A program made the translations under genes and the position numbers. From positions 288,001-352,000 of the forward strand of contig CAWFXA010000002.1 in the NCBI GenBank assembly GCA_963819655.1: a DNA stretch of 64,000 bases, given 5' to 3'. Under the pieces are notes generated by a model that had not been told where the DNA came from, searched no databases, and saw only the letters and a program-made list of their open reading frames with translations. This document shows, piece by piece, positions 1 to 64,000 of this stretch; positions within the stretch are counted from its first letter, which is position 1; each line of letters starts with the position of its first letter. Source of the DNA: an uncultured Chloroflexia bacterium. Its GTDB lineage: Bacteria > Chloroflexota > Limnocylindria > Limnocylindrales > CSP1-4.

Positions 1-487
1 GAACGCTCGATGCCCATCGAGAGAATCGGTGATCCTGCTCCGTCCACAAGGAGCCGATGTGGTGCTCGACAAGGTTGCGTTCCGCAGTTTCGAGATACGC
101 GTCCCAGCCCGTCTGGTCGGCGTCGCGTAGAGCACTGGCGAGCACGAGCAGGGCGAGGTCAGCTGCCGCTTCATGTGGCGTTCCGCCAGCGCCCGGGTTC
201 CGTTCAAATCCTGAGTTCCTATAGCGGCCATCCCGCAGTTGCCCACTGACCAGGTCGTCGCCGGCTCGACGAGCCTTGGCCAGCCATCGTTCGTCGCGAG
301 TGCGTTGGGACAGCGTTACGTAGCCACAGATCATTCCCTCGTACCGCCAATCGAGCCCCGCCCCGCAATACAGGAGGGAGTCGCTCCACCAATGGGCGAC
401 AGGCCCACCATAACCATCCGGTCCCCGCATGGCATCAAGCCAGGCATCAAGGCGCGAGATCGCGACCGCGATGGCCGAGTCGTTCAT
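1..487 (-). CDS. Hypothetical protein, runs off the window edge (possible alpha/alpha-barrel or glycan-modifying enzyme)
   Basis: Hand translation from the ATG at 487 is open to position 1 (MNDSAIAVAISRLDAWLDAMRGPDGYGGPVAHWW...GGTPHEAAADLALL). It overlaps the upstream gene's stop as ATGA. It is absent from the ORF track because there is no stop in the window. Confidence 0.6.
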   Translation of the reverse strand, partial: MNDSAIAVAISRLDAWLDAMRGPDGYGGPVAHWWSDSLLYCGAGLDWRYEGMICGYVTLSQRTRDERWLAKARRAGDDLVSGQLRDGRYRNSGFERNPGAGGTPHEAAADLALLVLASALRDADQTGWDAYLETAERNLVEHHIGSLWTEQDHRFSRWASSV

Positions 488-1337
488 GATCGGGTCGTGG
501 TCGACCCGCGTCCGACCCATACTCCGATGGACCAAAGTGCGGGCTTACCCGACTCGATCAGCGCTAGCCGATACGTCGCTTCCATCCGATCGGCGAGGTC
601 CCACCGACCCAGCTTCGCTGCGATGATCCGGATCGGAGCGCGCGCGGCACTTCGGAGCCCCAACATTCGCCATTCCTGTTCGGTGGCGAAACCCAACCGG
701 CTTCCGACGAGGAAGGGATCAGTCGGACGAGGGGGCCGATGGCGACGCTCCCGCCGAGCAGTCACTCTCCATCGATCCAATGGTCCAGCTCCGATGACGG
801 CGATCGTTGCCGAGTCAGCGACGGTTCTTTCGATCAAGGCGATGCCGGCGTCAAGCGTGTCCTCCGTGGGCTTGAACCACATGACCTTCTCGATCGGAGC
901 CTGCGTTCGCCCGTCGAACGCGTCGATCGTGGAGATACGGATCGTGTCCGGGTTAGGGTGGATCCGGAGCCGACGATCCCCGCGGCGTCCCGCGCCAGGT
1001 CATTCGTGGGCACCGCGATCGTGACTGGGCATGTAAGCCGTGAAAGCGCTTCCGTTACGGCCGCAGCAGAGCCCGTGAGGGGGAGCGGCCAGGGCCGCTG
1101 CCGTCCTGCTCCAGGCGGGAGCTGAGATGGCGAGCGCCAAACGCTCCGGAAGTGAGGCGAGGCGTCGGCACCCGAGTGGCGATGTCTGCGGTACATCCAT
1201 TCGCGATCACCGGTCGCCATCACCGGTACATCGGGCCAAATCGGTGTCGCCCACCTTCTGTAGAACGGATTTGTCAGCGTTTCCACCCAATCAGCCGCTG
1301 GGTGTCTGAGCTCGGACAACTCGAGGTCATCGCTCAT
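484..1337 (-). CDS. Hypothetical protein(s) in polysaccharide locus, probably one frameshifted gene
   Basis: ORFs 834..1373 and 484..882 are protein-like and adjoin neighbouring genes; no family recognised. Confidence 0.4.
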
Positions 1338-2260
1338 GCTGGCGAGCAATCGGCGATCCGACACTCGTCGCAACCGTTGCGTTCGTCGACGAGCCGAGCC
1401 AATCGGCCGGCATCGTCCTTGCAGCCCAGACGTAGGCCCTCAGCTTTGCGAGGACGATCGACGGACCACGAGTGGCGGCGTAGGAGAGAACGAGGAGCTC
1501 GGTGACGGCGAGTGCAGGCATCAGAACGAGGAGCGTCCGCCACCTAAAGAGCTTCGCGAGTAGGAGAAACCTGTTCCGCTCCAGCCAGTGGATCTTGTCG
1601 AGGGGGAAGCTGGCGCGAAATCGTGGATGACCGTCGTACTGGGTACGCACAAGATCCGGTATCCAGCCCGTGCCACCCGCAGAGACAGATCGGTCTCTTC
1701 GAGATACATGAAAAAGAGAGGGTCGAATCCACCCACTGCATCGAACACGTCGCGACGCACCACCAGTGCAGCCCCAGAAACCGCTCCGACAGCTTCGATG
1801 CTCGAATAGGCAGATGCCGGCTGCCCATAGCCCCGGCAGGTCGTGATGCCGGTGTAGTGCGGAGAGCCGCCACATGCATTCAGGCTGCTCGTGTCGCTTG
1901 ACAAAAGGATCTTCGGGGTCGCCAACCCCACCGATCGGTCGTCCTGCATCGCGGCGAGGAGTGGAGGCAGCCATCCCAGTTGACCGTGACGTCCTGGTTC
2001 AACACCGCTACGTACTCGAGCGATGTAGCCGCGATTCCGAGGTTCGCGCCATGCCCGTAGCCGACGTTGACGTTCGACCGGATGACCGCGATGTCTGGAT
2101 GAACCCGCCGGACCAGATCCACGGTCCGGTCGCGAGAGGCATTATCCACGACAACGATGTCCGAGGGCTCGCTCCCGGCCTCCATCAAAGACCGCAAACA
2201 TCGCTCGATGAACGCAGCCCCATCGTGGGTGATGACAACGACTGCACACCGAACGGATGC
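1327..2260 (-). CDS. Glycosyltransferase family 2 (WbbL/rhamnosyltransferase-like), frameshifted
   Basis: VVVDNASRD, NVGYGHGANLG, VLNQD, VSGAAL and GGFDPLFFMYLEETDL motifs spread across three frames. Confidence 0.85.
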
Positions 2261-2300
2261 CGCAGGGTCCACGAGAGCCGGTGTATCGGCCGTCTGCGGT

Positions 2301-3304
2301 CTAGTGACCGTTACGACCACTGTCGCTGTCCCTGGCGATCGCATCAAGCCGTTGCTGCACATCGAGGAAGATCCCGCGAAGGGCGTGCAGCAGGAGCGCG
2401 GCGAGCATTCCCATCGCACCGACCACAACAAGCAAGATGGTGAGCATCCCGAGCGCCGCAGAGAAGAAGCTATTGCGGATGTACGTGTCGATCGTGAGCC
2501 AGCCCGTGGTCAAGCCTGCGATCACGATCAGGAGGCTTGGTAATCCGAAGAACAGGAGTGGTCGGTACCGGGCAGCTAGCCTGATGAGCCCGTCAAGGAC
2601 GCTGAAACCCTGCGAGATGACATTCCGCTTCGGGGGATCTTCATACCTGGTGCTGATGGGGACCTCCGCGTGGCGAAGGCCGTACATCTCTTCGAGGAAC
2701 TGATCTCCATCTCGACGGAAAATCCGTTCGTCCGAAAATGCAGCAGGTCGACAGCCGCTCGAGAGAAGGCTCGAAAGCCACTCTGAGAGTCGCTCGAACT
2801 ACGCCCTGACGCCGCGTTAGTTGCGGCATTGAAAGCCCGAAGGCCAAACCGGCGGACCGCAGGGATCGCTCGGGGCTGTCTCGAAGGAAACGTGACCCAA
2901 GCACGATGTCCGCTCGGCCGCCACAGAATCGGGGCGATCAGCTGCTCGACCTCCCTGGGATCGTGCTGCCAGTCGCCATCCATGAGCACCAAGACGGTAG
3001 CCGAGCTGCGTCTTGCCGCCGCGAAGGCGGTATTCATCGCGGCCGCCTTTCCGCAATTCGACCGGTGGCGCTCGACGATGGCCCCAGCGGCGGCAGCAAG
3101 CTCAGCTGTCCGATCGTCTGATCCGTCGTCGACGACCAGGCATTGATAGCCGTCCAACAGGACGGCGTGCACGATGCTGCCGATGAAGCGCTCTTCATTG
3201 TGAGCAGGGATCGCGACCAACACGTCCCGCGAGCCATCCGATGGAGCGCGGGCCATCACAGGAACCGCGGGGCGGGCCGTGGACTGGGTGACGCTCACGG
3301 CCAC
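2301..3304 (-). CDS. Glycosyltransferase family 2 (polyprenol-phosphate mannose synthase-like) with C-terminal TM helices, frameshifted
   Basis: IPAHNEE, VVDDGSDD, MDGDWQHDP and DSQSGFRAF motifs; hydrophobic C-terminus in ORF 2301..2687. Confidence 0.85.
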
Positions 3305-3307
3305 GGA

Positions 3308-3535
3308 TCAGCCGATGGACTGGGCCAGCACGAAGGCCGTGGCGATGCCGAGCGGAATCAATCCGATCCTCAAGCCTCCCGAGGCGCGCCTTGACGCGTC
3401 GCCCTCCACAGCGGTCACAACGACCTTCTCGACGACGAGGACAAGCAGGGTCATGAGCAAGACCGCATGGAGACCGGCCGTGGAAGTCGACTCTTGGACG
3501 CCTGTCACAACCGAGACGGCTTGGTGCGGAATCAA
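3308..3535 (-). CDS. Small membrane protein (2 TM)
   Basis: 75-aa hydrophobic ORF directly upstream of the GT2. Confidence 0.5.
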   Translation of the reverse strand: MIPHQAVSVVTGVQESTSTAGLHAVLLMTLLVLVVEKVVVTAVEGDASRRASGGLRIGLIPLGIATAFVLAQSIG

Positions 3536-3714
3536 GGCAATCGTCTCCCCCCGATCGCAACTCTTAGGTGGCGACCCCCGCTCGCCTTCGTTCTCCTAGC
3601 CCTACTCTAGACTCCGGACGACCAGGACGACAAGTACCCGTGCGTCGGGCCCAAAAAATGCAATGCGGCCCTTGCGCTACGGCGCGAGCGTTCTTCGGAG
3701 TGTGGCGCATCGCC

Positions 3715-3847
3715 AATTCGCCGCCTGGCCGCGAGCTCCCACCGTGACGCCGTCTGTGCGAACACGCTCTCGACCGCGGCCTCGAGGAAGGGCACCGTCG
3801 CGTCGAGGAAGATCGTAACGACGCGACACGATCTGCGGAGGCGTCAC
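3715..3847 (-). pseudogene. N-terminal fragment of a GT2 glycosyltransferase
   Basis: FLEAAVESVFAQTASRWEL is a typical GT2 start, coupled to the deacetylase stop; it ends abruptly. Confidence 0.55.
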
Positions 3848-4822
3848 ACGACGCGGATCCGGGCATGACGCCACAACAGACGGCCGAAGCCCTCCCCGTC
3901 GACATCCTCGACGAACAGGCGTGGCAGCGTGAAGCGGTCCGCTCCGTGACGCACCGTCCCCGGCGTGGCCATGAATGCCTGCATGAATCCCGCCAACCGG
4001 ACGGCCCGTTGCCCGTCGCCGACGTCCGACTTGCCACCGTGCGGATAGGCGAATGACTCAACAGGACGGCCGATTCGATCCTCTAGCTCGGCACGACCAG
4101 AGTCAATCTGGGCGGTCGTGGCGTCCGGGGTCAGCCCCGCCAACCAGGCGTGGTCGGCCGTGTGCGAGCCGATCTCGAGGCGGTCGTCGCGTGCCAGCTG
4201 ATCCAGCTCGCCTGACGTGAGCGTCCGGTGGCTCGGTCGTGGTGTTGCTGGCATGCCCGCCCACGCAAGGAGTGATTCTGCGGCGCGATCACGAACACCC
4301 GGCAGCTGCCGGCGCAGGAGCGCCCAGACCTCCCGATAAAGCGCCGTCCGTGAGGCCGCGTCCTGAGGATCGATCGTAACGCGCTCGCCACCAAGGCTGA
4401 GCCGGATGGGTTCGCTCGGCCTATTGGGCCCGAGGAGTGCGCGCTCTACCTGATCCCACCAGAACTCGCTCTCGCGGTCAATCGCCCGAGACACCAGAAA
4501 GGCAGTCGCCCGAAGGTCTGCGCGTGACAGCCGTGGCTGAACCTCGTCCACGAGATCGGCGTAGCCGTCGTCGAATGTGATAACCACTGTTCGCGGTGGA
4601 AGCCGGCGTCCCTCGAGCGCGCGCCCGAGCTCCGCAGCCGTCATGATCGTGCACGACCGGGCTAGGACGTCCAGATGCTGGCCGAAGTGCTCGGGTGTGA
4701 CTGCCAGACGCCAAGGGTCGGTACCGCGCTGGCCGATCCGGTGATACAGGAGCACCAATGCGCCGCGCCGGGCGGGCGGAGCTGATTGCCCATCGGGCCT
4801 GGCGCAGCGTAAGACTCATCAT
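3844..4822 (-). CDS. Polysaccharide deacetylase (CE4/NodB family)
   Basis: LLYHRI, ITFDDGYAD, IGSHTADH and FAYPHG motifs; N-terminus frameshifted. Confidence 0.9.
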
Positions 4823-5143
4823 TCGCCTGTCTGGAGCTTTAAGCAGCGGAAGCGCGCTTCATGCACAGGATATTCATGAACCGCGCGATCGGTTCGCCCG
4901 GAGCTCATCGGCCTCGTCGGTGCACTGAGCTAGGGTGACACTCGCGCAAACGGCTTGTGACGAACCTCGAGACCGCAGACTCATGCTCGCCAGTCCTATA
5001 TGGATGCGGGAAAAGAGCTGCCGCTTTCGCGCATCGTCTGGCCGGAACATCACGCAAAGGCAGCCGCCGCAAGGCGCGGCGTGGCTTACGACAAGAGTGG
5101 CGGGCTCCCCCATCAGCTGAGAAGGTATTCGCAAAACAGGGCG

Positions 5144-6262
5144 ATGAAGGACCGAACGGCCATCCAGTACGTCGATGCGCTCGAGTTCGGCGGTAGCGAG
5201 CGCGTCGCGTTGACCCTTGCGGCAGGGATCGGAGCGACGCGCGGCTGGCGATCGGTGATCGCATATCACCGCGAACCCGCGATCGCCCCCCTTGCGTCCG
5301 AGGCGCGAGCATTGGGAATCGAAACCGTTGCCCTGCCGGCGCGCGGAGTCAAGCGGCTTGGCGGCTTAGCTTCGTTCGCAGCCCATATGCGCTCGACGTC
5401 TCCTAGCGTATTGCACGCACACTTGCCGAACCCACTTGCGGCACGTGGTGGCCTCTGGGCGGCCGTCGCCGCGAACCCACCGGCTGTGGTTGCGACTGCG
5501 CACCTCGATGTACCGCTGCGCCGTTTCTGGCAGCGAGCGCGAGCGCGGGCGGTACGCGTGGACCACTACGTTGCTGTCTCGGAAGCGGTCGGGGACGGTC
5601 TCCGCTCGTTGGGCATCGACGTCAACTCGATCTCCGTAGTCCATAACGGCCTGCCTGATATCGAGGCATATGCCGGCAGCAAGGCTGGCACGGTTCGGAC
5701 CGAGCCTGCGCATACGGTGGTTACGGTCGCGCGACTCGTTTCCCAGAAGGGACATCGGGTGCTGCTGCAGGCTTTGGTCACCCTGCCGGGCGTCACGGTT
5801 CTGTTCGCCGGCGATGGACCGCTCCGCGCTGATCTGGAGAAACTCGCAAGGGAGTTGGGCGTCGCCGATCGAACGCGGTTCCTTGGGAACGTCGCCGACG
5901 TACCTGGACTGCTCGCGGGAGCCGACGTCTTTGCCCTGACTTCATTCAACGAAGGGTTGCCTCTATCGATCCTGGAAGCGATGGCGGCCGGCCTGCCGGT
6001 CGTGGCAAGTCGTGTCGGCGGAACACCAGAGGTCGTCGCCGATGGCGAAACGGGGCTTCTCGTCGTGCCCGACGACCCAGCGTCGACGGCTTACGCCATC
6101 CGACGCCTTCTGGAGGACGCCGCGCAACGCGAACGTCTGGGGAAGCGAGGCCAGCGTCTAGTTCGCGAAAGGTTCACCGCAGCGAAGATGGTCGAAGGCG
6201 TGATTGCAGTCTACGAGGATGTTCTCGCGCGGCGTAGCGGTAGGCGAGTTCCCGTCGGCTGA
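5144..6262 (+). CDS. Glycosyltransferase family 4 (GT-B)
   Basis: FGGSER, ARLVSQKGH and EGLPLSILEAMAAGLPVVAS motifs. Confidence 0.92.
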   Translation: MKDRTAIQYVDALEFGGSERVALTLAAGIGATRGWRSVIAYHREPAIAPLASEARALGIETVALPARGVKRLGGLASFAAHMRSTSPSVLHAHLPNPLAARGGLWAAVAANPPAVVATAHLDVPLRRFWQRARARAVRVDHYVAVSEAVGDGLRSLGIDVNSISVVHNGLPDIEAYAGSKAGTVRTEPAHTVVTVARLVSQKGHRVLLQALVTLPGVTVLFAGDGPLRADLEKLARELGVADRTRFLGNVADVPGLLAGADVFALTSFNEGLPLSILEAMAAGLPVVASRVGGTPEVVADGETGLLVVPDDPASTAYAIRRLLEDAAQRERLGKRGQRLVRERFTAAKMVEGVIAVYEDVLARRSGRRVPVG

Positions 6263-7343
6263 TGGTGCGTCGGGTGAGGTCGAACGGTGCCCGAGACGGG
6301 AGACCCTTGCCAGACGTCAGCGTCGTGATCCCGACGCGGGATCGTCGCGATCTACTGCTCGAAGCGCTACGCGCGCTGGCTACTCAAACCCTGGCGACCG
6401 AACGTTATGAGGTCATCCCAGTCGTCGACGGTTCGGCGGACCGGACCGTCGAAGCTCTCGCCGAGCTCGAGCTTCCATACGTGCTCCGGCAGATCGTTCA
6501 GCCACCCAAGGGCCGCGCCGGAGCGTGCAATACCGGGATCCGGGCTGCCGAGGGCACGATCATCGTGCTGCTCGACGACGATATGGTTCCCTCCGCGGAT
6601 TTCCTGGCCGCGCACCTTCGAGCGCATGCGGCCGGTGATCACCTTGGGGTGCTGGGGCCCGTGCCCATCCTCCACGGCATGGAAGGCAACGCCGTGGAGC
6701 GGTATGTCGCCAAGAAGTTCGATCGCCACCTAGCGAGGCTCGCATCAGGAGTGCCGATCGGTTTCCGCGAACTGTATACGGGCAACTTTTCAGCACGAGC
6801 CTCCGACCTCCGCCGGGTGGGACTCTTCGACGAGAGCTTCACCGTCTATGGGAACGAAGACGGCGAGCTCGGTATCCGGTTGCTTGAGGCCGGTGTCAGG
6901 CTTCGGTACGACCCTGCTGCCCTGGCGCGGCAGCGATTTACGAAGACGTTCGCGGACCTCGCCCGGGACAACGAGGCCAAAGGCCGCACCGCCGTCATGC
7001 TTTCGAGAAAGCATCCGCTGGCGATCTCCCAACTGAAGCTATCGGCACGGCCAACCCGCCGGCTCCGCCTGGCCGCGCAACCCTGTTCTCTTTGACGCGC
7101 GTTTCGTCGCGGCTGCCTGAAGCGTTGGTGGCCGGCTTCGGAATGCTCGAGCGGGTGTCGCCCTCCCTGGCCGAGTACTTGTGCCCCGCGATCCTCGATT
7201 ACTTCTACTGGCGCGGGGCTCGCACTGAGGCGCACGGCGCGGACTACTCCGCGGAACACGTGCGGCCGGCGGAGGCGAGTCGGAACGCGCTGCTGCGACG
7301 GGCCGACTGGCGCCTCCTCTGCCAGACCCGAGCCCCGTCATGA
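6262..7343 (+). CDS. Glycosyltransferase family 2, C-terminus frameshifted
   Basis: VSVVIPTRDR, VVDGSAD, LLDDD and GLFDESF..YGNEDGELG motifs. Confidence 0.85.
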
Positions 7344-8658
7344 CGGTTTGCTACGACCCCGCGCTTCGTCGTGCTGCTGCGCTCATGTCTGCGCACCTCA
7401 TGGACCCGTCTGACATGCCACAGGACTGCGATCTAGCAGTCTTGGTGAATACACGGATCGGCGCGCGCTCGCATCCGCCCGAGAAGCGCTCAAGCTAGCC
7501 GGGCGGCGTGTGTTATGTGGAATGGGGTCCGCTGAAGATGATCAGATCAGACGTGGCCGCGCGTAGGCTGACGCAAGCGGGGTATGGTTCCGTTCGCTGC
7601 TACTGGCCGTTTCCGCGCCGCGGCGCTGCACACGTGTGGCTGCCATTGGACTCGCCTTCCGCCATTCGCTATTACCTCGCGACCCGGGCATCCCGACCGT
7701 ACTTCCCCACCCGCTTGGCACACGCTGTCGGCCATGCGATCGCAGCCCTGGCCATTCGAGCCGGCGTGGCCGGGACCATCGTGGCCGTCGCCCAGAAGCC
7801 CGCCTCGCTGGCGAAGAGGAACGGTCTTCGACGCCACAGCCAGCTCACGGCAGTTGCTGCTGACCGGCGGGCCAAGGTCGACCAGCAAGGCGGTAAGCGT
7901 CGTCTTTGCGGGGCCCGACCCGTTTCCGGAATCGATCGTCAAGATGAACCGGACGCCTGAAGCACGTGCTGGCATCATGCGCGAGGCCGAGATGCTCCGC
8001 TATCTGGAGCGCGACCGGTCGAGCCTAACGGGCGTCCCACGTGTCGTTTCCGTCGAAGACCTCATAGACGTCACTCGCGTCGTGGAGACCCCCCTTGAGG
8101 GCAGACCCCTGCACGGTGAGCTGCGGCGCGAGAACCTCGCCAGGAACGCAGACATGGTCACCGAGTGGGCCCTCGGATTGGCGGGTCTGGAGCCACGGGC
8201 ATCGGCCGACGCACTGTGGTCGGAGCTGGCAGATCCGATCGTTGCCCGTTTCAGACGGGCCTACGGTCCGGAACTGGATGAGCGGGAGTGGCAGGAGAGC
8301 CAGCGCATCCTTGCCGCCCTCGACGACATGCCCATCGTCCCGGAACACCGCGACTTCGGACCGTGGAACATGCTTATCGATCACGGGCGTCTTGGGGTGC
8401 TCGATTGGGAATGGGCCGTTCCGCGCGGCCTTCCCGCACTCGATCTCCATCTACTTCATTTTGTACGCGGTCGGATATGCCACGGGGGTCCGACGCCATC
8501 GCCGACTCCTCGATGTGTATCGCGCGGTCCGAGACGTGGATACGCCGTTCGGCGCTCTGGCGAACGACGCGCTTCGCCGATATTGCGGTGCACTTGGAGT
8601 CGATCCTGGCCAACTTAGGGCGCTCCACCTTCTCACGTGGATGGTGCACGCGCCATAG
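7340..8658 (+). CDS. Aminoglycoside-phosphotransferase/kinase-like protein, multiply frameshifted
   Basis: EHRDFGPWN catalytic loop and VLDWE metal-binding motif in ORF 7584..8618. Confidence 0.7.
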
Positions 8659-8768
8659 GAGCATCGGCGACAGATCGAGGACGCTGGCAGCCGAAGCCTC
8701 CGCCACGTTGGAGTTCAAAGCTTCTTCGTTGGTCTGTGGAGGATGGAGCTCGCAACTGGCCAGCGAGG

Positions 8769-9524
8769 ATGATCGGGCGTGTGGTGCGGACGATCACGGA
8801 GGTGGCATACGAGTCCGTCCCGCGTCGGGTCCGTCGTCGGATCCGTCGGCTTCGCAAGCCCGCATACGTTGACAGCCTTCGGCGCACGACTCCCTTGAGC
8901 GATCAGTGGGGATACGATCGGGGCAACCCGGTCGACCGCTATTACATCGAGTCCTTCCTCGAAGAGCATCGGGCCGACATCAAAGGCCGCTCACTCGAAG
9001 TGATGGACCTCCGCTATGTCGACCGCTTCGGTTCAGGGGTCACAAGGCGGGACGTGCTCGATGTCGATGCTTCGAACCGTCGCGCGACGATCGTCGCCGA
9101 CCTGGCCGATGCGACAACCATCCCCGATGACTCATTCGACTGCATCGTGCTGACGCAAGTGCTTCAGCTCGTCTTCGACGTTCGGGCTGCAGTCGCCCAC
9201 CTCGAGCGGATCCTGCGGCCCGGCGGCGTCCTCCTCGCGACGGTTCCTGGGATCAGTCGCATCGGCAAACGCGAACAGGCTACGGACCTCTGGAGATTCA
9301 CGCCCGTAGCCTGCCGCCGACTCTTGGAGGCCAATTTCGATTCCGAAGAGGTCGAAGTGCGGTCCTACGGCAACGTCCTGAGCGCCAACGCGTTCCTGAC
9401 CGGAATAGCAGCCGAGGAGCTCTCGAGGCAAGAGCTTGACACCTCAGACCCCTCGTATCCGGTCATCGTGGCGGTACGCGCCCGGAAGCGCGACACGCCC
9501 CTCCCTGGCTCGCGGCACGAGTGA
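8769..9524 (+). CDS. SAM-dependent methyltransferase (polysaccharide-locus type)
   Basis: WGYDRGNPVDRYYIE, FDCIVLTQ, LRPGGVLLATVPG and YGNVL motifs. Confidence 0.85.
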   Translation: MIGRVVRTITEVAYESVPRRVRRRIRRLRKPAYVDSLRRTTPLSDQWGYDRGNPVDRYYIESFLEEHRADIKGRSLEVMDLRYVDRFGSGVTRRDVLDVDASNRRATIVADLADATTIPDDSFDCIVLTQVLQLVFDVRAAVAHLERILRPGGVLLATVPGISRIGKREQATDLWRFTPVACRRLLEANFDSEEVEVRSYGNVLSANAFLTGIAAEELSRQELDTSDPSYPVIVAVRARKRDTPLPGSRHE

Positions 9525-10419
9525 CCGCGCACGTGGTGCCTGGCTCATCCCACATCGTGGCGACACGCAACCGGCCCGGCCTGCTCGCCGATGCTGTCGC
9601 CTCGATCCTGGCGAGTGATTCGCTTCCAGCCAGTTCGTCATCAGTCGTTCAGAGCGACGCGCCCCATCCGCAGCTCGGCGAACGCTTCGTCCAGTCGCGG
9701 GCATCGAGATTCGCTACTTCTGGAGCCCTGGCGTAGGGCTTAGTCGTGCGAGGAACGAAGGCATCGATAGGGCCCACAACGAACTACTCTCCTTTACGGA
9801 CGACGACATGCTCGTGCCGCCGTCTTGGTAGGACCTTTATCCGACGCACTCGCTCGATCTGGTTGGTTCGATCCGTCATCACCGGTCCCGTGTTGGCTGC
9901 GAGGCCCGAGCGACCAGGCGCGTTCGCGCCATCGACGAGTTCAGGAGTGAGCCGTCGCACGTACATGGGACGCGTGCCGGATGACGTACTGTTCGCCGGC
10001 AACATGGCCATTCGTCGGGCCGCGTTTCGCGAGGTCGGTCCATTTGATGAGCGCCTCGGGCTCGGCGCCCGCTTCCCGGCGGCAGAGGACGATCAGCTTC
10101 GCTTATCGCCTTCCGGGCTGGCTACCGGATCATGTCGGAGCCAGATGCCGTCGTGTTCCATCGCGCCTGGCGAGATCGACGTACCTACCTTTCCGCTCCG
10201 ATGGCGGTACGGACGCGGGCAGGGTGGCTATTTAGCCAAACACCTGTCCCGAACGGACTTCTTCATGTTCGCGGATTTGTCCCGTACGAGCTGGAGTCAC
10301 CTGGCGGGCATCCATTCCTTGCGACGGACAGCATGAAGGCCGTCGGTAACGTGATCTTCGCGATCGGCGTGTTGACCGCGGCATTCGAATGGCTGCTGAC
10401 GCAGCGCGGGAAGCCCTGA
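9521..10419 (+). CDS. Glycosyltransferase family 2, multiply frameshifted
   Basis: ATRNRP..L, FTDDD (shifted frame) and GNMAIRR..F..VGPFDERLGLGARFPAAED motifs. Confidence 0.75.
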
Positions 10420-11956
10420 TCCGTGGACGCGTCCTCCGCGGCGCGGCAAGCAATATGGTGGGCCAGGCGATCGTGGTTCTCACCGCGTTCGTCCTCACTC
10501 CCTACATCCTCAACCAAGTAGGGCCGGTCGGTTACGGACTCTGGATCCTCGTCGGGTCGCTCGCTGCATACGGCGACCTGTTCGATCTGGGCATCAGCGC
10601 CTGTCGTCAAGTACGTCGCGCAGTTCCGGGCGCAGGCCGACCGGGCGATGGAACGGGCCATCCTGGCATCGGCCCTTCGACTGTACCTGGGGCTGGGAAC
10701 GATCGTCCTGATCATAACCCTCGGCTTCGCTCCGCTATTTCCACTGATCTTCAATTTGCCCGATGAGACTCGATCGACCGCGAGTCTGCTCGTTGTGCTT
10801 CTGGCGTGAACCTCGCGGTCTCGATCGTCTCGGCACCAGCGTTGTCCGTCCTCACGGCCTTACAACGATTCGGGTGGTCCAACGTCGTCCGAACTGGCTC
10901 CATGATGCTGTGGGCTCTCGCGACCGTGATCGTCCTCGAGGCAGGAGGCGGGGTCGTGGCCATGGTCGCCGTCAACATCCCGGTGACCCTGCTCATGCGC
11001 GTGGTCTGCGTCCGGCTGATTCCGCCGGCGCACCGATCTTGCCTTCGGCTACCGTGGCGCCAGCCGGGCCTCCATGCGACAGCTTGTCGCGTTCGGCGGT
11101 GGAGTCGTGCCTGCCAGATCTCGGATCTGCTACAGCGCAAGAGCGATGAGCTGATCGTGGCGTTGTCACTCAGCGTTGCTGCGGTCACCCCTTACGCGCT
11201 GGGTCGGCGACTCAGCGAGCTTCCACATCTCGTTGCGAATCAATTCGTTCGCGTCCTGCTCCCGATCGCTGCTGAGTTGAGCGCTCAGGAGGAGATCGAT
11301 CGGTTGCGGACGCTCTATATCGTCGCCACCCGGGTCACGGTCGCGATCTTCACCTCGATCGGCCTCGGCGTGGTCCTGCTCGCCGAGCAGATCCTCATCG
11401 TGTGGGTGCATCCCGGCTATGAGGATGCGGTACCGGTTGTCGTCATTCTGACGATGGCGAGCTATTTGGTGACCAGTCAGTGGCCGGCCGGCGCCGATCG
11501 TGCCGGGGATGGGACGATTCCGGCTGGTTGCGCTTCGTCGGTCGCGTCTGGGATCGCGAACGTGGCGCTCTCGATCTCCTCGTCCAGAGACTGGGCTTGA
11601 TCGGCGTTGCGATCGGGACCCTCCTGCCGACCGCGGTGGAGGCGCTTGGGTTCGTCCTTCCCTACACGATGGTGACGCTGCGCGTTCCGCCACGAAAAGC
11701 GCTCGTCGAGATTTGGCTTCCATCTGTGCTACCAGCGCTTCCGGCCGGGATGATCATCCTCGCTCTGCGGGAGGCCTTTGCGCCGACGTCCCTGCTGGAC
11801 TTGGCGTTTGTCATGCTCGCCGGCATGCTTGTGTACGTTGGCAGTTACTTGGCCATCCCGACGACGGCCTTGGAGAGACGCATGGTTGTCGATGCCATAC
11901 GCAAGGCTGCCTCGGCGGTCGATCGCGGCGCGTCGGAACCACCCACCGTGCGATGA
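10416..11956 (+). CDS. Oligosaccharide flippase (Wzx/MATE-like polysaccharide exporter), frameshifted
   Basis: Multi-TM segments over several frames: LTPYILNQVG..GYGLW..DLG, AAVTPYALG and NVALS. Confidence 0.8.
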
Positions 11957-12107
11957 CGACAGTCTCTCGGCCTCACAGGGCAGCCGAGACACGCGGTCCT
12001 GCGGTCGCCAAGGCCCCTATGAGAGCTCCCCAAGGGCCGACCCCGTCGGCTCGCCCCTTCCACGGCAGGGTCGTCGCCGTCACGGCGATCGTCGCCTCGG
12101 TAGACCG

Positions 12108-13207
12108 TCAGGCCTGACCCGCCACGACCGCGCGGAAGATGTCGACGTGCCGCTGCACGCAAGCAGCCCACGTGAACGCCTTCGCGCGCTCGATGCCGCG
12201 GTGCCCGAGCGCCTCGCGGTCATCCAGCGTCGCCACGATGCCCGCCGCGATGGCGTCGGGGTCGGTGGCGTCGAAGAGCACGGCCGCGTCGCCGACGATC
12301 TCGGGGAGCGACCCCGCGTCGGAGGCGGCGACCGGGCAGGCGGACGCCATGGCCTCCAACGGAGGCAGGCCGAAGCCTTCGTAGAGGCTCGGGAATGCGA
12401 GCACCGCGGCGCGCTGGTAGAGCGAGATCAGCTCGCTACGTGACACCAGTCCGCGGACGTCGACCCAGTCGGGCAGGTCGGTGAGGCCCTCGAGCGCGGC
12501 ACCGGTCAGGACGAGGCGCATGCCGGGGTGCGTGCGGCGTACCGCCTCCATGGCCTGGACCAGGCGCCGGTGGTTCTTGTGCGGCCAGCCGCGCGCGGGG
12601 TAGAGCACGAAGTCCTCGCGCTCGCCGTGCTGCGGGACGAAGGACGACGTGTCGACGCCCAGGTGCGCCACGTGGACGCGGTCCGGGTCGACGCCGAGGT
12701 GGTGGACGATCCGCTGGCGCGAGAACTCGCTGATCGTGATCACGGTCCGGGCGCGACGGGTCGGGGCGTCGTAGCGGACGCGCCGGTAGAGGCGCTCGGC
12801 GGGCGAGAAGTTCTTCGGCTGGTCGAGGTGCTGCACGTCGTGCAGCTCGACGACGTGGGGCACACCCCGCGGCGGACGCGGTGACGGGACAGTGAGCGGG
12901 TAGTAGACGAGGTCGGATCCCGCAGCAGGCCGCGGGCGGTGGCCGACAGCTCGGCGCAGAGCTGCGACACGAGGCGGTCGAGGTTGGACGGGCCGCCCGG
13001 GACGTCCCCGACCACGCGGAAGGGTGCGATCTCGGTGAGACCCGCGGCGGCGCGAGGCACCCCCACCGTCAGGTCGACGAGGGGGTGCTCGTGCAGCCCC
13101 CGCGCCACCTCGGTGACGAACGTCTGGGTGCCGCCCATGCCTCCCGGCACCAGCGTCATGAGGGGGATGGTGACGGTCAGCGGGGTCGCAGGTGTGCGGT
13201 CGTCCAT
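12108..13207 (-). CDS. Glycosyltransferase family 4, frameshifted
   Basis: PGGMGGTQT, LHDVQH, YPARGWPHKNH and FPSLYEGFGLPPLEAMAS motifs. Confidence 0.88.
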
Positions 13208-13467
13208 GGCGGCACCATCCTGACGGGTCGGGTCGGGTCGGCGCCCGATCGGCACCCCTCACGCCTCGCCCTGGCCCGCCACCGGGCCTGTTGCCGGCAA
13301 CATCGCCGACCTGCAACGGGACGGTTGGTCGACGGTCAACCCGACGCTTCAGCAGTTCCGGGTGGAGGCCGACCCGACGGGCTCGTCGGCCAAGCCGGCA
13401 ACGAGATCATCCAGCAGATCCTCGATCTCGTGGAAGCCGCGCGAGCCACGTCCTGAGTGGGATCGAG

Positions 13468-15054
13468 CTAGAGCAGCTCCCCGTGCGCCGACGCCGGTCG
13501 GCTCGCCCTCGCGGGGGCGGGGCTCCTCGCCGGGACCGTAGACCGTCGCAGCCTCCGCCGAGGGCGGCTCATCACCGTTGCCCGACTCGAGCACCTTGCA
13601 GCGGCGCGCCCGGCCTGGCCCTCGATCGCGCCGACGCCGAACGGCACCCACTTCGACGGGTCCTGGAGCCGATGCGCCTCGGTGTTGCCGCGCGTGTGGA
13701 CCTCCTCGAAGCCCTTCGGCTCGATCCACATCCGCTCGCCCTCGAGCAGGCCGAGCACGCCGGACTGGCCGGGCTCGGGCCGCTCGTGCTGGCAGTACCG
13801 GCATGCCGCCGTGTCGTGCTTCTGGTACGTCTCGGGCTCCTCGTAGGTCGTGATGTAGCCCTCGTAGTTGCGCAGCACGACCTTGTGGTCCGAGTACGAG
13901 ATCAGGTAGTTCGGCATGACCGGGATCTTGCCGCCGCCGCCGGGCGCGTCGATGACGTAGGTCGGGACCGCGTACCCGGACGTGTGTCCGCGCAGGCCCT
14001 CCATGATCTCGAGGCCCTTCCCGACCGGCGTCCGGAAGTGCCCGGAGCCCTCGACCAGGTCGCACTGGTACAGGTAGTACGGCCGGATCCGGTTCGCCAC
14101 GAGCTGGTGGACGAGCGCCCGCTGGATGTGGACGCAGTCGTTGACGCCGGCGAGCAGCACGCTCTGGTTGCCGACCGGCAGCCCGGCCTTCGTGAGCTTG
14201 TCGGTCGCGCGCGAGACCTCGGGCGTGATCTCGTTCGGGTGGTTGAAGTGGAGGTTGATCCACAGCGGGTGGTACTTCTCGAGCATCTCGCACAGCTCGT
14301 CGTCGATCCGCTGCGGCAGGAAGACCGGCACCCGCGACCCGATCCGGATGATCTCGATGTGCGGGATCTCGCGCAGCCCGCGCAGGATCGACTCGAACAG
14401 CTTCGGCGCGAGCGTCAGGCCGTCGCCGCCGGAGATCAGGACGTCGCGGACCTGCGGCGTCCGGCGCAGGTAGTCGAGCTGGGCCTCGTGGTCCTTGCGG
14501 TTGAAGTTCTGGGTCGGGTCACCGACGATCCGCGACCGCGTGCAGTACCGGCAGTACGACGCGCACTGGGTCGTGACCAGCATCAGGACGCGGTCGGGAT
14601 AGCGGTGGACGAGACCCGGCACCGGCGAGTGGCGGTCCTCGGCGAGCGAGTCCTCCATCATCGCGGTGAAGGCCTCGTGCTCGCGGCCGGTCGGGATGAC
14701 CTGGCGGCGGATCGGGTCGTCGGGGTCCTTCGGGTCGATCAGGCTGATGAAGTACGGCGTGATGTCGACGCGGAACTTGTCGGTCGCCGACAGGCCTTCG
14801 CGCTCCTCGTCGGTCAGCTCGAGGATCTGCTCGATCTCGGCGAGCTCGTTGACCCGGTTCGACAGCTGCCAGCGCCAGTCGTTCCACTTCTCGTCGGGGA
14901 CGTCCTCGTAGATCGGGGCGCGACGGCTGACGGCCGGTCGACCGTCCGGACCGAGCGCTCGAGCCGGGTCGGTCAGGTTGACGAACGGCGCCTCGGCGGC
15001 GACGCGCGCGGCATCCTGGTGCGCGACGGCGGACTTGATCTCGTGAGCGTCCAA
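13468..15054 (-). CDS. kamA: Lysine 2,3-aminomutase (KamA-family radical SAM/PLP enzyme); C-terminus frameshifted
   Basis: WNDWRWQ, HRYPDRVL, CASYCRYC (CxxxCxxC), NQSVLLAGVND, RPYYLYQCD and IDAPGGGGKIP motifs. Confidence 0.9.
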   Translation of the reverse strand: MDAHEIKSAVAHQDAARVAAEAPFVNLTDPARALGPDGRPAVSRRAPIYEDVPDEKWNDWRWQLSNRVNELAEIEQILELTDEEREGLSATDKFRVDITPYFISLIDPKDPDDPIRRQVIPTGREHEAFTAMMEDSLAEDRHSPVPGLVHRYPDRVLMLVTTQCASYCRYCTRSRIVGDPTQNFNRKDHEAQLDYLRRTPQVRDVLISGGDGLTLAPKLFESILRGLREIPHIEIIRIGSRVPVFLPQRIDDELCEMLEKYHPLWINLHFNHPNEITPEVSRATDKLTKAGLPVGNQSVLLAGVNDCVHIQRALVHQLVANRIRPYYLYQCDLVEGSGHFRTPVGKGLEIMEGLRGHTSGYAVPTYVIDAPGGGGKIPVMPNYLISYSDHKVVLRNYEGYITTYEEPETYQKHDTAACRYCQHERPEPGQSGVLGLLEGERMWIEPKGFEEVHTRGNTEAHRLQDPSKWVPFGVGAIEGQAGRAAARCSSRATVMSRPRRRLRRSTVPARSPAPARASRPASAHGELL

Positions 15055-15129
15055 GCGGGCTGGCCTCCGGGCTGCAACGCATAAAGTCTATGCACTCTGC
15101 AAGTCGCCGGATGATAGCGCCGGGGTATC

Positions 15130-15807
15130 GGGCCGGTCCAGCGCCCGAGGTGGCAGGAAGGGGCGTGCAGCATCGGAAAGCCCGGGGTAGGTGAGCAGCC
15201 CGATGACCACATCTCGGTCGAATCGACCACGAGGAGGCGTGTCGCAGGTCGCGTCAGCAGCACGAGGTGAGAGCAGCCGATGTTCCGGTGCAAGACGAAG
15301 ATCGGCCGCCGGAAGCCGAGCCGGATCGGTTGATCGGTCCTGATGATCCGTCGCAGCTCATCCCGATGCCTCGCCAGGGGCTCGGGCAGGTCGATAGTGC
15401 TATCGCGCCAGGTGGCGATGGTCTTGGCATCGACCCACGCGTTGATGTCGCAGCCATCGACACCCCACTCGAGTGTCCGACGGCTGTTGTTCTCGATCGT
15501 CACAAGGGCCTCGCCGCCGTAACGGGCGTCGAGCGGGTTTAGGTCGACCGAAAGGGTCAACCTGACGCCTCCGAACTCCGTGGACGCGGATCTAGGCAGG
15601 GACCGGGGTTCCGGACCGTCCGAGGGAGGCGGCGCCGGGGGCAACGGCGCGACCGTTGCCATCGCGACAGCCGGTTCGGGACTCGCAGTCGGCGTCGCCG
15701 CGAGTGGCGTGGTCGACGGCGTCGGGCGCGGGCGACGGAGCCGGCCCAGCGCAACCGACGAGGATCAGGGCCAGCGCAAGCACCACTGGACGGGTGGGTT
15801 TCATCAC
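15130..15807 (-). pseudogene. Degenerate paralog of the adjacent lipoprotein, with frameshift and internal deletion
   Basis: LVGC lipobox; segments align with 15815..16828 (EFGGVRLT/EFGGARLT, TWRDS, LLTRP). Confidence 0.6.
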
Positions 15808-15814
15808 AGCGCCC

Positions 15815-16819
15815 TCAGAAACCGACGCTGTGCTCTCTCACGGTGACGATCTCGCGCGTGATCGGATCGATGAACGCCGCGTGGAGCGTGTTCACCAGGT
15901 CACCGTCGAAGACGCTCCCGACGGCCCACAGTCCGAGCTGACGGTCGAACTCCACGATCGGCTGCTGCGTGCGGTCGAGCGGGCGCGTCAGGAGCCAGGA
16001 GCTGAGGCGCGCATCCGCCAAGGCGACGTCGATGGCCTCGAACGGCGACAGGAACTCCTCCGGCCGGCCACCGACGACGAACGAGTCGAGGGACACCTCG
16101 AGCGGCCGTAGGTCGTCTCCGTCGAGCAGCTTCCAGCGCTCGAGACGGGCGGTCAGGACCACAGGTCCATTGGGCGCCGGCCCGAGGCGCTTGGCGGCGC
16201 TGCCGTCCCAGATGAACTCCCGGGTCACGCTGTCGCCCGGCTCGAGACGATGACGAGTCGCGAACTTCGCGCACCCCGTGCCGCGATGCAGGAGCGAATA
16301 CGGCCGGTGGAGATCGAGCTCGATGGGCTCGTCGACCGGGATGTCCCGGCGAAGCCAGTCGCGATACGTCGCCAGCCCGGACGGTACGTCAAGGACGCTG
16401 TCCCGCCAGGTCGACATCGTCGTGCCGGAGACCGCCGCGTTGCCCCCGCAGCCGTCGGCCCACCACTCGAGCCTCCGCTGGCTCCGATTGTCGATCGTGA
16501 CGGTGAGGATCGATCCGAAGACCGCATCGATCGGGTTGTGTCCGACGGCGATCGTGAGCCGTGCGCCACCGAACTCTGCGGAGGCGGTCTCGGGCACCTG
16601 CCCTTGGTACGGGGCGCCGCTCGGGTATGGCGTTGGCGTGTTCGGTGGGACGGTCGCGACCGCCGGTACCGGAGACGTCGTTGCTGTCGGCGTGGGTTGC
16701 GGTCCAGGAACGGACGGGACCGTGGCCATCGTCGGGTCCGGCGAGGCGGTCGGTGTCGGACCGGCACAGGCTGCGACGACCAACAGCCAGGCTGCCAGGA
16801 CGGAACGAGTGGATGCCAT
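15815..16819 (-). CDS. Hypothetical lipoprotein with Pro/Thr-rich linker
   Basis: Signal peptide with VAAC lipobox, PT-rich linker and a globular domain. Confidence 0.75.
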   Translation of the reverse strand: MASTRSVLAAWLLVVAACAGPTPTASPDPTMATVPSVPGPQPTPTATTSPVPAVATVPPNTPTPYPSGAPYQGQVPETASAEFGGARLTIAVGHNPIDAVFGSILTVTIDNRSQRRLEWWADGCGGNAAVSGTTMSTWRDSVLDVPSGLATYRDWLRRDIPVDEPIELDLHRPYSLLHRGTGCAKFATRHRLEPGDSVTREFIWDGSAAKRLGPAPNGPVVLTARLERWKLLDGDDLRPLEVSLDSFVVGGRPEEFLSPFEAIDVALADARLSSWLLTRPLDRTQQPIVEFDRQLGLWAVGSVFDGDLVNTLHAAFIDPITREIVTVREHSVGF

Positions 16820-16882
16820 GGTCACCACCTCCGGTCCCCGGTAGACGCGCCGTCCGCGTACGCGGGTGACGGCGCTGAGCAG

Positions 16883-18900
16883 TCAGTCCCGTAGCGCGCC
16901 CAGCAGGTCGCTGTACCGATCCGTCCACGCGCGCCGACCGTCGGCGTGCGCCGTCCGCCATCGATCGCCCTCGACGAGGCCCGCCACGTCGGCGAACGAG
17001 CGACCGACCACGACCCACTGCGAGGCGTCGGCGAGCTCGGAGAGCTCGGGCGGCGGCAGGTCGCTGCCGATGATCGCGACGAACCCGAGGTCGCGCGCCG
17101 CTGCGGCGACGACCGGCTCGAGATCGATGAAGCGGTTCGAGATGTGGACAGCGATGACCCCGCGGGGCGCGAGCGTGCGCATCGACGTCGCGAACGACTC
17201 GACGGTCAGCAGGTGGACCGGCACGGTGTCCGACGAGAACGCGTCGAGCACGAGCAGGTCGAACGAACCCGGCGCCACGGTCTCGAGGTCGAGCCGGCCG
17301 TCGCCGACCACGACGTCGATCGTCGCCGGCGAGTCCGCGAGGAACGTGAAGCTCGCCGGGTCACGGGCGATCTCGACCACCGTCGGGTCGATCTCCGCGA
17401 ATCGATAGGTGTCCGCCGGCCGGCCGTACGCGGCGATCGCGCCAGCCCCGAGCCCGACCGCGCCGAACCGCATCGCCGGAAGCTCCGCCTGCATCGATTC
17501 GATGACTTCGCCGAGCGGCCCGGCCCGGTGGTAGTAGCTGAGCGGCTCGCCGGCCAGCGGCCCGTCGAAGGTCTCCCGCCCGTGGATCGTCGTGCCCGAG
17601 ACGAGGACATGGAGGCCGGGCCTCGGCTCGTCGACCCGATAGACGCCATAGAAGCTGCGGTCAGCCCGGATCGTGTCGGGCGAGCCGATCAGGCTCCACG
17701 CCACCGCGACGAGAACCGCGACCAATGGCGGGATGCTGGCGAGCCGGAGCCAGCCGGCGCCGGCGCTCATCACGACCGCCAGAGCGATGACGAGCAATCC
17801 CTCGACCGGGACGCGGAAAACGAGCGGCGCGACGATCCCCGTCAGGACGCCACCGAGCGCGCCACCCAGGGCGACATGCAGCGAGTACGACGTCAGGTAG
17901 ACCGGCGACGGTCGGTCGGCGGCGAGTCGGCCGTGGAGCGCGAGTCCAGCCGCCGCCAGCGTCGCGAGCAGGAGACCGATCGACTGCCACAGCGAGAGAT
18001 CGATGGCTCCGATCGCCCGCAGCGCGACCGCGAGAGCGAGGACCGGGAGCACGACCGACCCGAGTCGTCGGCCGATCGGGGTCGGGGCGCAGGTAGGCGA
18101 GGATCAGCGTCGCAAGGTAGATCGTCAGCGGGACGACCCACAGGAACGGGACGGCGGCGATGTCGGTCGAGATGTTCGTCGTGACGCCGATGAGCAACGC
18201 CGCCGGCACGGCCGCGAGGAGGATCCACATCGCCCGGCGGCGGGCGAGCGGCCGGGGTTCCGTCGTAGCGACGACGTCCCGCGACAGGTGGCCGGATCGC
18301 CGGACGATCAGCGCCAGAGCCACCGTCCCAGCCGCGAAGATCGCGAAACCGATCGACCACCACCGAGCCTGGTCGGGCAGGTCGAGGTTCGGCTCGACCA
18401 GGGTCGGGTACGCGATGAGGCCGATCAGGCTGCCCGCATTCGAGGCCGCGAACAGCCGGTATGGCTCGCTCGCCCCGGGGACCGCCGCGAACCAGCGCTG
18501 CGTCGTCGGGCTCGCGGTCGCCAGGACGAAGAACGGCAACCCGACGATGGCGGCCAGGACCAGCGCCAGCCACAGCCCGGTCGCAACACCGTCGGGCGGG
18601 CGCGCGAACGCCGGGACCGCAAGGGGTGCGGTCAGCAGCACCCCGGTCGCGGCAACGACCAGACCGATCTGGAGCCAGGCGTGACGCCGCAACCCAAGCG
18701 AGCTGAGGGTGAGATGGGTCCACGCGTACCCGGCCAGCAGCGTCGTCTGGAAGAACACGATGGCCGTGGTCCACACCGCGCTGCTGCCACCGTACGTCGG
18801 CAACAGGGACTTGGCGACGAGCGGTTCGACGAGGAAGGCGAGGGCGGCCGCCACGAACGCGACGAGGACGAAGAGCGCGGTCTCCGCCCGGGAGACAGGC
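16883..18900 (-). CDS. Fused MFS-like membrane domain / spermidine-synthase-like methyltransferase, frameshifted
   Basis: LLPTYGGSSAVW, PYRLFAASNAGS, GTTIHG, VGLGAG, EIDP, GDGR, LDAFSSD and WTDRYS motifs; start codon uncertain. Confidence 0.85.
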
Positions 18901-18904
18901 GGGA

Positions 18905-19225
18905 TTACTCCCCGATCACCGACCAGAGCAGCCCCATCATGATGAAGAAGCCGCTGAACAGGGCGATGAGCCCGATGCCGCCATACGGCGTGCTCGCACC
19001 GACGTGGGGCACGAGCTGCAACCCGATGCCGAACCCCACTGCCCACACGATGAACAGCAGTGTGAACAGGAACTTCGCGTTCGGGTTGGTGACCCGCCGA
19101 ACCCAGCGCGAGCCGCCCTCGCTCGACAGTGCCGCCTTCAGCACGATCACGAGCATCAGCGTGACCACGGCGATGCTGATCCCGAACGGGATGGGCTGCT
19201 GGAAGGCCACGAGGAACAGCTGCAT
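18905..19225 (-). CDS. Small membrane protein (3 TM)
   Basis: Hydrophobic ORF directly upstream of the spermidine-synthase-like gene. Confidence 0.65.
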   Translation of the reverse strand: MQLFLVAFQQPIPFGISIAVVTLMLVIVLKAALSSEGGSRWVRRVTNPNAKFLFTLLFIVWAVGFGIGLQLVPHVGASTPYGGIGLIALFSGFFIMMGLLWSVIGE

Positions 19226-19272
19226 CTCGCCAGCGATGCTAGCAGATGGGGTCTCCCATACGATGACCCCGC

Positions 19273-21552
19273 ATGTCTCCCTTCGATCGACTCGGCCGCT
19301 TCGTCGTGCGCCGCGCACGGCTGGTCGTCGCGGCGTGGGCGGTGCTGATCGCGATCGCGCTGCCCTTCGCGCCGCAGGTCCCCGACGCACTGAGCGCCGG
19401 CGGCTTCATCCGGGATGACCTGGAGTCCGCGCGCGCGAAGACGCTGCTGGAGCAGGAGCTCGACGTGCCGCCGTCGGCGCTGGTCGTCGCGTTCCACAGC
19501 GATGAGCTCACGGCCGGGAGTCCCGCCTTCGAGACGGCCGCGGCGGCGGCGATGCGCGACATCCCGACGGCGCCCCACGTCGTTCGCGTCATCTCGCATC
19601 TCCTGCAGCCGCGCCAGGTCTCGGCGGATGGCCACACCGCGTACGACATCGTCCTGCTCGACCTGCCGGCCGACGACTCGCCCGATGCCCTCCCGATCCT
19701 CCGCGAACGCCTGCACGAAGCGCCCGGCCTGACCGTCGAGCTGGCGGGCGGGCCGGCGTTCTACGGCGACGTCCAGGAGGTGAGCGAGCGAGACCTCCAG
19801 CGGAGCGAGGTCATCTCGCTGCCGCTCGCGGCGCTCGCCCTGCTGCTGGTCTTCGGCTCGCTGGTCGCGGCCGGGGTCCCACTCGTGGTCGGCGGATCGA
19901 GTGTGCTCGTCGCGCTCGCGGCGATCTTCGTCGTCGCCTCGTTCACACCGATGAGCATCTTCGTCCTCAACCTCGCGACGCTGCTCGGGCTCGGTCTGGG
20001 CGTCGACTACTCGCTCCTTCTCACGAGTCGCTTCCGCGAGGAGCTGGCCAAACGGCCGGCCGACGATCCGACGCGCGTCCAGGAGGCCGTCCGGATCACC
20101 GTGGCCACCGCCGGCCGCGCCGTGTTCTTCAGCGGCCTGACCGTGTTGCTCGGCCTGCTCGGTCTCGTCCTGTTCGAGTTCATGATCCTGCGGTCGGTGG
20201 GGATCGCCGGAGCCATCGTCGTCGGCTTTGCCGTGCTCGCGGCGCTGACGCTGCTCCCTGCCCTGCTCGCGCTGTTCGGCCAGCACCTCGACCGGCTGGC
20301 GGTCCGCCGCGTGGAGCCGCGACCGGCCGCGGAGGGACCATGGGCCAGGCACGCCCGTCGCGTGATGCAGCGACCCCTGGTCTTTTTCATCCCGACCCTC
20401 GGGCTGCTGCTGCTTCTCGGGTCGCCATTCCTGCACGTCCGGTTCAACTCGCCCGACGCGAGCATCCTGCCCGCCGACGTCCCGTCGCGCGCGGCGTTCG
20501 ATCGTCTCCGCGATGCGTTCGGGGAAGGCGAATTCGCGCCGATCGCGATCGCGGTGAGGACGAACGGGAATGCCACCGACCCGGAGAATGTCGCGGCGCT
20601 GTTCGACTACAGCCGCCGCATCGCGGCCGACCCGCGCGTGACCCGGGTCGAGGGCCTCGTCGACATCGACCCGAGACTCACGCTCTCCCAGTACCAGCTG
20701 ATGTATGCGGACCCGAACGGTCCGCGCGACCGTTTCGTTGCGATCGCGCTGGGCGCGACGACCAAGGCCGACCTCACGGCGTTCACGATCACGACACCGT
20801 TCGGCCCGAACCGCGACGAGGGTCGGGCGCTCGTCCGTGACCTGCGCGCGGCCGCCGGGCCCCTTGCAGCACCCGACGGCACGACGGTCCTGGTCGGGGG
20901 TGGGGCGGCCGACGTGGCCGACGTCGTCGATGGCGTGGCCGCCGACTTCCCGCGCACCGCGGTCTTCATCATCGTGACGACCTACATCGTGCTGTTCGCC
21001 CTGCTCCGGTCGGTGATCCTGCCGGCCAAGGCGCTGATCCTGAACGCGCTGTCGCTGACCGCGAGCTTCGGCGCCCTCGTGTGGATCTTCCAGGACGGCA
21101 ACCTGTCGGCGCCGCTGGGGTTCCAGCCCGTCGGGTTCGTCGAGACGACACAGCCGGTGATCCTGTTCTGCGTGCTGTTCGGCCTGTCGATGGACTACGA
21201 GGTCTTCCTGCTGTCGCGCATGAAGGAGGTCTGGGACACGACCGGCGACAACACCGAGGCGGTCGCCCGCGGCCTCGAGCGGAGCGGGCGCATCGTCACC
21301 TCGGCGGCGTTGATCGTGGTGGTCGTGGCCGGCTCGTTCGCCTTCGCCGACATCGTGCTGATCAAGGCGCTCGGGCTCGGGGTCGCGATCGCGGTGGCGC
21401 TCGACGCGACCGTGGTCCGGGCGCTGCTCGTGCCGTCGACGATGAAGCTGCTCGGTCGTTGGAACTGGTGGATGCCTGCCTCGCTGGAGCGGTTCGTGGC
21501 CAACCGCCTGCCGGCATCCGAGGCCGAGACCGAGGCGGCGGCGGCCCGATGA
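19273..21552 (+). CDS. MMPL (RND superfamily) transporter
   Basis: GLGLGVDYSLLLTSRFREE, FGLSMDYEVFLLSRMKE and DATVVRALLVPS motifs. Confidence 0.95.
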   Translation: MSPFDRLGRFVVRRARLVVAAWAVLIAIALPFAPQVPDALSAGGFIRDDLESARAKTLLEQELDVPPSALVVAFHSDELTAGSPAFETAAAAAMRDIPTAPHVVRVISHLLQPRQVSADGHTAYDIVLLDLPADDSPDALPILRERLHEAPGLTVELAGGPAFYGDVQEVSERDLQRSEVISLPLAALALLLVFGSLVAAGVPLVVGGSSVLVALAAIFVVASFTPMSIFVLNLATLLGLGLGVDYSLLLTSRFREELAKRPADDPTRVQEAVRITVATAGRAVFFSGLTVLLGLLGLVLFEFMILRSVGIAGAIVVGFAVLAALTLLPALLALFGQHLDRLAVRRVEPRPAAEGPWARHARRVMQRPLVFFIPTLGLLLLLGSPFLHVRFNSPDASILPADVPSRAAFDRLRDAFGEGEFAPIAIAVRTNGNATDPENVAALFDYSRRIAADPRVTRVEGLVDIDPRLTLSQYQLMYADPNGPRDRFVAIALGATTKADLTAFTITTPFGPNRDEGRALVRDLRAAAGPLAAPDGTTVLVGGGAADVADVVDGVAADFPRTAVFIIVTTYIVLFALLRSVILPAKALILNALSLTASFGALVWIFQDGNLSAPLGFQPVGFVETTQPVILFCVLFGLSMDYEVFLLSRMKEVWDTTGDNTEAVARGLERSGRIVTSAALIVVVVAGSFAFADIVLIKALGLGVAIAVALDATVVRALLVPSTMKLLGRWNWWMPASLERFVANRLPASEAETEAAAAR

Positions 21553-21677
21553 AAGCGAGCTTCTGCCCGGTGTCGCCTCAGGGTCGACGCCAGGGGCTCC
21601 AGGGAAATCGAGGGTCACGCTCAGAGGGAGTGCGTCGCGTGACAGGCGACGAGATACCGGGCTACGGCCGCTTGGCG

Positions 21678-22922
21678 ATGATTCGAGCCCTCCGCGTCGC
21701 CTCACAGGCGACACGATCGGCCGCGATCTTCCTGGCGCTTGCCCTGATCGCTGGCTGCACCACGAGTGGCTCGCCGATCCTCGCCAACCCACCGGCGCCG
21801 CGTCCGTCGATCGCGCCACCGAGCGCCGCGCCGAGCCCACCCGCCGATCCGTTTCCGATCGCCCTGCCACGGGATGACGGCCCGCACGACCGCCTGACCG
21901 AGTGGTGGTACTACACCGGCCACCTCATCGGCAGCCCCGCGAACGTGGACGCAAGCTACTCCGCGAACCCGCCGAGTTTCGGCTTCGAGTTCGTGATCTT
22001 TCGCGCCGAGCGCGGCTCCTTCCCGACCACCTGGGCATCGCACCTGGCCATCACCGACGAGAACGGTGACGGCTTCTCCTACGCCCAGCGGACCCAGGTT
22101 GGCGATGTCGTCGACCGCTCACCGCGCGGAAGCGATGGCACGCCGAGCGGCTTCGACCTCGAGCTCACCGGTTCGGATCCCAACCGTCCTGAGACCGCGG
22201 CTCGTCCGCCGTGGCAGATGAGCGGACGCAACGGCTCCGATCGCCTCCGGGCGACACTCGCCCCGGACGAGGCGGCGGCGGCCGGCGTCCCAGCCCTGTC
22301 GTTGTCGCTGTCGCTGGCGAGCCGGAAGCCACCGGCGCTCCACGACCGCGACGGCTGGATCGACTTCGGACCCGCTGGCGGCTCGTACTACTACTCGCGG
22401 ACGTCGATGGAGGCCGAGGGGTCGCTGCTGCTGGGCGAAACGACGTATCGCGTGGTCGGCGACGCGTGGTTCGACCATCAGTGGGGCGACTTCATCAGCG
22501 TCGGCGGCGGCGGCTGGGACTGGTTCGCCGTCAACCTCGAGGACGGCACCGACGTGACGCTGTCGCTCGTGCGTGACACGGATGGGTCCTATCCCCTGGT
22601 CTACGGCACGATCGTGGACCCGGAGGGGGCGACGCGTCACCTCGAGCGCGATGCGTTCACGGTATCGGCGACCCGGCAGTGGACGAGCCCGACGACCGGG
22701 GCGACCTATCCCGCGGGCTGGTCGATCGCGATCCCTGGCGAGCGACTCGCGATCGACCTCGAGCCGACGGTCGCGGCGCAGGAGCTCGACACGCGCCCGT
22801 CGACGGGTGTCGTGTACTGGGAGGGGTCACAGATCGTCAGCGCGCGGCGTGGGCCCGCGGCGTTGACCGGCGAGGCGTATGTCGAGCTGACCGGCTACGG
22901 GCCGGCCGGCGTCGCGCCCTGA
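21678..22922 (+). CDS. Lipocalin-like / AttH (CrtC-like) secreted lipoprotein
   Basis: IAGC lipobox; EWWYYTG, SYYYSRT, WFDHQWG, GWDWF, YWEG and YVELTGY motifs. Confidence 0.88.
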   Translation: MIRALRVASQATRSAAIFLALALIAGCTTSGSPILANPPAPRPSIAPPSAAPSPPADPFPIALPRDDGPHDRLTEWWYYTGHLIGSPANVDASYSANPPSFGFEFVIFRAERGSFPTTWASHLAITDENGDGFSYAQRTQVGDVVDRSPRGSDGTPSGFDLELTGSDPNRPETAARPPWQMSGRNGSDRLRATLAPDEAAAAGVPALSLSLSLASRKPPALHDRDGWIDFGPAGGSYYYSRTSMEAEGSLLLGETTYRVVGDAWFDHQWGDFISVGGGGWDWFAVNLEDGTDVTLSLVRDTDGSYPLVYGTIVDPEGATRHLERDAFTVSATRQWTSPTTGATYPAGWSIAIPGERLAIDLEPTVAAQELDTRPSTGVVYWEGSQIVSARRGPAALTGEAYVELTGYGPAGVAP

Positions 22923-22925
22923 GAC

Positions 22926-23723
22926 CTACCGGGCGGGGACGAGCGGCGGCAGCTCCAGGTCGGCGCTCGCGGCAAGTCCACGCGAGGCTGCGTCCAGGTC
23001 GGTCAGTCCGTCCATCAGCGCGAGCATCTGCCGACCAGCGTCGACGTAGGCACGCTCGTTCGTGAGCGAGGCCGACAGGCCCTCGTCCGCGATGCGGCCG
23101 ATCGAGGCGTAGAAGGCGCCCAGCGCCATCGAGACAGCGTCGCCGTCATCCCATTTTGCGACCGAGGGCGCGAGTCGATCGCCGAAGGAAGCGGTCGACG
23201 CAAGGCCGCGCAGGAGTGGCGCGATCTCCGCGGATGACGGCTTCGTCGCGGCAAGCGCGGTCGCCAGCAGTTCGGCATCGGCCAGGAGGCGCTGGTTCAC
23301 GACGGTCGATTGACGAAGCGCGGACAGGGCAGCGGCTGGCACGAGCGGGGCGACGGGAGGCGGCGCGGCGGTGACGACCGGCGCCCCGGACGTCGCAGGT
23401 GCGACTGACGGGACCACGGCGACCGGCGGCTGGACGATCGGGAGCGCGGCCGGCTGACCACCGCTCATCGCCAGCGCGACGATGCCGCCGCCGACGGTCA
23501 GGCCGGCGACGAGCCCGAGGGCGACGAACCCGCCGACCTTCAGAAGCGGGACGCCCGCCACGAGGCGCGTCCCGCACCCGGCGCAGCGTGACACGCCCAC
23601 GGCCAGCGGCCGGGAGCACCGCGGGCACAGGAAGATGTTCGCGTCGGGGACACCGATCGCGACGTCCTCTGGCGATGAGTCGCGGCCCCGTTCGAGGGGA
23701 CCGTGGAGCGCGTCGATGGTCAT
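22926..23723 (-). CDS. Hypothetical membrane-anchored protein with N-terminal zinc ribbon
   Basis: CPRC...CAGC, then a TM helix, Pro-rich linker and helical domain. Confidence 0.7.
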   Translation of the reverse strand: MTIDALHGPLERGRDSSPEDVAIGVPDANIFLCPRCSRPLAVGVSRCAGCGTRLVAGVPLLKVGGFVALGLVAGLTVGGGIVALAMSGGQPAALPIVQPPVAVVPSVAPATSGAPVVTAAPPPVAPLVPAAALSALRQSTVVNQRLLADAELLATALAATKPSSAEIAPLLRGLASTASFGDRLAPSVAKWDDGDAVSMALGAFYASIGRIADEGLSASLTNERAYVDAGRQMLALMDGLTDLDAASRGLAASADLELPPLVPAR

Positions 23724-23818
23724 GACGTGCCCAGTCTGCGTCGGTCAGGTGCGAATCCCAGTCGGACGAAGGTCCCGCGCAAACCGGTACCCATCGTGGT
23801 GCCATTGGACACACCAAC

Positions 23819-23833
23819 TGAGACTCAGTATCA
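23819..23833 (+). promoter_or_regulatory. Fur/Zur-type 7-1-7 box
   Basis: TGAGACT-C-AGTATCA, near-palindromic, 10 bp upstream of the Fur-family start codon. Confidence 0.7.
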
Positions 23834-23843
23834 TCTCGATGCC

Positions 23844-24272
23844 ATGACCGACTCGACCGCAGTCCAGGACGCGCTCGACGAGGCCGGCTATCGCCTGACC
23901 GAGGCGCGCCGCTCGATCGCCGACCTGATCGCAGCCCGCAACGGCCATTTCACCGCCGCCGACCTCGTGGCCGATGCCCGCGCTCAGCGGCTCGGGATCG
24001 GCCGCGCGACGATCTTCCGGACACTGGACGTCCTGGTGGACGTCCAGGCAGTGGAGCGGCTCGACCTGCCCACGGGCGACCACGCCTACGTCGCCTGCGA
24101 GCGCGCGCACCACCACCATGTCGTGTGTTCGAACTGCGGCGCGAGTCGCGACATCGACGACGCCGGCTGGCGAGCCGTCGTCCGTGACGTCGAACGTCGG
24201 ACCGGCTACCGGATCGACGACCACCGGCTCGAGCTGTTCGGCGTCTGCCCGGACTGCAAGACCGCCCAGTAG
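23844..24272 (+). CDS. zur: Fur-family metalloregulator (Zur-like)
   Basis: RLTEARR, ATIFRTL, HHHHVVCSNCG and GVCPDC motifs; heads a metal ABC operon. Confidence 0.85.
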   Translation: MTDSTAVQDALDEAGYRLTEARRSIADLIAARNGHFTAADLVADARAQRLGIGRATIFRTLDVLVDVQAVERLDLPTGDHAYVACERAHHHHVVCSNCGASRDIDDAGWRAVVRDVERRTGYRIDDHRLELFGVCPDCKTAQ

Positions 24273-24294
24273 ACCCGGCACGAAGGAGCCCGAG

Positions 24295-25227
24295 ATGAGC
24301 CACGCGCGCCCGACACTGAGACTGGATATCAGTTCGAGACCGCTCTTCGCCGGGCTGGCGATGATCGCCCTTGTCCTCGGAGCGTGTTCGCCCGGGACGG
24401 CCTCAGGGGCCCCGGCAGCCGACACGCTGCGCGTCGTCGCGACGACGACGGTGTTCGCCGACATCGTCGGCGCGATCGGCGGCCCTCACGTGACGGTCGA
24501 CTCGATCGTCCCCGCTGGGTCCGGTCCCGAGGACTACGAGCCGCGTCCCGAGGACGCTCGCAAGATCTCCGAGGCGCAGCTCATCGTCTCGAATGGCGTC
24601 GGGCTCGATGACTTCCTGACCGGCATCATCGACGCCGCGGGGAGCGCCACGGCCGAGCGGCTGGTCCTCGGCGACGGCATCCCGACCATCACGCTCGACG
24701 GCGAGGCGAACCCCCATTTCTGGCTCGACCCGTCGTTGGTCGAGCAGTACTACGTCCCCGCCATCCGTGACACCCTGACCCGGCTCATCCCCTCGGCCAA
24801 GTCCCACATCGAAGCGTCGGCGACAGCCTATGCCGCCTCGCTCCGCGAACTCGACGAGGCGAACCGCACGAAGCTGGCCGTCATCCCGGCCGAGCATCGC
24901 AAGCTCGTCACCTTCCACGACGCCTTCCCGTATTTCGCGGCGCATTACGACTTCGAGCTGGTCGGCGTGATCCTCGAAAACCCGGGTCAGGAGCCGTCGG
25001 CAGCCGATCTTGCCGCTCTCGTCCGGACCATCAAGGACGCTGGCGTCACGGCGGTGTTCTCGGAGGCGCAGTTCGATCCGAAGCTGGCGCAGACGCTCGC
25101 CGACGAGGCGGGCATCACCAAGGTGGTCACGACCCTGTATAACGATTCCCTCGGTCCGGCACCTGCCGATACCTACATCGGACTCATGACCTGGGACGTT
25201 GACGAGATCGTGAAAGCCCTGGAATGA
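24295..25227 (+). CDS. znuA: Zn/Mn ABC transporter substrate-binding lipoprotein
   Basis: LGAC lipobox; NPHFWLDP, TFHDAFPYF and VFSE motifs. Confidence 0.88.
   Translation: MSHARPTLRLDISSRPLFAGLAMIALVLGACSPGTASGAPAADTLRVVATTTVFADIVGAIGGPHVTVDSIVPAGSGPEDYEPRPEDARKISEAQLIVSNGVGLDDFLTGIIDAAGSATAERLVLGDGIPTITLDGEANPHFWLDPSLVEQYYVPAIRDTLTRLIPSAKSHIEASATAYAASLRELDEANRTKLAVIPAEHRKLVTFHDAFPYFAAHYDFELVGVILENPGQEPSAADLAALVRTIKDAGVTAVFSEAQFDPKLAQTLADEAGITKVVTTLYNDSLGPAPADTYIGLMTWDVDEIVKALE
24317..24331 (+). promoter_or_regulatory. Second Fur/Zur-type box
   Basis: TGAGACT-G-GATATCA, same pattern as the 23819 box, located at the 5' end of znuA. Confidence 0.55.
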
Positions 25228-26070
25228 CCATCGCCCTCGACGCGGTCCGGGAGTCCGCGCCCTCGGTCGTGACCGTCGCCTTCCGCGACGTGACCGTGGC
25301 GTATGGCGACCGGATCGCGCTCGAGGACGTCGATCTCGAGATCCAGGCCGGGTCGCTGCTCGCGGTCATCGGGCCGAACGGGGCGGGCAAGAGCACGCTC
25401 CTCAAGGCGATCGCCGGGCTCATCGAACCCGTCAGGGGATCGATCGAGGTGCTCGGCGGCCCGCCCGGCCAGGAGGCGCGGCGGATCGCCTACGTGCCGC
25501 AGGCCGAGCTCGTCGACTGGGCGTTCCCGGTCACGGTCGGTGACGTGGTGATGATGGGTCGCGTGCCTCTCATCGGGTTCGGCCGGTCGCCGTCGGCGCG
25601 TCGATCGGCGGGCTGTCCAGGAGGCGCTCGAGACGGTCGGCATGGCCGGGGAGGATCGACGCCAGGTCGGCTCCCTGTCGGGCGGCCAACGCCGGCGCGT
25701 GTTCCTTGGCCGCGCCCTCGCGGCCAAGCCGGACCTGTACCTGCTCGACGAGCCGGTCACCGGCGTCGACGCCACGACCGAGGAGGACCTGATGGAGGTC
25801 CTCGCGGGAGAGGCCGCCGCCGGGCGGACGGTCATCGCCAGCACGCACGACCTTGCGGCGGCCGCGCAACATTTCCACGAGGTCGCCCTCGTCAACGGCC
25901 GCGTCGTGGCGATAGGTCCCTCGACGCTCGTGATGGATCGCGAGCTGTTGCGCACGACCTACGGCGGCCACGTCGTCGTGCTGCCGGAAGGCGAGGGGAT
26001 CATCGACGACGCCCACCACCACGACGATGCGCCGGCCGGCGAGCGCCACTTCCACGAGGGCCGTCGGTGA
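25224..26070 (+). CDS. znuC: Metal ABC transporter ATPase, frameshifted, His-rich tail
   Basis: GPNGAGKST, YVPQ, LSGGQ and LLDEP motifs; DDAHHHDD tail. Confidence 0.88.
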
Positions 26071-26927
26071 GCGTCCTGGAGTTCTTTCTCGACCCGATGC
26101 GCTTCGGGTTCATGCAGCGCGGGCTCGTCGCCGCGATCCTGGTCGGGATCGTGTGCGCGGTGATGGGCGCCTTCGTGGTGCTGCGCGGCCTGGCCTTCAT
26201 CGGCGACGCGGTGAGCCACGCGGCGTTCCCCGGCCTCGTCATCGCGTTCCTGCTCGGCATCCCGCTGTACATCGGCGGGGCGATCGCGGCGGTCGCGACC
26301 GCGCTGGCCATCGGCTGGGTCTCGCGGCGTGGCGGGCTGCGGTTCGATACCGCTGTCGGGGTGCTGTTCGCCGGCATGTTCGCTCTCGGCATCGCGCTCT
26401 TCAGCTCGATCGACGACTACGTGGCCGACCTGTTCAGCTACCTGCTGGGGAACGTGCTCGGGATCTCGTTCGGGGACATCGTCCAGGTGACGGTGCTCGG
26501 GCTGATCGTCCTCGTCGTCGTGTTCTTGCTGCGCAAGGAGTTCCTGTACGCGTCGTTCGACCCGGCGGGAGCGGCGGCGTCCGGGTTGCCCGTCGAGATG
26601 CTCGACTACCTCATGCTCGGTCTGATCGGGGTCACGATCGTCGTCAGCATCCAGACCGTCGGGATCATCATGGTCGTCGCGATGCTGGTGACGCCCGCGG
26701 CGACGGCACAGCTGCTGGTCGATCGGTTCTGGGATCTCGTGCGTGTCGCCATCGCCGTGGCGGTCCTGTCTGCGATCGTCGGGCTGTACCTGAGCTACTA
26801 CCTCAACGTCGCGTCGGGCGCGTCGATCGTGCTCGTCGAGACCCTGTGCTTCGTCATCGCGCTGCTGTTCTCGCCGCGGACCCGCGGGTTGCGCCGCCGG
26901 CGTCGGGAGGTCACGGCCAGGGCCTGA
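26067..26927 (+). CDS. znuB: Metal ABC transporter permease
   Basis: FIGDAVSHAAFPG, YLLGNVLG and LVTPAATA motifs. Confidence 0.9.
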   Translation: MSVLEFFLDPMRFGFMQRGLVAAILVGIVCAVMGAFVVLRGLAFIGDAVSHAAFPGLVIAFLLGIPLYIGGAIAAVATALAIGWVSRRGGLRFDTAVGVLFAGMFALGIALFSSIDDYVADLFSYLLGNVLGISFGDIVQVTVLGLIVLVVVFLLRKEFLYASFDPAGAAASGLPVEMLDYLMLGLIGVTIVVSIQTVGIIMVVAMLVTPAATAQLLVDRFWDLVRVAIAVAVLSAIVGLYLSYYLNVASGASIVLVETLCFVIALLFSPRTRGLRRRRREVTARA

Positions 26928-26956
26928 CGGTCACGCAGTCCGGGCGCCGGACCCAG

Positions 26957-27778
26957 TCAGGAGCCGGTGACGAACTCACCGCCGTCGACGCTGATGATGT
27001 CGCCGTTGATGAAGTCGGTGCCATCCCCGGACAGGGCGAGGATGGCGTTCGCGACGTCCTGCGGCGTGGTCATCCGCCCGGTCGGGTTCCGCTTCATCGT
27101 GATGTCGATCATGGTCTGCGACTCGGGGATCTTGAGCAATGCCGGGGTCACCGTCACGCCTGCCCGGATGCAGTTCGCGGTCGCCCCGGTGTCATTCCTG
27201 GCCAGCTCCATCGCGAGCTGGCGGATGTGCGACTCGAGGGCCGCCTTGGCCGACGACACGACGCCGTACGACGGCACGACCCGGGTCGAACCCTCCGACG
27301 TCATCGCGTAGATCTTCGAGCCCTTGCCGAGGAACCCGCCTCGCCACAGGTCCTGGACCCAGTAGACGAGGCTGTTGGCCATGACGTCCTGGGTCATCTC
27401 CATCTTCTTGCGATCGACTGCCGCCTTGGGGTCCTCCGCCAGGAACGGCACGAGCGAGCCGAAGGCGAGCGAGTGCATCACGACCCGGACGTACGGATCG
27501 CGGCCCTCGGCGCGGGACCGTTCGAACCGCTCGCGCAACCGCTCGAGCGCCGCGGCGCGCTTCTCGTCGTCGGCCGCATTCGTATTGATATAGAGAGCTT
27601 CGGAGCCGGCCGCTTCGATGCCGGCCTTGACCTCTTCGACATGGGCCAGCGCGGCGCGGAAATCGAGGTGGATCCCAAAGATCCTGTAGCCGGCCTTGGC
27701 GAGTGTCAGCGCCGTCGCCTCGCCCATGCCGGACGACGCGCCGAGGATCAGCGCCCAGCGCTCGCGCTCATCGGTCAT
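26957..27778 (-). CDS. SDR oxidoreductase (enoyl-ACP reductase FabL-like)
   Basis: ILGASSGMG, YGVVSSAK and ISVDGG motifs. Confidence 0.8.
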   Translation of the reverse strand: MTDERERWALILGASSGMGEATALTLAKAGYRIFGIHLDFRAALAHVEEVKAGIEAAGSEALYINTNAADDEKRAAALERLRERFERSRAEGRDPYVRVVMHSLAFGSLVPFLAEDPKAAVDRKKMEMTQDVMANSLVYWVQDLWRGGFLGKGSKIYAMTSEGSTRVVPSYGVVSSAKAALESHIRQLAMELARNDTGATANCIRAGVTVTPALLKIPESQTMIDITMKRNPTGRMTTPQDVANAILALSGDGTDFINGDIISVDGGEFVTGS

Positions 27779-27895
27779 GGTCGGGCGGGCCTCCGCGTGA
27801 CTGGGGGTCAGGGCGGCCCGAGTCTAGCAGCGGGCGGGACGCCACCGACCCGGTCGCGTGCAGGTCTGCACGGCCGGCTCCGTGGACCCGGTCGG

Positions 27896-29140
27896 CTAGA
27901 TGACGCCGTCCCGGCGCAGCGTTGCGATCTCCGACGCGTCGAAGCCCGCCTCCGCGAGGACCTCGTCCGTGTGCTCGCCAAGGAGCGGTGGCGCGGACCG
28001 GATCTCGCCGGGTGTCGTCTCGAATGCGATCGGGATCCCGACCTGGCGGAGCACGCCGAGGGCCGGGTGCTCGATCTCGACCGACATCCCGAGAGCGGCG
28101 GCTTCCGGTGTGTCGAACGCCTCCCCGATCTCGGCGATCGCGCCGTTCGGCACCTCGGCGGCATCAAGCGCAGCGGCCCACGCGGCCGTCGGCTGGCTGG
28201 CCAGGCGCGCGGCGATGAGCGGGCGGAGCGCAGCGCGGTGCTCGACGCGGTCACCGTTGGTGGCGAATCGCGGGTCCTCGGCAAGAGCCGGCAGGCCGAT
28301 CGCCTCGCAGAACCGCGGCCACTGCCGCTCCGAACCGACGGCCACGGCCAGCTCGCCGTCCGCGGTCGAGAACGTCTCGTACGGGACGATGTTCGGGTGG
28401 GCGTTGCCGCGCCGGCCGGGCGAGCGGCCGGTCACGAACGCGTTCTGGGCCTGGTTCACGAGGACCGCCAGCGTCGACCCGAGCAGCGACACGTCGACGC
28501 GCTGGCCGATGTCGGCGCTCCGGCCCGTGTCGGTCCGGGCGTGGAGGGCAGCCAGGATCCCGATGGCCGCGTACAACCCGGTGACGACGTCGCTGATCGC
28601 CACGCCGACCTTGGTCGGCCGTCCGCCGTCGGCGTCGGCATCTCCAGTGATCGACATCAGGCCACCGACGGCCTGGATCACGAAGTCGTAGCCGGGCCGC
28701 TCGGCCGCGCGACCGGTCCGCCCGTAGCCGCTGATCGCGAGGTGGACGAGGGCCGGATTGACGGACCGCAGAATCTCGTCGTCGAACCCGAGCCGGTCGA
28801 GCGCCCCCGGGCGGAAGTTCTCGACGAGGACGTCGGCGTCGGCGAGCAGCCGCCGCAGGACGTCGCCGCCCTCAGGCGTCTTCAGGTCGAGCCTGACCGC
28901 ACGCTTGTTGCGGTTCACCGCAAGGAAGTAGGCGGCTGTCCGCGTCCCGCGTTCGAGATCGCCGACCCACGGCGGTCCCCAGCCGCGCGTGGCGTCGCCG
29001 TCGGGCGGCTCGATCTTGATGACGTCCGCGCCGAGGTCGGCAAGGATCATCGTGGCGTACGGCCCGGCGAGCACCGTCGACAGGTCGATGATCCGGGTCC
29101 CCGACAACGGTCCCGCGTTGGCTGTGGGCTCGACCGGCAT
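27896..29140 (-). CDS. CaiB/BaiF family (class III) CoA-transferase
   Basis: LAGPYA..LADLGADVIKIE, NRNKR, ENFRPG, GYDFVIQA and APPLLGEHT motifs. Confidence 0.95.
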   Translation of the reverse strand: MPVEPTANAGPLSGTRIIDLSTVLAGPYATMILADLGADVIKIEPPDGDATRGWGPPWVGDLERGTRTAAYFLAVNRNKRAVRLDLKTPEGGDVLRRLLADADVLVENFRPGALDRLGFDDEILRSVNPALVHLAISGYGRTGRAAERPGYDFVIQAVGGLMSITGDADADGGRPTKVGVAISDVVTGLYAAIGILAALHARTDTGRSADIGQRVDVSLLGSTLAVLVNQAQNAFVTGRSPGRRGNAHPNIVPYETFSTADGELAVAVGSERQWPRFCEAIGLPALAEDPRFATNGDRVEHRAALRPLIAARLASQPTAAWAAALDAAEVPNGAIAEIGEAFDTPEAAALGMSVEIEHPALGVLRQVGIPIAFETTPGEIRSAPPLLGEHTDEVLAEAGFDASEIATLRRDGVI

Positions 29141-29169
29141 GGCGGCGATGGTAGCGCCGCCGGGCCGCC

Positions 29170-29841
29170 TTACGAGGAGGGCGTCGAGCCGGTCAGGATG
29201 GCTCCTGCGAAATCCCGGGCGACGATGCCCGGCTCATCGGACGGCCCGTCGCCGTGGTCCGGACTGTCGTGCTCCACGGCTTCGATGATGTGATCGATGT
29301 TGGCGCGGTTGACGATCAACGTGCCCAGGCGCTGGCGGTGCCAGTCGCCGCCCATCTGATAGTCGAGGACCGCATCTGTCAGCGGGACCATCGCGCTGCG
29401 TCGATGGAGCGCGGCCATGGCATCGACGAACGGCACGGTGTGCAGGTTGCCGCGGACCGTGTACGGCCCGATCGCGACCGCGACCGACGTCTGGCGGGTG
29501 CGGGTCCGGCGAGCCAGGTCCCCGCGAGGACCGGTCGCGTGGACGAGCAGGAGCTCGTCGCGTGGCACGACGACTTCCTTGACCTCGACGACCCCCGGCT
29601 CGGCGAGGGACTGGACCATCACGTCGACGAGCTCCAGCTCCTCATGGTCGTTGAGCATGTCGGTCAGGCGCTCCGCTCGCAGGCGGATGCGACCAGACAG
29701 CGTGCAGTCCTCTGCGTAGGCCACGAAGTCGACCATCGGATGGAGGACGGCCGCGCCCGGGTGCCCACCTTCCGAATCGTCGGCCGGCTCGGCGGTGCCA
29801 TCGAAGAAGAGCGAGAGACGTCGACCGAAGCTGTGGATCAT
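29170..29841 (-). CDS. Conserved hypothetical protein
   Basis: Good codon bias; RLTDMLND and GPYTVRGNLH segments. Confidence 0.7.
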   Translation of the reverse strand: MIHSFGRRLSLFFDGTAEPADDSEGGHPGAAVLHPMVDFVAYAEDCTLSGRIRLRAERLTDMLNDHEELELVDVMVQSLAEPGVVEVKEVVVPRDELLLVHATGPRGDLARRTRTRQTSVAVAIGPYTVRGNLHTVPFVDAMAALHRRSAMVPLTDAVLDYQMGGDWHRQRLGTLIVNRANIDHIIEAVEHDSPDHGDGPSDEPGIVARDFAGAILTGSTPSS

Positions 29842-29994
29842 GGGGCCATCGTGGCGGTGCCCCCAGCCGGCCACCCTCACCCGGAGGTACTTCCGTCATG
29901 CGCTCGGTGACGGGCGGCAACGGTGCGCCGCCGCACGTCCCACGTCGGCGTAGCCCGAAAGTACCGGCTCGCCGTTCCGCGCTAGCATCCCGAC

Positions 29995-30942
29995 ATGAGC
30001 GACACCCACGTCCCGACCCTGATGACGGTCCACGCCCACCCGGACGATGAGACCATCGGCACCGGTGGCACGATGGCGAAAGCCGTCGCCACCGGCAGGC
30101 GGGTGGTGCTCGTCACATGCACCCGAGGCGAGATGGGCGAGATCGTCGTCAAGGACATGGACACCCCGGACAACCACCGCCGTCTCGGGGAGATCCGCGC
30201 AGGCGAGCTCGAACGGGCGATGGGCGTGCTCGGCGTCACCGAGTGGGAGAACCTCGGCTACCACGACTCGGACATGATGGGTCGGGCCGGCAACCAGGAC
30301 CCCCGCTCGTTCTGGCAGGCCGACATCGATGAGGCCGCCCGACGCCTCGTCTGGCTGATCCGCCGCTACCAGCCCGATGTGATCACGACGTACAACGACT
30401 TCGGCGGCTACGGTCACCCCGACCACATCCGCACCCACGACGTGACGGTGCGGGCGTACCCCCGGGCGGGTGACCCGGCGTGGTACCCGGAGCAGCTGGC
30501 GCCCGAACACGGTGGCACCGGACCGGCGGCCGCTGAGGGCGGGCTCGCCCTATGGACGCCCTCGAAGCTGTACGAGCAGGCGATCCCGGCGTCGGTCCGG
30601 ACTGCGATCCGCGACCGCATGGCCGAGCTCGACAAGCCGAACCCGTGGGCGCCGCCGCCCGATGCCACGCCCGAGCAGCTCGCCGAGTTCGAGGCGTTCC
30701 AGGCGCGGATGCTCGTGCCAGACGAGTCGATCACCACCTGGATCGACATCTCGGGCGACCCGGTCGAGCGCAAGTGGAACGCGATGCGCGCACACGTCAC
30801 GCAGATCGCCGAGGACTCGTTCTTCATGGCGTTCGGACTCGATGGCTGGCGCGAACAGTGGTCGAAGGAGGCATACATCCTCCGCGAGTCGACCGTCGAG
30901 ACAGCCAAGCCCGAGGACGACCTGTTCGCCGGCCTGGTCTGA
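29995..30942 (+). CDS. PIG-L family deacetylase (Mca/MshB-like)
   Basis: HAHPDDE, TRGEMGE, GGYGHPDH, AHVTQ and DDLFAGL motifs. Confidence 0.92.
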   Translation: MSDTHVPTLMTVHAHPDDETIGTGGTMAKAVATGRRVVLVTCTRGEMGEIVVKDMDTPDNHRRLGEIRAGELERAMGVLGVTEWENLGYHDSDMMGRAGNQDPRSFWQADIDEAARRLVWLIRRYQPDVITTYNDFGGYGHPDHIRTHDVTVRAYPRAGDPAWYPEQLAPEHGGTGPAAAEGGLALWTPSKLYEQAIPASVRTAIRDRMAELDKPNPWAPPPDATPEQLAEFEAFQARMLVPDESITTWIDISGDPVERKWNAMRAHVTQIAEDSFFMAFGLDGWREQWSKEAYILRESTVETAKPEDDLFAGLV

Positions 30943-30949
30943 GACCGCC

Positions 30950-32606
30950 TCAGTAGGGCAGCAGGCCCCGCGAGGCGTCGAACACCTGGCCCATGACGAT
31001 CCTGCCGCTGCCTCCGGGGTCCATGAAGTTGGGCTGCGCCTTGTCGAGGATGATGTGCGGCCGCATCCTGACCTGCAGCAGCTCGGCGCCCTGGAAGGTC
31101 AGCTCGAGGGTGATGCCCTCCATCGTGAACTCGGACCACGTCTGGTCGAACACGAAGTTGCCGAGCGCGTACCAGATCGGCTTGCCCTTGTAGACCTCCA
31201 TCGCCGCCGCGTAGTGGGCGTGGTTGCCGATGATCATGTCGGCCCCGGCGTCGATGATCTGGCGGGCCAGCTCCTGCTGGCGCGCGAACGGCTTCGAGCG
31301 GTACTCGACGCCCCAGTGCGGGAAGACGATGACGACATCGGCGCCCGCCTCGCGCGCTGCCGTGATGCCGGTCTCGACTCGCCGGAGGGTGAGCGCCGAG
31401 CTTCCGGGTTCGTTCCGGCCGGCGTAATCGCCCTTGTCGATGGCGTCGAAGGCGAGCACGGCGACCGTCGTGCCGTTGGCCTCGAGCATCGCCGGCGCGC
31501 GGGCAGCGGTCACGTCCTTCCCTGCCCCGGAGTACTTCAGCCCGCGCTTCCGCAGGTTCGAGATCGTCTGCAGGATGCCGTTGTCACCGGCGTCGCCGAT
31601 GTGGTTGTTGGCGATCGACACGTAGTCGATGCCGGCGTTGACCAAGCCGTCGATGAGACGCGGGTCGGCGGTGAACGTCGTCCCGCTCGTGTGATAGCGA
31701 AAGCGGTTGGGCGCCGGGTTCTCGAAGTTGGCGATGGCCAGGTCCGCGCCGGAGATCACGTCTCGGACGGCTCCGGCATTCCCGGTCCGCCGCGTCCGGG
31801 GCAGGTCCCAGCCCATCGATGAGCAGTCCTTGCAGCGTGAGGTGATCTCGGCCGTCCCGCCATCGAACGGGAAGTCGACACCCTTGCCCTTGACGCGCAC
31901 CGTCTGATAGACCCCGCGGTCGAGCAGGATGTCGCCGCCCGCGAACAACGTCCAGGTGGCCGCCGGATCGAACGCGGCGTCGGCGGTCCGTGCCGGAAGG
32001 TCCGCACGCAGGCTCCAGTCGTCGGCCTTGGTCACCCGGCCGATGCCGAACAGAGCGCGGTCGCCCCAGGCCAGCGCGCGGACGGCGGTGGTGACGTCGT
32101 CGGCGCGCAGGAACGCCAGGCGCTTGCGGTTCCTGGCGAGGTCGCGTGTCAGCGTCGCTGCGTCCTTGGCCAGGACGAGCCTGTCCCGATCGGACGGGCG
32201 GTCGACGCCCGAGTGCGGCCAGGATCGCGTCCGCCTCGTCGCCGACGAGGGTAAGCGCGTCGTACCTGCTGCTGGAGCCGGCGAGGACGTCGGCGAGCTC
32301 CTTGCGGTTGGTCGCCGTGGCTGTGCTCCGGAACTGGGTGACCGGCACGATGGCGGCCTGGACGATGCCCGGCGTCGGAGGCGGTGCGACGGTCGGCGAA
32401 GCGGTGACCTCGGGAGTCGGCGCGGCGGTCGGACTGCCGGTCGCGGTGGCGACCGCGCCCCCGACGGGCGTGGCCGATGCGCGAGGAGGGACCGATGCGC
32501 TGCCACCGAACCCGAGCTCGCCACCACTCATCGGCACTGCGATCCCGACCAGCAGGAGGCCGGCGATGACCAGCACGGGCAGCCGATTCAGCGAGGACCG
32601 CTGCAT
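30950..32606 (-). CDS. CapA family (PGA_cap metallophosphatase) exported protein, frameshifted
   Basis: GDILLDRGV, ANFENP, ANNHIGD, HWGVEY, GNHAH and YALGNFVFDQ motifs. Confidence 0.9.
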
Positions 32607-32634
32607 GGCGGGCATTCTGCCAGAGGCACAAGGA

Positions 32635-32664
32635 ACGCCCCGTCCGGGCGGGCGGACGGGGCGT
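32635..32664 (-). terminator. GC-rich hairpin downstream of tRNA-Asp
   Basis: ACGCCCCGTCCG-6nt-CGGACGGGGCGT perfect 12-bp stem; weak U tract. Confidence 0.6.
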
Positions 32665-32682
32665 AGGGAGATTCGAGAGTGA

Positions 32683-32759
32683 TGGCGGACCCGACCGGAT
32701 TCGAACCGGCGATCTCCAGCGTGACAGGCTGGCATGTTGGGCCGCTACACCACGGGTCC
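32683..32759 (-). tRNA. tRNA-Asp (GTC)
   Basis: Cloverleaf GGACCCG...CTGTCAC...GTTCGAATCC...CGGGTCCGCCA with encoded CCA. Confidence 0.96.
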
Positions 32760-32830
32760 TGTTGCGGCGAGGCCGGACTATAGCAGAGGGACCATGCCTT
32801 GTCAGACGTCCCGCCTATACTTCGCGGCCC

Positions 32831-33979
32831 ATGCCACACCGCGTGATCGACCTCCGGAGTGACACCGTTTCGCGACCCACCGACGCCATGCGGCGGGCGA
32901 TGGCGACGGCCGAGGTCGGCGACGATGTCTTCGGCGACGACCCCACCGTCATCGCCCTCGAGGAGCGGGCCGCCGACCTGCTCGGCAAGGACGCGGGCCT
33001 GTTCGTGGCGACCGGCACGATGGGCAACCTCGTGTCGATGATGGCCCACCTGGCGCGCGGCCAGGAGGTCATCGCGGGTGGCGAGCACCACCTCGTGATC
33101 GACGAGGCCGCCGGCCATGCGGTCATCGTCGGCGCGAGCGCGCGATCGCTCCACGACCGCCCGGACGGGACGCTCGATCCGGCGGAGATCGACGCCGCCT
33201 TCCGCGATCCGAACGATGTCCACGAGCCGCTATCCGGTCTCGTCGCGCTGGAGAACACCCACGCCCACTCGATGGCGCGCCCGCTGACCCCCGCGTACCA
33301 GCGCGAGGTCGCAGCGATCGCTCAGCGTCATGGCGTGCCGCTCCATATCGACGGAGCCAGGTTCTGGAACTCCGTCGTCGCGCAGCGCGAGGAGGGTGTC
33401 TCGGCGCGGGAGCTCGCCGATCCGGCGGACTCGGTCACGTTCTGCCTTTCGAAGGGGCTCGGCTGTCCCGTCGGCTCGCTCGTCGTCGGGTCGCACGAGT
33501 TCATCGGTCGCGCGCGACGCGCACGCAAGATGGTCGGCGGCGGGATGCGCCAGGCCGGGGTCCTGGCCGCGCCCGGGCTGGTGGCTCTGGCGGACGGGCC
33601 GGCCGGCATGATCGACCGCCTCGCCGACGATCACGCGAACGCGCGCCGCCTGGCCGAGGCGCTCGCCGACATGGACGGCGTGTCGAGTCCGGGTCGCATC
33701 GCCCAGCCGGCACCCGGCCGCCTCGACCCCGGACGCGTGCTGACGAACTTCGTGCTGTTCAAGGTGGATCGCGATCGGCGCGGCTTCCTCGACCGCCTCG
33801 CAGCGCGGAACGTGCTGATGGTGGAATATGCACACGGTCAGGTGCGGGCCGTCACCCACCATGACATCTCGGCGGCGGATATCGACTCGGTCATCAGGGC
33901 TGCGCGCGAGGCCCTGGCAGACACGCGGCCGGTGACGCCCGTGGATGATTCCGCCGAGCGGATCCCGACAACGGCCTGA
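32831..33979 (+). CDS. ltaE: Low-specificity L-threonine aldolase
   Basis: IDLRSDTV, GDDVFGDDPT, ENTH, HIDGAR, CLSKGLG and GGGMRQAG motifs. Confidence 0.93.
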   Translation: MPHRVIDLRSDTVSRPTDAMRRAMATAEVGDDVFGDDPTVIALEERAADLLGKDAGLFVATGTMGNLVSMMAHLARGQEVIAGGEHHLVIDEAAGHAVIVGASARSLHDRPDGTLDPAEIDAAFRDPNDVHEPLSGLVALENTHAHSMARPLTPAYQREVAAIAQRHGVPLHIDGARFWNSVVAQREEGVSARELADPADSVTFCLSKGLGCPVGSLVVGSHEFIGRARRARKMVGGGMRQAGVLAAPGLVALADGPAGMIDRLADDHANARRLAEALADMDGVSSPGRIAQPAPGRLDPGRVLTNFVLFKVDRDRRGFLDRLAARNVLMVEYAHGQVRAVTHHDISAADIDSVIRAAREALADTRPVTPVDDSAERIPTTA

Positions 33980-34045
33980 CCCAGCGAGCCTCATCGCGGA
34001 CCGGTCCACACCGCCGGCCGTGCAGCATCACCAGGAGCCTCCCGC

Positions 34046-35734
34046 TTGACCCTCTCGACCGACATGACCGGACCGGCGTTGCCCCGCCCGGCGCCTGCCG
34101 CGGATCGCGGCGCGCTCGACGACCGCTTCTACGACCTCGTCGAGGAACGCTTCCGCCGACTCATGCGCGACAACCCCGTCGCCGCGACGTACTTCGGGGT
34201 CCACGCCTACGACGACGAGCTCGGTGACGGGGGCCGCGAGACGCTCCTGGGCGAGATCGCCGCCGACCGGGAGCACCTGTCGACGATCGAGGGCCTGGAC
34301 CCGACCGGGCTGTCGGAGAGCGTCCGCTTCGAGCGCGACCTCGAGATCCACAACCTCCGGCGCTCGCTGTTCGAGGCGGACGAGCTGCGCGTCTGGGAGC
34401 GGCGCGCGCTGGCACTCGATACGATCGGCGACGGCCTCTTCCTGCTGTTCGTGCGTGACCACGCCCCCCTCGACGAGCGCCTCGACGCGATCGCCGGCCG
34501 TCTGGAAGCGATCCCGCGCTATCTCGAGGAGGCGCGTACGCGTTCGTCCGAGCCGCAGGTCCGGCTCTGGCAGCGGATCGAGATCGAGTCCGCCGGTCAG
34601 CTCCCGGCATTGTTCGACGAGCTCGTGGCGGCCGGCCGGGGCGTCGTCGGTGGTACCGAGTTTCGACGGCTGGAGCGAGCCGCCCAGGCCGGAACGGTCG
34701 CAGTCGACCTGTTCACGACCTGGCTCGAAGGCACGCTTGCCTCCGGCACGGACGACTGGGCGATCGGTCGCGAGCGGCACGACCGGATGGTCGCGCTCCG
34801 CGCGTTCGACGGCCTCGACGGCGACGAGATCCTCGAGCTCGGTCATCAGCGTCTCGCGGAGGAGCGCGCCGCGCGGAAAGCGGTCGCGCGCGAGATCGAC
34901 CCGGGAGCCGACGAAGCCGATGTCATCGAGCGCGTCAAGGCCGATCACGCGGCGACGTTCGCCGAGGCGCTCGAGGAGTACCAGGTCGCGATGCGTCGAG
35001 CCCGCGCCCACCTGATCGAGCGCTCGCTCGTCACAGTGCCCGACGACGAGCGGATCGATGTCCTCGAGACGCCCGAGTACCTGCGCAACGTCATCCCGTT
35101 CGCGGCGTACTTCTCGCCCGCCGCGTTCGACAAGGAGTCGAAAGGCATCTACGTCGTCACGCCGGCGGTCCACGGCAATGTGAACGCGCTGCGCGAGCAC
35201 AACCGCGCCGGCATCAGCAACACGAGCATCCACGAGGCGTACCCGGGTCATCACCTGCAGCTCGACGTCGGGCGCCGCCATCCGTCGCTGACGCGCCTCC
35301 TCGCCGACGCGCCGGAATTCGTCGAGGGCTGGGGGATGTACTCGGAGCTGATGATGCGCGAGCACGGCTTCGACGACGCGCCGCAATACCGACTCATCCT
35401 CCACACCGACGCGATCTGGCGGGCGTGCCGGATCATCCTCGACGTGCGCCTGCACCGCGGCGAGCTGTCGGTCGACGAAGGCGTCGACTTCCTCGTGGAG
35501 CAGACCCGCTTCGAGCGCGACAACGCCCGCTCCGAGGTCGAGTGGTACACGTACCGGCCGACCTATCCCCTGTCGTACCTCCTCGGCCGGACACTGCTCC
35601 TCGAGCTCCGCGCCGGCGAGCAGCGACGGCTCGGCGACGCCTTTTCGCTGCGGGCCTTCCACGACACCCTGCTCCGCAACGGGTCGCTGCCGATCAGCTT
35701 CCATCGCCGCCTGCTGGCAGGCGGGGGCGCCTGA
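34046..35734 (+). CDS. DUF885 family protein
   Basis: HEAYPGHHLQ, FVEGWGMYSE, WRACRIILDVRLH and FHDTLL motifs. Confidence 0.9.
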   Translation: MTLSTDMTGPALPRPAPAADRGALDDRFYDLVEERFRRLMRDNPVAATYFGVHAYDDELGDGGRETLLGEIAADREHLSTIEGLDPTGLSESVRFERDLEIHNLRRSLFEADELRVWERRALALDTIGDGLFLLFVRDHAPLDERLDAIAGRLEAIPRYLEEARTRSSEPQVRLWQRIEIESAGQLPALFDELVAAGRGVVGGTEFRRLERAAQAGTVAVDLFTTWLEGTLASGTDDWAIGRERHDRMVALRAFDGLDGDEILELGHQRLAEERAARKAVAREIDPGADEADVIERVKADHAATFAEALEEYQVAMRRARAHLIERSLVTVPDDERIDVLETPEYLRNVIPFAAYFSPAAFDKESKGIYVVTPAVHGNVNALREHNRAGISNTSIHEAYPGHHLQLDVGRRHPSLTRLLADAPEFVEGWGMYSELMMREHGFDDAPQYRLILHTDAIWRACRIILDVRLHRGELSVDEGVDFLVEQTRFERDNARSEVEWYTYRPTYPLSYLLGRTLLLELRAGEQRRLGDAFSLRAFHDTLLRNGSLPISFHRRLLAGGGA

Positions 35735-35738
35735 GCGG

Positions 35739-36440
35739 GTGCTAGTCATCCCGTCGCTCGACCTCGAGGGAGGCCGGTCGCGAGTCGTGTACTGGCCGGG
35801 TGCGTCGGCCGGGATCGGGGCCCCGACGGATCGGCCCGATCGCATCGTCGAGCGCCTCGTGGCCGAAGGCGCGACCCTGGTCCAGCTGATCGATTTCGAC
35901 GGCGCGCGCACCGGCTCGCCAGCCAATCTCGACGCCGTCGGCGCCGTCGCGTCCCGTTCGGCCGTGCCGTTGCAGCTCGCCGGTGGCCTCGACTCGGCCG
36001 AGGCGATCCAGCTCGCGTTCGCGGCTGGTGCGACGCGGGTCGTGCTGACGACGGCGATCTCCGATCGGCCCGACGACCTGCGGGCCTGCCTCGCGGTCGC
36101 CGGCGACTGGCTGGCGGTCGGGCTGGACCCACGACCGGAGCGGTTGGCCGCGTTTCCCTGGCGACGGCCGGCCCCGCCGACGGTCGAGACGCTGGTCGGT
36201 GAGCTCATCGGCGCCGGTGTGTCCCGGTTCGTCCTCGCGCACGGCGGGACGCAGCCGGACCTCGAGCGGGTGCGATCGGTCGTTCGGTCGTACGATGCCG
36301 AGGTCCTCGTCGCCGGCGGGGTGCGCGACCTGGACAGCCTCCTTCGTTTGCGCGACACCGGCGTCGCCGGCGTCATCCTCGGGGAGGCGCTCCTCTCCGG
36401 TGCCATTGATCTTCCCGCCGCCCTGGAGGCAGCCGCATGA
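35739..36440 (+). CDS. HisA/HisF-like TIM-barrel protein
   Basis: IPSLDL.GG, IDFDGA, LQLAGG, VAGGVRD and GVILGEAL motifs. Confidence 0.8.
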   Translation: MLVIPSLDLEGGRSRVVYWPGASAGIGAPTDRPDRIVERLVAEGATLVQLIDFDGARTGSPANLDAVGAVASRSAVPLQLAGGLDSAEAIQLAFAAGATRVVLTTAISDRPDDLRACLAVAGDWLAVGLDPRPERLAAFPWRRPAPPTVETLVGELIGAGVSRFVLAHGGTQPDLERVRSVVRSYDAEVLVAGGVRDLDSLLRLRDTGVAGVILGEALLSGAIDLPAALEAAA

Positions 36441-37054
36441 CCCACCGCTGGTCGACCACAGCCCGGCTCATTGCCGCCGTCGCGCTCCTCGTGCTCGGCT
36501 GCACCGCGACTCCCGGTGCCGGCGGCCCCGCAGCGTCGCCCGGGGCAGCCTGCCCGACGGCGCAGCCTGCGGCGCTGCCGGCTGGCGAGACGCGGACCGT
36601 TACGGTCGATACGTCGCTCGGGTCGATGACCCTCAAGATCGAGGCCGACCTCTCGCCGATCGCGGCCGGCAACTTCGTCGCGCTCGCCAGTTGCGGCTAT
36701 TACGACGGCGCCGTGTTCCACCGCGTCGTGGACGGCTTCGTGATCCAAGGTGGAGACCATGTCGACGGCGACGGCCCCGGCTACACGATCAAGGACGAGC
36801 CGGTCACAGCCCAGTACGGGCGCGGTGTGATGGCGATGGCCCGCACGAGCCAGCCCGACTCGGTCGGTGCCCAGTTCTTCATCGTCACCGACGACGCCGC
36901 TCGCGAGGCGCTCGCCTTCTACAACACCTACCAGATCGTCGGCCACGTCACGGTCGGCATGGAGACCGCCGACGCGATCACGGCTGCCGCAGCCGGGGTC
37001 GAGCTGCCCGCCGACCCAGTCGAGATGACCAGGGTCACGGTCGCCAACCCCTGA
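36437..37054 (+). CDS. Cyclophilin-type peptidyl-prolyl isomerase, lipoprotein
   Basis: VLGC lipobox; FHRVVDGFVIQGGD and GAQFFI motifs. Confidence 0.9.
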   Translation: MTHRWSTTARLIAAVALLVLGCTATPGAGGPAASPGAACPTAQPAALPAGETRTVTVDTSLGSMTLKIEADLSPIAAGNFVALASCGYYDGAVFHRVVDGFVIQGGDHVDGDGPGYTIKDEPVTAQYGRGVMAMARTSQPDSVGAQFFIVTDDAAREALAFYNTYQIVGHVTVGMETADAITAAAAGVELPADPVEMTRVTVANP

Positions 37055-37079
37055 CCCAGCACAAGGAAGGAGCTTGCCC

Positions 37080-37577
37080 ATGACCCGCGCCACGATCGCG
37101 ACCGACATCGGCGACATCGATATCGAGCTATACGACGAGTCCGCCCCGAAGGCTGCCAAGAATTTCATCGAGCTCGCCAACAAGGGCTTCTACGACGACG
37201 TGATCTTCCATCGCGTCATCCCGGGCTTCGTCATCCAGGGCGGCGACGGTCAGTACGGCAAGAAGTCGTCGCTCGAGCGCGGCCGCGTCGGGACCGGCGG
37301 GCCTGGCTACAAGTTCGAGGATGAGCCGGTCAAGGGCGACTACCAGCGCGGCTCGCTGGCCATGGCTAACTCAGGCCCCAACACCAACGGCAGCCAGTTC
37401 TTCATCTGCACCGACGACCTGAGCGGGCGCCTGCCGAAGAACTACACCCTGTTCGGCGTCGTGACGAAGGGCCTCGACGTAGTCGACAAGATCGTGTCCG
37501 CCCCGCGGGACGCGCGCGACCTCCCGAACGAGCCGGTCGCGATGACCTCGGTGACGATCCACCCCGATCAGGGCTGA
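37080..37577 (+). CDS. ppiB: Cyclophilin-type peptidyl-prolyl isomerase, cytoplasmic
   Basis: FHRVIPGFVIQGGD and AMANSGPNTNGSQFFI motifs. Confidence 0.9.
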   Translation: MTRATIATDIGDIDIELYDESAPKAAKNFIELANKGFYDDVIFHRVIPGFVIQGGDGQYGKKSSLERGRVGTGGPGYKFEDEPVKGDYQRGSLAMANSGPNTNGSQFFICTDDLSGRLPKNYTLFGVVTKGLDVVDKIVSAPRDARDLPNEPVAMTSVTIHPDQG

Positions 37578-39028
37578 CCCCGGCGCGTCGCGCGCGCTTC
37601 GTCGACGGCCGCAAGGATCGCGTCGGCCGATCGGTCGATATCTGATTCGCGCGTGTTCCAACCCGACACCGAGATCCGGATCGTCGGGGTGCCGTGGAAC
37701 GTCGATCCGCCCAGCCACAGCGTGCCGTCGGCCTGGACGCGGGCGACGACGTCGGACGTCAGCGCCGCATCGCCGACGCCGACGAGGACCTGATTGAGCA
37801 CGACCTCATTCAGGATCCGGACGTCGGGGTGGTCGGCCAGTCGCCTGGCCATCCGCGACGCCAGGTCGCAGCAGCGCTCCACCATAGCGGCGATCCCGCT
37901 CGCGCCGAGCGATCGGATCGCGGCGTACATCGGGAATGCCCGGGCGCGCTTGGACATCTCCGGGACGTAATCGAACGGATCGCGCTCGCTGCCGGGCGCC
38001 GGGGGCAGGTAGGCGGCGGCGACACCCATCGCGGCCCGGTGCGCGGCAGCGTCGCGCACGAAGACGACGCCCGAGTCGTACGGCACGTTCAGCCACTTGT
38101 GGGCATCGGTCGCCCACGAATCGGCCCCGTCGTGGCCGCTCGCGAGGTGACTCAGCCGTGGGCTGGCGGCTGCCCACAGCCCGAACGCCCCATCGACGTG
38201 AAGCCAGACGTTGGGGTGCTGGCGGACCACCGCGACGATGCGCTCGATCGGGTCGAACGCGCCCGTGTTCACCTCGCCGAGCTGGGCACAGACGATGGTC
38301 GGGTCGGATCTCCCCTGCAGGGCATCAGCCAGGGCGTCCGGATCCATGCGGCCCTCGTCGTCGCTCGGGATCCGCTCGGCGCGGCCTCGCCCGAGTCCCA
38401 CGTAGCGGAGGCCGTTCGTGATTGCGACATGGACGTCGGCCCCGACGATGACGCGGATGGGCGGCGCGTCGATGAGCCCCGACTCCTCGACGTCCCAACC
38501 CGCATTCCGCAGGACCGCATGGCGGGCGGCGGCAAGGGCGGTGAAGTTGGCCATCGTGGCACCGCTCACGAAGCCGACCGTGGTCCCGTTCGGGAGTCCG
38601 AGCAGCTCGACGAGCCAGTCGGCGACGATCTCCTCGACCACGGCCGCGCTCGGCGTCGCGAGATACAGGCCGACGTTCTGGTCCCAGGCGGACGTCAGCC
38701 AATCGGCCGCGAGGGCCGCCGGCACGGAGCCGCCGATCACGAGGCCGAAATAACGAGGTCCGCTCATCGCGATGAGCCCTGGTTCCACCCCCGCCGCCAG
38801 GTCATCGATGACGTCGCGGGCAGCGGTGCCCCCCTGCGGCAGCGCGCCACCGAGGCGCGAGCGCAGATCGTCGGCCGTCAGCTCGGGCGGAACGCCGACG
38901 CGGCGATCGGGCAGCGACGAGCGGTAATCGATCGCCAGCTCGGCCGCGTGCCGGAGAAGGTCCGATGTCCCGGCGTCGGGGTCGGCCTCGATCATGGTCG
39001 CAGTCGGCTCGTCTGCGTTCGTGGTCAT
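37568..39028 (-). CDS. Group II PLP-dependent decarboxylase
   Basis: WDQN, GEVNTGAFDP, HVDGAFG and DSWATDAHKWLNVPYD motifs. Confidence 0.92.
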   Translation of the reverse strand: MTTNADEPTATMIEADPDAGTSDLLRHAAELAIDYRSSLPDRRVGVPPELTADDLRSRLGGALPQGGTAARDVIDDLAAGVEPGLIAMSGPRYFGLVIGGSVPAALAADWLTSAWDQNVGLYLATPSAAVVEEIVADWLVELLGLPNGTTVGFVSGATMANFTALAAARHAVLRNAGWDVEESGLIDAPPIRVIVGADVHVAITNGLRYVGLGRGRAERIPSDDEGRMDPDALADALQGRSDPTIVCAQLGEVNTGAFDPIERIVAVVRQHPNVWLHVDGAFGLWAAASPRLSHLASGHDGADSWATDAHKWLNVPYDSGVVFVRDAAAHRAAMGVAAAYLPPAPGSERDPFDYVPEMSKRARAFPMYAAIRSLGASGIAAMVERCCDLASRMARRLADHPDVRILNEVVLNQVLVGVGDAALTSDVVARVQADGTLWLGGSTFHGTPTIRISVSGWNTRESDIDRSADAILAAVDEARATRRGQP

Positions 39029-39115
39029 GCCCCTGAAACCTCCCGAAACCGCACCTGGGACCCCTCCGCCCGCACGAAGGTTAAGGAATTTACACAGTTC
39101 CGTATGCCAAAAAGG

Positions 39116-39144
39116 TTGGAAAACGGCCCCTTGAGAGGTAGGAT
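39116..39144 (+). promoter_or_regulatory. Sigma70-type promoter of the candidate sRNA
   Basis: TTGGAA-17bp-TAGGAT preceded by an AT-rich tract. Confidence 0.55.
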
Positions 39145-39150
39145 ATAGAA

Positions 39151-39324
39151 GCTGCTAAGTCAGCCAAGCTGCCCCAGCGCCAAGGTCATGGGTAGGTAGG
39201 GTCAGGGTAGTCGGTACAGCCGACGTGATAGATGCTCTTGGCGCGTGGCAGAAGTGTCCGCTTCGGCGGACTCTTTCACCGGGACAGCATCGAGGCGGCT
39301 CCTTCGGGAGCCGCCTCGTGTTTT
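39151..39324 (+). ncRNA. Candidate structured small RNA (possibly 6S-like)
   Basis: Promoter upstream, nested stems, two UUCG hairpins, intrinsic terminator, no credible ORF. Confidence 0.55.
39291..39324 (+). terminator. Intrinsic terminator
   Basis: CGAGGCGGCTCC-TTCG-GGAGCCGCCTCG followed by TGTTTT. Confidence 0.8.
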
Positions 39325-39397
39325 AGCGCGGGCGCTGTCGATCCGCCGATGACCGCGTTGCCACTTGCCTGGTTCTCCGGCGAAGGATCTGCCATCT

Positions 39398-39460
39398 ACA
39401 TGCTACTTGACAGTAGCGTGTTTCTCCCGCAAGATACGTGCTACCGGTAGATAGCACGTA
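39398..39460 (+). promoter_or_regulatory. Tandem palindromic operators overlapping a TTGACA -35 element
   Basis: ACATGCTAC-TTGACA-GTAGCGTGT and TACGTGCTAC-CGGTAG-ATAGCACGTA. Confidence 0.6.
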
Positions 39461-39486
39461 CCGGTCTTGCGACAGGGAGACATCCG

Positions 39487-39894
39487 ATGGCCGTCTTCAC
39501 CACTCACCGACACCGCGGAACCCAGCCCTTCACGGTCGTCCTGCGGGCCGCGATCGTCGGCCTGACGCTTGCCACCGCTGCGATCCATGCAACGCTCGGC
39601 GGCACGCTGTTCCTCATGAACGCCGTGGGCTACACGGCGCTCGCGATCGCACTGATGGTGCCGGGGCCGCTGGCGCGGATCCGCTGGCTGACCCGCTGGG
39701 CGCTCGTCGGCTTCACCGCCGTGACAGTCGGCGGCTGGCTGATGTTCGGGGCTCGTTTCGACCTCGCGTATCTCGACAAAGGCATCGAACTGGCGCTCAT
39801 CGGCCTGCTCCTCCTCGAGTCGTGGATCGTCGATGGCGGTCCTCTCGGCGCAGTCCGCCGGGCGCGCCGGATCGCGGACTCGATCCTCGGCTGA
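39487..39894 (+). CDS. Small 4-TM membrane protein
   Basis: GGGAGA RBS; hydrophobic helices with TAAIH, NAVGY and YLDKGIE motifs. Confidence 0.75.
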   Translation: MAVFTTHRHRGTQPFTVVLRAAIVGLTLATAAIHATLGGTLFLMNAVGYTALAIALMVPGPLARIRWLTRWALVGFTAVTVGGWLMFGARFDLAYLDKGIELALIGLLLLESWIVDGGPLGAVRRARRIADSILG

Positions 39895-39912
39895 AACAGA
39901 GGCAAGCAAAGC

Positions 39913-39947
39913 GAACGGCCGGTGAGCCTGAGGCTCGGCGGCCGTTC
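39913..39947. terminator. Hairpin between convergent genes
   Basis: GAACGGCCG...CGGCCGTTC with inner GAGCC/GGCTC. Confidence 0.5.
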
Positions 39948-39955
39948 AACACTGC

Positions 39956-40492
39956 CTAGAGAGCGGCCTGTAGCTCCTCGGCCAGGCGCTCCGCCGCGAC
40001 GTCGATCGCGGCACGGAGGTCGGACGTGGTCGATGGGCTCGCCCACCCGATGGCGATGCGGACCAGCTCGGACGCGCCGAGCTGGTATTCACACGCCGCT
40101 CGGACGCGCTCGACGATGTTGATGGCCGCGATCTCGTCGGTCTCGGTCAGCAGGATCGCGAACCGGGTGCGACCGATCCTCGCGATGTGATCGCTCGACC
40201 GAAGCTCGACGGCGAGGGTCCTGGCGAGCTGCGTGAAGAGACGCTCGGAGACGTCGACGCCCCATCGCCGTGCATGGACGTCCAGGCCGGCGAACTCGAT
40301 CAGGACGACGGTCGCGGGCCGCGCATAGCGGTTGACGCGGGCGACCTCGCTCGAGATGACCCGGTCCCACAGGCGCGGCCCGTCGGTCCCGGTGAGCGCG
40401 TCGTTCCAGCCGGACGGGACCGAGGGCAGCAATCTGCCATCGGTCCCGCCGTCCATGATCTCGACCTCGTTCTGACGCGGGTCGTTGTGCAC
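39956..40492 (-). CDS. Stand-alone degenerate GGDEF-domain protein
   Basis: DALTG and LRSSDHIARIGRTRFAILL; GGDEF is replaced by GRTRF. Confidence 0.8.
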   Translation of the reverse strand: MHNDPRQNEVEIMDGGTDGRLLPSVPSGWNDALTGTDGPRLWDRVISSEVARVNRYARPATVVLIEFAGLDVHARRWGVDVSERLFTQLARTLAVELRSSDHIARIGRTRFAILLTETDEIAAINIVERVRAACEYQLGASELVRIAIGWASPSTTSDLRAAIDVAAERLAEELQAAL

Positions 40493-40747
40493 GCGGTCTC
40501 CAGTCGCCGCCGCGGGGCGCGTCGGACGTATGGATGGTCGCTCCGCGAGCCAGCCGCTGACTCGTCCCGATTGGTACCGCCCGCGACGGCGAAGGTCCGG
40601 GGCCGAGAGAGGGGGTTGGTGCGGAACTTGTTCCTCGCTCTCCACCGAGGCTCTTTGGCATGGTTGCGCTCGCGGCCACGCCGCGAACTCTCACGGTTGT
40701 CCCGGAGGCGGTCGAGCCCAAGGCCTGACGCGCCGGGTCGACGGCCC

Positions 40748-41774
40748 CTATGTCCGGACCGCCTCGGTGAGGGGGTGCAGCGGGCCGGTCCCGGCGCCCG
40801 TGATCTCGATCGCGCTGGCGATCTCGACGAGGTTCGTCCGGCGTGAGCTCGATCCGACCGGCATCGATCCAGCCGTCGATCTGCTCGGGGCTTCGGGCGC
40901 CGACGATGGCGCCGGTCACGCCGGGCCAGGCGAGCGTCCAGGCGATGGCGACGGCGGACACCGTCGTGCCATGCCGCACCGCGACGGGGCGAAGAGCGTC
41001 CCGGAGCGCGAGGTTCCGGCTGAGGCCCGGGTCCTGGAAATAGGGCGAGCGGCGTCGCCAGTCCTCGGCGGCCATGGCCGCCACGCGGTCGGTGGAGAAG
41101 GCGTCCGTCAGGATCCCCGACTGCATCGGGCTGTAGACGATGACCCCCGTGTCGTGGGCGCCCGCCCATGGGATCACGTCCGCGGCACTGTCGCGGCGGA
41201 CGAGCGAGAAGGGCGGCTGGAGGGAGTCGACGTGCTCGATCACCTCGGCCCGGTCGAGAAGCGTGACGTCGAAGTTGGCGACGCCGATCGCACGGACCTT
41301 GCCCTCGTCGCGGAGGCTGACCATCTCGGCCCACGAATCTTCGACGGCGGTGCCGGTCTCATCGGGCCAATGGAACTGATACAGGTCGATGCGGTCGACT
41401 GCGAGCCGCCGCAGGGATGCCTCGAGTTCCCGGCGGATCGACGCCGGCTGGAGGTTGCGGACGGGCTCCTCGTACGGCCGGGAGGTGTCGGGAACCATGC
41501 CGCCCTTGGTGAACACGTAGGGACGGTCGTCCATCGGGATCTGGCGCAGCGCCTTGCCGACGACCTCCTCTGAGTGCCCCAATCCGTAGATCGCCGCCGT
41601 GTCGACCCAGTTGATGCCCTGGTCGACGGCGTGCCGGATGGCGGCGATCGAGGCGGAGTCGTCCTGGGGACCCCAGCCGTACGCCCAGCCACCGCCCCCG
41701 ATCGCCCATGCGCCGAAACCGACGGTCGTGATGTCCATGCCGCTCGTCCCGAGCGGTCGCGTCGTCAAGTTCAT
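40748..41774 (-). CDS. Aldo/keto reductase, C-terminus frameshifted
   Basis: GFGAWAIGG, DTAAIYGLGHSE, IDLYQFHWPD, YSPMQSG and AIVGAR motifs. Confidence 0.92.
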
Positions 41775-41807
41775 CTCATCTGATCCTTTCGAGGTGGTTC
41801 GCACGCG

Positions 41808-42317
41808 CTACGTCTGACTCGGGCTGAACGCGGCGGCGCTCGAGGCCTGGGCCCGCGCTCGAACGGCCGCCCGAAGTCGTGTGCCTTCCTCCATGAGTGG
41901 AGTGAGGCGTGATCGATCGATCTGGATCGCGGGTGAGCCGGCGCGGCGCAGGGCGGTGACATTGGCGTCGACCGCGAGCTGCCCGACCGAATGAGCCAGG
42001 GCGATCCGGTTGTGCCCGTCGACGACCCAGTAGCCATCCGCGACCTGCAACAGGTCGACGGGCGGGAGGATCGCGAGAGCCCGAGCCGCCTCTTGGAGGC
42101 GTTCCCAGCGGCCCTTCCAATCGCCGCTGCGGGCGGCGGGGAGCGGCATGAACGCGAGATCGCGCTGGGTCTGGCCCGCGCTGACGGTGCCGCGGATCGC
42201 CGTGACCGGGATGGTCTGGAGGCCCACTGCCACGCCGCTTCCGTTGGCTGCGTCGGGGTGAACCTCCGCGAGGAGCGGGAGTCGCTGGGTGTTCTGGCGG
42301 ATGATCGGGAAACGCAT
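41808..42317 (-). CDS. ParB/Srx N-terminal-like domain protein
   Basis: IPVTAIRGTV and LPPVDLLQVADGYWVVDGHNRI motifs. Confidence 0.7.
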   Translation of the reverse strand: MRFPIIRQNTQRLPLLAEVHPDAANGSGVAVGLQTIPVTAIRGTVSAGQTQRDLAFMPLPAARSGDWKGRWERLQEAARALAILPPVDLLQVADGYWVVDGHNRIALAHSVGQLAVDANVTALRRAGSPAIQIDRSRLTPLMEEGTRLRAAVRARAQASSAAAFSPSQT

Positions 42318-42344
42318 CTTGGTAGGCTCCGTTATCTCGCCAGC

Positions 42345-42395
42345 AAGATACTTCCTAGAATGCCTTTCTGTCAAGTATCTTTCTGGTGTGATACT
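42345..42395. promoter_or_regulatory. Probable MarR operator(s) in divergent promoter
   Basis: Inverted repeats AAGATACTT/AAGTATCTT and AGTATC-N10-GATACT. Confidence 0.55.
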
Positions 42396-42418
42396 TTGAG
42401 CCCGGAGGAGCCTACCGA

Positions 42419-42958
42419 ATGCCAGAGGATGAGATCGACCGGATCGTCACGCAGTGGAATCGGACGCGCCCGGATCTCGACGTATCGCCGACGCACGTGC
42501 TGCAGCGGATCACCCGACTGGGAATGCTCCAGGGCGCGAGCTTCGCCCGGGTCTTCGCCCGGCACGGACTGTCGTGGGGCGAGTACGTCGTGCTGGCGGC
42601 CCTCCGCCGCGCCGGGCCGCCGTACCAGATGAGCCCGACCGCGCTCTACGGCGCGATCATCCTGTCGTCCGGTGGCATGACCAAGCGCCTCGACCGCCTC
42701 GAGCAGGCTGGGCTCGTCGAGCGCATCCCGGACCCAGCGGATCGGCGCGGTCGACTCGTGGCGCTGACCGACAAGGGCCGCGAGCTCGTCGACCGCGCGG
42801 TCATCGAGCACCTCGACAACGAGCAGCGGCTGCTGAGCGCGTTGTCCGCGGACGAACGCGAGGAGCTGAGCGATCTCTTGAGGAAGCTCCTCGTCTCGGA
42901 GCCGTTCAAGGCGCTCGATCCGGCCACCCTTCCGGACGACTTGGCTGAGGGCGGCTGA
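42419..42958 (+). CDS. MarR family regulator (TamR/PecS-like)
   Basis: QWNRTRPDLD, LRRAGPPY, SSGGMTKRLDRLE and DRRGRLVALT motifs. Confidence 0.9.
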   Translation: MPEDEIDRIVTQWNRTRPDLDVSPTHVLQRITRLGMLQGASFARVFARHGLSWGEYVVLAALRRAGPPYQMSPTALYGAIILSSGGMTKRLDRLEQAGLVERIPDPADRRGRLVALTDKGRELVDRAVIEHLDNEQRLLSALSADEREELSDLLRKLLVSEPFKALDPATLPDDLAEGG

Positions 42959-42988
42959 GAACGAAATGGGCTGGTGGTTGGCCGGTGA

Positions 42989-44203
42989 TCAGTCGCTCGC
43001 CGGCGCCTCTCCCCACGCGTTGGCGCCGATGAATCGAAAGACCACGAAGAACCACAGGATCGACAGGATCGCGACGAGTAGGAGCGCGAGGAGCCATGGG
43101 GCAGGCCGCAGCCAGCCGACGCCGATCGCCGCCACCGCTCCGGCTGCGAAGGCCAGGGGCAGAGGTCGGTAGACCTCTGCGAGTCGATCAGCATCGGCGA
43201 GCGAGCGCTCGATGACGATCAGGGAGACCAGTCCCAGGGCGACTGCGCCGGCCAGCAACCATCCGGTGCCCTCGCTCGTACTCGCGTCATGGGCGTTGGC
43301 GATGAGGCTCGTCATACCGGCCCCGGCGGCGGCGATGGACAGCGTGATCGGCAGATGGCTCAACAACCAGTTCGCGACGGAGCGACCATCGGTCCGTGGG
43401 GCACGCCGCCCGACGACGTCGAAATAGATCCACCAGAAGCCGAAACCCAGGATGAGGGCGATCACACCGGTCGCGATCGTCGTCACGTCGTGGTCCGCCG
43501 CTGTCAAGCCATCCACGACCCCGAAGATGACCTCGCCGAGCACGATGATCGTGAACAGCCCGAGGCGCTCGACCAGGGACTCCGTCGGCATCACGGCCGG
43601 GCTGAGGCCGACGGTGGACCTCCCGGCCAGCACGATCGCCCCGACCCACGCGACGGAATTCGCAGCCCACACGAAGAGTCGCGCATCGGGCGGGAGAAAG
43701 GCGCTGACCAGGAACACGACGACCGACACCGCCGTGCCCGCGTTGTACCGGGCGGTCACCACCATGTACTCGGGGCTGTCCTGCCGCCGCACGTTGTTCC
43801 ACTGCCAGGTCATGAACGCGAGGAAGACCGCGTAGACCACCGCGAAGGCTGGACCGGTGTCTCCAGCCGCGTCGGCTGTGAACACGGCGAGCACAACAAG
43901 GATGCCCATCTGGACGAAGACGAGAGTGCGGGTCCGCCCGTCGTCCCGCCCATGCAACTCGACGTACAGCGAGCCGTTGACCCATGCGATCCAGATGACC
44001 GAGAAGATGACCGCGAACTCCGCGAACCCGCGGACCGTCACGTGCTCGGCGAGATGGTGGGCTGCCTGGCCGATCACCGCGACGTAGACGAGGTCGTAGA
44101 AGAGCTCGAGGAAGCTGACGTTGCGGTGGGCGATGACGTCGCCATGCGGGCGTGGCGGACGCCACAACCACTCCTTGAAGCGTCGCTTCGTCTCGACCGT
44201 CAT
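42989..44203 (-). CDS. ltrA: Low temperature requirement protein A family membrane protein
   Basis: LELFYDLVYV and ERLGLFTIIVLGE motifs. Confidence 0.9.
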   Translation of the reverse strand: MTVETKRRFKEWLWRPPRPHGDVIAHRNVSFLELFYDLVYVAVIGQAAHHLAEHVTVRGFAEFAVIFSVIWIAWVNGSLYVELHGRDDGRTRTLVFVQMGILVVLAVFTADAAGDTGPAFAVVYAVFLAFMTWQWNNVRRQDSPEYMVVTARYNAGTAVSVVVFLVSAFLPPDARLFVWAANSVAWVGAIVLAGRSTVGLSPAVMPTESLVERLGLFTIIVLGEVIFGVVDGLTAADHDVTTIATGVIALILGFGFWWIYFDVVGRRAPRTDGRSVANWLLSHLPITLSIAAAGAGMTSLIANAHDASTSEGTGWLLAGAVALGLVSLIVIERSLADADRLAEVYRPLPLAFAAGAVAAIGVGWLRPAPWLLALLLVAILSILWFFVVFRFIGANAWGEAPASD

Positions 44204-44370
44204 GCGCGTCAGCGTAGCCGCCGCGGGTACGGCCGCGACGTCTACCGAGCGAGCGGGCTACCGCCTGCCGGAGCCGACCTCCAACTGATCGGGGCGGAGC
44301 AACTTCAATCCGACGCGGCCGACGCGTGTGAGCGTCCCTTCGCGCTCCAGCTGGCGCAGGACCCGCCCGG

Positions 44371-45195
44371 TCATCCGGTGATCTCGGCTCGATCGGTCAC
44401 CAGCGCGGCGACGAGCAGCGCACCGACCAGCCAGACGACGACGAGCAGGAATGCCGTCTCCTGCGACAGAGCCACGGTCGTCGGCGCGCCGCCCCCGCCA
44501 CCGAAGCCTGGGGCCGCGCCGAGCGAGGCGTCAGCGACGCTGAACGGCCCGTACTTGACGATGTCAGGCAGGAAGACGCCCGCGAACGCCTCGCCGAAAT
44601 AGAACGCGATCCCCGCGCCGATGCCTGCGAGCTGACTGCGCGCGAGCGTCGCGATCGCGAAACCGAGCGCACATTCCTCGACGATGGCGACCCAGCCGCG
44701 GAGCATCTGCTCGGGTAACCGACCGATGGTCACGGCGTCGGTGATGCCGTCGAGCGGCACGCCGGCGATCGTGGCGCCTAGCGCTGCCGCACCGACCGCC
44801 ACGGCAAAGGCGAACAGCAGCCCGCCGGCCAGGACGATCGCGATCGCGGCGAATGCCGTCAGCACGTACCACACGCGACTCTCGCCACGAGCGACCGCAG
44901 CCTTCAGTGTCCCCCAGTTCCATTCCGAGCCGGCGATCGCGGCCCCGTAGAGCACCGCGAACAGGCCGCCCAGGCCAAGGAGGAACCTCAGGATCTGATC
45001 GTAGGCCCCTGGGAAAGTGACCAGCAGGAGCGGATCGGCGCCGCCCTGCTCTCCATCCGGAGGCAGGTTGCCACTGGCCGCCGTCGTCGCGACGGCCACC
45101 ATGATCAACGCCAACAGGCCGGCCAGGAGGCCGAAGGTCAGCCACGTCGCGGGGCGTCGAATGAGCTTGCGCAGGTTCGCGGTGAACAGTCTCAT
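44371..45195 (-). CDS. ABC-2 type transporter permease
   Basis: GSEWNWGTLK motif; six TM helices. Confidence 0.85.
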   Translation of the reverse strand: MRLFTANLRKLIRRPATWLTFGLLAGLLALIMVAVATTAASGNLPPDGEQGGADPLLLVTFPGAYDQILRFLLGLGGLFAVLYGAAIAGSEWNWGTLKAAVARGESRVWYVLTAFAAIAIVLAGGLLFAFAVAVGAAALGATIAGVPLDGITDAVTIGRLPEQMLRGWVAIVEECALGFAIATLARSQLAGIGAGIAFYFGEAFAGVFLPDIVKYGPFSVADASLGAAPGFGGGGGAPTTVALSQETAFLLVVVWLVGALLVAALVTDRAEITG

Positions 45196-46184
45196 CGTGT
45201 TGTGTCCGTGGGCTCCGGAGCGGCACCGGCTTGGCCCATGAACGTCCCATCCGGGTCGGAGGCGCTCTTCGTCAGTTCGAGGAACAGATCTTCGAGGTCA
45301 CTGCCGGCCTCCAGCCGCGTCGCGTAGATGTCGCGGGCGACGAGCGCTCGGTTGACCTCGCCGGCTCGTTCAGGCGAGACATGCACCGTCAACCAACCCG
45401 GCTCGTTGGCCGATGGCTGGACCTCCTCGGACGGGAACGCGACGGCGATCGACTGGACGGCGACGGGCACGGCTTCCGTCGGGACGCGGACGCGAACCAC
45501 GCCCGAGGTGTCGAGGAGATCGGACACCCGGCCCTCGCGGACGAGCCGCCCGGCGGCGATGATCCCGACGATGTCCGCCATCTGCTGGACCTCGGCAAGC
45601 AGGTGGCTCGACACGAACACCGTCGTCCCGTTGCGCGCGAGTTGGGTCAGGAGCTCGCGCATCGCGACGATGCCTGCCGGGTCGAGCCCGTTCGCCGGCT
45701 CATCGAGCAACAGGAGGCGCGGCTCACTCAGCAGGGCGCCGGCGATACCGAGGCGCTGCTTCATCCCGAGCGAGTAGCCCGACACCTTGTCGCGGGCTCG
45801 TTCTCGCAAGCCGACGAGCTCGAGCAGCTCCTCGATCCGGCCGGGACGCGTTCGCGGACCGGTTGCCGCGAGGGCGCGCAAATTCTCGCGGCCCGACAGG
45901 TACGGGTAGAAGGACGGCAATTCGACCAGCGAACCGACATCGAACAGCCGGCGGCGATCACCCCGTTTGAACGGCCGGCCGAGCATGTCCACGCTGCCCC
46001 CGTCAGCGTGGATGAGGCCGGTCAGGATGCGCATGGTGGTCGTCTTGCCGGCCCCGTTCGGGCCGAGGAAGCCATAGACGACCCCGTCGGGGACGCTGAG
46101 ATCGAGACCGGCCAGCGCCACGCGCGAGCCATAGCTCTTCCGGAGGTCGTGGGTGGCGAGCGCCACGCCGCTCGAGGCTGTCAT
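45192..46184 (-). CDS. ABC transporter ATP-binding protein (BcrA-like)
   Basis: GPNGAGKTT, YSLGMKQRLG, LDEPANGLDP and SSHLL motifs. Confidence 0.93.
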   Translation of the reverse strand: MTASSGVALATHDLRKSYGSRVALAGLDLSVPDGVVYGFLGPNGAGKTTTMRILTGLIHADGGSVDMLGRPFKRGDRRRLFDVGSLVELPSFYPYLSGRENLRALAATGPRTRPGRIEELLELVGLRERARDKVSGYSLGMKQRLGIAGALLSEPRLLLLDEPANGLDPAGIVAMRELLTQLARNGTTVFVSSHLLAEVQQMADIVGIIAAGRLVREGRVSDLLDTSGVVRVRVPTEAVPVAVQSIAVAFPSEEVQPSANEPGWLTVHVSPERAGEVNRALVARDIYATRLEAGSDLEDLFLELTKSASDPDGTFMGQAGAAPEPTDTTR

Positions 46185-46366
46185 GAGGTCGGTCCTTCGT
46201 CCTTGGGCTGCGAGGGGTACCGCCTCAGGGGACGGCGGCGCTGATCACCGTCGGCTCCAATGATGGGCCACCGAGGCGAAGCCGGCCGCCGACCCGCATC
46301 CGGGCGCCGCGCCCGACCTCTTTCGACCCGCCGACGTTCTTCGCCCTCCGCAGGCGCCGACCGCGA

Positions 46367-46750
46367 TCACTCGTCGGGCATGACCCGCCGGTCGCCGACC
46401 GGAACCCCCGCGGCGGGGAATGCCAGTGTCCCCGCAGCGACCCACCACTCCATGAGGTCGTAGCTCAACCGTCCGGCCTGGATCGATGGATCGGCGTCGC
46501 TAAGCCGCGCGGCCTCGTCCAGGCTACAGGCGAAGATCGAGAGCCCACGCATGGTGGAGTCGGACTGCTCCCCGAGCGGTCCGTTGGCGACCACCAGGCC
46601 ATCCCGGCGCAGCTTGGCGCGGTACGCGAGATGCCGGGCCTGGAGGGCATCGAGCTCGTGATCGGGCATGTCCGGCGCGTCGGCTGGGCGGCGCAGCAGG
46701 ACGAGCGTATAGACATCGAACGCGTCGGGGATGTTCGGGTCGCGCGGCAT
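46367..46750 (-). CDS. YciI family protein
   Basis: QARHLAY, NGP and DPSIQAG motifs. Confidence 0.8.
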   Translation of the reverse strand: MPRDPNIPDAFDVYTLVLLRRPADAPDMPDHELDALQARHLAYRAKLRRDGLVVANGPLGEQSDSTMRGLSIFACSLDEAARLSDADPSIQAGRLSYDLMEWWVAAGTLAFPAAGVPVGDRRVMPDE

Positions 46751-46847
46751 GGGAGACACGATATCGCGCGATCATGAACGCCCGGGTGGCGATCCTCGAC
46801 GCGATCGACGCCCGCGTCTACGTCGACGAGAAGGCGGCAGCGGTCGT

Positions 46848-48985
46848 CTAGCCAGCCGCCTCGGGACCTGGCTCCCCTGCTGGTCCCGTCCCCGGGATCG
46901 AACAGGTTGGCGATGGATCGCCAGGTCGCCCCGAAGATCGCGATCGACGGGACGATCAGGAACATCCCGACGAGCCCGCCGATCGCCGCGCCGACCGGGG
47001 CCGCGAGCAACACGACGGCCGGGTGGACGTGGACGGTCCGGCCGAGGACGAGCGGCGCGACGAAGTTCCCGATCAGGATGTTGTTGACGACGGTGAGGAC
47101 CGCCATCAGCGCGACTGTGGTCGGGCCACCCACGGCGACCGCGACGAGGAACGCGACCCCGCTCGCGATGAACCCACCGATGTACGGGATGAAGCCCCCG
47201 AAGAACGTCAGGACGCCGATCGGGAATGCGAGCGGGAGCCCGAGCACGGTCATCATCACGAATTGCAGCGCACCGGCGATGACAGAGACGATACCCGTGC
47301 CGAACGTGGAGCCGTTGAGGATCCTGGCAGCGCTGGCGCCGGACTCCCCCAGCTCGCGGCGGTGGGCGGCGGGCACGTGGTCGAGGAGGGCGGTCCACCA
47401 CCCTGGACCGTCGCGCACGAAGAAGAACGTCAGCAGCGCGGCCGAGACGAGCGCGAGGCTGATCGAGGCGAGATTCTCGAGCACGGCCCGCGACGCGTCG
47501 AGCAGCGTTCCCTGGACCGTTTCGAGGACCTCGGTGAGGCTCGCCCCTCCGACGATGTGCCCGGCCCCGGCGATCGCCTCGTCGAGGATCGCGGGCAGCT
47601 GCTGCGCGAGCGAGGCGACCGTCACGACCAGGATCGTGACGACGATCAGGGCGCTCGCCAGCGTGACCGTGAGCGCGGCCGCGGTCGGGCCGAGCCCGCG
47701 GGTGCGCACGGCGTCAAAGGCGGGCTTCGAGGCGCACGCGACGACGAGCGCGACGACCACCGGCGCCGTCAGGATGGGCGCGACGAGCGTCTGGGCGGCC
47801 ACGGCGAGCACAGCGACGATGACGAGTGCCCGCCAGCCCCATTGGGCGACCCGGTCGAGCCACGCCGGGACGAACGCATGCTGCGGTGGCGTTCCCGGCG
47901 GGTCCCCGAGGACCGTGACGATGGCGGGAGCAAACGCGATCACGGCCGCGGCGACCGGGACCGCGAGGAGGAGGCCGGCCAGCCCGAAAAGCGCGGCGCC
48001 GGCCGGCGCGACGACGAGCACGAGCGCGGGATGCACCCGAGTCGCGCCCGCATAGACCCGGCGCGCGAGGAGCCGCCGCCTCGCTATGGCGGTAGCCGCG
48101 ATGAGCGCGAGCAGCGCGAGGGCCGCTCCTCCGCCGGCGGTCACAAGGGTGATCAGCAGCAGCACCACCGTGGTCGCGATCGCGCCGAGGTATGGGACGA
48201 ACGCGCCGACGAAGACGAGGACGGCCAGCGGGCCGGCGAACGGGACGCCAAGCACAGCGAGGTAGATCGCCTGGGTGATGCCGTTGATAGTGGCGGTGAG
48301 TGCCATGCCGCGGAGGTATGCACCGATCTGGGCGGTGGCGGCGACCGCCCTGGCGTCGAGCGTGTCCGTCTGCCAGGGGTCCAGCTTCGCGGTCAGATTC
48401 GCCCAAGCGCGGTCGGCGTCCTCGAGGAGATAGAACGTCAGGAACCCACCGAGGATCAGGACGGTGACGAGGGTTCCAACGGGACCCACGAGCGACCTGG
48501 CGGCGTCCGGGGCCGCCGCCTCGAGCTGGGCCGTGGCGCGTCCGAGCGCCTCGACGACCGACGGCGGGATCCCGAGATTCCTCAGCTCGGCTTCGATCCT
48601 GGCCGTGCCTTCACCGGCAAGAGCTGCGACGTCACCGAGGTAGGGGACGAACGCGAGCACGATCAGCAGGGCGGCGACGAGCACCGAGACCAGTGACATC
48701 ACGCTGGCGATGGCCGCCGCCCTGGCCCGCGTCCAGCCTCGCGCTCGCAGGGCCCGAACGAGAGGGCTGAACGTCGCGGCGATGACCACACCGACGACGA
48801 CGGCAAGGACCGCCGTCGAGAGCGCGATCGCTAGCCTGTGCGAGGACCGCCCCGAGCGCGACCGCGACGAGGACCCGCCAGCCGATGGCGGCCCCGCCGC
48901 GGAGCCACGCGGGCACGAGCCTCGTGCGGGCCTGATCGACGCCTGCCGGGAGCGGGCCCGCGACAGACCGCGTGGGCAGGGCCAT
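46848..48985 (-). CDS. AI-2E family transporter with two tandem domains, frameshifted
   Basis: Two repeats (FVPYLG/FIPYIG, VHPA..L); ends approximate. Confidence 0.8.
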
Positions 48986-49131
48986 CGCTCACCTCCCTCG
49001 CCGGGCTGTCCGTGCGCCGGCGTCTCCGTCGCGGGACCAGATCGCGGACCCGTTTCGCGGCCGTGAACTTCCGGGCGCCAGCCGACCGTCAGGTGCGGTC
49101 GTCGCCACCCATCGCGGCGAGGCCGTCGCCA

Positions 49132-49219
49132 GAGTGTGACGCTCTAACGAGCGTTCTGACCACCGAATCCGCGCTCGGCGCGGCGCATGATAGACCTTCA
49201 CACCAGACGCCGAAGCTCC
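49132..49219 (+). repeat. Degenerate right-end module (copy R0), no tRNA fragment
   Basis: GAGTGTGACGCTCTAACGAGCGTT...GAATCCG.GCTCG...TAGACCTTC-N12-GAAGCTCC aligns with 63291-63378. Confidence 0.75.
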
Positions 49220-49251
49220 GGCCGAGTGTGAGCCGGTACGTCCTGAGCGGG

Positions 49252-49908
49252 CTACGCTCCCGATTCCGGCGGCAGGAGCGCTGCGATCATCTGCTCGGCC
49301 GCCAGCTCTCCGAATCGCTCCGCTGACCACCCTCGGCGAATCACGAGCAGCTCGTACAACTCGGGCGCTGTGTAGGTCCACAAGATGTCGCGGGCATCGT
49401 TGAGGGTCAGTTCAGTGCGGATGTCGCCACGCTCGAAGAGCGTGCGCGCGTTTATCTCCATCCGTCGCAGCCGGAGTTCATCCACCTCTGCGACCAGCTC
49501 GGCCATCCGCACATCCGACGCGGCTGCGGCGCGGATCAGCAGCACGACCGGCGTGACACGCGATGCCACTTCCGTGATGAACCCGCCCCAACCTCGGATG
49601 AGACTTCGTGGGTCGCCCTCGGTGGTGCGGATCGCATCCGAACGTTCCTCCGCGGGAACCGGGCCTGCGCCCTCGAGACTCTCCAGCCAGATCGCACGAA
49701 CGAGTCCAGGCTTCCCGCCGAAGGATTTGTAGATCGTTTCAGGGGAGACGCCCGCTGCAGCTGCGATCGCGCCGATCGTCGTCCCGGCATAACCGTGGTC
49801 GAGAAGGAGGCGACGAGCCGCCTCGAGAATGTCTTGGCGGGTCCTGTCCGCCTGCTGACGGCGTCGCCGAGAGTCGTACCGACGACGGTCCTTGACTGGC
49901 TCTGACAT
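49252..49908 (-). CDS. TetR/AcrR family regulator
   Basis: RRYDSRRR and GYAGTTIGAIAAAAGVSPETIYKSFGGK HTH. Confidence 0.92.
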   Translation of the reverse strand: MSEPVKDRRRYDSRRRRQQADRTRQDILEAARRLLLDHGYAGTTIGAIAAAAGVSPETIYKSFGGKPGLVRAIWLESLEGAGPVPAEERSDAIRTTEGDPRSLIRGWGGFITEVASRVTPVVLLIRAAAASDVRMAELVAEVDELRLRRMEINARTLFERGDIRTELTLNDARDILWTYTAPELYELLVIRRGWSAERFGELAAEQMIAALLPPESGA

Positions 49909-49910
49909 TA

Positions 49911-49928
49911 GTTCCAGTATAGTGGAAC
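49911..49928. promoter_or_regulatory. Palindromic operator at the TetR start
   Basis: GTTCCA-GTATAG-TGGAAC just upstream of the ATG. Confidence 0.55.
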
Positions 49929-50250
49929 GATTACACCACGCTGTACGCGTCCGTGGCCCGGCCCGAGAGTCACCCGCACCTGTGGCCGCGACGTGTCGAT
50001 CACCGCGCTCCAGCCGGTCGACATCACTGAATGCGAGCTCGGCGCCCTACCCGGCGAGGATCTGCTCGCCCTCATCCGCAGCTGGGTCCCCGCGAGCACC
50101 CACGATCTGATCGCGACGAGCGTGCTCCTCCGAGCGCACAAGGCGGCCCAGGCAAGGCTCCCCGGCCACAGCCAGGCATGAGCGGCGAGCTCGTCGCTCG
50201 ACGTCGATGTCGGGCCGGGCACATGCTCGGAGTCCTGCTCCCAGCGCCGC

Positions 50251-53200
50251 TCACCCAGCTGTTCGAGCCACCCGATTGAGGGCAGCGAGCGCCCGTTCGT
50301 CGTCGGCGACCACGGCGACGCTGCCCTTGCGGGTGTCGAGCTCGATGGCCTTGCGGACCGCGGCGATAGCCTCGTCGTGGCGACCTGCGGCCTCCTTGAC
50401 GTCGGCGGCCGCCCGCAGCGTCCAGGCATGGAACGTCAGGAAGTCGGTCGTCTCGAAGTACGCAAGCGCCTCGCTGATGGCTGCGTCGGCCTCTGCGTGC
50501 CGCCCCTCCGCCGCCCTGACTCGGGCGACGGACCCGAGGGCCACCGCCCGGAGCCAGCCGCCGCCCTCAAGACCGCGTGCCGCGGCCGACGCCGCGAGGT
50601 CGCGATCCCCGGCAAGCCAGGCATTGCGGGCCAGGAAACCGGCGAGCATCGCGCTCGGCGCGCCCATCTGGTCCGTCTGCTCGAGGCCGTCCTTCAGTAC
50701 CTCCATCGCGGCGCGCGCATCGCCGGCCACCTGCTCGACGTCGGCCGCCAGCTCGGAGAGGAGCGCACGTGATGCCGCCTGGCCAAGCTCGTCGAGGATC
50801 GCGAGGCACTTGGCCGCTAACTCGCGCGCCTCGTCGAAGCGGCCCAGCCGGGCGACGAGGTGGGCCATCGCGTGCCACATCCAGCTCGCGACGGTCGCGC
50901 TGTCAGGCTCGGCCCGGAGGACCTCCTCGCACCGCCGGATGCCGTCCTCGACGGGCGTCGGGCCGGTGTTGAGGACGGCCGACAACTGAAGGTAGCCCAG
51001 CGCAAGCTCGCGCCGCCGGCCGCCGCGACGCGCGTGTTCGATGGCCCGCATCGCGGCCGCCTCCGCTTCGGCCCCGCGGCCAGCCTCCCAGTGACACGCG
51101 GACAGCAGGTCCCACGCGCGGGCCAGACCGACCTCGTCAGCCGCGTTCTCGAACAGCGCGACCGCCTCGTGGGCATCGGCCTCGGCTCGCTCACGGAGCG
51201 GACCGAGCTCGCTGGCTACCCCCCAGTGCTCGACTTTGGCGTGTGCTTCGAGGCGCCTGTCGCCCGAAGCCCGGGCGCCTTCGACGACATCCTCGAGGAT
51301 GGCGTAGGCGCGCGCCAGCTCACCGGTCTCGCCGAGAGCATCGGCGAGCTCGATGGATAACCACGGACGCTCCGGGTCAAGGAGCGGGAGGAGGGCGACG
51401 GTCCGCTCCAGGAGGTTGACGGCGGCCCGCATGTCGCCTCGCGCGACCGCGCGGTGGGCCGCCGAGCCGAGCCGACTCGCGGCGCGCCCTGCGAGGACGG
51501 CCGAGCGGCCGTCGTCCAGACCGAGCTCGACCCGGTTGCGATGGGCCTGCTCGAAGTGATAGCCGACGATCTCCTCGACCTCCCCCAGCCGATCGCCGGT
51601 GGTCTCCGCCAGCCATTCGGCGAAGCGTTCGTGGAGGGCCGCCCGCTCGGTCTTCGCTACCGAATCGTAGGCGGCGTCACGGATGAGGATGTGGCGGAAG
51701 CGGTACACGCCCTCATCGGCGAGGCGTGGCGACTCCGGCCGGATGAGATCCTTGCGCACCAGCGATGTCAGGCAGCCGGCCACCCGGGGACGCTCGGGCT
51801 CGGGCGAGAGGTGGCTCACCGCTCGGTCCTCGAATACCCGGCCGACGATCGAGGCCCGTTCGGCGACCCCTCGTTCCGTCGGATCGAGCCGGTCGAGGCG
51901 TGCGGCCAGAAGCGCCTGGATGTTCGGCGGGATCGGGATGCGGTCGAGTCCGTCGGCGACCCCCCAGCGCTCCCCGTCCGCCGGCCGGATGAAGCCGCCG
52001 TCGACGAGCATCGCGATGAGCTCCTCGAGGTACAGCGGGTTCCCCTCGGCCGCGTCGCTGATCCGGTTGCGCAAGGAGGCAGGCAGCGCGGCTCCCGGGA
52101 CCAGCTGATCGATCAGGACGGTTGCCGCGGACTCGCCCAGTGGCTCGAGCAGGATGGCCGTGGCGTTCAAGCGGCCGCCGCCCCACATGGGACGATCCTC
52201 GAGCAGTTCCGGACGCGCCGAGGCGATGATCAGGACTGCCGATCCGCGGATGAGATCGGCCAGGTGCTCGATGAGGTCGAGCAGGGTCGGCTCGGCCCAA
52301 TGGATGTCGTCGACGATAAGGACGACCGGTCGATCGATCGCGACCCATTCGACCAGCCGGCGGAGCGCCCAGAAGAGCTCCTCCTGGCGAGCCCGACCGG
52401 GCTCGAGCCCGAGGACCTCGGCCAGCCGGCCAGCGATCAGCCGGTCCTCGGGCGCCTCAGGGAGCAGGGCATCGAGCCGGCCGCGCGCGGCGGCCGCGTC
52501 GTCGGTCTCCTTGATCCCCGCCACGGCCCGGACGATCTCGATGACCGGCCAATAGGTGATGCCCTCGCCGTACGGCAGGCAACGGCCGCGCAGGACCGTG
52601 ACCCCGTCCGGCAGGGCGGCGACGAATTCGCGCACGAGCCGGCTCTTGCCGACCCCGGCGGTGCCGAAGATCGTCAGTAGCTGGGCCGTCCGGACGCCAA
52701 CCGCCCGATCGAACACGCCGCGCAGGACGCCGAGCTCAGCATCGCGGGCGACCATCGGCCCGTCGGGTCGACGCGGCTGGTCATCCGCGCCAGGGCGGAT
52801 CGCGATGAGGCGTGCGACGGGGACCGGCTCGATCCGGCCACGGACGGCGAGTGGATCGAGGACCTCGAGCTCGGCGACCTCGCGGACCAGTCGGGTCGTC
52901 TCCGGCCCGAGCAGGATCTCGTCCGGGGCCGCCGCCTGCTCGAGTCGCGCGGCGACGTTTACGGTGTCGCCGGTGACGAGCGTCGGCAGGTCCGGTCCGA
53001 CACCGGCGACCACCGGACCCGTGCAGATGCCGGTCCGAACCCGTAACTCGCTCCCGCGCTCGGCGTTCAAGGTGACAAGCGCCTCACGCATCGCGACCGC
53101 GGCGCGCGCCGCCCGGATGGCGTCGTCCTCGTGGACGGATGGCACGCCGAAGACGGCCATGATGGCATCGCCGATGAACTTCTCGACGGTCCCGCCATAG

Positions 53201-53433
53201 CGCTCGATGACATCGCGCATCGCGGCGAAGTAGTCGGTCATGACGTGGCGGACGGCCTCGGGATCGAGCCGCTCGCCCATCGCCGTCGATCCGACGACGT
53301 CGGCGAACAGCACCGTGACCGTCTTGCGGACCTCACGCGGACGGGGCTCGTCGACCACCAGGCGGGCGCCGCATTCGAGACAGAACTTCGCCTGCTCCGG
53401 GTTGTGCGCCTCGCAGTTCGGGCATGCCCTCAC
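50251..53433 (-). CDS. Class III adenylate/guanylate cyclase with zinc ribbon, AAA/STAND ATPase and TPR domains
   Basis: CPNC..CLECG, LFADVVGST, KFIGDA, GDTVNVAARLE, GTAGVGKS, DDIHWA and GNPLYLEE motifs. Confidence 0.92.
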   Translation of the reverse strand: MRACPNCEAHNPEQAKFCLECGARLVVDEPRPREVRKTVTVLFADVVGSTAMGERLDPEAVRHVMTDYFAAMRDVIERYGGTVEKFIGDAIMAVFGVPSVHEDDAIRAARAAVAMREALVTLNAERGSELRVRTGICTGPVVAGVGPDLPTLVTGDTVNVAARLEQAAAPDEILLGPETTRLVREVAELEVLDPLAVRGRIEPVPVARLIAIRPGADDQPRRPDGPMVARDAELGVLRGVFDRAVGVRTAQLLTIFGTAGVGKSRLVREFVAALPDGVTVLRGRCLPYGEGITYWPVIEIVRAVAGIKETDDAAAARGRLDALLPEAPEDRLIAGRLAEVLGLEPGRARQEELFWALRRLVEWVAIDRPVVLIVDDIHWAEPTLLDLIEHLADLIRGSAVLIIASARPELLEDRPMWGGGRLNATAILLEPLGESAATVLIDQLVPGAALPASLRNRISDAAEGNPLYLEELIAMLVDGGFIRPADGERWGVADGLDRIPIPPNIQALLAARLDRLDPTERGVAERASIVGRVFEDRAVSHLSPEPERPRVAGCLTSLVRKDLIRPESPRLADEGVYRFRHILIRDAAYDSVAKTERAALHERFAEWLAETTGDRLGEVEEIVGYHFEQAHRNRVELGLDDGRSAVLAGRAASRLGSAAHRAVARGDMRAAVNLLERTVALLPLLDPERPWLSIELADALGETGELARAYAILEDVVEGARASGDRRLEAHAKVEHWGVASELGPLRERAEADAHEAVALFENAADEVGLARAWDLLSACHWEAGRGAEAEAAAMRAIEHARRGGRRRELALGYLQLSAVLNTGPTPVEDGIRRCEEVLRAEPDSATVASWMWHAMAHLVARLGRFDEARELAAKCLAILDELGQAASRALLSELAADVEQVAGDARAAMEVLKDGLEQTDQMGAPSAMLAGFLARNAWLAGDRDLAASAAARGLEGGGWLRAVALGSVARVRAAEGRHAEADAAISEALAYFETTDFLTFHAWTLRAAADVKEAAGRHDEAIAAVRKAIELDTRKGSVAVVADDERALAALNRVARTAG

Positions 53434-53823
53434 GGGCCGAGTCTAGGCGCGCTGACCGGGCACCGCGCTAGAGGCTTTCATCCCGAGATGTTCGCGTCAG
53501 GGCCTGACGGCCATTGATCTGTCAAAGGAGCTCCCGGCGCAACGTCCCCACCGAGTTGCGAGGAAGCGCGATATGCGCCCGGTAGATCGCCTTATGGCAG
53601 CAGTCAACGACGGTGATCGCGCCGCCTGGGGAGCCTCCTCCGGGTGGTTGTCACGATGAAGAACGGGATCTGCCACGGATTGCTGCCGCCCCACGCATCG
53701 GCCACCCTCGTAGGTGTTCTGGCCGCCGGCGACCGCTCCGAGTCGGCCAATGCCTCGTCGATGTGGACCTCTTCTTCGACCGTGCCGCCCGCGTCCTCGT
53801 CGAGTTCGAACGGATCGTCGCCA

Positions 53824-53888
53824 GACCGCCTGAGCGTTGTGGCCACCCGAGTGGGACCCCGAGCGAAACGGGTGGAGTTTTACGCTCT
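53824..53888 (+). repeat. Left-end module, copy L1
   Basis: 62/65 nt identical to 59222-59286, with the first 49 nt identical. Confidence 0.9.
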
Positions 53889-54462
53889 AGGATTCCTGCT
53901 CGGCCGTGCGCAGTAGGGCCAGGGCGTTCTGGATGCCCTGCTCCAGGACCTCGTCGGCAAGCTTCTGATCGGACAGGGCGCGGGAGACCTGGAGCGTCCC
54001 GACCATCAGGGCGAAGACGCTGAGGGTCCTGACGCGCGCTGATTGGGGATCTTCCGCTGCCAATCGGGCGGCAGCGTCATCGATGATCGCCAGCTGCCCA
54101 TCGGTGTAGGCGCGCTTCACGGCGTCGGACGAGCGGGCGATCTCGTCGAGGAGCGCGGCCGATGGACAGCCGCCCTCGGTGTCGTCGCGGTGCTGAGGCG
54201 ACAGATAGCCGCTAACGATTTCCTCGAGCGACTGCGTGCTGTATCGCTCGCGCTGCTCGCGGAGCTGGTCCGCGACCGTGCTCGCGACGAGATCCTCCTT
54301 CGAGTCGAAGTGGGCGTAGAAGGCGCCGTTGGTCAGCCCGGCGTCGGCCATGAGCGTCGCCACCCCGGAGCCATCGATGCCGTCGCGCTTGAGCCGACGG
54401 CCTGCCGCCTCGATGATCCGCCCCCGCGTCGCCTGCTTGTGCTCTTTCCCGTACCGCGCCAT
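53887..54462 (-). CDS. TetR/AcrR family regulator
   Basis: AGLTNGAFYAHFDSKEDL and HRD...GCP motifs; the stop codon lies inside the repeat site. Confidence 0.9.
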   Translation of the reverse strand: MARYGKEHKQATRGRIIEAAGRRLKRDGIDGSGVATLMADAGLTNGAFYAHFDSKEDLVASTVADQLREQRERYSTQSLEEIVSGYLSPQHRDDTEGGCPSAALLDEIARSSDAVKRAYTDGQLAIIDDAAARLAAEDPQSARVRTLSVFALMVGTLQVSRALSDQKLADEVLEQGIQNALALLRTAEQES

Positions 54463-54499
54463 CTGCGACTCCCTCATTGGGAAGGGTTCGTCCTTCCTC

Positions 54500-54533
54500 T
54501 TGACATCCATTATATGTCATGCGTAATATTACG
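54500..54533 (+). promoter_or_regulatory. Promoter/operator of the SDR operon
   Basis: TTGACA...TAATAT; palindromes TGACAT-N7-ATGTCA and CGTAATATTACG. Confidence 0.6.
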
Positions 54534-54564
54534 ACCATCAGCCAATTAGCGCAAGGAGTCCACG

Positions 54565-55380
54565 ATGACATCAGCCAAGCCAGTCGCGCTCGTGACGGGC
54601 GCCTCCTCCGGCATCGGGAATGCAGCCGCCCTCGCCCTCGTCACGGCCGGTTTCGAGGTGGTCGGCACGAGCCGGAAGACGTCCGGCGTCGCTCCAGTCG
54701 ACGGCGTCACGTTCCTCGACCTCGACGTGACCAGTGACGAGTCGGTTAGCTCGGCGGTCGGGCGCGTGATCGAGCGGTTCGGGCGGCTCGACGTGCTGGT
54801 CAACAACGCGGGCATCGGGGCAGCCGGGGCCGCCGAAGAAAGCTCCGTCGCCCAGGACCAGCGCGTCTTCGATATCAACTTCTTCGGGCTCGTCCGAATG
54901 ACGAAAGCGGTCCTCCCGCACATGCGCGCGGCCGGAAGGGGTCGGATTATCAGCATCTCCTCGGTGCTCGGGCTCGTCCCCGCTCCGTACATGGCCAGTT
55001 ACGCCGCCACCAAGCACGCGATCGAGGGCTACTCCGAGTCGGTCGACCACGAGGTTCGGGAGCACGGCATCCGCGTGCTTCTCGTCGAGCCCGGCTACAC
55101 GCGGACCGGCTTCGACGCCAACGCCATCCAGCCCGACGCACCGTTGCCGATCTACGCGCTGCAGCGGCACGTCTTCGACGGGGTGTTGGCGCGAGGCATG
55201 GCAGACGGCGATGACCCGGCCATCGTCGCCAAGGCGATCGTCGCGGCGGCGACGGACCCGAAGCCGAAGCTGCGCTACACCGCCGGCCCGGCGGCCGGAC
55301 GCGTCAGCGTCCTGCGCCGCTTCGTTCCCACGCGGGTCTTCGACCGGCAGATCCGGAAGCTCAACCGCCTGCCCGCCTGA
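54565..55380 (+). CDS. SDR family oxidoreductase
   Basis: TGASSGIG, VNNAG and YAATK motifs. Confidence 0.92.
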   Translation: MTSAKPVALVTGASSGIGNAAALALVTAGFEVVGTSRKTSGVAPVDGVTFLDLDVTSDESVSSAVGRVIERFGRLDVLVNNAGIGAAGAAEESSVAQDQRVFDINFFGLVRMTKAVLPHMRAAGRGRIISISSVLGLVPAPYMASYAATKHAIEGYSESVDHEVREHGIRVLLVEPGYTRTGFDANAIQPDAPLPIYALQRHVFDGVLARGMADGDDPAIVAKAIVAAATDPKPKLRYTAGPAAGRVSVLRRFVPTRVFDRQIRKLNRLPA

Positions 55381-55417
55381 AGCCAATCCTCAATCAGCCA
55401 TACCAAGGAGACCCGTC

Positions 55418-56278
55418 ATGAGCACCATGAGCATCGACCCCGTCATCACGTCCTACGCGATGGCGCCGGCCCTCACCATCACCGCAGGCGACGCGACCTA
55501 CGCCTATCGCGAGCTCGGACCGAAGGGCGGGATCCCCGTGATCCTCTTTGTCCACCTTGCTGCGACCCTCGACAACTGGGACCCGCGCATCGTCGACCCC
55601 ATCGCCAGAGAGCACCATGTCATCGCATTCGACAACCGCGGCGTCGGCGCCTCCACCGGCCAGGTTCCCGACAGCGTCGAAGCGATGGCCGACGACGCCT
55701 ACGCCTTCATCCGCGCGCTCGGCTTCGACGAGGTCGACATCTTCGCCTTCTCCCTCGGCGGCTTCGTCGCCCAGGCTCTCGTGATCAAGCACCCGGATCT
55801 GGTCCGCAAGTTGGTCCTCACCGGGACCGGCCCTGCCGGAGGGAAGGACATCGACAAGGTCGCCGGCATCACCTACTGGGACATGTTGCGCGCGGCCCTG
55901 ACCCGGTCGGACCCGAAGGAGTTCCTGTTCTTCAACCGCAACGCCACCGGCAAGCCCGCCGCCCGCGCCTTCGTCAACCGACTCACGGAGCGCACCGTCG
56001 ACCGGGACGCCGCGATCTCGGTGAAGGCTTTCCAGACCCAGCTCAAGGCGATCAAGAAGTGGGGTCGCTCGGCCCCTGCCGACCTGTCGAAGGTCACCCA
56101 GCCCACCTTGATCGCCAACGGCGACAACGACCGGATGGTGCCCTCCGTGCTATCCGAGGACCTGCACCGCCGCATCCGCGGCTCCGAGCTCGTGATCTAC
56201 CCCGACTCCGGCCACGGCGGCATCTTCCAGTTCCACGACACCTTCGTCCCGGTCGCCGTCGAGTTCCTCGACCGCTGA
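55418..56278 (+). CDS. Alpha/beta fold hydrolase
   Basis: FDNRGVG, AFSLGG, GDNDRMVP and YPDSGHG motifs. Confidence 0.9.
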   Translation: MSTMSIDPVITSYAMAPALTITAGDATYAYRELGPKGGIPVILFVHLAATLDNWDPRIVDPIAREHHVIAFDNRGVGASTGQVPDSVEAMADDAYAFIRALGFDEVDIFAFSLGGFVAQALVIKHPDLVRKLVLTGTGPAGGKDIDKVAGITYWDMLRAALTRSDPKEFLFFNRNATGKPAARAFVNRLTERTVDRDAAISVKAFQTQLKAIKKWGRSAPADLSKVTQPTLIANGDNDRMVPSVLSEDLHRRIRGSELVIYPDSGHGGIFQFHDTFVPVAVEFLDR

Positions 56279-56305
56279 CCGCACCCTACGAAGGAAGGCA
56301 AGAAG

Positions 56306-57100
56306 GTGGCTACGACACGTCAAGCGGCGAAGAAGCCCCTCGTCTCATCGATCCTGCTGTGGATGCGGACCGATCAGCCCCGTCAGCAAGGCATGGACTA
56401 CTGGAAGGGCCCGCACTCGAAGATCATCTCCGCGACGCCGGGGATGGAGGAGTACCGCCAGATCCATCTGGCGGAGAACAATCCCGGGCTGTGGCCCGCC
56501 ATCCGCGGCGTCGAAACGGTCATCCCCGCCAACCGCCGGATCGACGGGGTCGCCGAGGTCACGTTCACGTCCGTTCTCTCCCCGCTGCGGGGCCGCAAGC
56601 AGACCGGGCTCGCGTACAAGGATGAGGTGAACGTGTTCCGGCGCACCCTGCTCTACGCGGGGCTACCGAACTCGGCCCGCTGGTACAACGTGGCCGGTCC
56701 CGGTGAGAAGGCGGGAGCGCGAAGCCTGATCTACCTCCGCAGGCGGGAAGGCGTCAAGACCGGTGCGTTCCGGAGGTTTCTCACGGACGAGCTTGTTCCC
56801 GCTCTCGTCAAGACAGGAGCCCTGCGGGAACTCCGAACCCAGGTCTTCATGCCCTGGATCAAGAGACTCTGGGACACCCCGAACGTCGCGCACGACAACC
56901 CCGCTGACCAGCGGTTCCAGGCCTCACTGGTCCTCGGCTTCACCGATACCAACGCCCTGTGGACGTTCTTCCGTGGCGGAGAGGTCGCCTCGCTTTCAAG
57001 CAAGTTGCCCGAGTTCGTTTCCGCCGTCCACGCCTACGAGGTCACCGAAGCGCTGACCTACGTGAAGGACGGCAAGATCCTCCCGCACAATCAGACGTAA
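56306..57100 (+). CDS. Hypothetical protein, possible EthD-like dimeric alpha/beta barrel
   Basis: YWKGPH, YRQIH and DGVAEVTF resemble EthD-type segments. Confidence 0.65.
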   Translation: MATTRQAAKKPLVSSILLWMRTDQPRQQGMDYWKGPHSKIISATPGMEEYRQIHLAENNPGLWPAIRGVETVIPANRRIDGVAEVTFTSVLSPLRGRKQTGLAYKDEVNVFRRTLLYAGLPNSARWYNVAGPGEKAGARSLIYLRRREGVKTGAFRRFLTDELVPALVKTGALRELRTQVFMPWIKRLWDTPNVAHDNPADQRFQASLVLGFTDTNALWTFFRGGEVASLSSKLPEFVSAVHAYEVTEALTYVKDGKILPHNQT

Positions 57101-57167
57101 CGGCGCGCCCCGGTCCCGAGCTCCGGGCCACGACGCACGGTGCGATCAGGTGGAGTGCCGGTCATCG

Positions 57168-58011
57168 TCAGGCCTCCGCCACGTCGAGCGAGACGAAGCG
57201 CTCGCGGTTGAAGTCGATGTCGGCCTGCAGGTCGGCGACCTTCTGCTCGGTGGAAGCGATCGAGTCGGCGCCGGCGATGAACCGGCGTCGCGGCGGCTCC
57301 TCGCTGGCGATCGTCACGAGCGCCTGGGCGAGCTTGGCCGGGTCGCCTGACTGGCGGCCATTCTGGGAGGTCCACCAGTCGATCTGGGCAGCGCGTCGCT
57401 CGGCGTAGTCGTCGATCGACAGTTGGGCGAAGTTCGTCGACTCAGGCGTCAGCAGCTCGGTCCGGAAGAAGCCGGGATTGACGATCGTGGTGTGGATGCC
57501 GAACGGCTGCGACCTCCGGCCGCAACGACTCCATCCAGCCCTCGATCCCGAACTTGGACGCCGCGTAGGCCGTCCCGAACTCGAAGCCGGAAAGCCCCGC
57601 GCTCGAGGAGATCGTGATGACGTGACCGGATCGCTGCCGGCGCATCACGGGCAGGACGGCGCGGGTGACGTTCATCGGGCCGATGAGCGTCGTCGCGAGC
57701 TGGCGCTCCATCTGCTCCGGCGTCAGCTCCTCGAAGAAGCCGGCGTTGAAGTTGCCGGCGTTGTTGACGAGGACATCGATCCGCCCGAATCGCTCGACCG
57801 CGGCCTGGACCGCGGCCAAGGCGTCGGCGGGGCTGGTCACGTCGAGCCTCACGGCGAGCAGGTCGGCAGGGTCGCCGACCGCCTTCGTCACCGCCTCAGG
57901 GTTGCGGCCCGTCGCGACCACGGAATTGCTGGCGGCCAGCGCGGCCTTGGCGATGTCGACGCCCATGCCGCGCCCGGCACCCGTGATGAACCAGACCTTC
58001 CTTTCGGTCAT
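57168..58011 (-). CDS. SDR family oxidoreductase, frameshifted
   Basis: WFITGAGRGMG, NNAG and YAASKFG motifs; C-terminus continues in another frame (PGFFRT, PGDPAKLA). Confidence 0.88.
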
Positions 58012-58149
58012 CGGAAATCTCCTTTACGTGGTGGTTTGACCTTCTGCGGGCCATCCAACCACCCGCCATCCCGGTCGGAAAGGCACGCGTTATCGGGGTA
58101 TTGCTGATGCCTGCCTACCAGCGCACGAGGGGCGTAGGGTGGGCGTGAC

Positions 58150-59032
58150 GTGAGCAGCGCCGACGAGATCCGCGAGTTCCTGACGACGCGCCGGGCGAAG
58201 CTGTCCCCCGAGCGCGCCAGCGTGCCGAGGTATGGCCGCAAGCGGCGAGTGCCCGGCCTGCGGCGCGAAGAGGTCGCCCTCCGCGCCGGGATCAGCGTCG
58301 AGTGGTACACGCGCCTGGAGCGCGGCGTCGCGCGGGGCGTCTCCGATGAAGTCCTCGACGCCATCGGCAGCGCGCTCCAGCTCGACGAGGCCGAGCGCGC
58401 CCACCTCGCGGATCTCGTGCGCACCGCGAACGCGGAGCGGCCGCCACGACGAACCTCGACCCCGCAGGGCGTGCGTCCGAGCCTCGCCCGGCATCGTCGA
58501 TGTGATGGGCCCGATCCCGTCCTGCGTGACGAACGGTCGGCTCGACGTCCTCTACGCGAACGATCTCGCGGAGGCGCTCTTCTCGGATGTCTTCCGTGAC
58601 CCCGTCCGCCCGCCCAACTTCGCCCGCTTCGTGTTCCTCGATCCACGAGCGAGGACGTTCTACCGCGACTGGGAGAAAGCTGCCAATGACACCGTCGCAG
58701 TGCTGCGCGCGGCGGCCGGCCGGGACCCGTACGACCGCAGCCTGTCCGACCTGGTCGGGCAGCTCTCGACGCGGAGCGACGAGTTCCGGGTCCGCTGGGC
58801 GGCGCACGATGTCGCGTTCCATCGCACGGCCACCAAGCACATGCACCATCCGCTCGTGGGCGACCTGACCCTCGCCTTCGAGATGCTCGAGCTCCCAGCC
58901 GATCCGGGGCTGTCGGTGCTCATCTACTCCGCCGAGCCCGGCTCACCGTCTGAAGAGGCCATGCGCGAGCTGGCGCGCTGGAGCGAGACGCGGACCAAGC
59001 TCTCGGCAGCTCGGGCCGGATCCGAGACCTGA
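58150..59032 (+). CDS. XRE/MmyB-like HTH regulator, frameshifted
   Basis: RRVPGLRREEVA, YTRLERG, NFARFVFLDP and HHPLVGDLTL motifs. Confidence 0.9.
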
Positions 59033-59063
59033 CCCAGCACGCCGGGCCATCTCGATGCCCGCA

Positions 59064-59180
59064 GAGTTTTACGCTCTAGGAGCGATGTGGCGGCCAAGGC
59101 GTGTGGGCAATGCCTCGGAATAGACCTACAAACCAAAGCCGACGGTCGAGCCGCGCTCAGCAGGTATCATCGCGGTCCGC
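59064..59180 (+). repeat. Right-end module, copy R1 (includes -10 box TATCAT)
   Basis: Aligns with 63291-63409: GAGTTTTACGCTCTA.GAGCG.TGTGGC, TAGACCT...GCCGA.GGTC and GGTAT.AT. Confidence 0.8.
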
Positions 59181-59220
59181 GCGCCTGTAGCTCAGGGGAT
59201 AGAGCGTCGCCTCCGGAGCC
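59181..59220 (+). pseudogene. 5' half of tRNA-Arg(CCG), att-like remnant
   Basis: GCGCCTGTAGCTCAGGGGATAGAGCGTCG-CCTCCGGAGCC matches 63410-63450 with 1 substitution and 1 gap; it stops 3 nt after the anticodon loop. Confidence 0.9.
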
Positions 59221-59221
59221 T

Positions 59222-59286
59222 GACCGCCTGAGCGTTGTGGCCACCCGAGTGGGACCCCGAGCGAAACGGGCTGAGTCTTACGCTCT
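59222..59286 (+). repeat. Left-end module, copy L2
   Basis: Near-identical to 53824-53888; directly follows the tRNA fragment. Confidence 0.9.
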
Positions 59287-59328
59287 GTGCGGAAGACCAC
59301 GGTGCAAGGAGTGGGCTCGCGCTCGGCT

Positions 59329-61614
59329 TCAAGGCGCTCGTCCTCGGTCTGCGAGCGAGTAGAGCCGGATGACTCCATCGCGTCCGGTCGTGTATGCGTC
59401 GCCATTGGGCCCGATCACAGCCAGCTCGAGGCCGCGTCCTGACCACGATGAGATGAGGTCACCAGTGGGGGCGAACAGGTGCAGCCGATCGGGCCCGTCC
59501 GTCGCGTACAGTTCGCCATTCGGCCCGGAAGCAAGCAGCACCGGCTCGCGCAGAAGACCCTCTCCGATCTGTCGGACGATCGTGCCGTCCGGGGCGATCA
59601 CCGTGATCCTCCAGGGTGCCCCGCGACCGCCACTGGCGAAATAGACCGTTCCGTCGGGACCCACGACCACGTTGTTCGTGCACCGATCCCTGACGTCCGC
59701 GCCTCCCGCCAATGTCCGAACGTAGTTGCCTGATTGTTCGAAAACCTGGATCCGGCACGTGGGGTCGTCAACCACATAGACGAGCCCGTCCGGGCCAACA
59801 CTGATGCCGAAGGGACTGACGAACTGGCCGGGCCCTGACCCGAAGGTTCCCCATGACCCGATCATCTCTCGGTCGGCATCGAAGTGCACGACCCGCTGGT
59901 GCTCCGAATCGGCAATGAAGAAGCCGCCATCCGGGAGGAAGGCAACTGCACCCCAGCCATCCCGGTCGGGCTGGACGAGGGCGAGGGCGGCATCACCGGT
60001 CGGCTGCCATGTTTCGACGACTCCTCCGTCACGACCGACGATCACGAACCGGGCACGTGTGGGGTCGGCGATCCACAGCCGCCCGTCTGGTGCGCCGTTC
60101 AGGAAGAACGGCCCCTCGATCCCAAGATCTCGGGCCGTGCGGGCCCACACCTCAACGAGTGCAACGGTCGAGGTGATGATGTGCGCCGACGACGATGGGC
60201 GCTCGGCCGTCGCACTGGAAGCGACCCCTGCGGTGGGCGACGGACTGCTGGCACGAGCTTCGGCGGCGGTCAGCGCGTACACACTCCCATCCTGTGTTCC
60301 AACGATCAGGTGCGCGCCGGCGACTGCGGGCGAGAAGGGGATGCCGTCGAGTAGGAAGGTCCCGAGGACGTCGCCGGTGGCCGCCTCGAGGGCCTCGATC
60401 CCCCCGTGCGAGGCGAGGTACAGCACTCCACCAGCCTTGGTCGGCGATGAGCCGACCTGAACGCCGAGGCTTCGTGTCCATATCTCGGCACCGTCGTCGG
60501 CCCGGAGCGCGACCACGTCGCCGTCGACCGCGGCTGCGTAGACGGTCCCCGTCTCGGGGTCGACGACCGGAGCGACGACTGTCTGTCCGTTTGGCCGCCG
60601 GTGACGCCATATCCCACGGCCGGATTCGAGATCGACCGCGTAGAGAACGCCGCGATTCCCTTCGAGATCAAGGCCTGCGAGCAGGACCTTCTCGCCAGCG
60701 ATGACGGGTGTATCGGTGAAGACCGGCGTCGCAAAGCGCCACAACTCGCGTGCGGTTGGGGAGTCGAAGGCCACGGCGATCCCGACATCGGTCGGGACGA
60801 CGAGGATCGAACCCTGGACCGCGATCGACCGCGTCGAGGGCCCCGGCAGGTCTTCCTGCCAGACGACCTCGTGCGTTTCGAGATCGATGGCCAGAACCTT
60901 GCCGGTCGCGCCCGGGACGGGTCGTCCACGGGACTGTGCCGAAGAGGTCGAGACGTACAGCCGGTCGCCGACGATCGCCGGACTACCGGCAGCGTAGCCA
61001 TCGAGCGGTATTTGCCAGGCGACATGGCCAGTCCGTCGATCCACGGCGACGAGATCCCGATCCTCCGTCCCGACGATCACCAACTCACCGGCCACAGAAG
61101 GCGACGACCAGGCAACGTTCAGATCGGACGACCACAGCTGGACGTGGCGTCGGAGGTCGAACGCTCGGAACTGGCCATCGATCGCTCCCACGTAGGCGAC
61201 GCCGTCCACGATCGCCGCCGACGATACGATCGGACCGGAGAGCGTCGTCTGGAAGTCGATGGTCATGGCCCCACCGGGTCCGGGCCCCGTTACCACGCCG
61301 GTCCTTGCCGCGTCACCGCGGAACGTCGAGCTGTCCGACAGGGGCTCCGATCTCCGGAGGAGCTGGGCGCCCACCGCGGCGATGCCGGCCAAGAGCGACA
61401 TCAGGAGGAGGGCGGTCATCGCCAGCCGGACGGGTCGCGGCAATGCGACGACCTTCGCCATGATCCGGCTTTCGAGCGGGGCGGGCTGCTGCGGGGTGAG
61501 GCGGACCGCGGCCGCGATGGAGTCGCGCAGATCTGCAGGTGCCAGCGTCGCCTGGGGCAGTGCCAGAGATCGGTTCAGCAGCTCCCGTGTCAACGGCGGA
61601 AGGTTCCGGCTCAT
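59329..61614 (-). CDS. Membrane-anchored PQQ-like/BamB beta-propeller plus NHL-repeat protein (putative anti-sigma/sensor)
   Basis: Short N-terminal domain, TM helix, FRGDAARTG, repeated A.D..TG..W blades, then WGTFGSGPGQFVSPFGI. Confidence 0.85.
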   Translation of the reverse strand: MSRNLPPLTRELLNRSLALPQATLAPADLRDSIAAAVRLTPQQPAPLESRIMAKVVALPRPVRLAMTALLLMSLLAGIAAVGAQLLRRSEPLSDSSTFRGDAARTGVVTGPGPGGAMTIDFQTTLSGPIVSSAAIVDGVAYVGAIDGQFRAFDLRRHVQLWSSDLNVAWSSPSVAGELVIVGTEDRDLVAVDRRTGHVAWQIPLDGYAAGSPAIVGDRLYVSTSSAQSRGRPVPGATGKVLAIDLETHEVVWQEDLPGPSTRSIAVQGSILVVPTDVGIAVAFDSPTARELWRFATPVFTDTPVIAGEKVLLAGLDLEGNRGVLYAVDLESGRGIWRHRRPNGQTVVAPVVDPETGTVYAAAVDGDVVALRADDGAEIWTRSLGVQVGSSPTKAGGVLYLASHGGIEALEAATGDVLGTFLLDGIPFSPAVAGAHLIVGTQDGSVYALTAAEARASSPSPTAGVASSATAERPSSSAHIITSTVALVEVWARTARDLGIEGPFFLNGAPDGRLWIADPTRARFVIVGRDGGVVETWQPTGDAALALVQPDRDGWGAVAFLPDGGFFIADSEHQRVVHFDADREMIGSWGTFGSGPGQFVSPFGISVGPDGLVYVVDDPTCRIQVFEQSGNYVRTLAGGADVRDRCTNNVVVGPDGTVYFASGGRGAPWRITVIAPDGTIVRQIGEGLLREPVLLASGPNGELYATDGPDRLHLFAPTGDLISSWSGRGLELAVIGPNGDAYTTGRDGVIRLYSLADRGRAP

Positions 61615-62183
61615 TCCGACACCTCCCGGAGCGCCTTCGCGAGGGCTCGGCGCGCACTGAAGAGACGCCACATGACCGTCCCCGAAGGGACGCGAAGGAG
61701 ATTCGCGATCTCGGCGACCGGTCGGCCTTCGCCGTGATGCAAGGCGAGCACGGTTCGCTGGTCGCCGGACAACCGGCCGAATGCCTGGCGGACGATGTCC
61801 TCGTCGGCCAGCGCTTCGAGAGGCGACTGGCTTGTCGGATGGTCGGCCGGAAGCGAGAGCTCCTCGATCGGGATCTCCCGGACCCGGGCCTTTCGGCGCC
61901 GGAGCAGCATCCGGCACTCGTTCACGACGATCCGATCGAGCCACGCATCGAAGCGCGCGACATCACGGAGTCGAGGGAGTTCTCGCCAGGCTGCCAAGAA
62001 CGCCTCCTGGCATGCGTCGCGGGCGTCCCATTCAGTTCGCAGGATGGCCAGAGCCGTGCGATAGGCTCGGTCGAGCCGAGCGTCGATCAACCGTTCGAAT
62101 GCCTGCACATCGCCGGCGCGGGCCAACTCGACGAGCGAGGCGTCGCTCGTCGAGCCGACCGAGGTGCTCGCGTGTGCCGTCAT
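61611..62183 (-). CDS. ECF-type RNA polymerase sigma factor
   Basis: GDVQAFERL, DARDACQEAF, FDAWLDRIVVNEC and EIANLLRVPSGTV.WRLFSAR motifs. Confidence 0.92.
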   Translation of the reverse strand: MTAHASTSVGSTSDASLVELARAGDVQAFERLIDARLDRAYRTALAILRTEWDARDACQEAFLAAWRELPRLRDVARFDAWLDRIVVNECRMLLRRRKARVREIPIEELSLPADHPTSQSPLEALADEDIVRQAFGRLSGDQRTVLALHHGEGRPVAEIANLLRVPSGTVMWRLFSARRALAKALREVSE

Positions 62184-62244
62184 CGGGTTGCAGTGTGCCC
62201 TCGACGGACGGGTCAGCCGGCGAACAATGGGCAGAGAGCGGAGG

Positions 62245-63105
62245 TCATGGCAACTCCAACAGTCCGGCGACGGCAGGCCATGTGATCTCTGCGACCTCCG
62301 CCTGTCCGCGCACGTTCAGGTGGTTCCGATCGCTGGAGAAATCCTCGGGGCGTTCAATGTACGCGGCGCGAGCTCCGTCGTCCGTCCGGCAATTGGGCAC
62401 CGTGGCGCACACCCGGGCCTGCTCCGTCTCATATTTCTCGATGATGGATGTCAGGGTGTCGGAAGGGTCAGGGTCGCACAGCATCCACGAAGGGGGTCGT
62501 CCGAGCTGTCCGACCACCAGGATCCGTGAGTCGGGTGAGGCCGTGGTTACGACCTGCAAGGCGTCTGCGAGGGCGACACCGAACTCGGGTACGTGCGTGC
62601 GATCGGTCCCGTCGCAGCGGATGTCGCTGTCGATCGTTTGGACTACGACGAGTGCCGGGGTGGGAACAGTTTCGAGAGCGGATCGCGCCTGCCCCGCCAG
62701 CGAAGACGCGGGCGCACCACCTTGCGCAGTGTTGGCAACATGGCCCTCGGTCTCCGGACGGACCGCGACGAGCCGCCGGTAGATGCTGTTGACCTCAGGC
62801 GATGTGCCAGTCGCCCACGAGTTTTCGAGCGCAACCCGACCAGGACGGCTCGGATCGGAGTTCTCACCAGTCAAGCCGGAGTGCCCGATCGCTATGACAC
62901 CGACCGGCTTGCCGGGGTTGGCCGCGGTCGCGGTCGATGTGGCGGCCGGGCCGGCCGCGGCCGATGTGGTAGCCGGGCCGGTCGCGGCCGATGTGGTGGC
63001 CGGGCCGGTCGCGGCCTGGTCTCCGATGTCTGCACTGCGGCAGCCACTGACCGCCAACGCCAAGGCGATGATGGCGGCCACGGTGCCAGCTGATCTTGTG
63101 TTCAT
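62245..63105 (-). CDS. SGNH/GDSL hydrolase-like lipoprotein
   Basis: GGAG RBS, VSGC lipobox, IGHSGLTG (block I-like) and DRNHLN (DxxH). Confidence 0.75.
   Translation of the reverse strand: MNTRSAGTVAAIIALALAVSGCRSADIGDQAATGPATTSAATGPATTSAAAGPAATSTATAANPGKPVGVIAIGHSGLTGENSDPSRPGRVALENSWATGTSPEVNSIYRRLVAVRPETEGHVANTAQGGAPASSLAGQARSALETVPTPALVVVQTIDSDIRCDGTDRTHVPEFGVALADALQVVTTASPDSRILVVGQLGRPPSWMLCDPDPSDTLTSIIEKYETEQARVCATVPNCRTDDGARAAYIERPEDFSSDRNHLNVRGQAEVAEITWPAVAGLLELP
62926..63016 (-). repeat. 27-bp tandem repeat x3.4 encoding an AATGPATTS linker
   Basis: Units start at 62926, 62953, 62980 and 63007 (partial). Confidence 0.85.
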
Positions 63106-63290
63106 GATGTGCTCCGGGGTAGTCCGGATGTGCATCCTTTGCCTCCTGATCGGGTCTCTGCATTCGCAGAGTTCCTTCAGAAGTCCAGATGCGAGGGAGC
63201 ACCGATCCATTTGGCGCTCCTCTGTAAGAAACACGTGCGCCGAGTTGTCGCCGTACGTGCTCCCTCCGCTCGGACCGTTCGGCCGCCGGC

Positions 63291-63409
63291 GAGTTTTACG
63301 CTCTACGAGCGTTGTGGCCGCGGAATCCGTGCTCGCCGCAGCGGCAAGGTAGACCTTCGAACCACAGGCCGAAGGTCCATCCAAGCTCGGCGGGTATGAT
63401 CAGCGCCTC
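63291..63409 (+). repeat. Right-end module, copy R2 (tRNA promoter region, -10 TATGAT)
   Basis: Homologous to 59064-59180 and 49132-49219; contains the inverted repeat GACCTTCG-N10-CGAAGGTC. Confidence 0.8.
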
Positions 63410-63485
63410 GCGCCTGTAGCTCAGTGGATAGAGCGTCGGCCTCCGGAGCCGAAGGTCGCAGGTTCGAATCCTGTCGGGCGCGCCA
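63410..63485 (+). tRNA. tRNA-Arg (CCG)
   Basis: 76-nt cloverleaf, anticodon loop CTCCGGA, GTTCGAATCC, encoded CCA. Confidence 0.97.
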
Positions 63486-63576
63486 GTTCAACCTTTTCGG
63501 GCAGAGCCAGCGCCAATCCGTGCGCGTAGGCCGCCTGAGTCAGCCGGACACCCACGATCTCGGGTGCCAGCGACCG

Positions 63577-64000
63577 TCAGTGGTTCGTCGGCTGCGTGCC
63601 GGAGAGGATGTCTTTGGGTGGCGTGGCCAGACCGAATACCTGATCCAGGAGCGTGGTGACGCACCAATCCACCCAGTCGTCGTGCGGCCAGCCGTACGTC
63701 CCGACGAGGAAGTGGTAGGCGTCCTCGCCAACGTAGAAGAGCAGCAGGTGCGCTGCTCTCTCCGGGTCGAGCCCATCGCGCAGCGGTGCCTTCTTCCGAA
63801 GGATCTCGAGGATGACCCGGTAGCCATCGGCCCGCCAGGCCTCGGATTCCGCCATGACCCTGGCCAGATCGGGATCGTCACTCGCCCGCGCCGCGAGATT
63901 GAGCGGGATCACCCTTGGCATGATCGAGCCGACACCGGTCACCAGGTGGCGAACCGCCTCGGCGATCCCCGAGGCATCGGTCATCGCCAGGTACCACGGC
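63577..64000 (-). CDS. TetR-family regulator, C-terminal part (runs off window)
   Basis: LRDGLDPERAAHLL and LVGTYGW..DDW resemble the C-terminus of the 49252..49908 TetR. Confidence 0.65.
   Translation of the reverse strand, partial: PWYLAMTDASGIAEAVRHLVTGVGSIMPRVIPLNLAARASDDPDLARVMAESEAWRADGYRVILEILRKKAPLRDGLDPERAAHLLLFYVGEDAYHFLVGTYGWPHDDWVDWCVTTLLDQVFGLATPPKDILSGTQPTNH

What the first reader, a model, noticed from the sequence alone, without database searches (positions are those of the whole stretch)
49132..63485. Tandem array of integrase-less gene cassettes stacked on the 5' side of tRNA-Arg(CCG)
Seen: the region is modular, in the order R0(49132) - cargo - L1(53824) - cargo - R1(59064) + tRNA 5' half - L2(59222) - cargo - R2(63291) + intact tRNA. 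L1 and L2 are 62/65 identical and the three R copies are clear homologs, while the cargos are unrelated (cyclase+TetR; SDR/hydrolase operon; ECF sigma+propeller+SGNH). No tyrosine or serine recombinase or transposase is recognisable in the window. Known: integrative elements commonly target tRNAs and usually duplicate the 3' end. Inference: these are small non-autonomous cassettes with standard ends. Each supplies a new promoter and tRNA 5' half, and they accumulate sequentially using a recombinase supplied in trans. This would be an integron-like gene-capture platform anchored on a tRNA.
Basis: partly seen in the sequence, partly recalled or inferred. Interest (0 to 1): 0.88.

Follow-up and report, generated by a model that had tools for sequence, protein, structure and literature searches.

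The report
Integrase-less island array upstream of tRNA-Arg
Several small gene packets without a recombinase of their own are stacked upstream of a tRNA-Arg gene, each carrying a replacement promoter and front half for that tRNA, which is a mirror-image and unusually cassette-like form of ordinary genomic-island integration.

Summary
tRNA-Arg(CCG) lies at 63410-63485. A copy of its 5' half lies at 59181-59220. There are two L modules (53820-53888 and 59218-59286, 65/69 identical) and three R modules, and all occur only at this locus in the genome.

L and R are best read as the two arms of an attP site. A Xer-like tyrosine integrase family recombines in the anticodon loop, and its elements carry the tRNA promoter and 5' half rather than the usual 3' end. 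Relatives supply:
- an empty site (G137);
- attL junctions (G122, G075);
- two integrase-bearing elements at the same tRNA (G071, G147);
- seven further family members at other tRNAs, all with displaced 5' halves.

At least 19 of 131 genomes of the genus carry such junctions, with up to four units per array, and more than 120 metagenome contigs carry them too. Cargo varies widely. Only 1 of 23 array segments, and 0 of 80 metagenome loci, encodes the integrase. This genome has no cognate integrase.

The finding is therefore tandem accretion of integrase-less (CIME-like) islets in the rare 5' orientation. Whether the units move with an integrase supplied in trans, as in integrons, is open (about 0.4). 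R0-cyclase-L1 is not a cassette. I rate it a new variant of a known kind.

The parts
49132..49236 (+). R0: relic of an R module (A.B motif, hairpin H, part of the promoter region). It has no tRNA half. It is shared with relative G122 as older context.
   Evidence: 79-80% identical to R2. Present at the same place in G122.
49252..49908 (-). TetR-family regulator. The ~750-bp segment holding it is absent from G122.
   Evidence: PF00440, 7e-16. Indeed an indel against G122.
50251..53433 (-). Large zinc-ribbon, adenylate/guanylate cyclase, AAA_16 and TPR regulator. It forms the left flank of the array and is shared with G122 at 96.6-98%.
   Evidence: Pfam. Synteny.
53820..53888 (+). L1: P' arm of attP. 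An attL remnant whose tRNA half and native promoter have been deleted.
   Evidence: 65/69 identical to L2. In G122 the homologous L follows a 5' half.
53887..57100 (.). Cargo of unit 'cargo2': TetR (53887-54510 -), SDR (54565-55380 +), alpha/beta hydrolase (ORF 55211-56278 +) and an unknown 264-aa ORF (56306-57100 +).
   Evidence: Pfam. The same unit is 94% identical in G122 and 91% in G123, and there it lies next to the tRNA.
57106..59063 (.). Extra segment fused to cargo2 in this genome only: truncated SDR (57442-58011 -) and MmyB-like regulator (58232-59032 +). The junction that should separate two units is missing.
   Evidence: Absent after cargo2 in G122, G057 and metagenome locus L163. 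Adjacent but inverted in G024.
59064..59180 (+). R1: P arm (A.B motif at 59066), hairpin H and a displaced tRNA promoter region (..GGTATCATCG..).
   Evidence: 77% identical to R2 over 164 nt. Sequence read.
59181..59220 (+). Displaced 5' half of tRNA-Arg(CCG), nt 1-41, with 1 substitution and 1 deletion. It ends in the anticodon stem-loop, the presumed crossover core.
   Evidence: The break falls at the same point in all displaced halves read in the related arrays.
59221..59286 (+). L2: P' arm with conserved blocks YGAGCGYWGTG .. GAGYGGRAYCC .. GCGAAAC .. GGGTTTTACGCTCT. Homology ends sharply after the A motif.
   Evidence: Alignment of 22 distinct L modules.
59329..63384 (-). Cargo of unit 'cargo3': PQQ/NHL beta-propeller protein (59329-61944), ECF sigma factor (61611-62183) and a weak GDSL/SGNH-like ORF (62245-63384).
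   Evidence: Pfam. The whole unit is 96.2% identical to the G057 unit.
63291..63409 (+). R2: P arm (A.B at 63293), hairpin H and the promoter region now serving the tRNA (..GGGTATGATCAGCG..).
   Evidence: 96.6% identical to the R of the same unit in G057.
63410..63485 (+). Intact tRNA-Arg(CCG), single copy in the genome. Its 5' 41 nt belong to the last unit and its 3' part to the chromosome.
   Evidence: ARAGORN. Rfam, 72 bits.

Best explanation
Window 53820-63485 is a tandem array of at least two small integrative islets that lack an integrase. They are L1-cargo2(+extra)-R1 and L2-cargo3-R2. They sit at the single tRNA-Arg(CCG) gene.

The array was built by serial site-specific recombination in the anticodon stem-loop. 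The enzyme belongs to a Xer-like tyrosine integrase family whose elements carry the tRNA promoter and the first ~41 nt of the tRNA, instead of the usual 3' end.

In the circular form of a unit, attP reads R (P arm: A.B motif, hairpin, promoter), then the 5' half (core), then L (P' arm: B..A). Integration pushes the resident promoter and 5' half to the left. These are then followed by L. The incoming R and 5' half are left driving the intact tRNA.

The A motif (GTTTTACGCTCT) lies at the outer edge of both arms. It is probably an arm-type integrase-binding site, which would explain the sharp 'standard ends' around unrelated cargo.

Shown:
- the anatomy of attB, attL, attR and the attP-like internal junctions;
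- the integrase family and its association with tRNA 5' sides;
- cargo variation;
- that R travels with the unit to its left.

Inferred:
- the crossover lies in the anticodon loop;
- A and B are arm sites;
- R contains the working promoter.

This genome has no cognate integrase, so the array is at present fixed. The units resemble cis-mobilizable elements (CIMEs). Because nearly all units lack an integrase, and leave no remnant of one, I put about 0.4 on their being propagated as non-autonomous cassettes by an integrase supplied in trans or in cis. The rest goes to trapped relics.
For: (1) Break point. In all displaced halves read in the related arrays, the 5' copy ends after ..CCTCCGGAGCC and is followed by an L module.

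(2) Empty site. G137 has orfN, the hairpin, the GGGTATCATCG promoter and an intact tRNA, with no A.B motif and no L. G122 and G075 have the same orfN and promoter, followed by 5' half|L, which is attL.

(3) Integrase.
- G071 carries a 330-aa PF00589 protein (4.8e-31) whose start lies ~30 nt from the A.B motif and which is divergent from the tRNA.
- G147 carries a 74%-identical integrase in a 9.9-kb element with the same A.B..A R arm and a B..A L arm.
- R181, K205, H272, R275, W298 and Y307 are invariant in 8/8 aligned members.

(4) Family habit.
- 10 of 12 genus loci have a tRNA divergent from the integrase start, 130-230 bp away.
- 7 of 7 loci examined further have displaced 5' halves that stop at nt 38-41 and no 3' duplicate. 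In two of them the displaced copies also differ from the tRNA in the D loop.
- 42 of 80 loci from species representatives across Chloroflexota and Actinomycetota have the divergent arrangement.

(5) Spread.
- 19 of 131 genomes of the genus have a 5' half+L junction.
- Arrays hold up to 4 units (G095).
- At least 120 metagenome contigs match the junction pattern.

(6) R goes with its unit. R2 is 96.6% identical in the same unit in G057. The tRNA-proximal R of G122, which belongs to cargo2, is different and reappears behind cargo2 in G057.

(7) Lack of integrase.
- The family HMM hits 1 of 23 array segments.
- It hits 0 of 80 metagenome loci. By my count about 55 junctions or tRNAs there have at least 1.3 kb of left flank.
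- No mobility gene was found in the 30 cargo ORFs scanned.

(8) A motif. Allowing one mismatch, it occurs exactly four times in 48000-64000, always on the + strand and always at a cargo edge.
Against: - No integrase of this family is found in G000 at E<=1e-20. The best matches are Xer-like proteins of 26-28% identity, and no recombinase lies in the window. Only 1 of the 19 genomes with arrays has a cognate integrase at the locus.
- No recombination was observed. Laid metagenome contigs gave only one weak 'goes back' joint (63443 to 59213, one contig, depth 6.6), which an array junction in another strain would also give. No circular contig was proven.
- The E. coli-type promoter scan finds nothing in R, so promoter function is inferred only from the conserved TATCAT/TATGAT hexamer.
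- The array shows decay. The displaced half carries 2 changes, L1 has lost its half, cargo2 is fused to an extra segment, and R0 is a relic that is not explained.
- Three of about 20 R modules show no A motif within 130 nt (G024, G013, G016).
- The closest relatives (rpoB region 97-98% identical) share units at 94-96%. Vertical descent explains much of that sharing.
Confidence: 0.82

Rival explanations
1. Active, integron-like cassette system. The units are born and spread without an integrase. An integrase acting in trans, or in cis from a neighbouring driver element, excises any unit as a circle with a complete attP (R-5'half-L) and inserts it at the tRNA. The tRNA locus then works as a gene-capture platform.
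For: - 22 of 23 array segments and 80 of 80 metagenome loci lack the integrase, and none shows a remnant down to E=10 or 1e-3 respectively.
- Units are small: 0.95-7.4 kb, including a 1.2-kb single-gene EamA unit.
- Cargo diversity is very large. Only about 4 of 80 metagenome loci share cargo with G000.
- The arms end sharply at the A motif.
- Between G000 and G057 the cargo3 unit is 96.2% identical, yet the end of the neighbouring cargo2 unit is only 84% identical, against 97% for rpoB.
- G071 shows an integrase-less unit joined to an integrase-bearing one.
- A minimal 2.5-kb unit holding little besides the integrase exists at tRNA-Gly(CCC) in G128.
Against: - There is no resident integrase at the platform, and none of this family in G000.
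- Genomes with arrays are not clearly enriched for family integrases: 7 of 19 against 34 of 112, counted by me.
- No circular junction was shown.
- No route between cells is known. The 27.7-kb integrase-bearing element showed no phage or conjugation genes in the 9 ORFs scanned.
- The junction pattern has 0 hits in viral contigs.
Confidence: 0.4
2. Trapped relics. Each unit arrived as an autonomous integrase-bearing island and later lost the integrase by deletion. What remains is inert and vertically inherited, and it is reshuffled only by deletion and homologous recombination between the repeated arms.
For: - Signs of decay and rearrangement are present in G000.
- Integrase pseudogenes with internal stops exist at other tRNA loci of the genus.
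- Sharing of units follows close kinship (G122, G057).
- The CIME literature describes exactly this route (PMC5704250, passages read).
Against: It requires clean loss of a ~1-kb gene that starts 30 nt from the A.B motif, with the motif kept, in most of about 20 units and with no remnant in any. Integrase-less units outnumber integrase-bearing ones about 38 to 1 among complete units.
Confidence: 0.4
3. Not site-specific at all. The pattern would come from local tandem duplication of the tRNA upstream region, or from an assembly chimera at a repeat.
For: The repeats are short, and metagenome assemblers do break at them. For example, a laid contig starts exactly at 59218.
Against: - The cargos between the repeats are unrelated.
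- The same junctions recur in 19 genomes, including contigs over 1 Mb, and in at least 120 metagenome contigs.
- The same unit is assembled independently in G057.
- Empty-site and attL alleles exist.
Confidence: 0.02

Closest known systems
Genomic islands with a 5' tDNA fragment (Islander class; first described by Zhao & Williams 2002, J Bacteriol 184:859)
   Same: A tyrosine integrase acts at an anticodon-centred site. The element restores the 5' part of the tRNA gene, so it must bring a promoter. The fragment is displaced upstream in direct orientation. Islander Table 1 lists 159 of 3919 islands with a 5' fragment and 125 tandems (PMC4383910, passages read). PMC6563490'-distal recombination 'considerably less frequent' (passage read).
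   Different: Islander accepts a tandem member only if it has its own integrase, whereas here nearly all units lack one. The units are very small (about 1-7 kb) and occur up to four in a row. I could not read the Zhao & Williams paper itself, which is not held. I know it only from its title and from citations.
CIMEs and site-specific accretion (ICESt1-type elements of streptococci; Streptomyces pathogenicity islands)
   Same: Elements that lack integration and transfer genes but keep attL and attR, stacked in tandem with later arrivals at a tRNA gene and movable in cis with an integrase-bearing neighbour (PMC5704250, passage read). G071 shows such a tandem.
   Different: CIMEs are described as decayed ICEs or IMEs at the 3' end of the target. 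Here the 5' end is used. No conjugation genes were seen in either kind of unit. Integrase-less units are the overwhelming majority and show no remnants of the integrase.
Integrons (IntI, attI, attC cassettes)
   Same: Small units of one to a few genes with standard ends and no recombinase of their own, stacked in order of arrival at one site.
   Different: No platform integrase or attI is present. The ends are duplex arm-type sequences, not folded attC hairpins. The cargos carry their own regulators and lie on both strands. Each unit also rebuilds a tRNA gene. This comparison rests on my recalled knowledge of integron features.
IMEX elements at dif, and the ssrA-specific islands of Dehalococcoides
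   Same: Tandem arrays of elements that re-use one chromosomal site. IMEX elements lack their own recombinase and use Xer (recalled; arrays cited in PMC6563490). The Dehalococcoides islands are another case in Chloroflexota (PMC3146451; only the listing and start of the abstract seen).
   Different: The target here is a tRNA anticodon loop, not dif or the 3' end of ssrA. The integrase is encoded by an element and is only Xer-like, with 26-28% identity to the genome's own Xer-like genes.

Membership tests
tRNA-targeting tyrosine-integrase island (5'-fragment class) | Intact tDNA plus a displaced cognate fragment in direct orientation on the correct side | tested here: met
   5' half at 59181-59220, upstream of the tRNA at 63410-63485 and on the same strand.
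tRNA-targeting tyrosine-integrase island (5'-fragment class) | An integrase gene inside the island | tested here: not met
   No PF00589 or PF00239 match in the window. The family HMM finds none in the G000 units. The feature is met only in relatives G071 and G147.
tRNA-targeting tyrosine-integrase island (5'-fragment class) | An unoccupied target (attB) in relatives that differs by the insertion only | tested here: met
   G137 has orfN, promoter and intact tRNA. G122 and G075 have orfN, promoter and 5' half|L.
tRNA-targeting tyrosine-integrase island (5'-fragment class) | Catalytic R-K-H-R-(H/W)-Y residues in the cognate integrase | tested here: met
   R181, K205, H272, R275, W298 and Y307 are invariant in 8/8. 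PF00589, 4.8e-31. Which columns form the catalytic set is recalled.
CIME (cis-mobilizable element) | No integration or transfer genes, but attL and attR retained | tested here: met
   for gene content. for both att ends of unit L2..R2.
CIME (cis-mobilizable element) | Derived by decay of an ICE or IME | tested here: inconclusive
   No integrase remnant in 22 integrase-less segments. No conjugation genes in the 9 ORFs scanned of the integrase-bearing G071 unit.
CIME (cis-mobilizable element) | Mobilised in cis after accretion with an integrase-bearing element | not testable with these tools
   Only the structural tandem in G071 is seen.
Integron | Platform with intI next to attI | tested here: not met
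   No recombinase at or near the array in G000, nor in the arrays of G095, G122, G024 and G075.
Integron | Cassette ends are attC sites that act as folded single-strand hairpins | tested here: not met
   22 L modules are conserved as sequence blocks. RNAalifold gives -2.6 kcal/mol with only a 5-bp closing stem. The single-sequence fold has z = -1.03.
Integron | Mostly promoterless single ORFs in one orientation, read from Pc | tested here: not met
   The units hold 1-5 genes on both strands with their own regulators, namely TetR and ECF sigma.

The most novel reading that the evidence does not exclude
A tRNA-anchored gene-capture system parallel to integrons. Cassettes of 1-7 kb carry no integrase. 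Their only mobile equipment is an attP made of a tRNA promoter, the tRNA 5' half and two arm modules. They are excised as circles and captured one after another at tRNA-Arg(CCG), and at other tRNAs, by a Xer-like integrase supplied in trans or by a minimal driver element. Each capture also swaps the promoter of the tRNA. This would be widespread in soil Chloroflexota and possibly in Actinomycetota.
Probability: 0.4. Interest if true: 0.8.

Novelty: new variant of a known kind. Interest (0 to 1): 0.6.

Why it matters
- Island finders that demand an integrase in every unit, as Islander's rules do, would miss these arrays. Yet they occur in at least 19 of 131 genomes of one genus and in more than 120 metagenome contigs. 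They carry mostly regulators (ECF sigma/anti-sigma pairs, large STAND-type regulators) and accessory enzymes.
- In this integrase family, integration into the 5' side of tRNA genes is not rare. The divergent arrangement is seen in 42 of 80 loci.
- The family offers a compact, well-defined att system of about 230 bp plus a 330-aa integrase that can be tested at the bench.
- If the units prove to move with an integrase supplied in trans, this would be a second, independent way of stacking cassettes at a fixed site. It would have the added feature that every insertion replaces the promoter of the host's only tRNA-Arg(CCG) gene.

Tried and rejected
- Rfam. Scans of 48800-64000 (E-value mode) and 1-48800 (gathering mode) found only the two tRNAs. 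L and R are not a known RNA family.
- RNA folding. The fold of 5' half + L is not better than shuffles (z = -1.03). RNAalifold on 22 L modules gave no supported structure. I dropped the ideas that L is a terminator or an attC-like hairpin.
- Promoter and terminator scan of 58950-63560: nothing found. It uses E. coli-type consensus only and is uninformative for this phylum.
- Sequencing runs. 24 runs were listed and none holds half of the words. Laying four of them gave short soil and rhizosphere contigs from mixed organisms. Most 'joints' between 59205 and 63455 are other tRNA genes. One contig joins 63443 back to 59213, which cannot be told apart from an array junction in another strain. I take no verdict on excision or expression from this.
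- Viral contigs have 0 hits for the junction pattern. Phage and plasmid collections hold only distant integrase relatives, at most 35% and 31% identical.
- Terminal-overlap test on the metagenome loci. Only L184 (1289 nt) begins and ends in the same 43 nt, which are the tRNA half itself. This is not proof of a circle.
- Baseline identity using window 1-20000 was unusable, because few and partly duplicated matches came back. I used the rpoB region instead.
- I considered that direct A repeats might flank the integrase and delete it. There is no A motif between cargo and integrase in G071, so I rejected this.
- I considered the genome's own integrases as helpers. The two on C2 lie within a conventional 3'-type island at tRNA-Thr(CGT). 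They are not cognate.
- R0 and the 195 nt at 53625-53819 remain unexplained.
The Zhao & Williams paper is not held. Supplements were not consulted, and the supplementary tables of PMC6563490 may list further 5'-type cases.

Full report
**1. What is in the window.**

ARAGORN places tRNA-Arg(CCG) at 63410-63485 on the + strand. It is the only gene for this tRNA among 50 tRNAs in the 3.49-Mb, three-contig genome. A copy of its first ~41 nt lies at 59181-59220. The copy has one substitution and one 1-nt deletion, and it stops after ..CCTCCGGAGCC, just beyond the anticodon loop.

Directly behind the copy comes L2 (to 59286). L2 is 65/69 identical to L1 at 53820-53888. The ~120 nt before the half (R1, 59064-59180) match the ~120 nt before the intact tRNA (R2, 63291-63409) at 77%. 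A third, shorter homolog (R0) lies at 49132-~49236. BLAST of all modules against the whole genome finds them only here, apart from other tRNA genes.

The SGNH assignment is weak. No PF00589 or PF00239 match lies in the window.

**2. Fine structure of the modules.**

R starts with an A motif (GAGTTTTACGCTCTA) abutting a B motif (GAGCGTTGTGGCC). Then come a 10-bp-stem hairpin (TAGACCTTCG..CGAAGGTCTA) and a conserved GGGTAT(C/G)ATC stretch 9-15 nt before the tRNA. L starts with B and ends with A.

Allowing one mismatch, the 11-nt core of A occurs four times in 48000-64000, at 53877, 59066, 59275 and 63293. All four are on the + strand and all sit exactly at a cargo edge.

An alignment of 22 distinct L modules from relatives shows conserved sequence blocks and a sharp end of homology after A. 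It shows no supported secondary structure: RNAalifold gives -2.6 kcal/mol and a single-sequence fold gives z = -1.03. Rfam knows neither module.

**3. The same architecture in relatives.**

A search of the 131 genomes of the genus with R1-half-L2 finds the half+L junction in 19 of them. I fetched 20 stretches of relatives' DNA. In the arrays read there, every displaced half breaks at the same nucleotide. It is followed either by the rest of the tRNA or by an L module.

Arrays hold one to four units of 1.2-27.7 kb. The cargos are mostly unrelated, but some units recur:
- The G000 unit L2..R2 is 96.2% identical over its whole 4.19 kb to the G057 unit.
- The first 3.29 kb after L1 equals the tRNA-proximal unit of G122 (94%) and of G123 (91%, with a deletion).
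- G024 and G125 share a unit, and so do G094 and G122.

The junction pattern also hits at least 120 metagenome contigs. Of the 80 returned, only about 4 share cargo with G000.

**4. attB, attL and the extent of the array.**

G137 has a small gene (orfN), the hairpin, the GGGTATCATCG stretch and an intact tRNA. It has no A.B motif and no L, so it is an empty site. G122 and G075 have the same orfN and promoter, followed by 5' half|L, which is attL.

G122 is a close relative (rpoB region 98% identical). Reading left to right, its locus holds the transporter, R0, the cyclase, orfN, promoter+half|L, a 4.4-kb unit, R-half|L, cargo2 and R-tRNA.

It follows that R0 and the cyclase are older context shared by both genomes. 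G000 has lost orfN, the attL half and the first unit. The TetR gene at 49252-49908 is an indel next to R0. R0..L1 is not a cassette, and I cannot explain R0.

In G000, cargo2 runs straight into an extra segment (57106-59063). In G122, G057 and metagenome locus L163, an R-half-L junction follows cargo2 instead. L1..R1 therefore looks like two units fused by loss of their junction.

**5. The recombinase.**

G071 has a 27.7-kb unit next to the tRNA. Its last gene is a 330-aa tyrosine recombinase (PF00589 4.8e-31, with a weak SAM-like N-domain). It is divergent from the tRNA and starts ~30 nt from the A.B motif. The other ORFs scanned in that unit encode corrinoid-methyltransferase-type functions and two transposases. 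None encodes a phage or conjugation function.

Homologs occur in 41 of 131 genomes. Of 12 loci fetched, 10 have a tRNA divergent from the integrase start: Arg-CCG, Gly-TCC, Lys-CTT, Met-CAT, Leu-TAG and Pro-TGG.

For seven more members I fetched up to 40 kb. All seven have displaced 5' halves of the adjacent tRNA that stop at nt 38-41, and none has a 3' duplicate. In the Pro-TGG locus of G116 the two displaced copies also differ from the tRNA in the D loop. Three of the seven have two halves, and the distal units lack the integrase. Their arms share B-like (GAGCGYTGTG) and A-like (AGTT(T/A)NCGCT) blocks.

A scan of species-representative genomes with the family alignment kept 80 loci, mostly from Chloroflexota MAGs (titled Limnocylindrales or 'Chloroflexia') and Actinomycetota. 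Of these, 42 have the divergent (5') arrangement. About 20 have a tRNA co-directional just upstream, the usual 3' arrangement. Thirteen have no tRNA in reach.

One locus, in G147, has an integrase 74% identical to that of G071. It sits next to tRNA-Arg(CCG) in a 9.9-kb element with the same A.B..A R arm and a B..A L arm. The residues R, K, H-x-x-R, W and Y are invariant in 8/8 aligned members.

**6. Reading.**

The simplest account is classical. R-5'half-L is an attP, the anticodon stem-loop is the core, and A and B are arm-type sites. Integration displaces the resident promoter and 5' half.

R belongs to the unit on its left. R2 is 96.6% identical in the same unit in G057. G122, whose last unit is cargo2, has a different R before its tRNA, and that R type follows cargo2 in G057.

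Promoter activity itself is inferred. The consensus scan finds nothing.

**7. How integrase-less units arise and move is open.**

A family HMM finds the integrase in 1 of 23 array segments and in 0 of 80 metagenome loci. By my count from the table, about 55 junctions or tRNAs there have at least 1.3 kb of left flank. No remnant of the gene appears in any of them. Eighteen complete metagenome units measure 0.95-5.5 kb, and one genome unit is a single EamA gene of 1.2 kb.

The cargos are ECF sigma factors with propeller proteins, large AAA/TPR regulators with LuxR, BTAD or cyclase domains, hydrolases, and a LacI-ABC-amylase set. No mobility gene appears in 30 ORFs.

Between G000 and G057 the cargo3 unit is 96.2% identical, while the end of the neighbouring cargo2 unit is 84% identical, against 97% for rpoB.

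These points favour a class of non-autonomous units. Any such unit, once excised between two cores, would carry a complete attP.

Against this:
- G000 has no family integrase, and 18 of the 19 genomes with arrays have none at the locus.
- Arrays and family integrases are not clearly associated (7/19 against 34/112).
- The array shows decay.
- No circle was seen.
- The pattern used selects G000-like L arms, and short contigs favour small units.

I put about 0.4 on trans or cis mobilisation and about 0.4 on trapped relics.

**8. Comparison with what is known.**

Recombination with the 5'-distal part of tRNA genes is known but uncommon. PMC6563490 calls it 'considerably less frequent' and cites Zhao & Williams 2002 (passage). 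Islander lists 159 of 3919 islands with a 5' fragment, 125 tandems of two or more and 4 of three or more, and requires an integrase in each member (passages).

Integrase-less elements that keep attL and attR and accrete with later arrivals are known as CIMEs (PMC5704250, passage).

The integron comparison fails on three defining features (see the membership test). I found no description of arrays of integrase-less units on the 5' side of tRNA genes in the searches. These were few and keyword-bound, so they do not show absence from print.

**Verdict.** The feature is real and recurrent. It is best filed as a new variant of tRNA-targeted island accretion, with an open and testable possibility of cassette-like mobility.

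Noticed in passing
G000 contig C3:494406-498652 (outside the window): A second 5'-type unit in the same genome. A displaced 5' half of tRNA-Val(GAC) ends after the anticodon loop, 4.2 kb upstream of the intact gene. No tyrosine recombinase lies nearby.
   Followed up: partly
G000 C2:721870-738755, and C3:3292 with C1:9064/25332/31516 (outside the window): Conventional 3'-type islands. A 3' half copy of tRNA-Thr(CGT) lies 16.8 kb from the gene, with two PF00589 genes between them. There are three 3' half copies of tRNA-Gln(CTG) across contig ends, next to a split integrase.
   Followed up: no
window 63486-64000 and on to about 65391 in C2: The ~1.9 kb downstream of the tRNA, including a TetR gene at 63577-64299(-), is 92-98% identical in G012, G020, G019 and G122, although G020 is only 88% identical in rpoB. 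G020 and G019 have a tRNA-Arg(CCG) with a different anticodon stem (TTGGG/CCCAA) at this place.
   Followed up: partly
L029 (G024:C2:606000-618000) 3678-8311: The cargo2 genes (TetR, hydrolase, 264-aa ORF) and the 'extra' segment (inverted) lie 230 nt downstream of a tRNA-Thr(CGT) gene in G024. They are 87-91% identical and have no L, R or tRNA fragment nearby. The same genes are cassette cargo in some species and ordinary neighbours in another.
   Followed up: partly
L026 (G125:C5:1902000-1915000) 3867-9905: An odd arrangement. An intact tRNA-Arg(CCG) comes first, then a unit 92% identical to the G024 unit, then R + 5' half followed by ~75 unrelated nt and a tRNA 3' piece. It is not explained.
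   Followed up: no
window 62925-63016: Three overlapping copies of a 27-nt period repeat (87-92% identical) inside the weak SGNH-like ORF (family D2).
   Followed up: no
window 13468-15148 and 16855-20000: Two stretches that are not rRNA are 92-96% identical to two separate places each in G122, and 75-90% identical in G123, G020 and G012. Little else of window 1-13000 matched. This may be another mobile or duplicated segment.
   Followed up: no
window 40700-44371: A 3.7-kb stretch is absent from the otherwise syntenic G122 contig.
   Followed up: no
L047/L048 (G128:C4:978600-1018599): A minimal 2.5-kb unit at tRNA-Gly(CCC) consists of little more than the integrase and its att arms. It could act as a 'driver' for integrase-less units.
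   Followed up: partly

What the first reader, a model, noticed from the sequence alone, without database searches (positions are those of the whole stretch)
53875..63319. Recurring GAGTTTTACGCTCTA site forms direct repeats around each cargo and mirrors the tRNA D-arm
Seen: copies at 49132 (GAGTGTGACGCTCTA), 53875, 59064, 59273 (GAGTCTTACGCTCTG) and 63291, all in one orientation. The 53875 and 59064 copies share a perfect 18-bp repeat (GAGTTTTACGCTCTAGGA) that brackets cargo 1, and the TetR stop codon lies inside it. GAG-N4-ACGCTCTA is the exact dyad partner of the tRNA's TAGAGCGT-N4-CTC around the palindromic CTC-CG-GAG anticodon region. In R copies it continues as CGCTC-N3/4-GAGCG. Inference: it is a recombinase half-site. 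The dyad around a central dinucleotide fits a serine-integrase att site, and it may allow cargo exchange between fixed ends.
Basis: partly seen in the sequence, partly recalled or inferred. Interest (0 to 1): 0.75.

Follow-up and report, generated by a model that had tools for sequence, protein, structure and literature searches.

The report
Attachment-arm motif of tRNA-Arg cassettes
The repeated 15-base motif marks the outer edges of the attachment sites of small mobile gene cassettes stacked in front of a tRNA-Arg gene in a soil Chloroflexota bacterium, and is probably an extra docking site for the tyrosine integrase that moves them.

Summary
Five same-strand copies lie at the stated coordinates. 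They are the only copies with 2 or fewer mismatches in the 3.49-Mb genome.

The motif is the last conserved block of both arms of a unit of about 240 bp: motif, promoter leader (U), first 41 nt of tRNA-Arg(CCG), 67-nt arm (R2), motif. This unit separates integrase-less cassettes stacked upstream of the tRNA gene.

The same unit recurs in 122 distinct copies from Limnocylindrales genomes and soil metagenomes. The motif lies about 62 nt past the junction in 97 of 103 units, and conservation falls from 0.89 to 0.42 right after it.

Crossover is inferred in the anticodon stem-loop, not at the motif.

The matching recombinase is a Xer-like tyrosine integrase, absent from this genome. In three relatives it sits directly 5' of an identical or near-identical tRNA-Arg(CCG), with two motif copies in the spacer.

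The motif mirrors tRNA positions 20-34. Its most likely role is an accessory integrase-binding half-site; this is inferred, not shown.

The serine-integrase reading is not supported. Cargo swapping at the motif is unshown.

Earlier scan notes describe sister arrays at other tRNA-Arg genes. This is a new variant of a known kind.

The parts
49132..49240 (+). U'': decayed right-arm copy. It holds the motif with 2 mismatches at 49132-49146, then CGAGCGT, GAATCCG, TAGACCTTC and GCCGAAG. No tRNA half or R2 follows it.
   Evidence: 79.8% identical to U over 89 nt. Sequence read. A TetR-family ORF (49252-49908, minus strand) abuts it.
53823..53889 (+). R2a: the left arm of cassette A. It ends in the motif at 53875-53889. 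The tRNA half that should precede it is missing.
   Evidence: Repeat D3 is 94% identical to 59218-59286. A close relative, L066, shares the left flank at 98% and there has the full U-half-R2 unit.
53890..57105 (.). Cassette A cargo: TetR-family regulator 53887-54510 (-), short-chain dehydrogenase 54565-55380 (+), alpha/beta hydrolase ending at 56278 (+), and an unknown 264-aa ORF 56306-57100 (+).
   Evidence: Pfam. The same cassette, 82-94% identical, occurs in L073, L064, L038, L066, L157, L086 and L093. In L064 and L073 it ends about 30 nt after the last stop codon, where the motif plus U follow.
57106..59063 (.). Segment B, the remainder of a second cassette: a truncated dehydrogenase 57442-58011 (-) and an MmyB-like regulator 58232-59032 (+). 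The unit that should separate A from B has been deleted.
   Evidence: Pfam: the dehydrogenase match stops at profile position 168 of 195. No motif or U follows the stop at 57100, unlike in L064 and L073.
59064..59180 (+). U': the right arm of segment B. It holds the motif at 59064-59078 and a promoter-like GGTATCAT just before the tRNA half.
   Evidence: 77% identical to U plus the tRNA 5' half over 164 nt. Sequence read.
59181..59220 (+). Displaced 5' half of tRNA-Arg(CCG), positions 1-41 with one base missing. It ends just past the anticodon loop.
   Evidence: 95% identical to tRNA positions 1-41. ARAGORN calls no tRNA here.
59221..59287 (+). R2b: the left arm of cassette 2. It ends in the motif at 59273-59287 (2 mismatches).
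   Evidence: Family consensus.
59288..63290 (.). Cassette 2 cargo: a PQQ/NHL beta-propeller protein (ORF 59329-61944, -), an ECF sigma factor 61611-62183 (-), and a weakly GDSL-like ORF from 62245 (-) that contains 27-nt tandem repeats.
   Evidence: Pfam. Repeat D2. 72% identical over 2.8 kb to L115, and its first 229 nt are 97% identical to L134.
63291..63409 (+). U: the right arm of cassette 2. It holds the motif at 63291-63305, the palindrome ACGCTC-TAC-GAGCGT, a pseudo-core (TAGACCTT..GCCGAAGGTC) and GGTATGAT just before the tRNA.
   Evidence: Sequence read. Alignment of units.
63410..63485 (+). The working tRNA-Arg(CCG). By inference its first half came from cassette 2 and its second half from the chromosome. 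TAGAGCGTCGGCCTC at 63429-63443 mirrors the motif.
   Evidence: ARAGORN. Rfam tRNA at 72 bits. The downstream flank is conserved in relatives.

Best explanation
The motif is the outermost conserved block of both arms of the attachment site of a family of small integrative cassettes. These cassettes insert into the anticodon stem-loop of tRNA-Arg(CCG) from the 5' side.

Each cassette has this layout: left arm R2 ending in the motif, then cargo, then a right arm that often starts with the motif and carries a leader with a promoter plus tRNA positions 1-41. Each insertion gives the tRNA a new first half and pushes the old half upstream. Cassettes therefore stack, and each cargo ends up bracketed by direct motif copies.

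The enzyme is a Xer-like tyrosine integrase without an arm-binding domain. Larger members of the family encode it directly 5' of the tRNA. It is absent from this genome, so the window's cassettes are either moved in trans or are now static.

The motif is an inverted copy of the tRNA stretch left of the crossover (positions 20-34). It most likely acts as an accessory binding site for that integrase, two or three per attachment site. In that role it would help a simple recombinase build a directional complex, and possibly regulate its own gene.

Shown: the anatomy, the conservation, the link to the integrase, and the cassettes as discrete units.

Inferred: the crossover point, binding of the integrase to the motif, and movement in trans.
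For: Locus-specific:
- The motif occurs only here in the genome at 2 or fewer mismatches.

Family-wide (122 distinct units from 121 loci):
- The tRNA 5' half precedes the junction in 102 of 117 units.
- The motif (3 or fewer mismatches) lies 50-63 nt past the junction in 97 of 103 units, and at exactly +62 in 79.
- A second copy lies upstream of the half in 36 of 90 units, 29 of them at -118 to -122.
- The control gave 4 of 20,000 random 120-nt stretches with such a match.

Boundary of conservation (75 units):
- Mean major-base fraction is 0.93 in the tRNA half, 0.90 and 0.86 in R2, 0.89 in the motif, and 0.42 in the next 15 nt.

Integrase:
- A family of 300-350-aa tyrosine recombinases lies divergent from, and directly 5' of, tRNA genes. 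This holds in 24 of the 26 tRNA-bearing loci (30 loci read) and in 27 of the 28 tRNA-bearing loci (29 read).
- Four of these loci are at tRNA-Arg(CCG).
- In G426 (same genus), G066 and G084, the spacer between the integrase gene and the tRNA carries the motif at -95 and again at -43.
- In G426 the left end of the 27.7-kb integrase-bearing element is tRNA half plus R2 plus motif, 93% identical to the window's.
- The integrase has only a SAM-like core-binding domain and a catalytic domain. Its nearest named relatives are XerC, XerD and XerA.

Half-site copy:
- The reverse complement of the motif matches tRNA positions 20-34 at 11 of 15 bases, with 8 in a row.
- In the -50 to -15 window upstream of integrase-linked tRNAs, the inverted match to the locus's own tRNA beats the match to other tRNAs in 11 of 14 tRNA types (mean 8.6 against 7.7 of 12; Wilcoxon p = 0.006).

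Cassettes as units:
- One PIN-toxin cassette, 89-99% identical, occurs in 5 genomes. Upstream sequence is unalignable in 9 of 10 pairs (a 39-nt match in the tenth) and downstream sequence in 9 of 10 pairs.
Against: - No binding or recombination has been measured.
- G000 lacks the matching integrase: the best hit is 32% identical. No activity here can be claimed.
- The upstream motif is missing from 54 of 90 right arms, so it is not obligatory there.
- The unrestricted test for inverted matches to the locus's own tRNA showed no excess: about 9 of 12 for own tRNA against a mean of 8.7 for others.
- The -50 to -15 window was chosen after seeing where the hits clustered, so p = 0.006 is optimistic.
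- By my own arithmetic, an 8-base match between one motif and a 76-nt tRNA has a chance of roughly 0.02. That is suggestive only.
- The copy at -43 in integrase-bearing elements lies where the element's tRNA promoter must be, so a promoter role cannot be separated from a binding role.
Confidence: 0.6

Rival explanations
1. The motif is a transcription signal. It would be part of the promoter that each element must bring for the tRNA (and for the integrase gene), or a T-rich stop for the dead tRNA half.
For: - In integrase-bearing and short-leader elements, a motif copy lies at -43 to -29 from the tRNA start, and no other -10-like box is visible there.
- The motif contains TACGCT, which fits the TAnnnT form. 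That consensus is recalled, not taken from a call.
- In R2, a G+C-rich stem (CCACCCG..CGGGTGG) precedes the GTTTT of the motif.
Against: - Long leaders have their own GGTATCAT or GGTATGAT box at -19 and keep the motif at about -119.
- The near-universal R2 copy follows a dead tRNA half. In many cassettes it faces a convergent gene (TetR, PIN, MazF).
- The promoter and terminator scan found nothing at any copy.
- A promoter has no reason to co-vary with the target tRNA.
Confidence: 0.15
2. The motif is bound by another protein of the system, such as an excision or directionality factor or a host nucleoid protein, and not by the integrase.
For: - Its position at the outer edges of both arms, 55-150 nt from the crossover, is where accessory factors bind in classical attachment sites (established knowledge of lambda-type sites, recalled).
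- A 123-aa ORF of no known family lies next to the integrase gene in G426 (L237:17335-17706).
Against: - The motif resembles the core half-site and co-varies with the target tRNA. That points to the protein that reads the tRNA.
- Cassettes carry no shared small gene.
Confidence: 0.12
3. One reading: the motif copies are themselves crossover sites, so cargo can be swapped between fixed arms (motif-by-motif recombination).
For: - Perfect direct repeats flank the cargo: an 18-mer at 53875 and 59064.
- Conservation ends exactly at the motif.
- In leaders, the motif plus the following GAGCGT form an inverted pair.
Against: - A lone motif is a single half-site. The palindrome in U has only a 3-bp spacer, and it is lost in integrase-bearing elements.
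- Native tRNA loci without cassettes have no motif (G030, G012, G017), so first insertions must use the tRNA itself.
- Arrays end inside the tRNA, not at a motif.
- No empty unit was seen; the shortest cassette is 1,137 bp.
Confidence: 0.06
4. The unit acts as folded single-stranded DNA or RNA, like an integron attC site. The motif would pair with the tRNA D-arm or with the GAGCGT at the start of R2.
For: The motif is complementary to tRNA positions 20-27 and to GAGCGT in R2. The predicted fold of R2a nests two stems.
Against: - Fold energies are no better than shuffles: z = +0.36 for half plus R2b, and -0.93 for R2a.
- On 75 aligned units, the covariation score was 0.081 against 0.090 in shuffles (462 of 500 shuffles reached it) and 0.119 against 0.121 (290 of 500) for the helices tested.
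- The D-arm:motif pairing drafted was not counted.
- No Rfam family matches.
Confidence: 0.04
5. The motif is a half-site of a large serine integrase that acts on the CTC-CG-GAG dyad.
For: The anticodon stem-loop of tRNA-Arg(CCG) is nearly palindromic around CG.
Against: - G000 has no resolvase-domain (PF00239) gene. The genome is 91% complete, and the control search rang in 12 of 14 reference genomes.
- The recombinase physically linked to motif-bearing sites is a tyrosine recombinase.
Confidence: 0.02

Closest known systems
tRNA-gene genomic islands integrated by tyrosine integrases at the anticodon loop, in the rare reversed (5'-distal) orientation. Zhao and Williams 2002 was seen only as a citation. 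[quoted passage not shown]
   Same: Both show site-specific insertion into a tRNA gene, a displaced tRNA fragment as a direct repeat, restoration of the gene by element sequence, and a tyrosine integrase next to the tRNA in complete members.
   Different: Here the element supplies the promoter and the first 41 nt of the tRNA. Most members are integrase-less cassettes of 1-6 kb in tandem. The integrase is a small Xer-like enzyme. The arms are built from repeats of a mimic of the core half-site.
Tandem accretion of integrase-less elements: CIMEs beside ICESt-type elements (recalled), and tycheposon islands of Prochlorococcus (bioRxiv 10.1101/2020.12.28.424599, passages read).
   Same: Successive insertions at one tRNA push older elements inwards. 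Partial tRNAs separate them, and degenerate members lack an integrase.
   Different: The polarity is opposite (5' halves with promoters). The attachment unit of about 240 bp is far better conserved than the cargo. Single-gene cassettes are shared between genomes in different contexts.
Accessory recombinase-binding repeats of simple tyrosine recombinases. One example is the irs site of Tn4430 TnpI, with core IR1-IR2 plus direct repeats DR1 and DR2 (PMC7157771, passage read). Another is the DR1 and DR2 repeats of integron attI (recalled).
   Same: The recombinase has no arm-binding domain. Extra copies of the core-type motif lie beside the core, in direct orientation and close to the recombinase gene.
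   Different: Here the copies lie on both sides of the core, 55-150 nt away. The core is a tRNA anticodon stem-loop. The reaction is integration, not resolution. Binding is not shown.
Integrons (IntI, attI, attC cassettes).
   Same: Both are rows of small, mostly one- or two-gene cassettes without their own recombinase, rich in toxin-antitoxin genes and regulators, separated by a conserved recombination unit.
   Different: No integron integrase is adjacent. There is no attC-type hairpin signal. Gene orientation is mixed. Each unit carries a promoter and a tRNA half. Insertion is into a tRNA gene.

Membership tests
tRNA-integrating island or cassette (tyrosine integrase, anticodon-loop site, 5'-side orientation) | A direct repeat of a tRNA fragment marks the element ends, with an intact tRNA at one end. 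| tested here: met
   59181-59220 is 95% identical to tRNA positions 1-41, and the tRNA at 63410-63485 is intact.
tRNA-integrating island or cassette (tyrosine integrase, anticodon-loop site, 5'-side orientation) | Identity with the tRNA ends at a fixed point in or next to the anticodon stem-loop. | tested here: met
   In 102 of 117 units the 31 nt before the junction pattern match the tRNA, and every junction is at position 41 or 42. The exact exchange point is inferred.
tRNA-integrating island or cassette (tyrosine integrase, anticodon-loop site, 5'-side orientation) | An integrase gene lies inside the element, next to the tRNA. | tested here: not met
   No integrase lies in the window's cassettes or near them. 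Larger members in G426, G066, G084 and G236 do have one. The window's cassettes are therefore non-autonomous members.
Large serine integrase att site | A serine recombinase is encoded in the element or the genome. | tested here: not met
   PF00239 gave 0 hits in G000.
Lambda-type arm site | The integrase has an N-terminal arm-binding domain, and the arm sequence is unlike the core. | tested here: not met
   Pfam finds only a SAM-like core-binding domain and a catalytic domain in 310- and 330-aa proteins. The motif resembles the core half-site.
Accessory core-type repeats of a simple tyrosine recombinase (TnpI irs or attI type) | Extra copies of the core half-site motif lie beside the core and are bound by the recombinase. 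| tested here: inconclusive
   The copies and their likeness to the core are seen. Binding cannot be tested with these tools.
Integron cassette array | An integron integrase with attI lies at one end of the array, and folded attC sites separate the cassettes. | tested here: not met
   No recombinase is adjacent. There is no structural support for a hairpin site.
CIME-type non-autonomous element | The element is flanked by attachment sites of an integrase-bearing relative but lacks recombination genes. | tested here: met
   The arms are shared with the 27.7-kb integrase-bearing element of G426: 93% over half plus R2, and an identical motif.

The most novel reading that the evidence does not exclude
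Soil Limnocylindria run a tRNA-based counterpart of the integron.

A clade of small Xer-like integrases is parked directly 5' of many different tRNA genes. These integrases capture and stack promoter-bearing, integrase-less cassettes in trans.

What lets a simple recombinase do this without an arm-binding domain is a set of decoy half-sites, of which the motif is one. These copy the target tRNA and co-vary with it.
Probability: 0.3. Interest if true: 0.75.

Novelty: new variant of a known kind. Interest (0 to 1): 0.5.

Why it matters
The finding gives a concrete, testable anatomy for a little-known way of gene capture in an abundant but uncultured soil lineage. That anatomy is a core in the tRNA anticodon stem-loop plus two or three mimics of the core half-site.

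If the motif is what recruits a simple Xer-like integrase, it would explain how such enzymes gain direction and specificity without an arm-binding domain.

It would also define compact attachment sites, each with its partner integrase, for many tRNA targets. Such pairs would be of use for genome engineering.

Finally, it explains why toxin-antitoxin, sigma-factor and regulator genes pile up at tRNA-Arg in these genomes.

Tried and rejected
- Viral contigs: a scan for the junction pattern found nothing.
- Local integrase search: a weak profile built from four integrases of G000 found only one decayed fragment, downstream of the tRNA in L062. It found none in the 80 metagenome loci. Being weak, it proves little.
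- Hairpin or attC-like reading: fold energies and pair counts gave no support. The D-arm:motif pairing drafted was not counted.
- Promoter and terminator scan: nothing at any motif copy.
- Rfam: only the tRNA matched.
- Position-free test of inverted matches to the locus's own tRNA: no excess.
- Public runs: 20 soil or rhizosphere runs hold part of the stretch, but only as short contigs.
  - The laid joints 59205 to 63453-63457 carry other anticodon arms between the two sides, so they are other tRNA genes, not excisions.
  - One contig that goes back from 63375 to 59151 joins homologous points of U and U'.
  - Loose ends at 63450 that read the start of R2 (one contig each in X1 and X4) are too short to tell a circle from a further cassette.
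- Left end of the array: the U'' copy at 49132 and the half-less R2a could not be resolved into a clean history. Deletions are the simplest account.
- timed out and was redone with BLAST.
- The paper PMC139527 is not held.


Full report
**Observation.** The motif GAGTTTTACGCTCTA occurs five times in the window, all on the + strand. The copies are at 49132 (2 mismatches), 53875, 59064, 59273 (2 mismatches) and 63291. Shuffled sequence gives 0.29 on average, and 0 of 100 shuffles reached five. In the whole 3.49-Mb genome these are the only copies with 2 or fewer mismatches; six 3-mismatch matches lie scattered elsewhere.

**Anatomy in the window.**
- A tRNA-Arg(CCG) gene lies at 63410-63485.
- The 119 nt before it (U, 63291-63409) begin with the motif.
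- A diverged copy of U (U', 59064-59180, 77% identical) is followed by the first 41 positions of the tRNA (59181-59220, one base missing). The copy ends just past the anticodon loop.
- Next comes a 67-nt arm, R2b (59221-59287), which ends in the motif.
- A second R2 (53823-53889, 94% identical) ends in the 53875 copy. A third, decayed U lies at 49132.
- Each cargo therefore sits between an R2 that ends in the motif and a U that begins with it.
- The cargo holds regulators and enzymes (TetR, dehydrogenases, a hydrolase, an MmyB-like regulator, an ECF sigma factor with a beta-propeller protein) and no recombinase.
- The genome has six PF00589 matches, all far away, and no serine recombinase.

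**The unit is a family trait.**
- The same layout stands at tRNA-Arg(CCG) in relatives G024, G013, G004 (two in tandem), G016 and G005.
- A pattern for the junction of tRNA and R2 found 41 stretches in species genomes. Of these, 38 have titles naming Chloroflexota, Chloroflexi, Chloroflexia or Limnocylindr- MAGs. The other three are titled Myxococcales, Streptomyces and Anaerolineaceae, and all three lack the tRNA half.
- The same pattern found none in viral contigs and 85 stretches in metagenomes, of which 80 loci were listed and read.
- Among 122 distinct units, the tRNA half precedes the junction in 102 of 117.
- The motif (3 or fewer mismatches) lies 50-63 nt past the junction in 97 of 103 units, and at +62 in 79.
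- An upstream copy lies within -140 to -20 of the tRNA start in 36 of 90 units, 29 of them at -118 to -122.
- Only 4 of 20,000 random 120-nt stretches of this genome hold such a match.
- Conservation runs at 0.93 (tRNA half), 0.90 and 0.86 (R2) and 0.89 (motif), then drops to 0.42 in the next 15 nt. The motif is the last conserved block before the variable cargo.

**Where the exchange happens.**
- Every array ends in a whole tRNA.
- Every inner unit stops at tRNA position 41 or 42.
- tRNA-Arg(CCG) loci without cassettes (G030, G012, G017) have no motif upstream.
- Insertion must therefore use the tRNA itself. The fixed right end of the identity block places the exchange in or next to the anticodon stem-loop. 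This is an inference from anatomy, in line with the known anticodon-loop class of tRNA integration sites.

**The recombinase.**
- An earlier scan note (e1-3981649) suggested looking directly upstream of the tRNA in relatives.
- A frameshifted integrase lies there at tRNA-Arg(TCT) in G017.
- One unchanged piece of it found relatives in 82 of 201 genomes of the family.
- Of the 30 loci fetched, 26 hold a tRNA. In 24 of these the integrase gene diverges from the tRNA's 5' end.
- The full integrase of G236 found relatives at E of 1e-60 or lower in 127 of 401 genomes.
- Of 29 loci read, 28 hold a tRNA, 27 of them in the same divergent layout.
- The targets include Arg, Gly, Met, Lys, His, Pro, Thr, Ala, Leu and Val tRNAs.
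- These tallies include two or three unpublished genomes (G140, G250, G196), and the locus counts include two loci from G140.
- Four of the loci are at tRNA-Arg(CCG).
- In G426 (same genus), G066 and G084, the tRNA is identical to the window's or differs by one base. There the spacer between the integrase gene and the tRNA reads: motif at -95, CAAGCATAGTGGCC, motif variant at -43, CTGAGCACGAAACGG, tRNA.
- In G426 the contig also holds tRNA half plus R2 plus motif at 10-118 and at 5859-5971. The integrase-bearing element therefore spans about 27.7 kb, and its left arm is the same R2 as in the window (93%). Its cargo looks metabolic.
- The integrase has 310-330 residues, a SAM-like core-binding domain and a catalytic domain, and no arm-binding domain. 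Its nearest named relatives are XerC, XerD and XerA, all below their family cut-offs.
- G000 has no close homologue; the best hit is 32% identical.

**What the motif most likely does.**
- Its reverse complement matches tRNA positions 20-34 (the 3' strand of the D-stem, the 5' strand of the anticodon stem, and the first loop bases) at 11 of 15 bases, eight of them contiguous. This is the stretch just left of the inferred crossover.
- Leaders hold further relatives of the same stretch. A pseudo-core (TAGAGCGT..GCCGAAGCTCTA) lies about 60-30 nt before the tRNA in many units. GCCGACGCTCTATC in G024 is the exact reverse complement of tRNA positions 18-31.
- In the integrase clade, the -50 to -15 window before the tRNA matches the inverted sequence of its own tRNA better than that of other tRNAs in 11 of 14 tRNA types (p = 0.006).
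- I chose that window after seeing where the best hits of the position-free test fell. The position-free test itself showed no excess. This evidence is therefore suggestive, not firm.
- A simple recombinase that reads the tRNA half-site would also read these copies. Accessory core-type repeats are known for TnpI of Tn4430 (PMC7157771, passage read).
- I therefore read the motif as an accessory integrase-binding half-site, two or three per attachment site. The copy next to the integrase gene may also regulate that gene. Binding is not shown.

**Rivals.**
- A promoter role for the -43 copy cannot be excluded. It does not explain the R2 copy, which follows a dead tRNA half and often faces a convergent gene.
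- A folded, attC-like site finds no support in fold energies or pair counts.
- The serine-integrase reading lacks an enzyme.
- Crossover at the motif is contradicted by how the arrays end.

**Cassettes as units, and decay in the window.**
- Twenty complete cassettes of 1,137-6,083 bp were listed. Two of them are the same contigs fetched twice, leaving 18 distinct.
- A PIN-toxin cassette, 89-99% identical, sits in five genomes with unrelated neighbours.
- The window's "cargo 1" is composite. Its first 3.2 kb is a cassette that elsewhere ends at the equivalent of about 57105 with motif and U. In the window that unit is missing and the next gene is truncated.
- R2a has lost its tRNA half. The close relative L066 keeps it, along with one more cassette.

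**Known or new.**
- Insertion at the 5' side of tRNA genes is known but rare (PMC6563490, passage read; Zhao and Williams 2002 was seen only as a citation, and the paper is not held).
- Stacking of elements separated by partial tRNAs is known from tycheposons (passages read).
- Four earlier notes of this scan describe sister arrays at other tRNA-Arg genes of Limnocylindria. One of them mentions a 14-15-bp repeat of the arm terminus.
- My searches of the held library listed no paper describing such arrays. The top 10 listed held no occurrence of 'Limnocylindria'.
- This report adds four things:
  - the motif as the arm boundary, quantified;
  - the matching integrase for the CCG family, with motif copies beside it;
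  - the likeness of the motif to the tRNA half-site;
  - a first co-variation test.

**Limits.** The work is all in silico. Most genomes are incomplete MAGs. The public runs gave only short contigs and no usable junction evidence.

Noticed in passing
G000 contig C3:494406-498651 (outside the window): tRNA-Val(GAC) has a copy of its first 40 nt 4.1 kb upstream. The break comes right after the anticodon loop, and the arms are unrelated to R2 or the motif. This is a second 5'-side element in the same genome.
   Followed up: partly
G000 C2:721870-738753, and C3:2310-3366 with C1:9049, 25321 and 31505 (outside the window): Ordinary 3'-side islands. tRNA-Thr(CGT) has a 45-nt 3' repeat 16.8 kb away and two integrase genes between. 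tRNA-Gln(CTG) lies beside a frameshifted integrase and has three 3'-part copies on another contig.
   Followed up: no
window 62925-63016: Three tandem copies of a 27-nt unit (87-92% alike) lie inside the weakly GDSL-like ORF of cassette 2. They would give a 9-residue protein repeat.
   Followed up: no
window 54754-54814 and 57753-57813: A 61-nt inverted repeat (80% complementary) comes from two paralogous short-chain dehydrogenase genes on opposite strands. The second gene is truncated.
   Followed up: partly
loci L167-L236, the 35 nt before integrase-linked tRNAs: A block CTGAGCACGAAAC(C/G)G stands directly before tRNAs of at least ten different specificities in this integrase clade, so it does not follow the target. 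A relative of it (CCCGAGCGAAACGGG) precedes the motif in R2. Its role is unknown.
   Followed up: partly
window 63450 (runs X1 and X4): One soil-metagenome contig in each run matches the window up to the anticodon stem and then reads the first 8-15 bases of R2. This could be a further cassette at this tRNA in relatives, or a cassette circle. The contigs are too short to tell.
   Followed up: partly
window 50251-53433: A 1,060-aa protein combines a zinc ribbon, an adenylate/guanylate cyclase domain, an AAA ATPase domain and TPR repeats. In G016 its homologue is cassette cargo. Here it lies left of the recognisable array, between the decayed U'' and R2a.
   Followed up: partly

Follow-up and report, generated by a model that had tools for sequence, protein, structure and literature searches.

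When a mobile element targets a tRNA gene, it is usually the 3′ part of that gene that the element carries. Some integrase-less elements, CIMEs among them, have functional-looking attL and attR sites at their ends without recombination genes, and lie in tandem with ICEs at one chromosomal site; they are presumed to depend on the integrase of a related element. Use of the 5′ side of tRNA genes by mobile DNA is rare, and it is already on record. Of the 3919 islands in the Islander report (PMC4383910), each of which must hold an integrase, 159 have a 5′ tDNA fragment and 2083 an anticodon-centred attP; tandems of at least two islands occur there in 125 cases and of at least three in 4. In Prochlorococcus, according to the tycheposon preprint (10.1101/2020.12.28.424599), tRNA islands grow by repeated integration, the newer elements pushing the older ones inward.

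We analysed a stretch of 64,000 nucleotides (the window) from an uncultured Chloroflexia bacterium. In it, a 5′ fragment of tRNA-Arg(CCG) lies 4.2 kb upstream of the intact gene, on the same replicon and in the same orientation. We read this displaced fragment as the scar of the site-specific integration of a cassette-type element that uses the 5′ side of the tRNA gene, most likely catalyzed by a tyrosine integrase of the family that we call P0005, and we put the probability of this reading at about 85%.

The locus resembles the 5′-fragment class of Islander: there is a co-oriented end fragment on the correct side, the crossover falls in the anticodon loop, and the tRNA is restored from attP. 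By the features that Islander looks for, the window has an intact tDNA with an upstream co-oriented 5′ fragment, the end fragment breaks at a known sublocation, and the site is unoccupied in relatives. No tyrosine integrase lies at 53.8-63.4 kb of the window, however, and one is present only in related elements in other genomes (G090, L145-L147). The islands described there split the tRNA by means of a tyrosine integrase, whereas the units in the window encode none; since an integrase is required for each island, that pipeline would reject them. Further differences from Islander are that arrays at this site reach four fragments, that the element also supplies the promoter, about 110 nt of upstream region being copied, and that the host is an uncultured Chloroflexota lineage. 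With tycheposons, as the preprint (10.1101/2020.12.28.424599) describes them, the locus shares partial tRNAs between elements, the accumulation of degenerate remnants, and the presence of both tyrosine and large serine recombinases at tRNAs. Unlike the elements described there, the units here are mostly integrase-less and have long conserved arms, and we saw no replication or satellite hallmark genes in them.

Two other systems come close. As in CIMEs, the last unit of the window has both halves of an attachment site (an arm called L2 on one side; an arm called R1, the promoter and tRNA bases 1-41 on the other) and no recombinase inside; it differs in that no helper was found in this genome and that the site is the 5′ part of a tRNA. 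As in integrons, small recombinase-less units stand in tandem, each ending in a conserved recombination module and the newest at the insertion point, and the cargo includes toxin-antitoxin pairs. In contrast to integrons, there is no IntI beside the site, the module is a composite of about 230 bp with a promoter and half a tRNA rather than an attC hairpin, and cassettes of both orientations occur, with regulators of their own. Instead of an adjacent intI and attC hairpins, we found no match to PF00589 near the arrays of six genomes and only slight covariation in the L arm. A search of open-access text for Limnocylindria together with integrase and tRNA, and for wording about 5′ fragments, returned no description of this system. 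What is distinctive here is the occurrence of long integrase-less arrays together with an integrase clade on the 5′ side.

The displaced fragment and the live tRNA gene

ARAGORN calls tRNA-Arg(CCG) once in the window, at 63410-63485 on the forward strand (Rfam tRNA, 72 bits), and calls no tRNA gene at 59181. On direct reading, the 40 nt at 59181-59220, on the same strand, correspond to bases 1-41 of this tRNA with two differences: T16>G in the D-loop and a deletion of 1 nt in the 5′ strand of the anticodon stem (GTCGGCC to GTCGCC). Identity with the tRNA ends past GGAGCC, three bases beyond the anticodon loop, and the fragment passes in an attL-type junction directly into the L2 arm, which starts at 59221. 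The initial annotation had claimed this extent, the direct switch into L2 and a changed D-loop (AGGGGA against AGTGGA); all three hold on inspection, and only the stem deletion had been overlooked. Decay of the fragment is already under way. The live gene holds the sole copy in the assembly of the 20-mer GAGCGTCGGCCTCCGGAGCC, and no displaced 3′ fragment of tRNA-Arg(CCG) occurs elsewhere in the assembly.

The fragment was also said to have a -10 box of its own. Indeed, a -10-like TATCAT stands at 59165-59170 before the displaced copy and TATGAT at 63395-63400 before the live tRNA, both on the forward strand by direct reading and both 10 nt before tRNA base 1. Among relatives, GGTAT(C/G)AT at this distance from the tRNA start is kept in most copies; a sigma-70 consensus scan of 58900-59500 found no full promoter at the displaced copy. 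Upstream DNA of the fragment and of the live tRNA is 77% identical over 157 nt (E 2.8e-24), and the R modules differ between cassettes, in keeping with the earlier suggestion that the fragment is a different allele and not a fresh duplication.

The two upstream regions share a motif pair, GAGTTTTACGCTCT and GAGCG(A/T)TGTGGC, at 59064-59092 and 63291-63319; we call GAGTTTTACGCTCT box A and GAGCGTTGTGGCC box B. All arms described here read on the forward strand. At 59064-59092, the R2 arm consists of box A (GAGTTTTACGCTCT) followed directly by the box B-like GAGCGATGTGGCG and forms the right end of the cassette that ends at 59220. The R1 arm of the last cassette, at 63291-63319, has box A and a box B palindrome (GAGTTTTACGCTCTACGAGCGTTGTGGCC). 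A third copy, R0, at 49132-49240, is a degenerate R arm with an inverted repeat, cut within the -10 box. On the other side, the L2 arm (GACCGCCTGAGCGTTGTGGCC ... GAGTCTTACGCTCT, 66 nt) occupies 59221-59286 at the left end of the last cassette, and is 94% identical to L1, the left end of an older cassette at about 53820-53888, which stands without a tRNA fragment. R0 is the right end of a cassette older than that of L1. The promoter copy of the cassette ending at 59220 contains an inverted repeat of the tRNA-Arg promoter region, TAGACCTACAAACC..GCCGACGGTC, at 59121-59147 (forward strand); the promoter region from the last cassette, at 63350-63400 on the same strand, has the inverted repeat TAGACCTTCGAACC..GCCGAAGGTC and then TATGAT. 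Since the repeat is also found at native promoters that are cassette-free or outermost (L041, L085), it is part of the copied tRNA upstream region. The window has 4 matches to the 9-mer core of box A, TTACGCTCT, where 0.14 would be expected; 0 of 100 shuffles gave as many as 4, and box A as GAGTYTTACGCTCT has only 4 copies in the 3.49-Mb assembly, all at this locus. The box motifs are probably protein-binding sites. We rejected R1 as an orthologue of the R arm of cassette B (described below) in the relative G064: the 93% match derived from the tRNA and the right flank.

Cassette arrays in the window and its relatives

A search with a 261-nt region found the junction of tRNA bases 1-41 with the L arm in several genomes of the same genus. 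We then ran the pattern CCTCCGGAGCC-N5-GCCYGAGCGT on GTDB species genomes, and it matched 47 contig stretches from MAGs, all Chloroflexota and mostly labelled Limnocylindria/Limnocylindrales; viral contigs gave 0 matches. The L module is conserved for about 66 nt in 48 distinct junctions, and the flanks diverge straight after it. In 48 of 48 junction sequences, identity to the tRNA stops at GGAGCC (plus 0-2 nt) and L begins, which places the crossover in the anticodon arm, as had been proposed. The junction structure is thus lineage-wide.

There are 77 distinct copies of the tRNA 5′ part, comprising 47 fragments fused to L, 29 full tRNAs and 1 that is neither. Box A stands no more than 180 nt upstream in 21 of the 47 fragments and 14 of the 29 full tRNAs. 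It is absent at the other 26 fragment junctions, the outer ends of the arrays that we examined among them, and from singleton tRNAs, while the internal and tRNA-proximal copies in tandem arrays bear an element-specific R arm. From this distribution of box A, the unit runs from an L arm through the cargo to an R arm (box A with box B), and on through a copied tRNA promoter region to tRNA bases 1-41. Arrays with two fragments and a full tRNA occur in G004, G062, G064 and G065, and arrays with four fragments and a full tRNA in G061 and G063.

Comparison of flanks shows where the inserted DNA lies. The left flank of the tRNA in relatives matches the window at about 36.0-40.5 kb. In relatives without an array, the tRNA is 1-2.4 kb from a gene homologous to about 39.1-39.9 kb of the window; in the window this distance is 23.5 kb. 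The same left-flank gene adjoins the full tRNA in G030 (L041) and a fragment in G064 (L085) and in L059. As one and the same flank gene abuts either a full tRNA or a fragment, the DNA was inserted between the fragment and the 3′ part of the tRNA. The initial annotation saw in the live tRNA a chimera that receives its promoter and 5′ half anew with each insertion. The distribution of box A and the left-flank comparison both agree with this, and in the integrase-bearing elements of relatives the integrase adjoins the R arm. The promoter and 5′ part beside the live tRNA are those of the newest unit; within the live gene, bases 1-41 are probably cassette-borne and bases 42-76 chromosomal.

We propose that a circular element of about 4.2 kb (now 59221-63449) underwent site-specific recombination with the tRNA gene, at the anticodon loop or just beside it. 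Its attachment site would have consisted of the R arm, a copy of the tRNA promoter region, tRNA bases 1-41 and then the L arm. Because such a site carries the 5′ side of the tRNA, integration would move the promoter and 5′ part already in place further upstream, where they would remain as a dead fragment joined to the L arm. The tRNA, a single-copy gene, would be rebuilt from the promoter and 5′ part of the element and the 3′ part of the chromosome, and repeated events would produce tandem units, the newest adjoining the tRNA.

The window from 40.5 to 63.4 kb is a stack of such units with older, eroded joints (R0 at 49.1 kb and L1 at 53.8 kb). The last unit, 59221-63449, is about 4.2 kb long, and its three cargo genes all lie on the minus strand. 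These encode an 871-aa protein (59329-61944; Pfam, NCBIfam) that has beta-propeller repeats (PQQ_2, NHL) and, near the N-terminus, a weak anti-sigma match, a 190-aa ECF-type sigma factor (61611-62183; NCBIfam TIGR02937, 8.2e-24), and a putative lipoprotein (62245-63090) with a weak GDSL/SGNH hydrolase match (Pfam E 0.0032, under the curated cut-off), a lipobox-like LALAVSGC and a 27-nt tandem repeat in three copies inside the gene. GC3 of the 871-aa propeller gene is 0.74, against 0.85-0.89 in its neighbours, and the composition of the last cassette suggests a foreign origin. Logan contigs from soil and rhizosphere metagenomes of at least three studies carry genes of this cassette at 90-99% identity. 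Logan contigs from RNA runs also extend across the cargo genes, at low depth and unstranded. Contigs of two runs lead from the 5′ part of the tRNA, at 63450, into an L module, and are ambiguous; the two joints that lead backwards have short sides, of 47 and 57 nt. Contig joints that skip about 4250 nt carry other anticodon arms and are tRNAs of other organisms.

The unit that ends at the fragment has a composite cargo (53887-59063, Pfam). Its cassette B genes, at 53887-57100, comprise a TetR regulator, an SDR, an alpha/beta-hydrolase and a 264-aa ORF, and are fused to the remnant of another cassette with a truncated SDR (57442-58011) and an MmyB-like regulator (58232-59032). Cassette B cargo is common to G064, G113 and other MAGs at 85-94% identity; 57101-59050 has no counterpart in these genomes. 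In G064, a close relative with flanks 91-96% identical, a fragment, cassette A and a second fragment precede the homologous L arm. Since G064 has a fragment before L where the window has 195 bp of unique DNA, the fragment of L1 was lost secondarily; the degenerate R0 at 49132-49240 likewise indicates that the array reaches further left, with eroded joints. Cassettes A and B are both integrase-less, and their order is A, B, tRNA in G064 and B, A, tRNA in G113.

Integrases on the 5′ side of tRNA genes

P0005 (L113:8535-9527, minus strand) is the tRNA-proximal gene of the last unit of G090. This 330-aa protein matches PF00589 with an E value of 4.8e-31 over profile positions 2-171 of 172, and motifs of the R..HxxR..Y type can be read in its translation as GMRRGE, HLFRH and SRYG. 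Its nearest solved relatives are XerC-like, XerA and XerD. The gene is divergent from the tRNA, with its start codon about 30 bp from box A of the R arm, and the element that bears it is 27.8 kb long and bounded by a fragment with L. Relatives of P0005 at 74-100% identity are divergently upstream of tRNA-Arg(CCG) in 4 of 4 cases, with two copies of box A between; these integrase-bearing Arg elements are those of G090 and L145-L147. Another relative, at 66% identity, sits upstream of tRNA-Gly.

Among the 131 genomes of the genus, 41 have a match to P0005. We cut out 12 P0005 loci, namely the query itself and relatives at 48-60% identity, two of them cut by contig ends. A tRNA lies 175-230 bp from the integrase start, on its own 5′ side, at 10 of the 12 loci, that is, at all 10 uncut ones; these tRNAs are Gly (three), Lys (two), Met (two), Leu, Pro and Arg. 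The Gly elements (G031, G104) and Lys elements (G079, G012) also have a displaced 5′ fragment, followed by an L-like arm, 6-28 kb off. In the integrase-bearing elements that we tested (Arg, Gly twice, Lys twice), the 5′ fragment is broken just past the anticodon loop in 5 of 5. From these positions, we conclude that the lineage has a clade of Xer-like tyrosine integrases that appears to use the 5′ side of tRNA genes.

By analogy with these autonomous relatives, in which the gene starts about 30 bp from the R arm, a Xer-like integrase of the P0005 family would most likely be the catalyst for the cassettes as well. As there is no integrase in or near the cassettes of the window, catalysis by this family is an extrapolation from relatives; both catalysis itself and the exact crossover bases are what we infer from the sequences. 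Pfam and NCBIfam searches found no recombinase in the units of the window. In its own assembly, the nearest match to PF00589 is at least 380 kb away or on another contig, and there is no P0005 homologue at E≤1e-20. The other integrases of the assembly follow the classical pattern and lie at tRNA-Thr and tRNA-Gln, on the 3′ side. In six genomes with arrays, the contig that bears the array has no PF00589 match, or none within 380 kb; there are at least 150 PF00589 matches genus-wide, mostly Xer-like among the matches listed. All four integrase-bearing Arg elements have an R layout that differs somewhat from that of the window, with two copies of box A close to the tRNA, and we saw no cognate integrase for the R type of the window. 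With no integrase in the units and no cognate in the assembly, the units of the window are non-autonomous. Since the assembly is 91% complete, a helper could be missing from it.

Two candidates for the catalyst were set aside. One is a 391-aa ORF (P0001) next to an L arm of G061, a possible hidden recombinase; it matches no family, and by eye its sequence reads as PIN-like. Its neighbour is an HTH_17 protein, and the two are likely a toxin-antitoxin or defence pair. A role for Xer/dif was judged unlikely: the assembly has no canonical dif-like pattern, and the GC-rich core of the tRNA is unlike dif.

Competing readings and consequences

The units of the window would be either stranded remnants or cassettes moved by the integrase of a helper, and we do not choose between the two. 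In the first case, every unit was once an autonomous island whose integrase was deleted, and the arrays are graveyards in which integrase-less units neither move now nor moved in the past. We rate this somewhat short of even odds. Erosion in the window is what it would lead one to find: the fragment of L1 is lost, R0 is cut, an SDR is truncated, and the displaced fragment has two mutations. All four integrase-bearing Arg elements are tRNA-proximal, hence newest, as expected if older units decay, and the model of island growth in the tycheposon preprint (10.1101/2020.12.28.424599) agrees as well. However, deletion has left no trace of an integrase where we looked. At E≤0.01, tblastn found no remnant of P0005 in the window or its own assembly and no integrase remnant in 17 array and flank loci of relatives. 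The 137 ORFs that lie no more than 2 kb from the junctions in the 47 stretches include no match to PF00589, the sole recombinase-type exception being one rve/AAA_22 transposon. In addition, many units are just 1.2-5 kb long with both arms well conserved, and the swapped order of cassettes A and B between G064 and G113 needs extra duplications beyond vertical descent and deletion.

In the second case, the integrase-less units are a shared pool of helper-dependent cassettes, shuffled at tRNA-Arg(CCG) by a tyrosine integrase acting in trans. Each small unit keeps a complete attachment site of about 230 bp (R, promoter, tRNA 1-41, L). We offer this tentatively, as possible but well short of probable.

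A different function for the fragment itself is highly unlikely. It could be argued that fragment and L form a gene for a noncoding RNA, a tRNA-half/L hybrid driven by the orphan promoter and kept for its own sake, given that a -10-like box still precedes the fragment and that 48 junctions show strong conservation of the L module. The predicted structures do not favour this: fragment plus L folds no better than shuffled sequences (z -0.28), and RNAalifold on 23 L modules gives -8.8 kcal/mol with compensatory change in 2 of 18 pairs. A search of 53000-64000 with Rfam at E≤1 returned only the tRNA and a chance snoRNA match, and a scan of 58900-59500 for promoters and terminators found 0 of each. 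The fragment in the window has a D-loop change and a stem deletion, and L1 exists with neither fragment nor promoter. Conservation of L is more readily accounted for if L is an attachment-site arm, one seen in Gly and Lys elements too. Transcription from the orphan promoter is possible.

On the 3′ side, the tRNA of the window is met by the remnant of a large serine recombinase (LSR; 63486-63577, minus strand), the last 45 codons or so of a gene that converges on the tRNA and overlaps it (G000:C2:351427-351561, 87% identical to residues 340-384 of P0004). An LSR or its remnant converges on and overlaps the 3′ end of tRNA-Arg in many members of the genus, with a match in 68 of 131 genomes; in G007, G088 and G106 the gene beside the tRNA is full-length and encodes about 500 aa, with Resolvase and Recombinase domains. 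This LSR might then be the fixed recombinase of the array, which like IntI would sit beside the attachment site and insert and remove cassettes at the anticodon loop. Every full-length orthologue with a tRNA in view abuts that tRNA, no other recombinase consistently adjoins the arrays, and the inverted repeat of the R arm contains tRNA bases 38-48 and, on the other strand, a T-loop-like GGTTCGAA. In L120, however, an 85%-identical LSR orthologue has next to it no more of the tRNA than its last 17 nt, beyond which the DNA is unrelated and has inverted TTATGGC ends. We read this site as the probable attP of an element whose crossover falls in the T-loop rather than the anticodon loop, so that the LSR makes separate use of this tRNA, from the 3′ side. 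Comparison of the LSR attachment site with the cassette junction gave no match: L120 shares just those 17 nt, and its inverted repeats differ from the L and R boxes. Intact copies are mostly in singletons (G007, G088, G106) and arrays mostly have remnants (window, G024, G004, G061), while autonomous elements have a tyrosine integrase exactly at the R arm. We therefore consider a role of the LSR in moving the cassettes exceedingly improbable.

Least credible of all, with a chance close to nil, is that the feature arose by segmental duplication on the spot or is an artefact of assembling a repeated tRNA region: public short-read contigs do break at the repeated tRNA part, so that the junction is hard to assemble, but the two copies differ (77% upstream identity), 48 junctions, taken from many independent assemblies with long contigs among them, all break at one and the same base, and the intervening DNA varies between genomes.

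Integration of cassette-type elements on the 5′ side of tRNA-Arg(CCG) accounts for the 23-kb variable region beside this single-copy gene. In this soil lineage of Chloroflexota, a clade of integrases appears to work on the unusual 5′ side of tRNA genes, and the promoter of an essential tRNA would then come from a mobile element and not from the chromosome. Island finders that need an integrase, or that seek 3′ fragments only, would miss these arrays. If the units are indeed mobilised by a helper, the locus would be a natural site of cassette exchange outside the integron paradigm. Soil Limnocylindria would then have an integron-like exchange of regulatory and defence modules (ECF sigma factors with anti-sigma propellers, STAND ATPases, toxin-antitoxin pairs), in which each exchange would also swap the promoter of an essential tRNA. 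The conserved arms and P0005-type integrases would give a defined site-specific recombination system from an uncultured phylum.

Opposite order and recurrent cargo of cassettes

The order in which two integrase-less cassettes, A and B, precede the tRNA gene is reversed between the locus from the close relative G064 (L106) and that from another relative, G113 (L130). Each cassette is 82 to 89% identical between these two genomes. We found that the same kinds of cargo keep returning across the junction loci L054 to L100 and the arrays L101 to L107: ECF sigma factors with PD40, WD40 or PQQ propeller proteins, PemK and PIN toxin-antitoxin genes, DUF4143 ATPases, and enzymes under TetR regulators. 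STAND-type ATPases (AAA_16 or NB-ARC, with TPR and LuxR or cyclase domains) also recur in L054 to L107.

Joints and interruptions of the cassette units

At the joint of the L arm L1 (window 53625-53888), no tRNA fragment, the displaced bases 1-41 of tRNA-Arg, stands ahead of the arm. The 195 bp of unique DNA before L1 replace a stretch that in G064 runs from an ABM-family gene through a first fragment and cassette A to a second fragment. In G064, the cassette A cargo comprises a nucleoside hydrolase, an amidohydrolase and an ECF sigma factor. In the composite unit that includes the cassette B cargo, a short-chain dehydrogenase ORF on the minus strand (57442-58011; 189 aa) matches its profile at positions 1-168 of 195 only and so is probably truncated at the 3′ end. 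A truncated short-chain dehydrogenase fits a deletion joint at which cargo of cassette B meets what is left of another cassette.

The boundary of an older cassette lies at 49132-49240, where a degenerate R arm (GAGTGTGACGCTCTAACGAGCGTTCTGACC, followed by the promoter inverted repeat) is broken inside the -10 box. This truncation is shared with G064. The TetR gene directly after the degenerate arm (49252-49908) is extra relative to that genome.

An R arm is interrupted in another relative, G061, by a two-gene transposon (L101:10575-13285, on contig C4) inserted between box A and the -10 box. It carries a gene with rve and Mu-transposase C-terminal domains, followed by an AAA_22 gene. Some transposons with genes of this type, in the Tn5053 and Tn552 families, target recombination sites.

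Variation in flank and cargo genes

A pyridoxal-dependent decarboxylase gene on the minus strand (37568-39028) lies within a stretch of about 1.5 kb that several relatives lack, although their left flank is otherwise syntenic; the window's 37.6-39.08 kb has no counterpart in loci L046, L049 and L051. Three tandem 27-nt repeats (62925-63005) inside a putative lipoprotein gene encode a 9-residue repeat directly past the signal peptide. In one public-run contig, 54 nt are skipped here (62934 to 62989), which means that two of the three units are missing.

Two sides of the tRNA gene

In the R and L arms, box B (GAGCGTTGTGGCC) and, in reverse complement, box A (TAGAGCGTAAAAC) both look like the stretch ATAGAGCGTCGGCC of tRNA-Arg itself, in a comparison with tRNA bases 19-32. 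Among the relatives' tyrosine-integrase elements (L154-L158), Lys-element boxes share AGAGCAG with tRNA-Lys, and Gly-element boxes have a weaker likeness to tRNA-Gly. Accessory sites of this kind may mimic the left core half-site.

The 3′ end of tRNA-Arg is overlapped by a convergent large serine recombinase gene in the window and in L044, L108, L109 and L120. The window retains a remnant on the minus strand, the last ~45 codons only (63486-63577). Past the recombinase orthologue in L120 stand only the final 17 nt of the tRNA, and the DNA beyond them has inverted TTATGGC ends. This site looks like an attP from a serine-integrase element aimed at the T-loop. Together, the convergent recombinase and this attP-like site would mean that different recombinase families use the two sides of a single tRNA gene.
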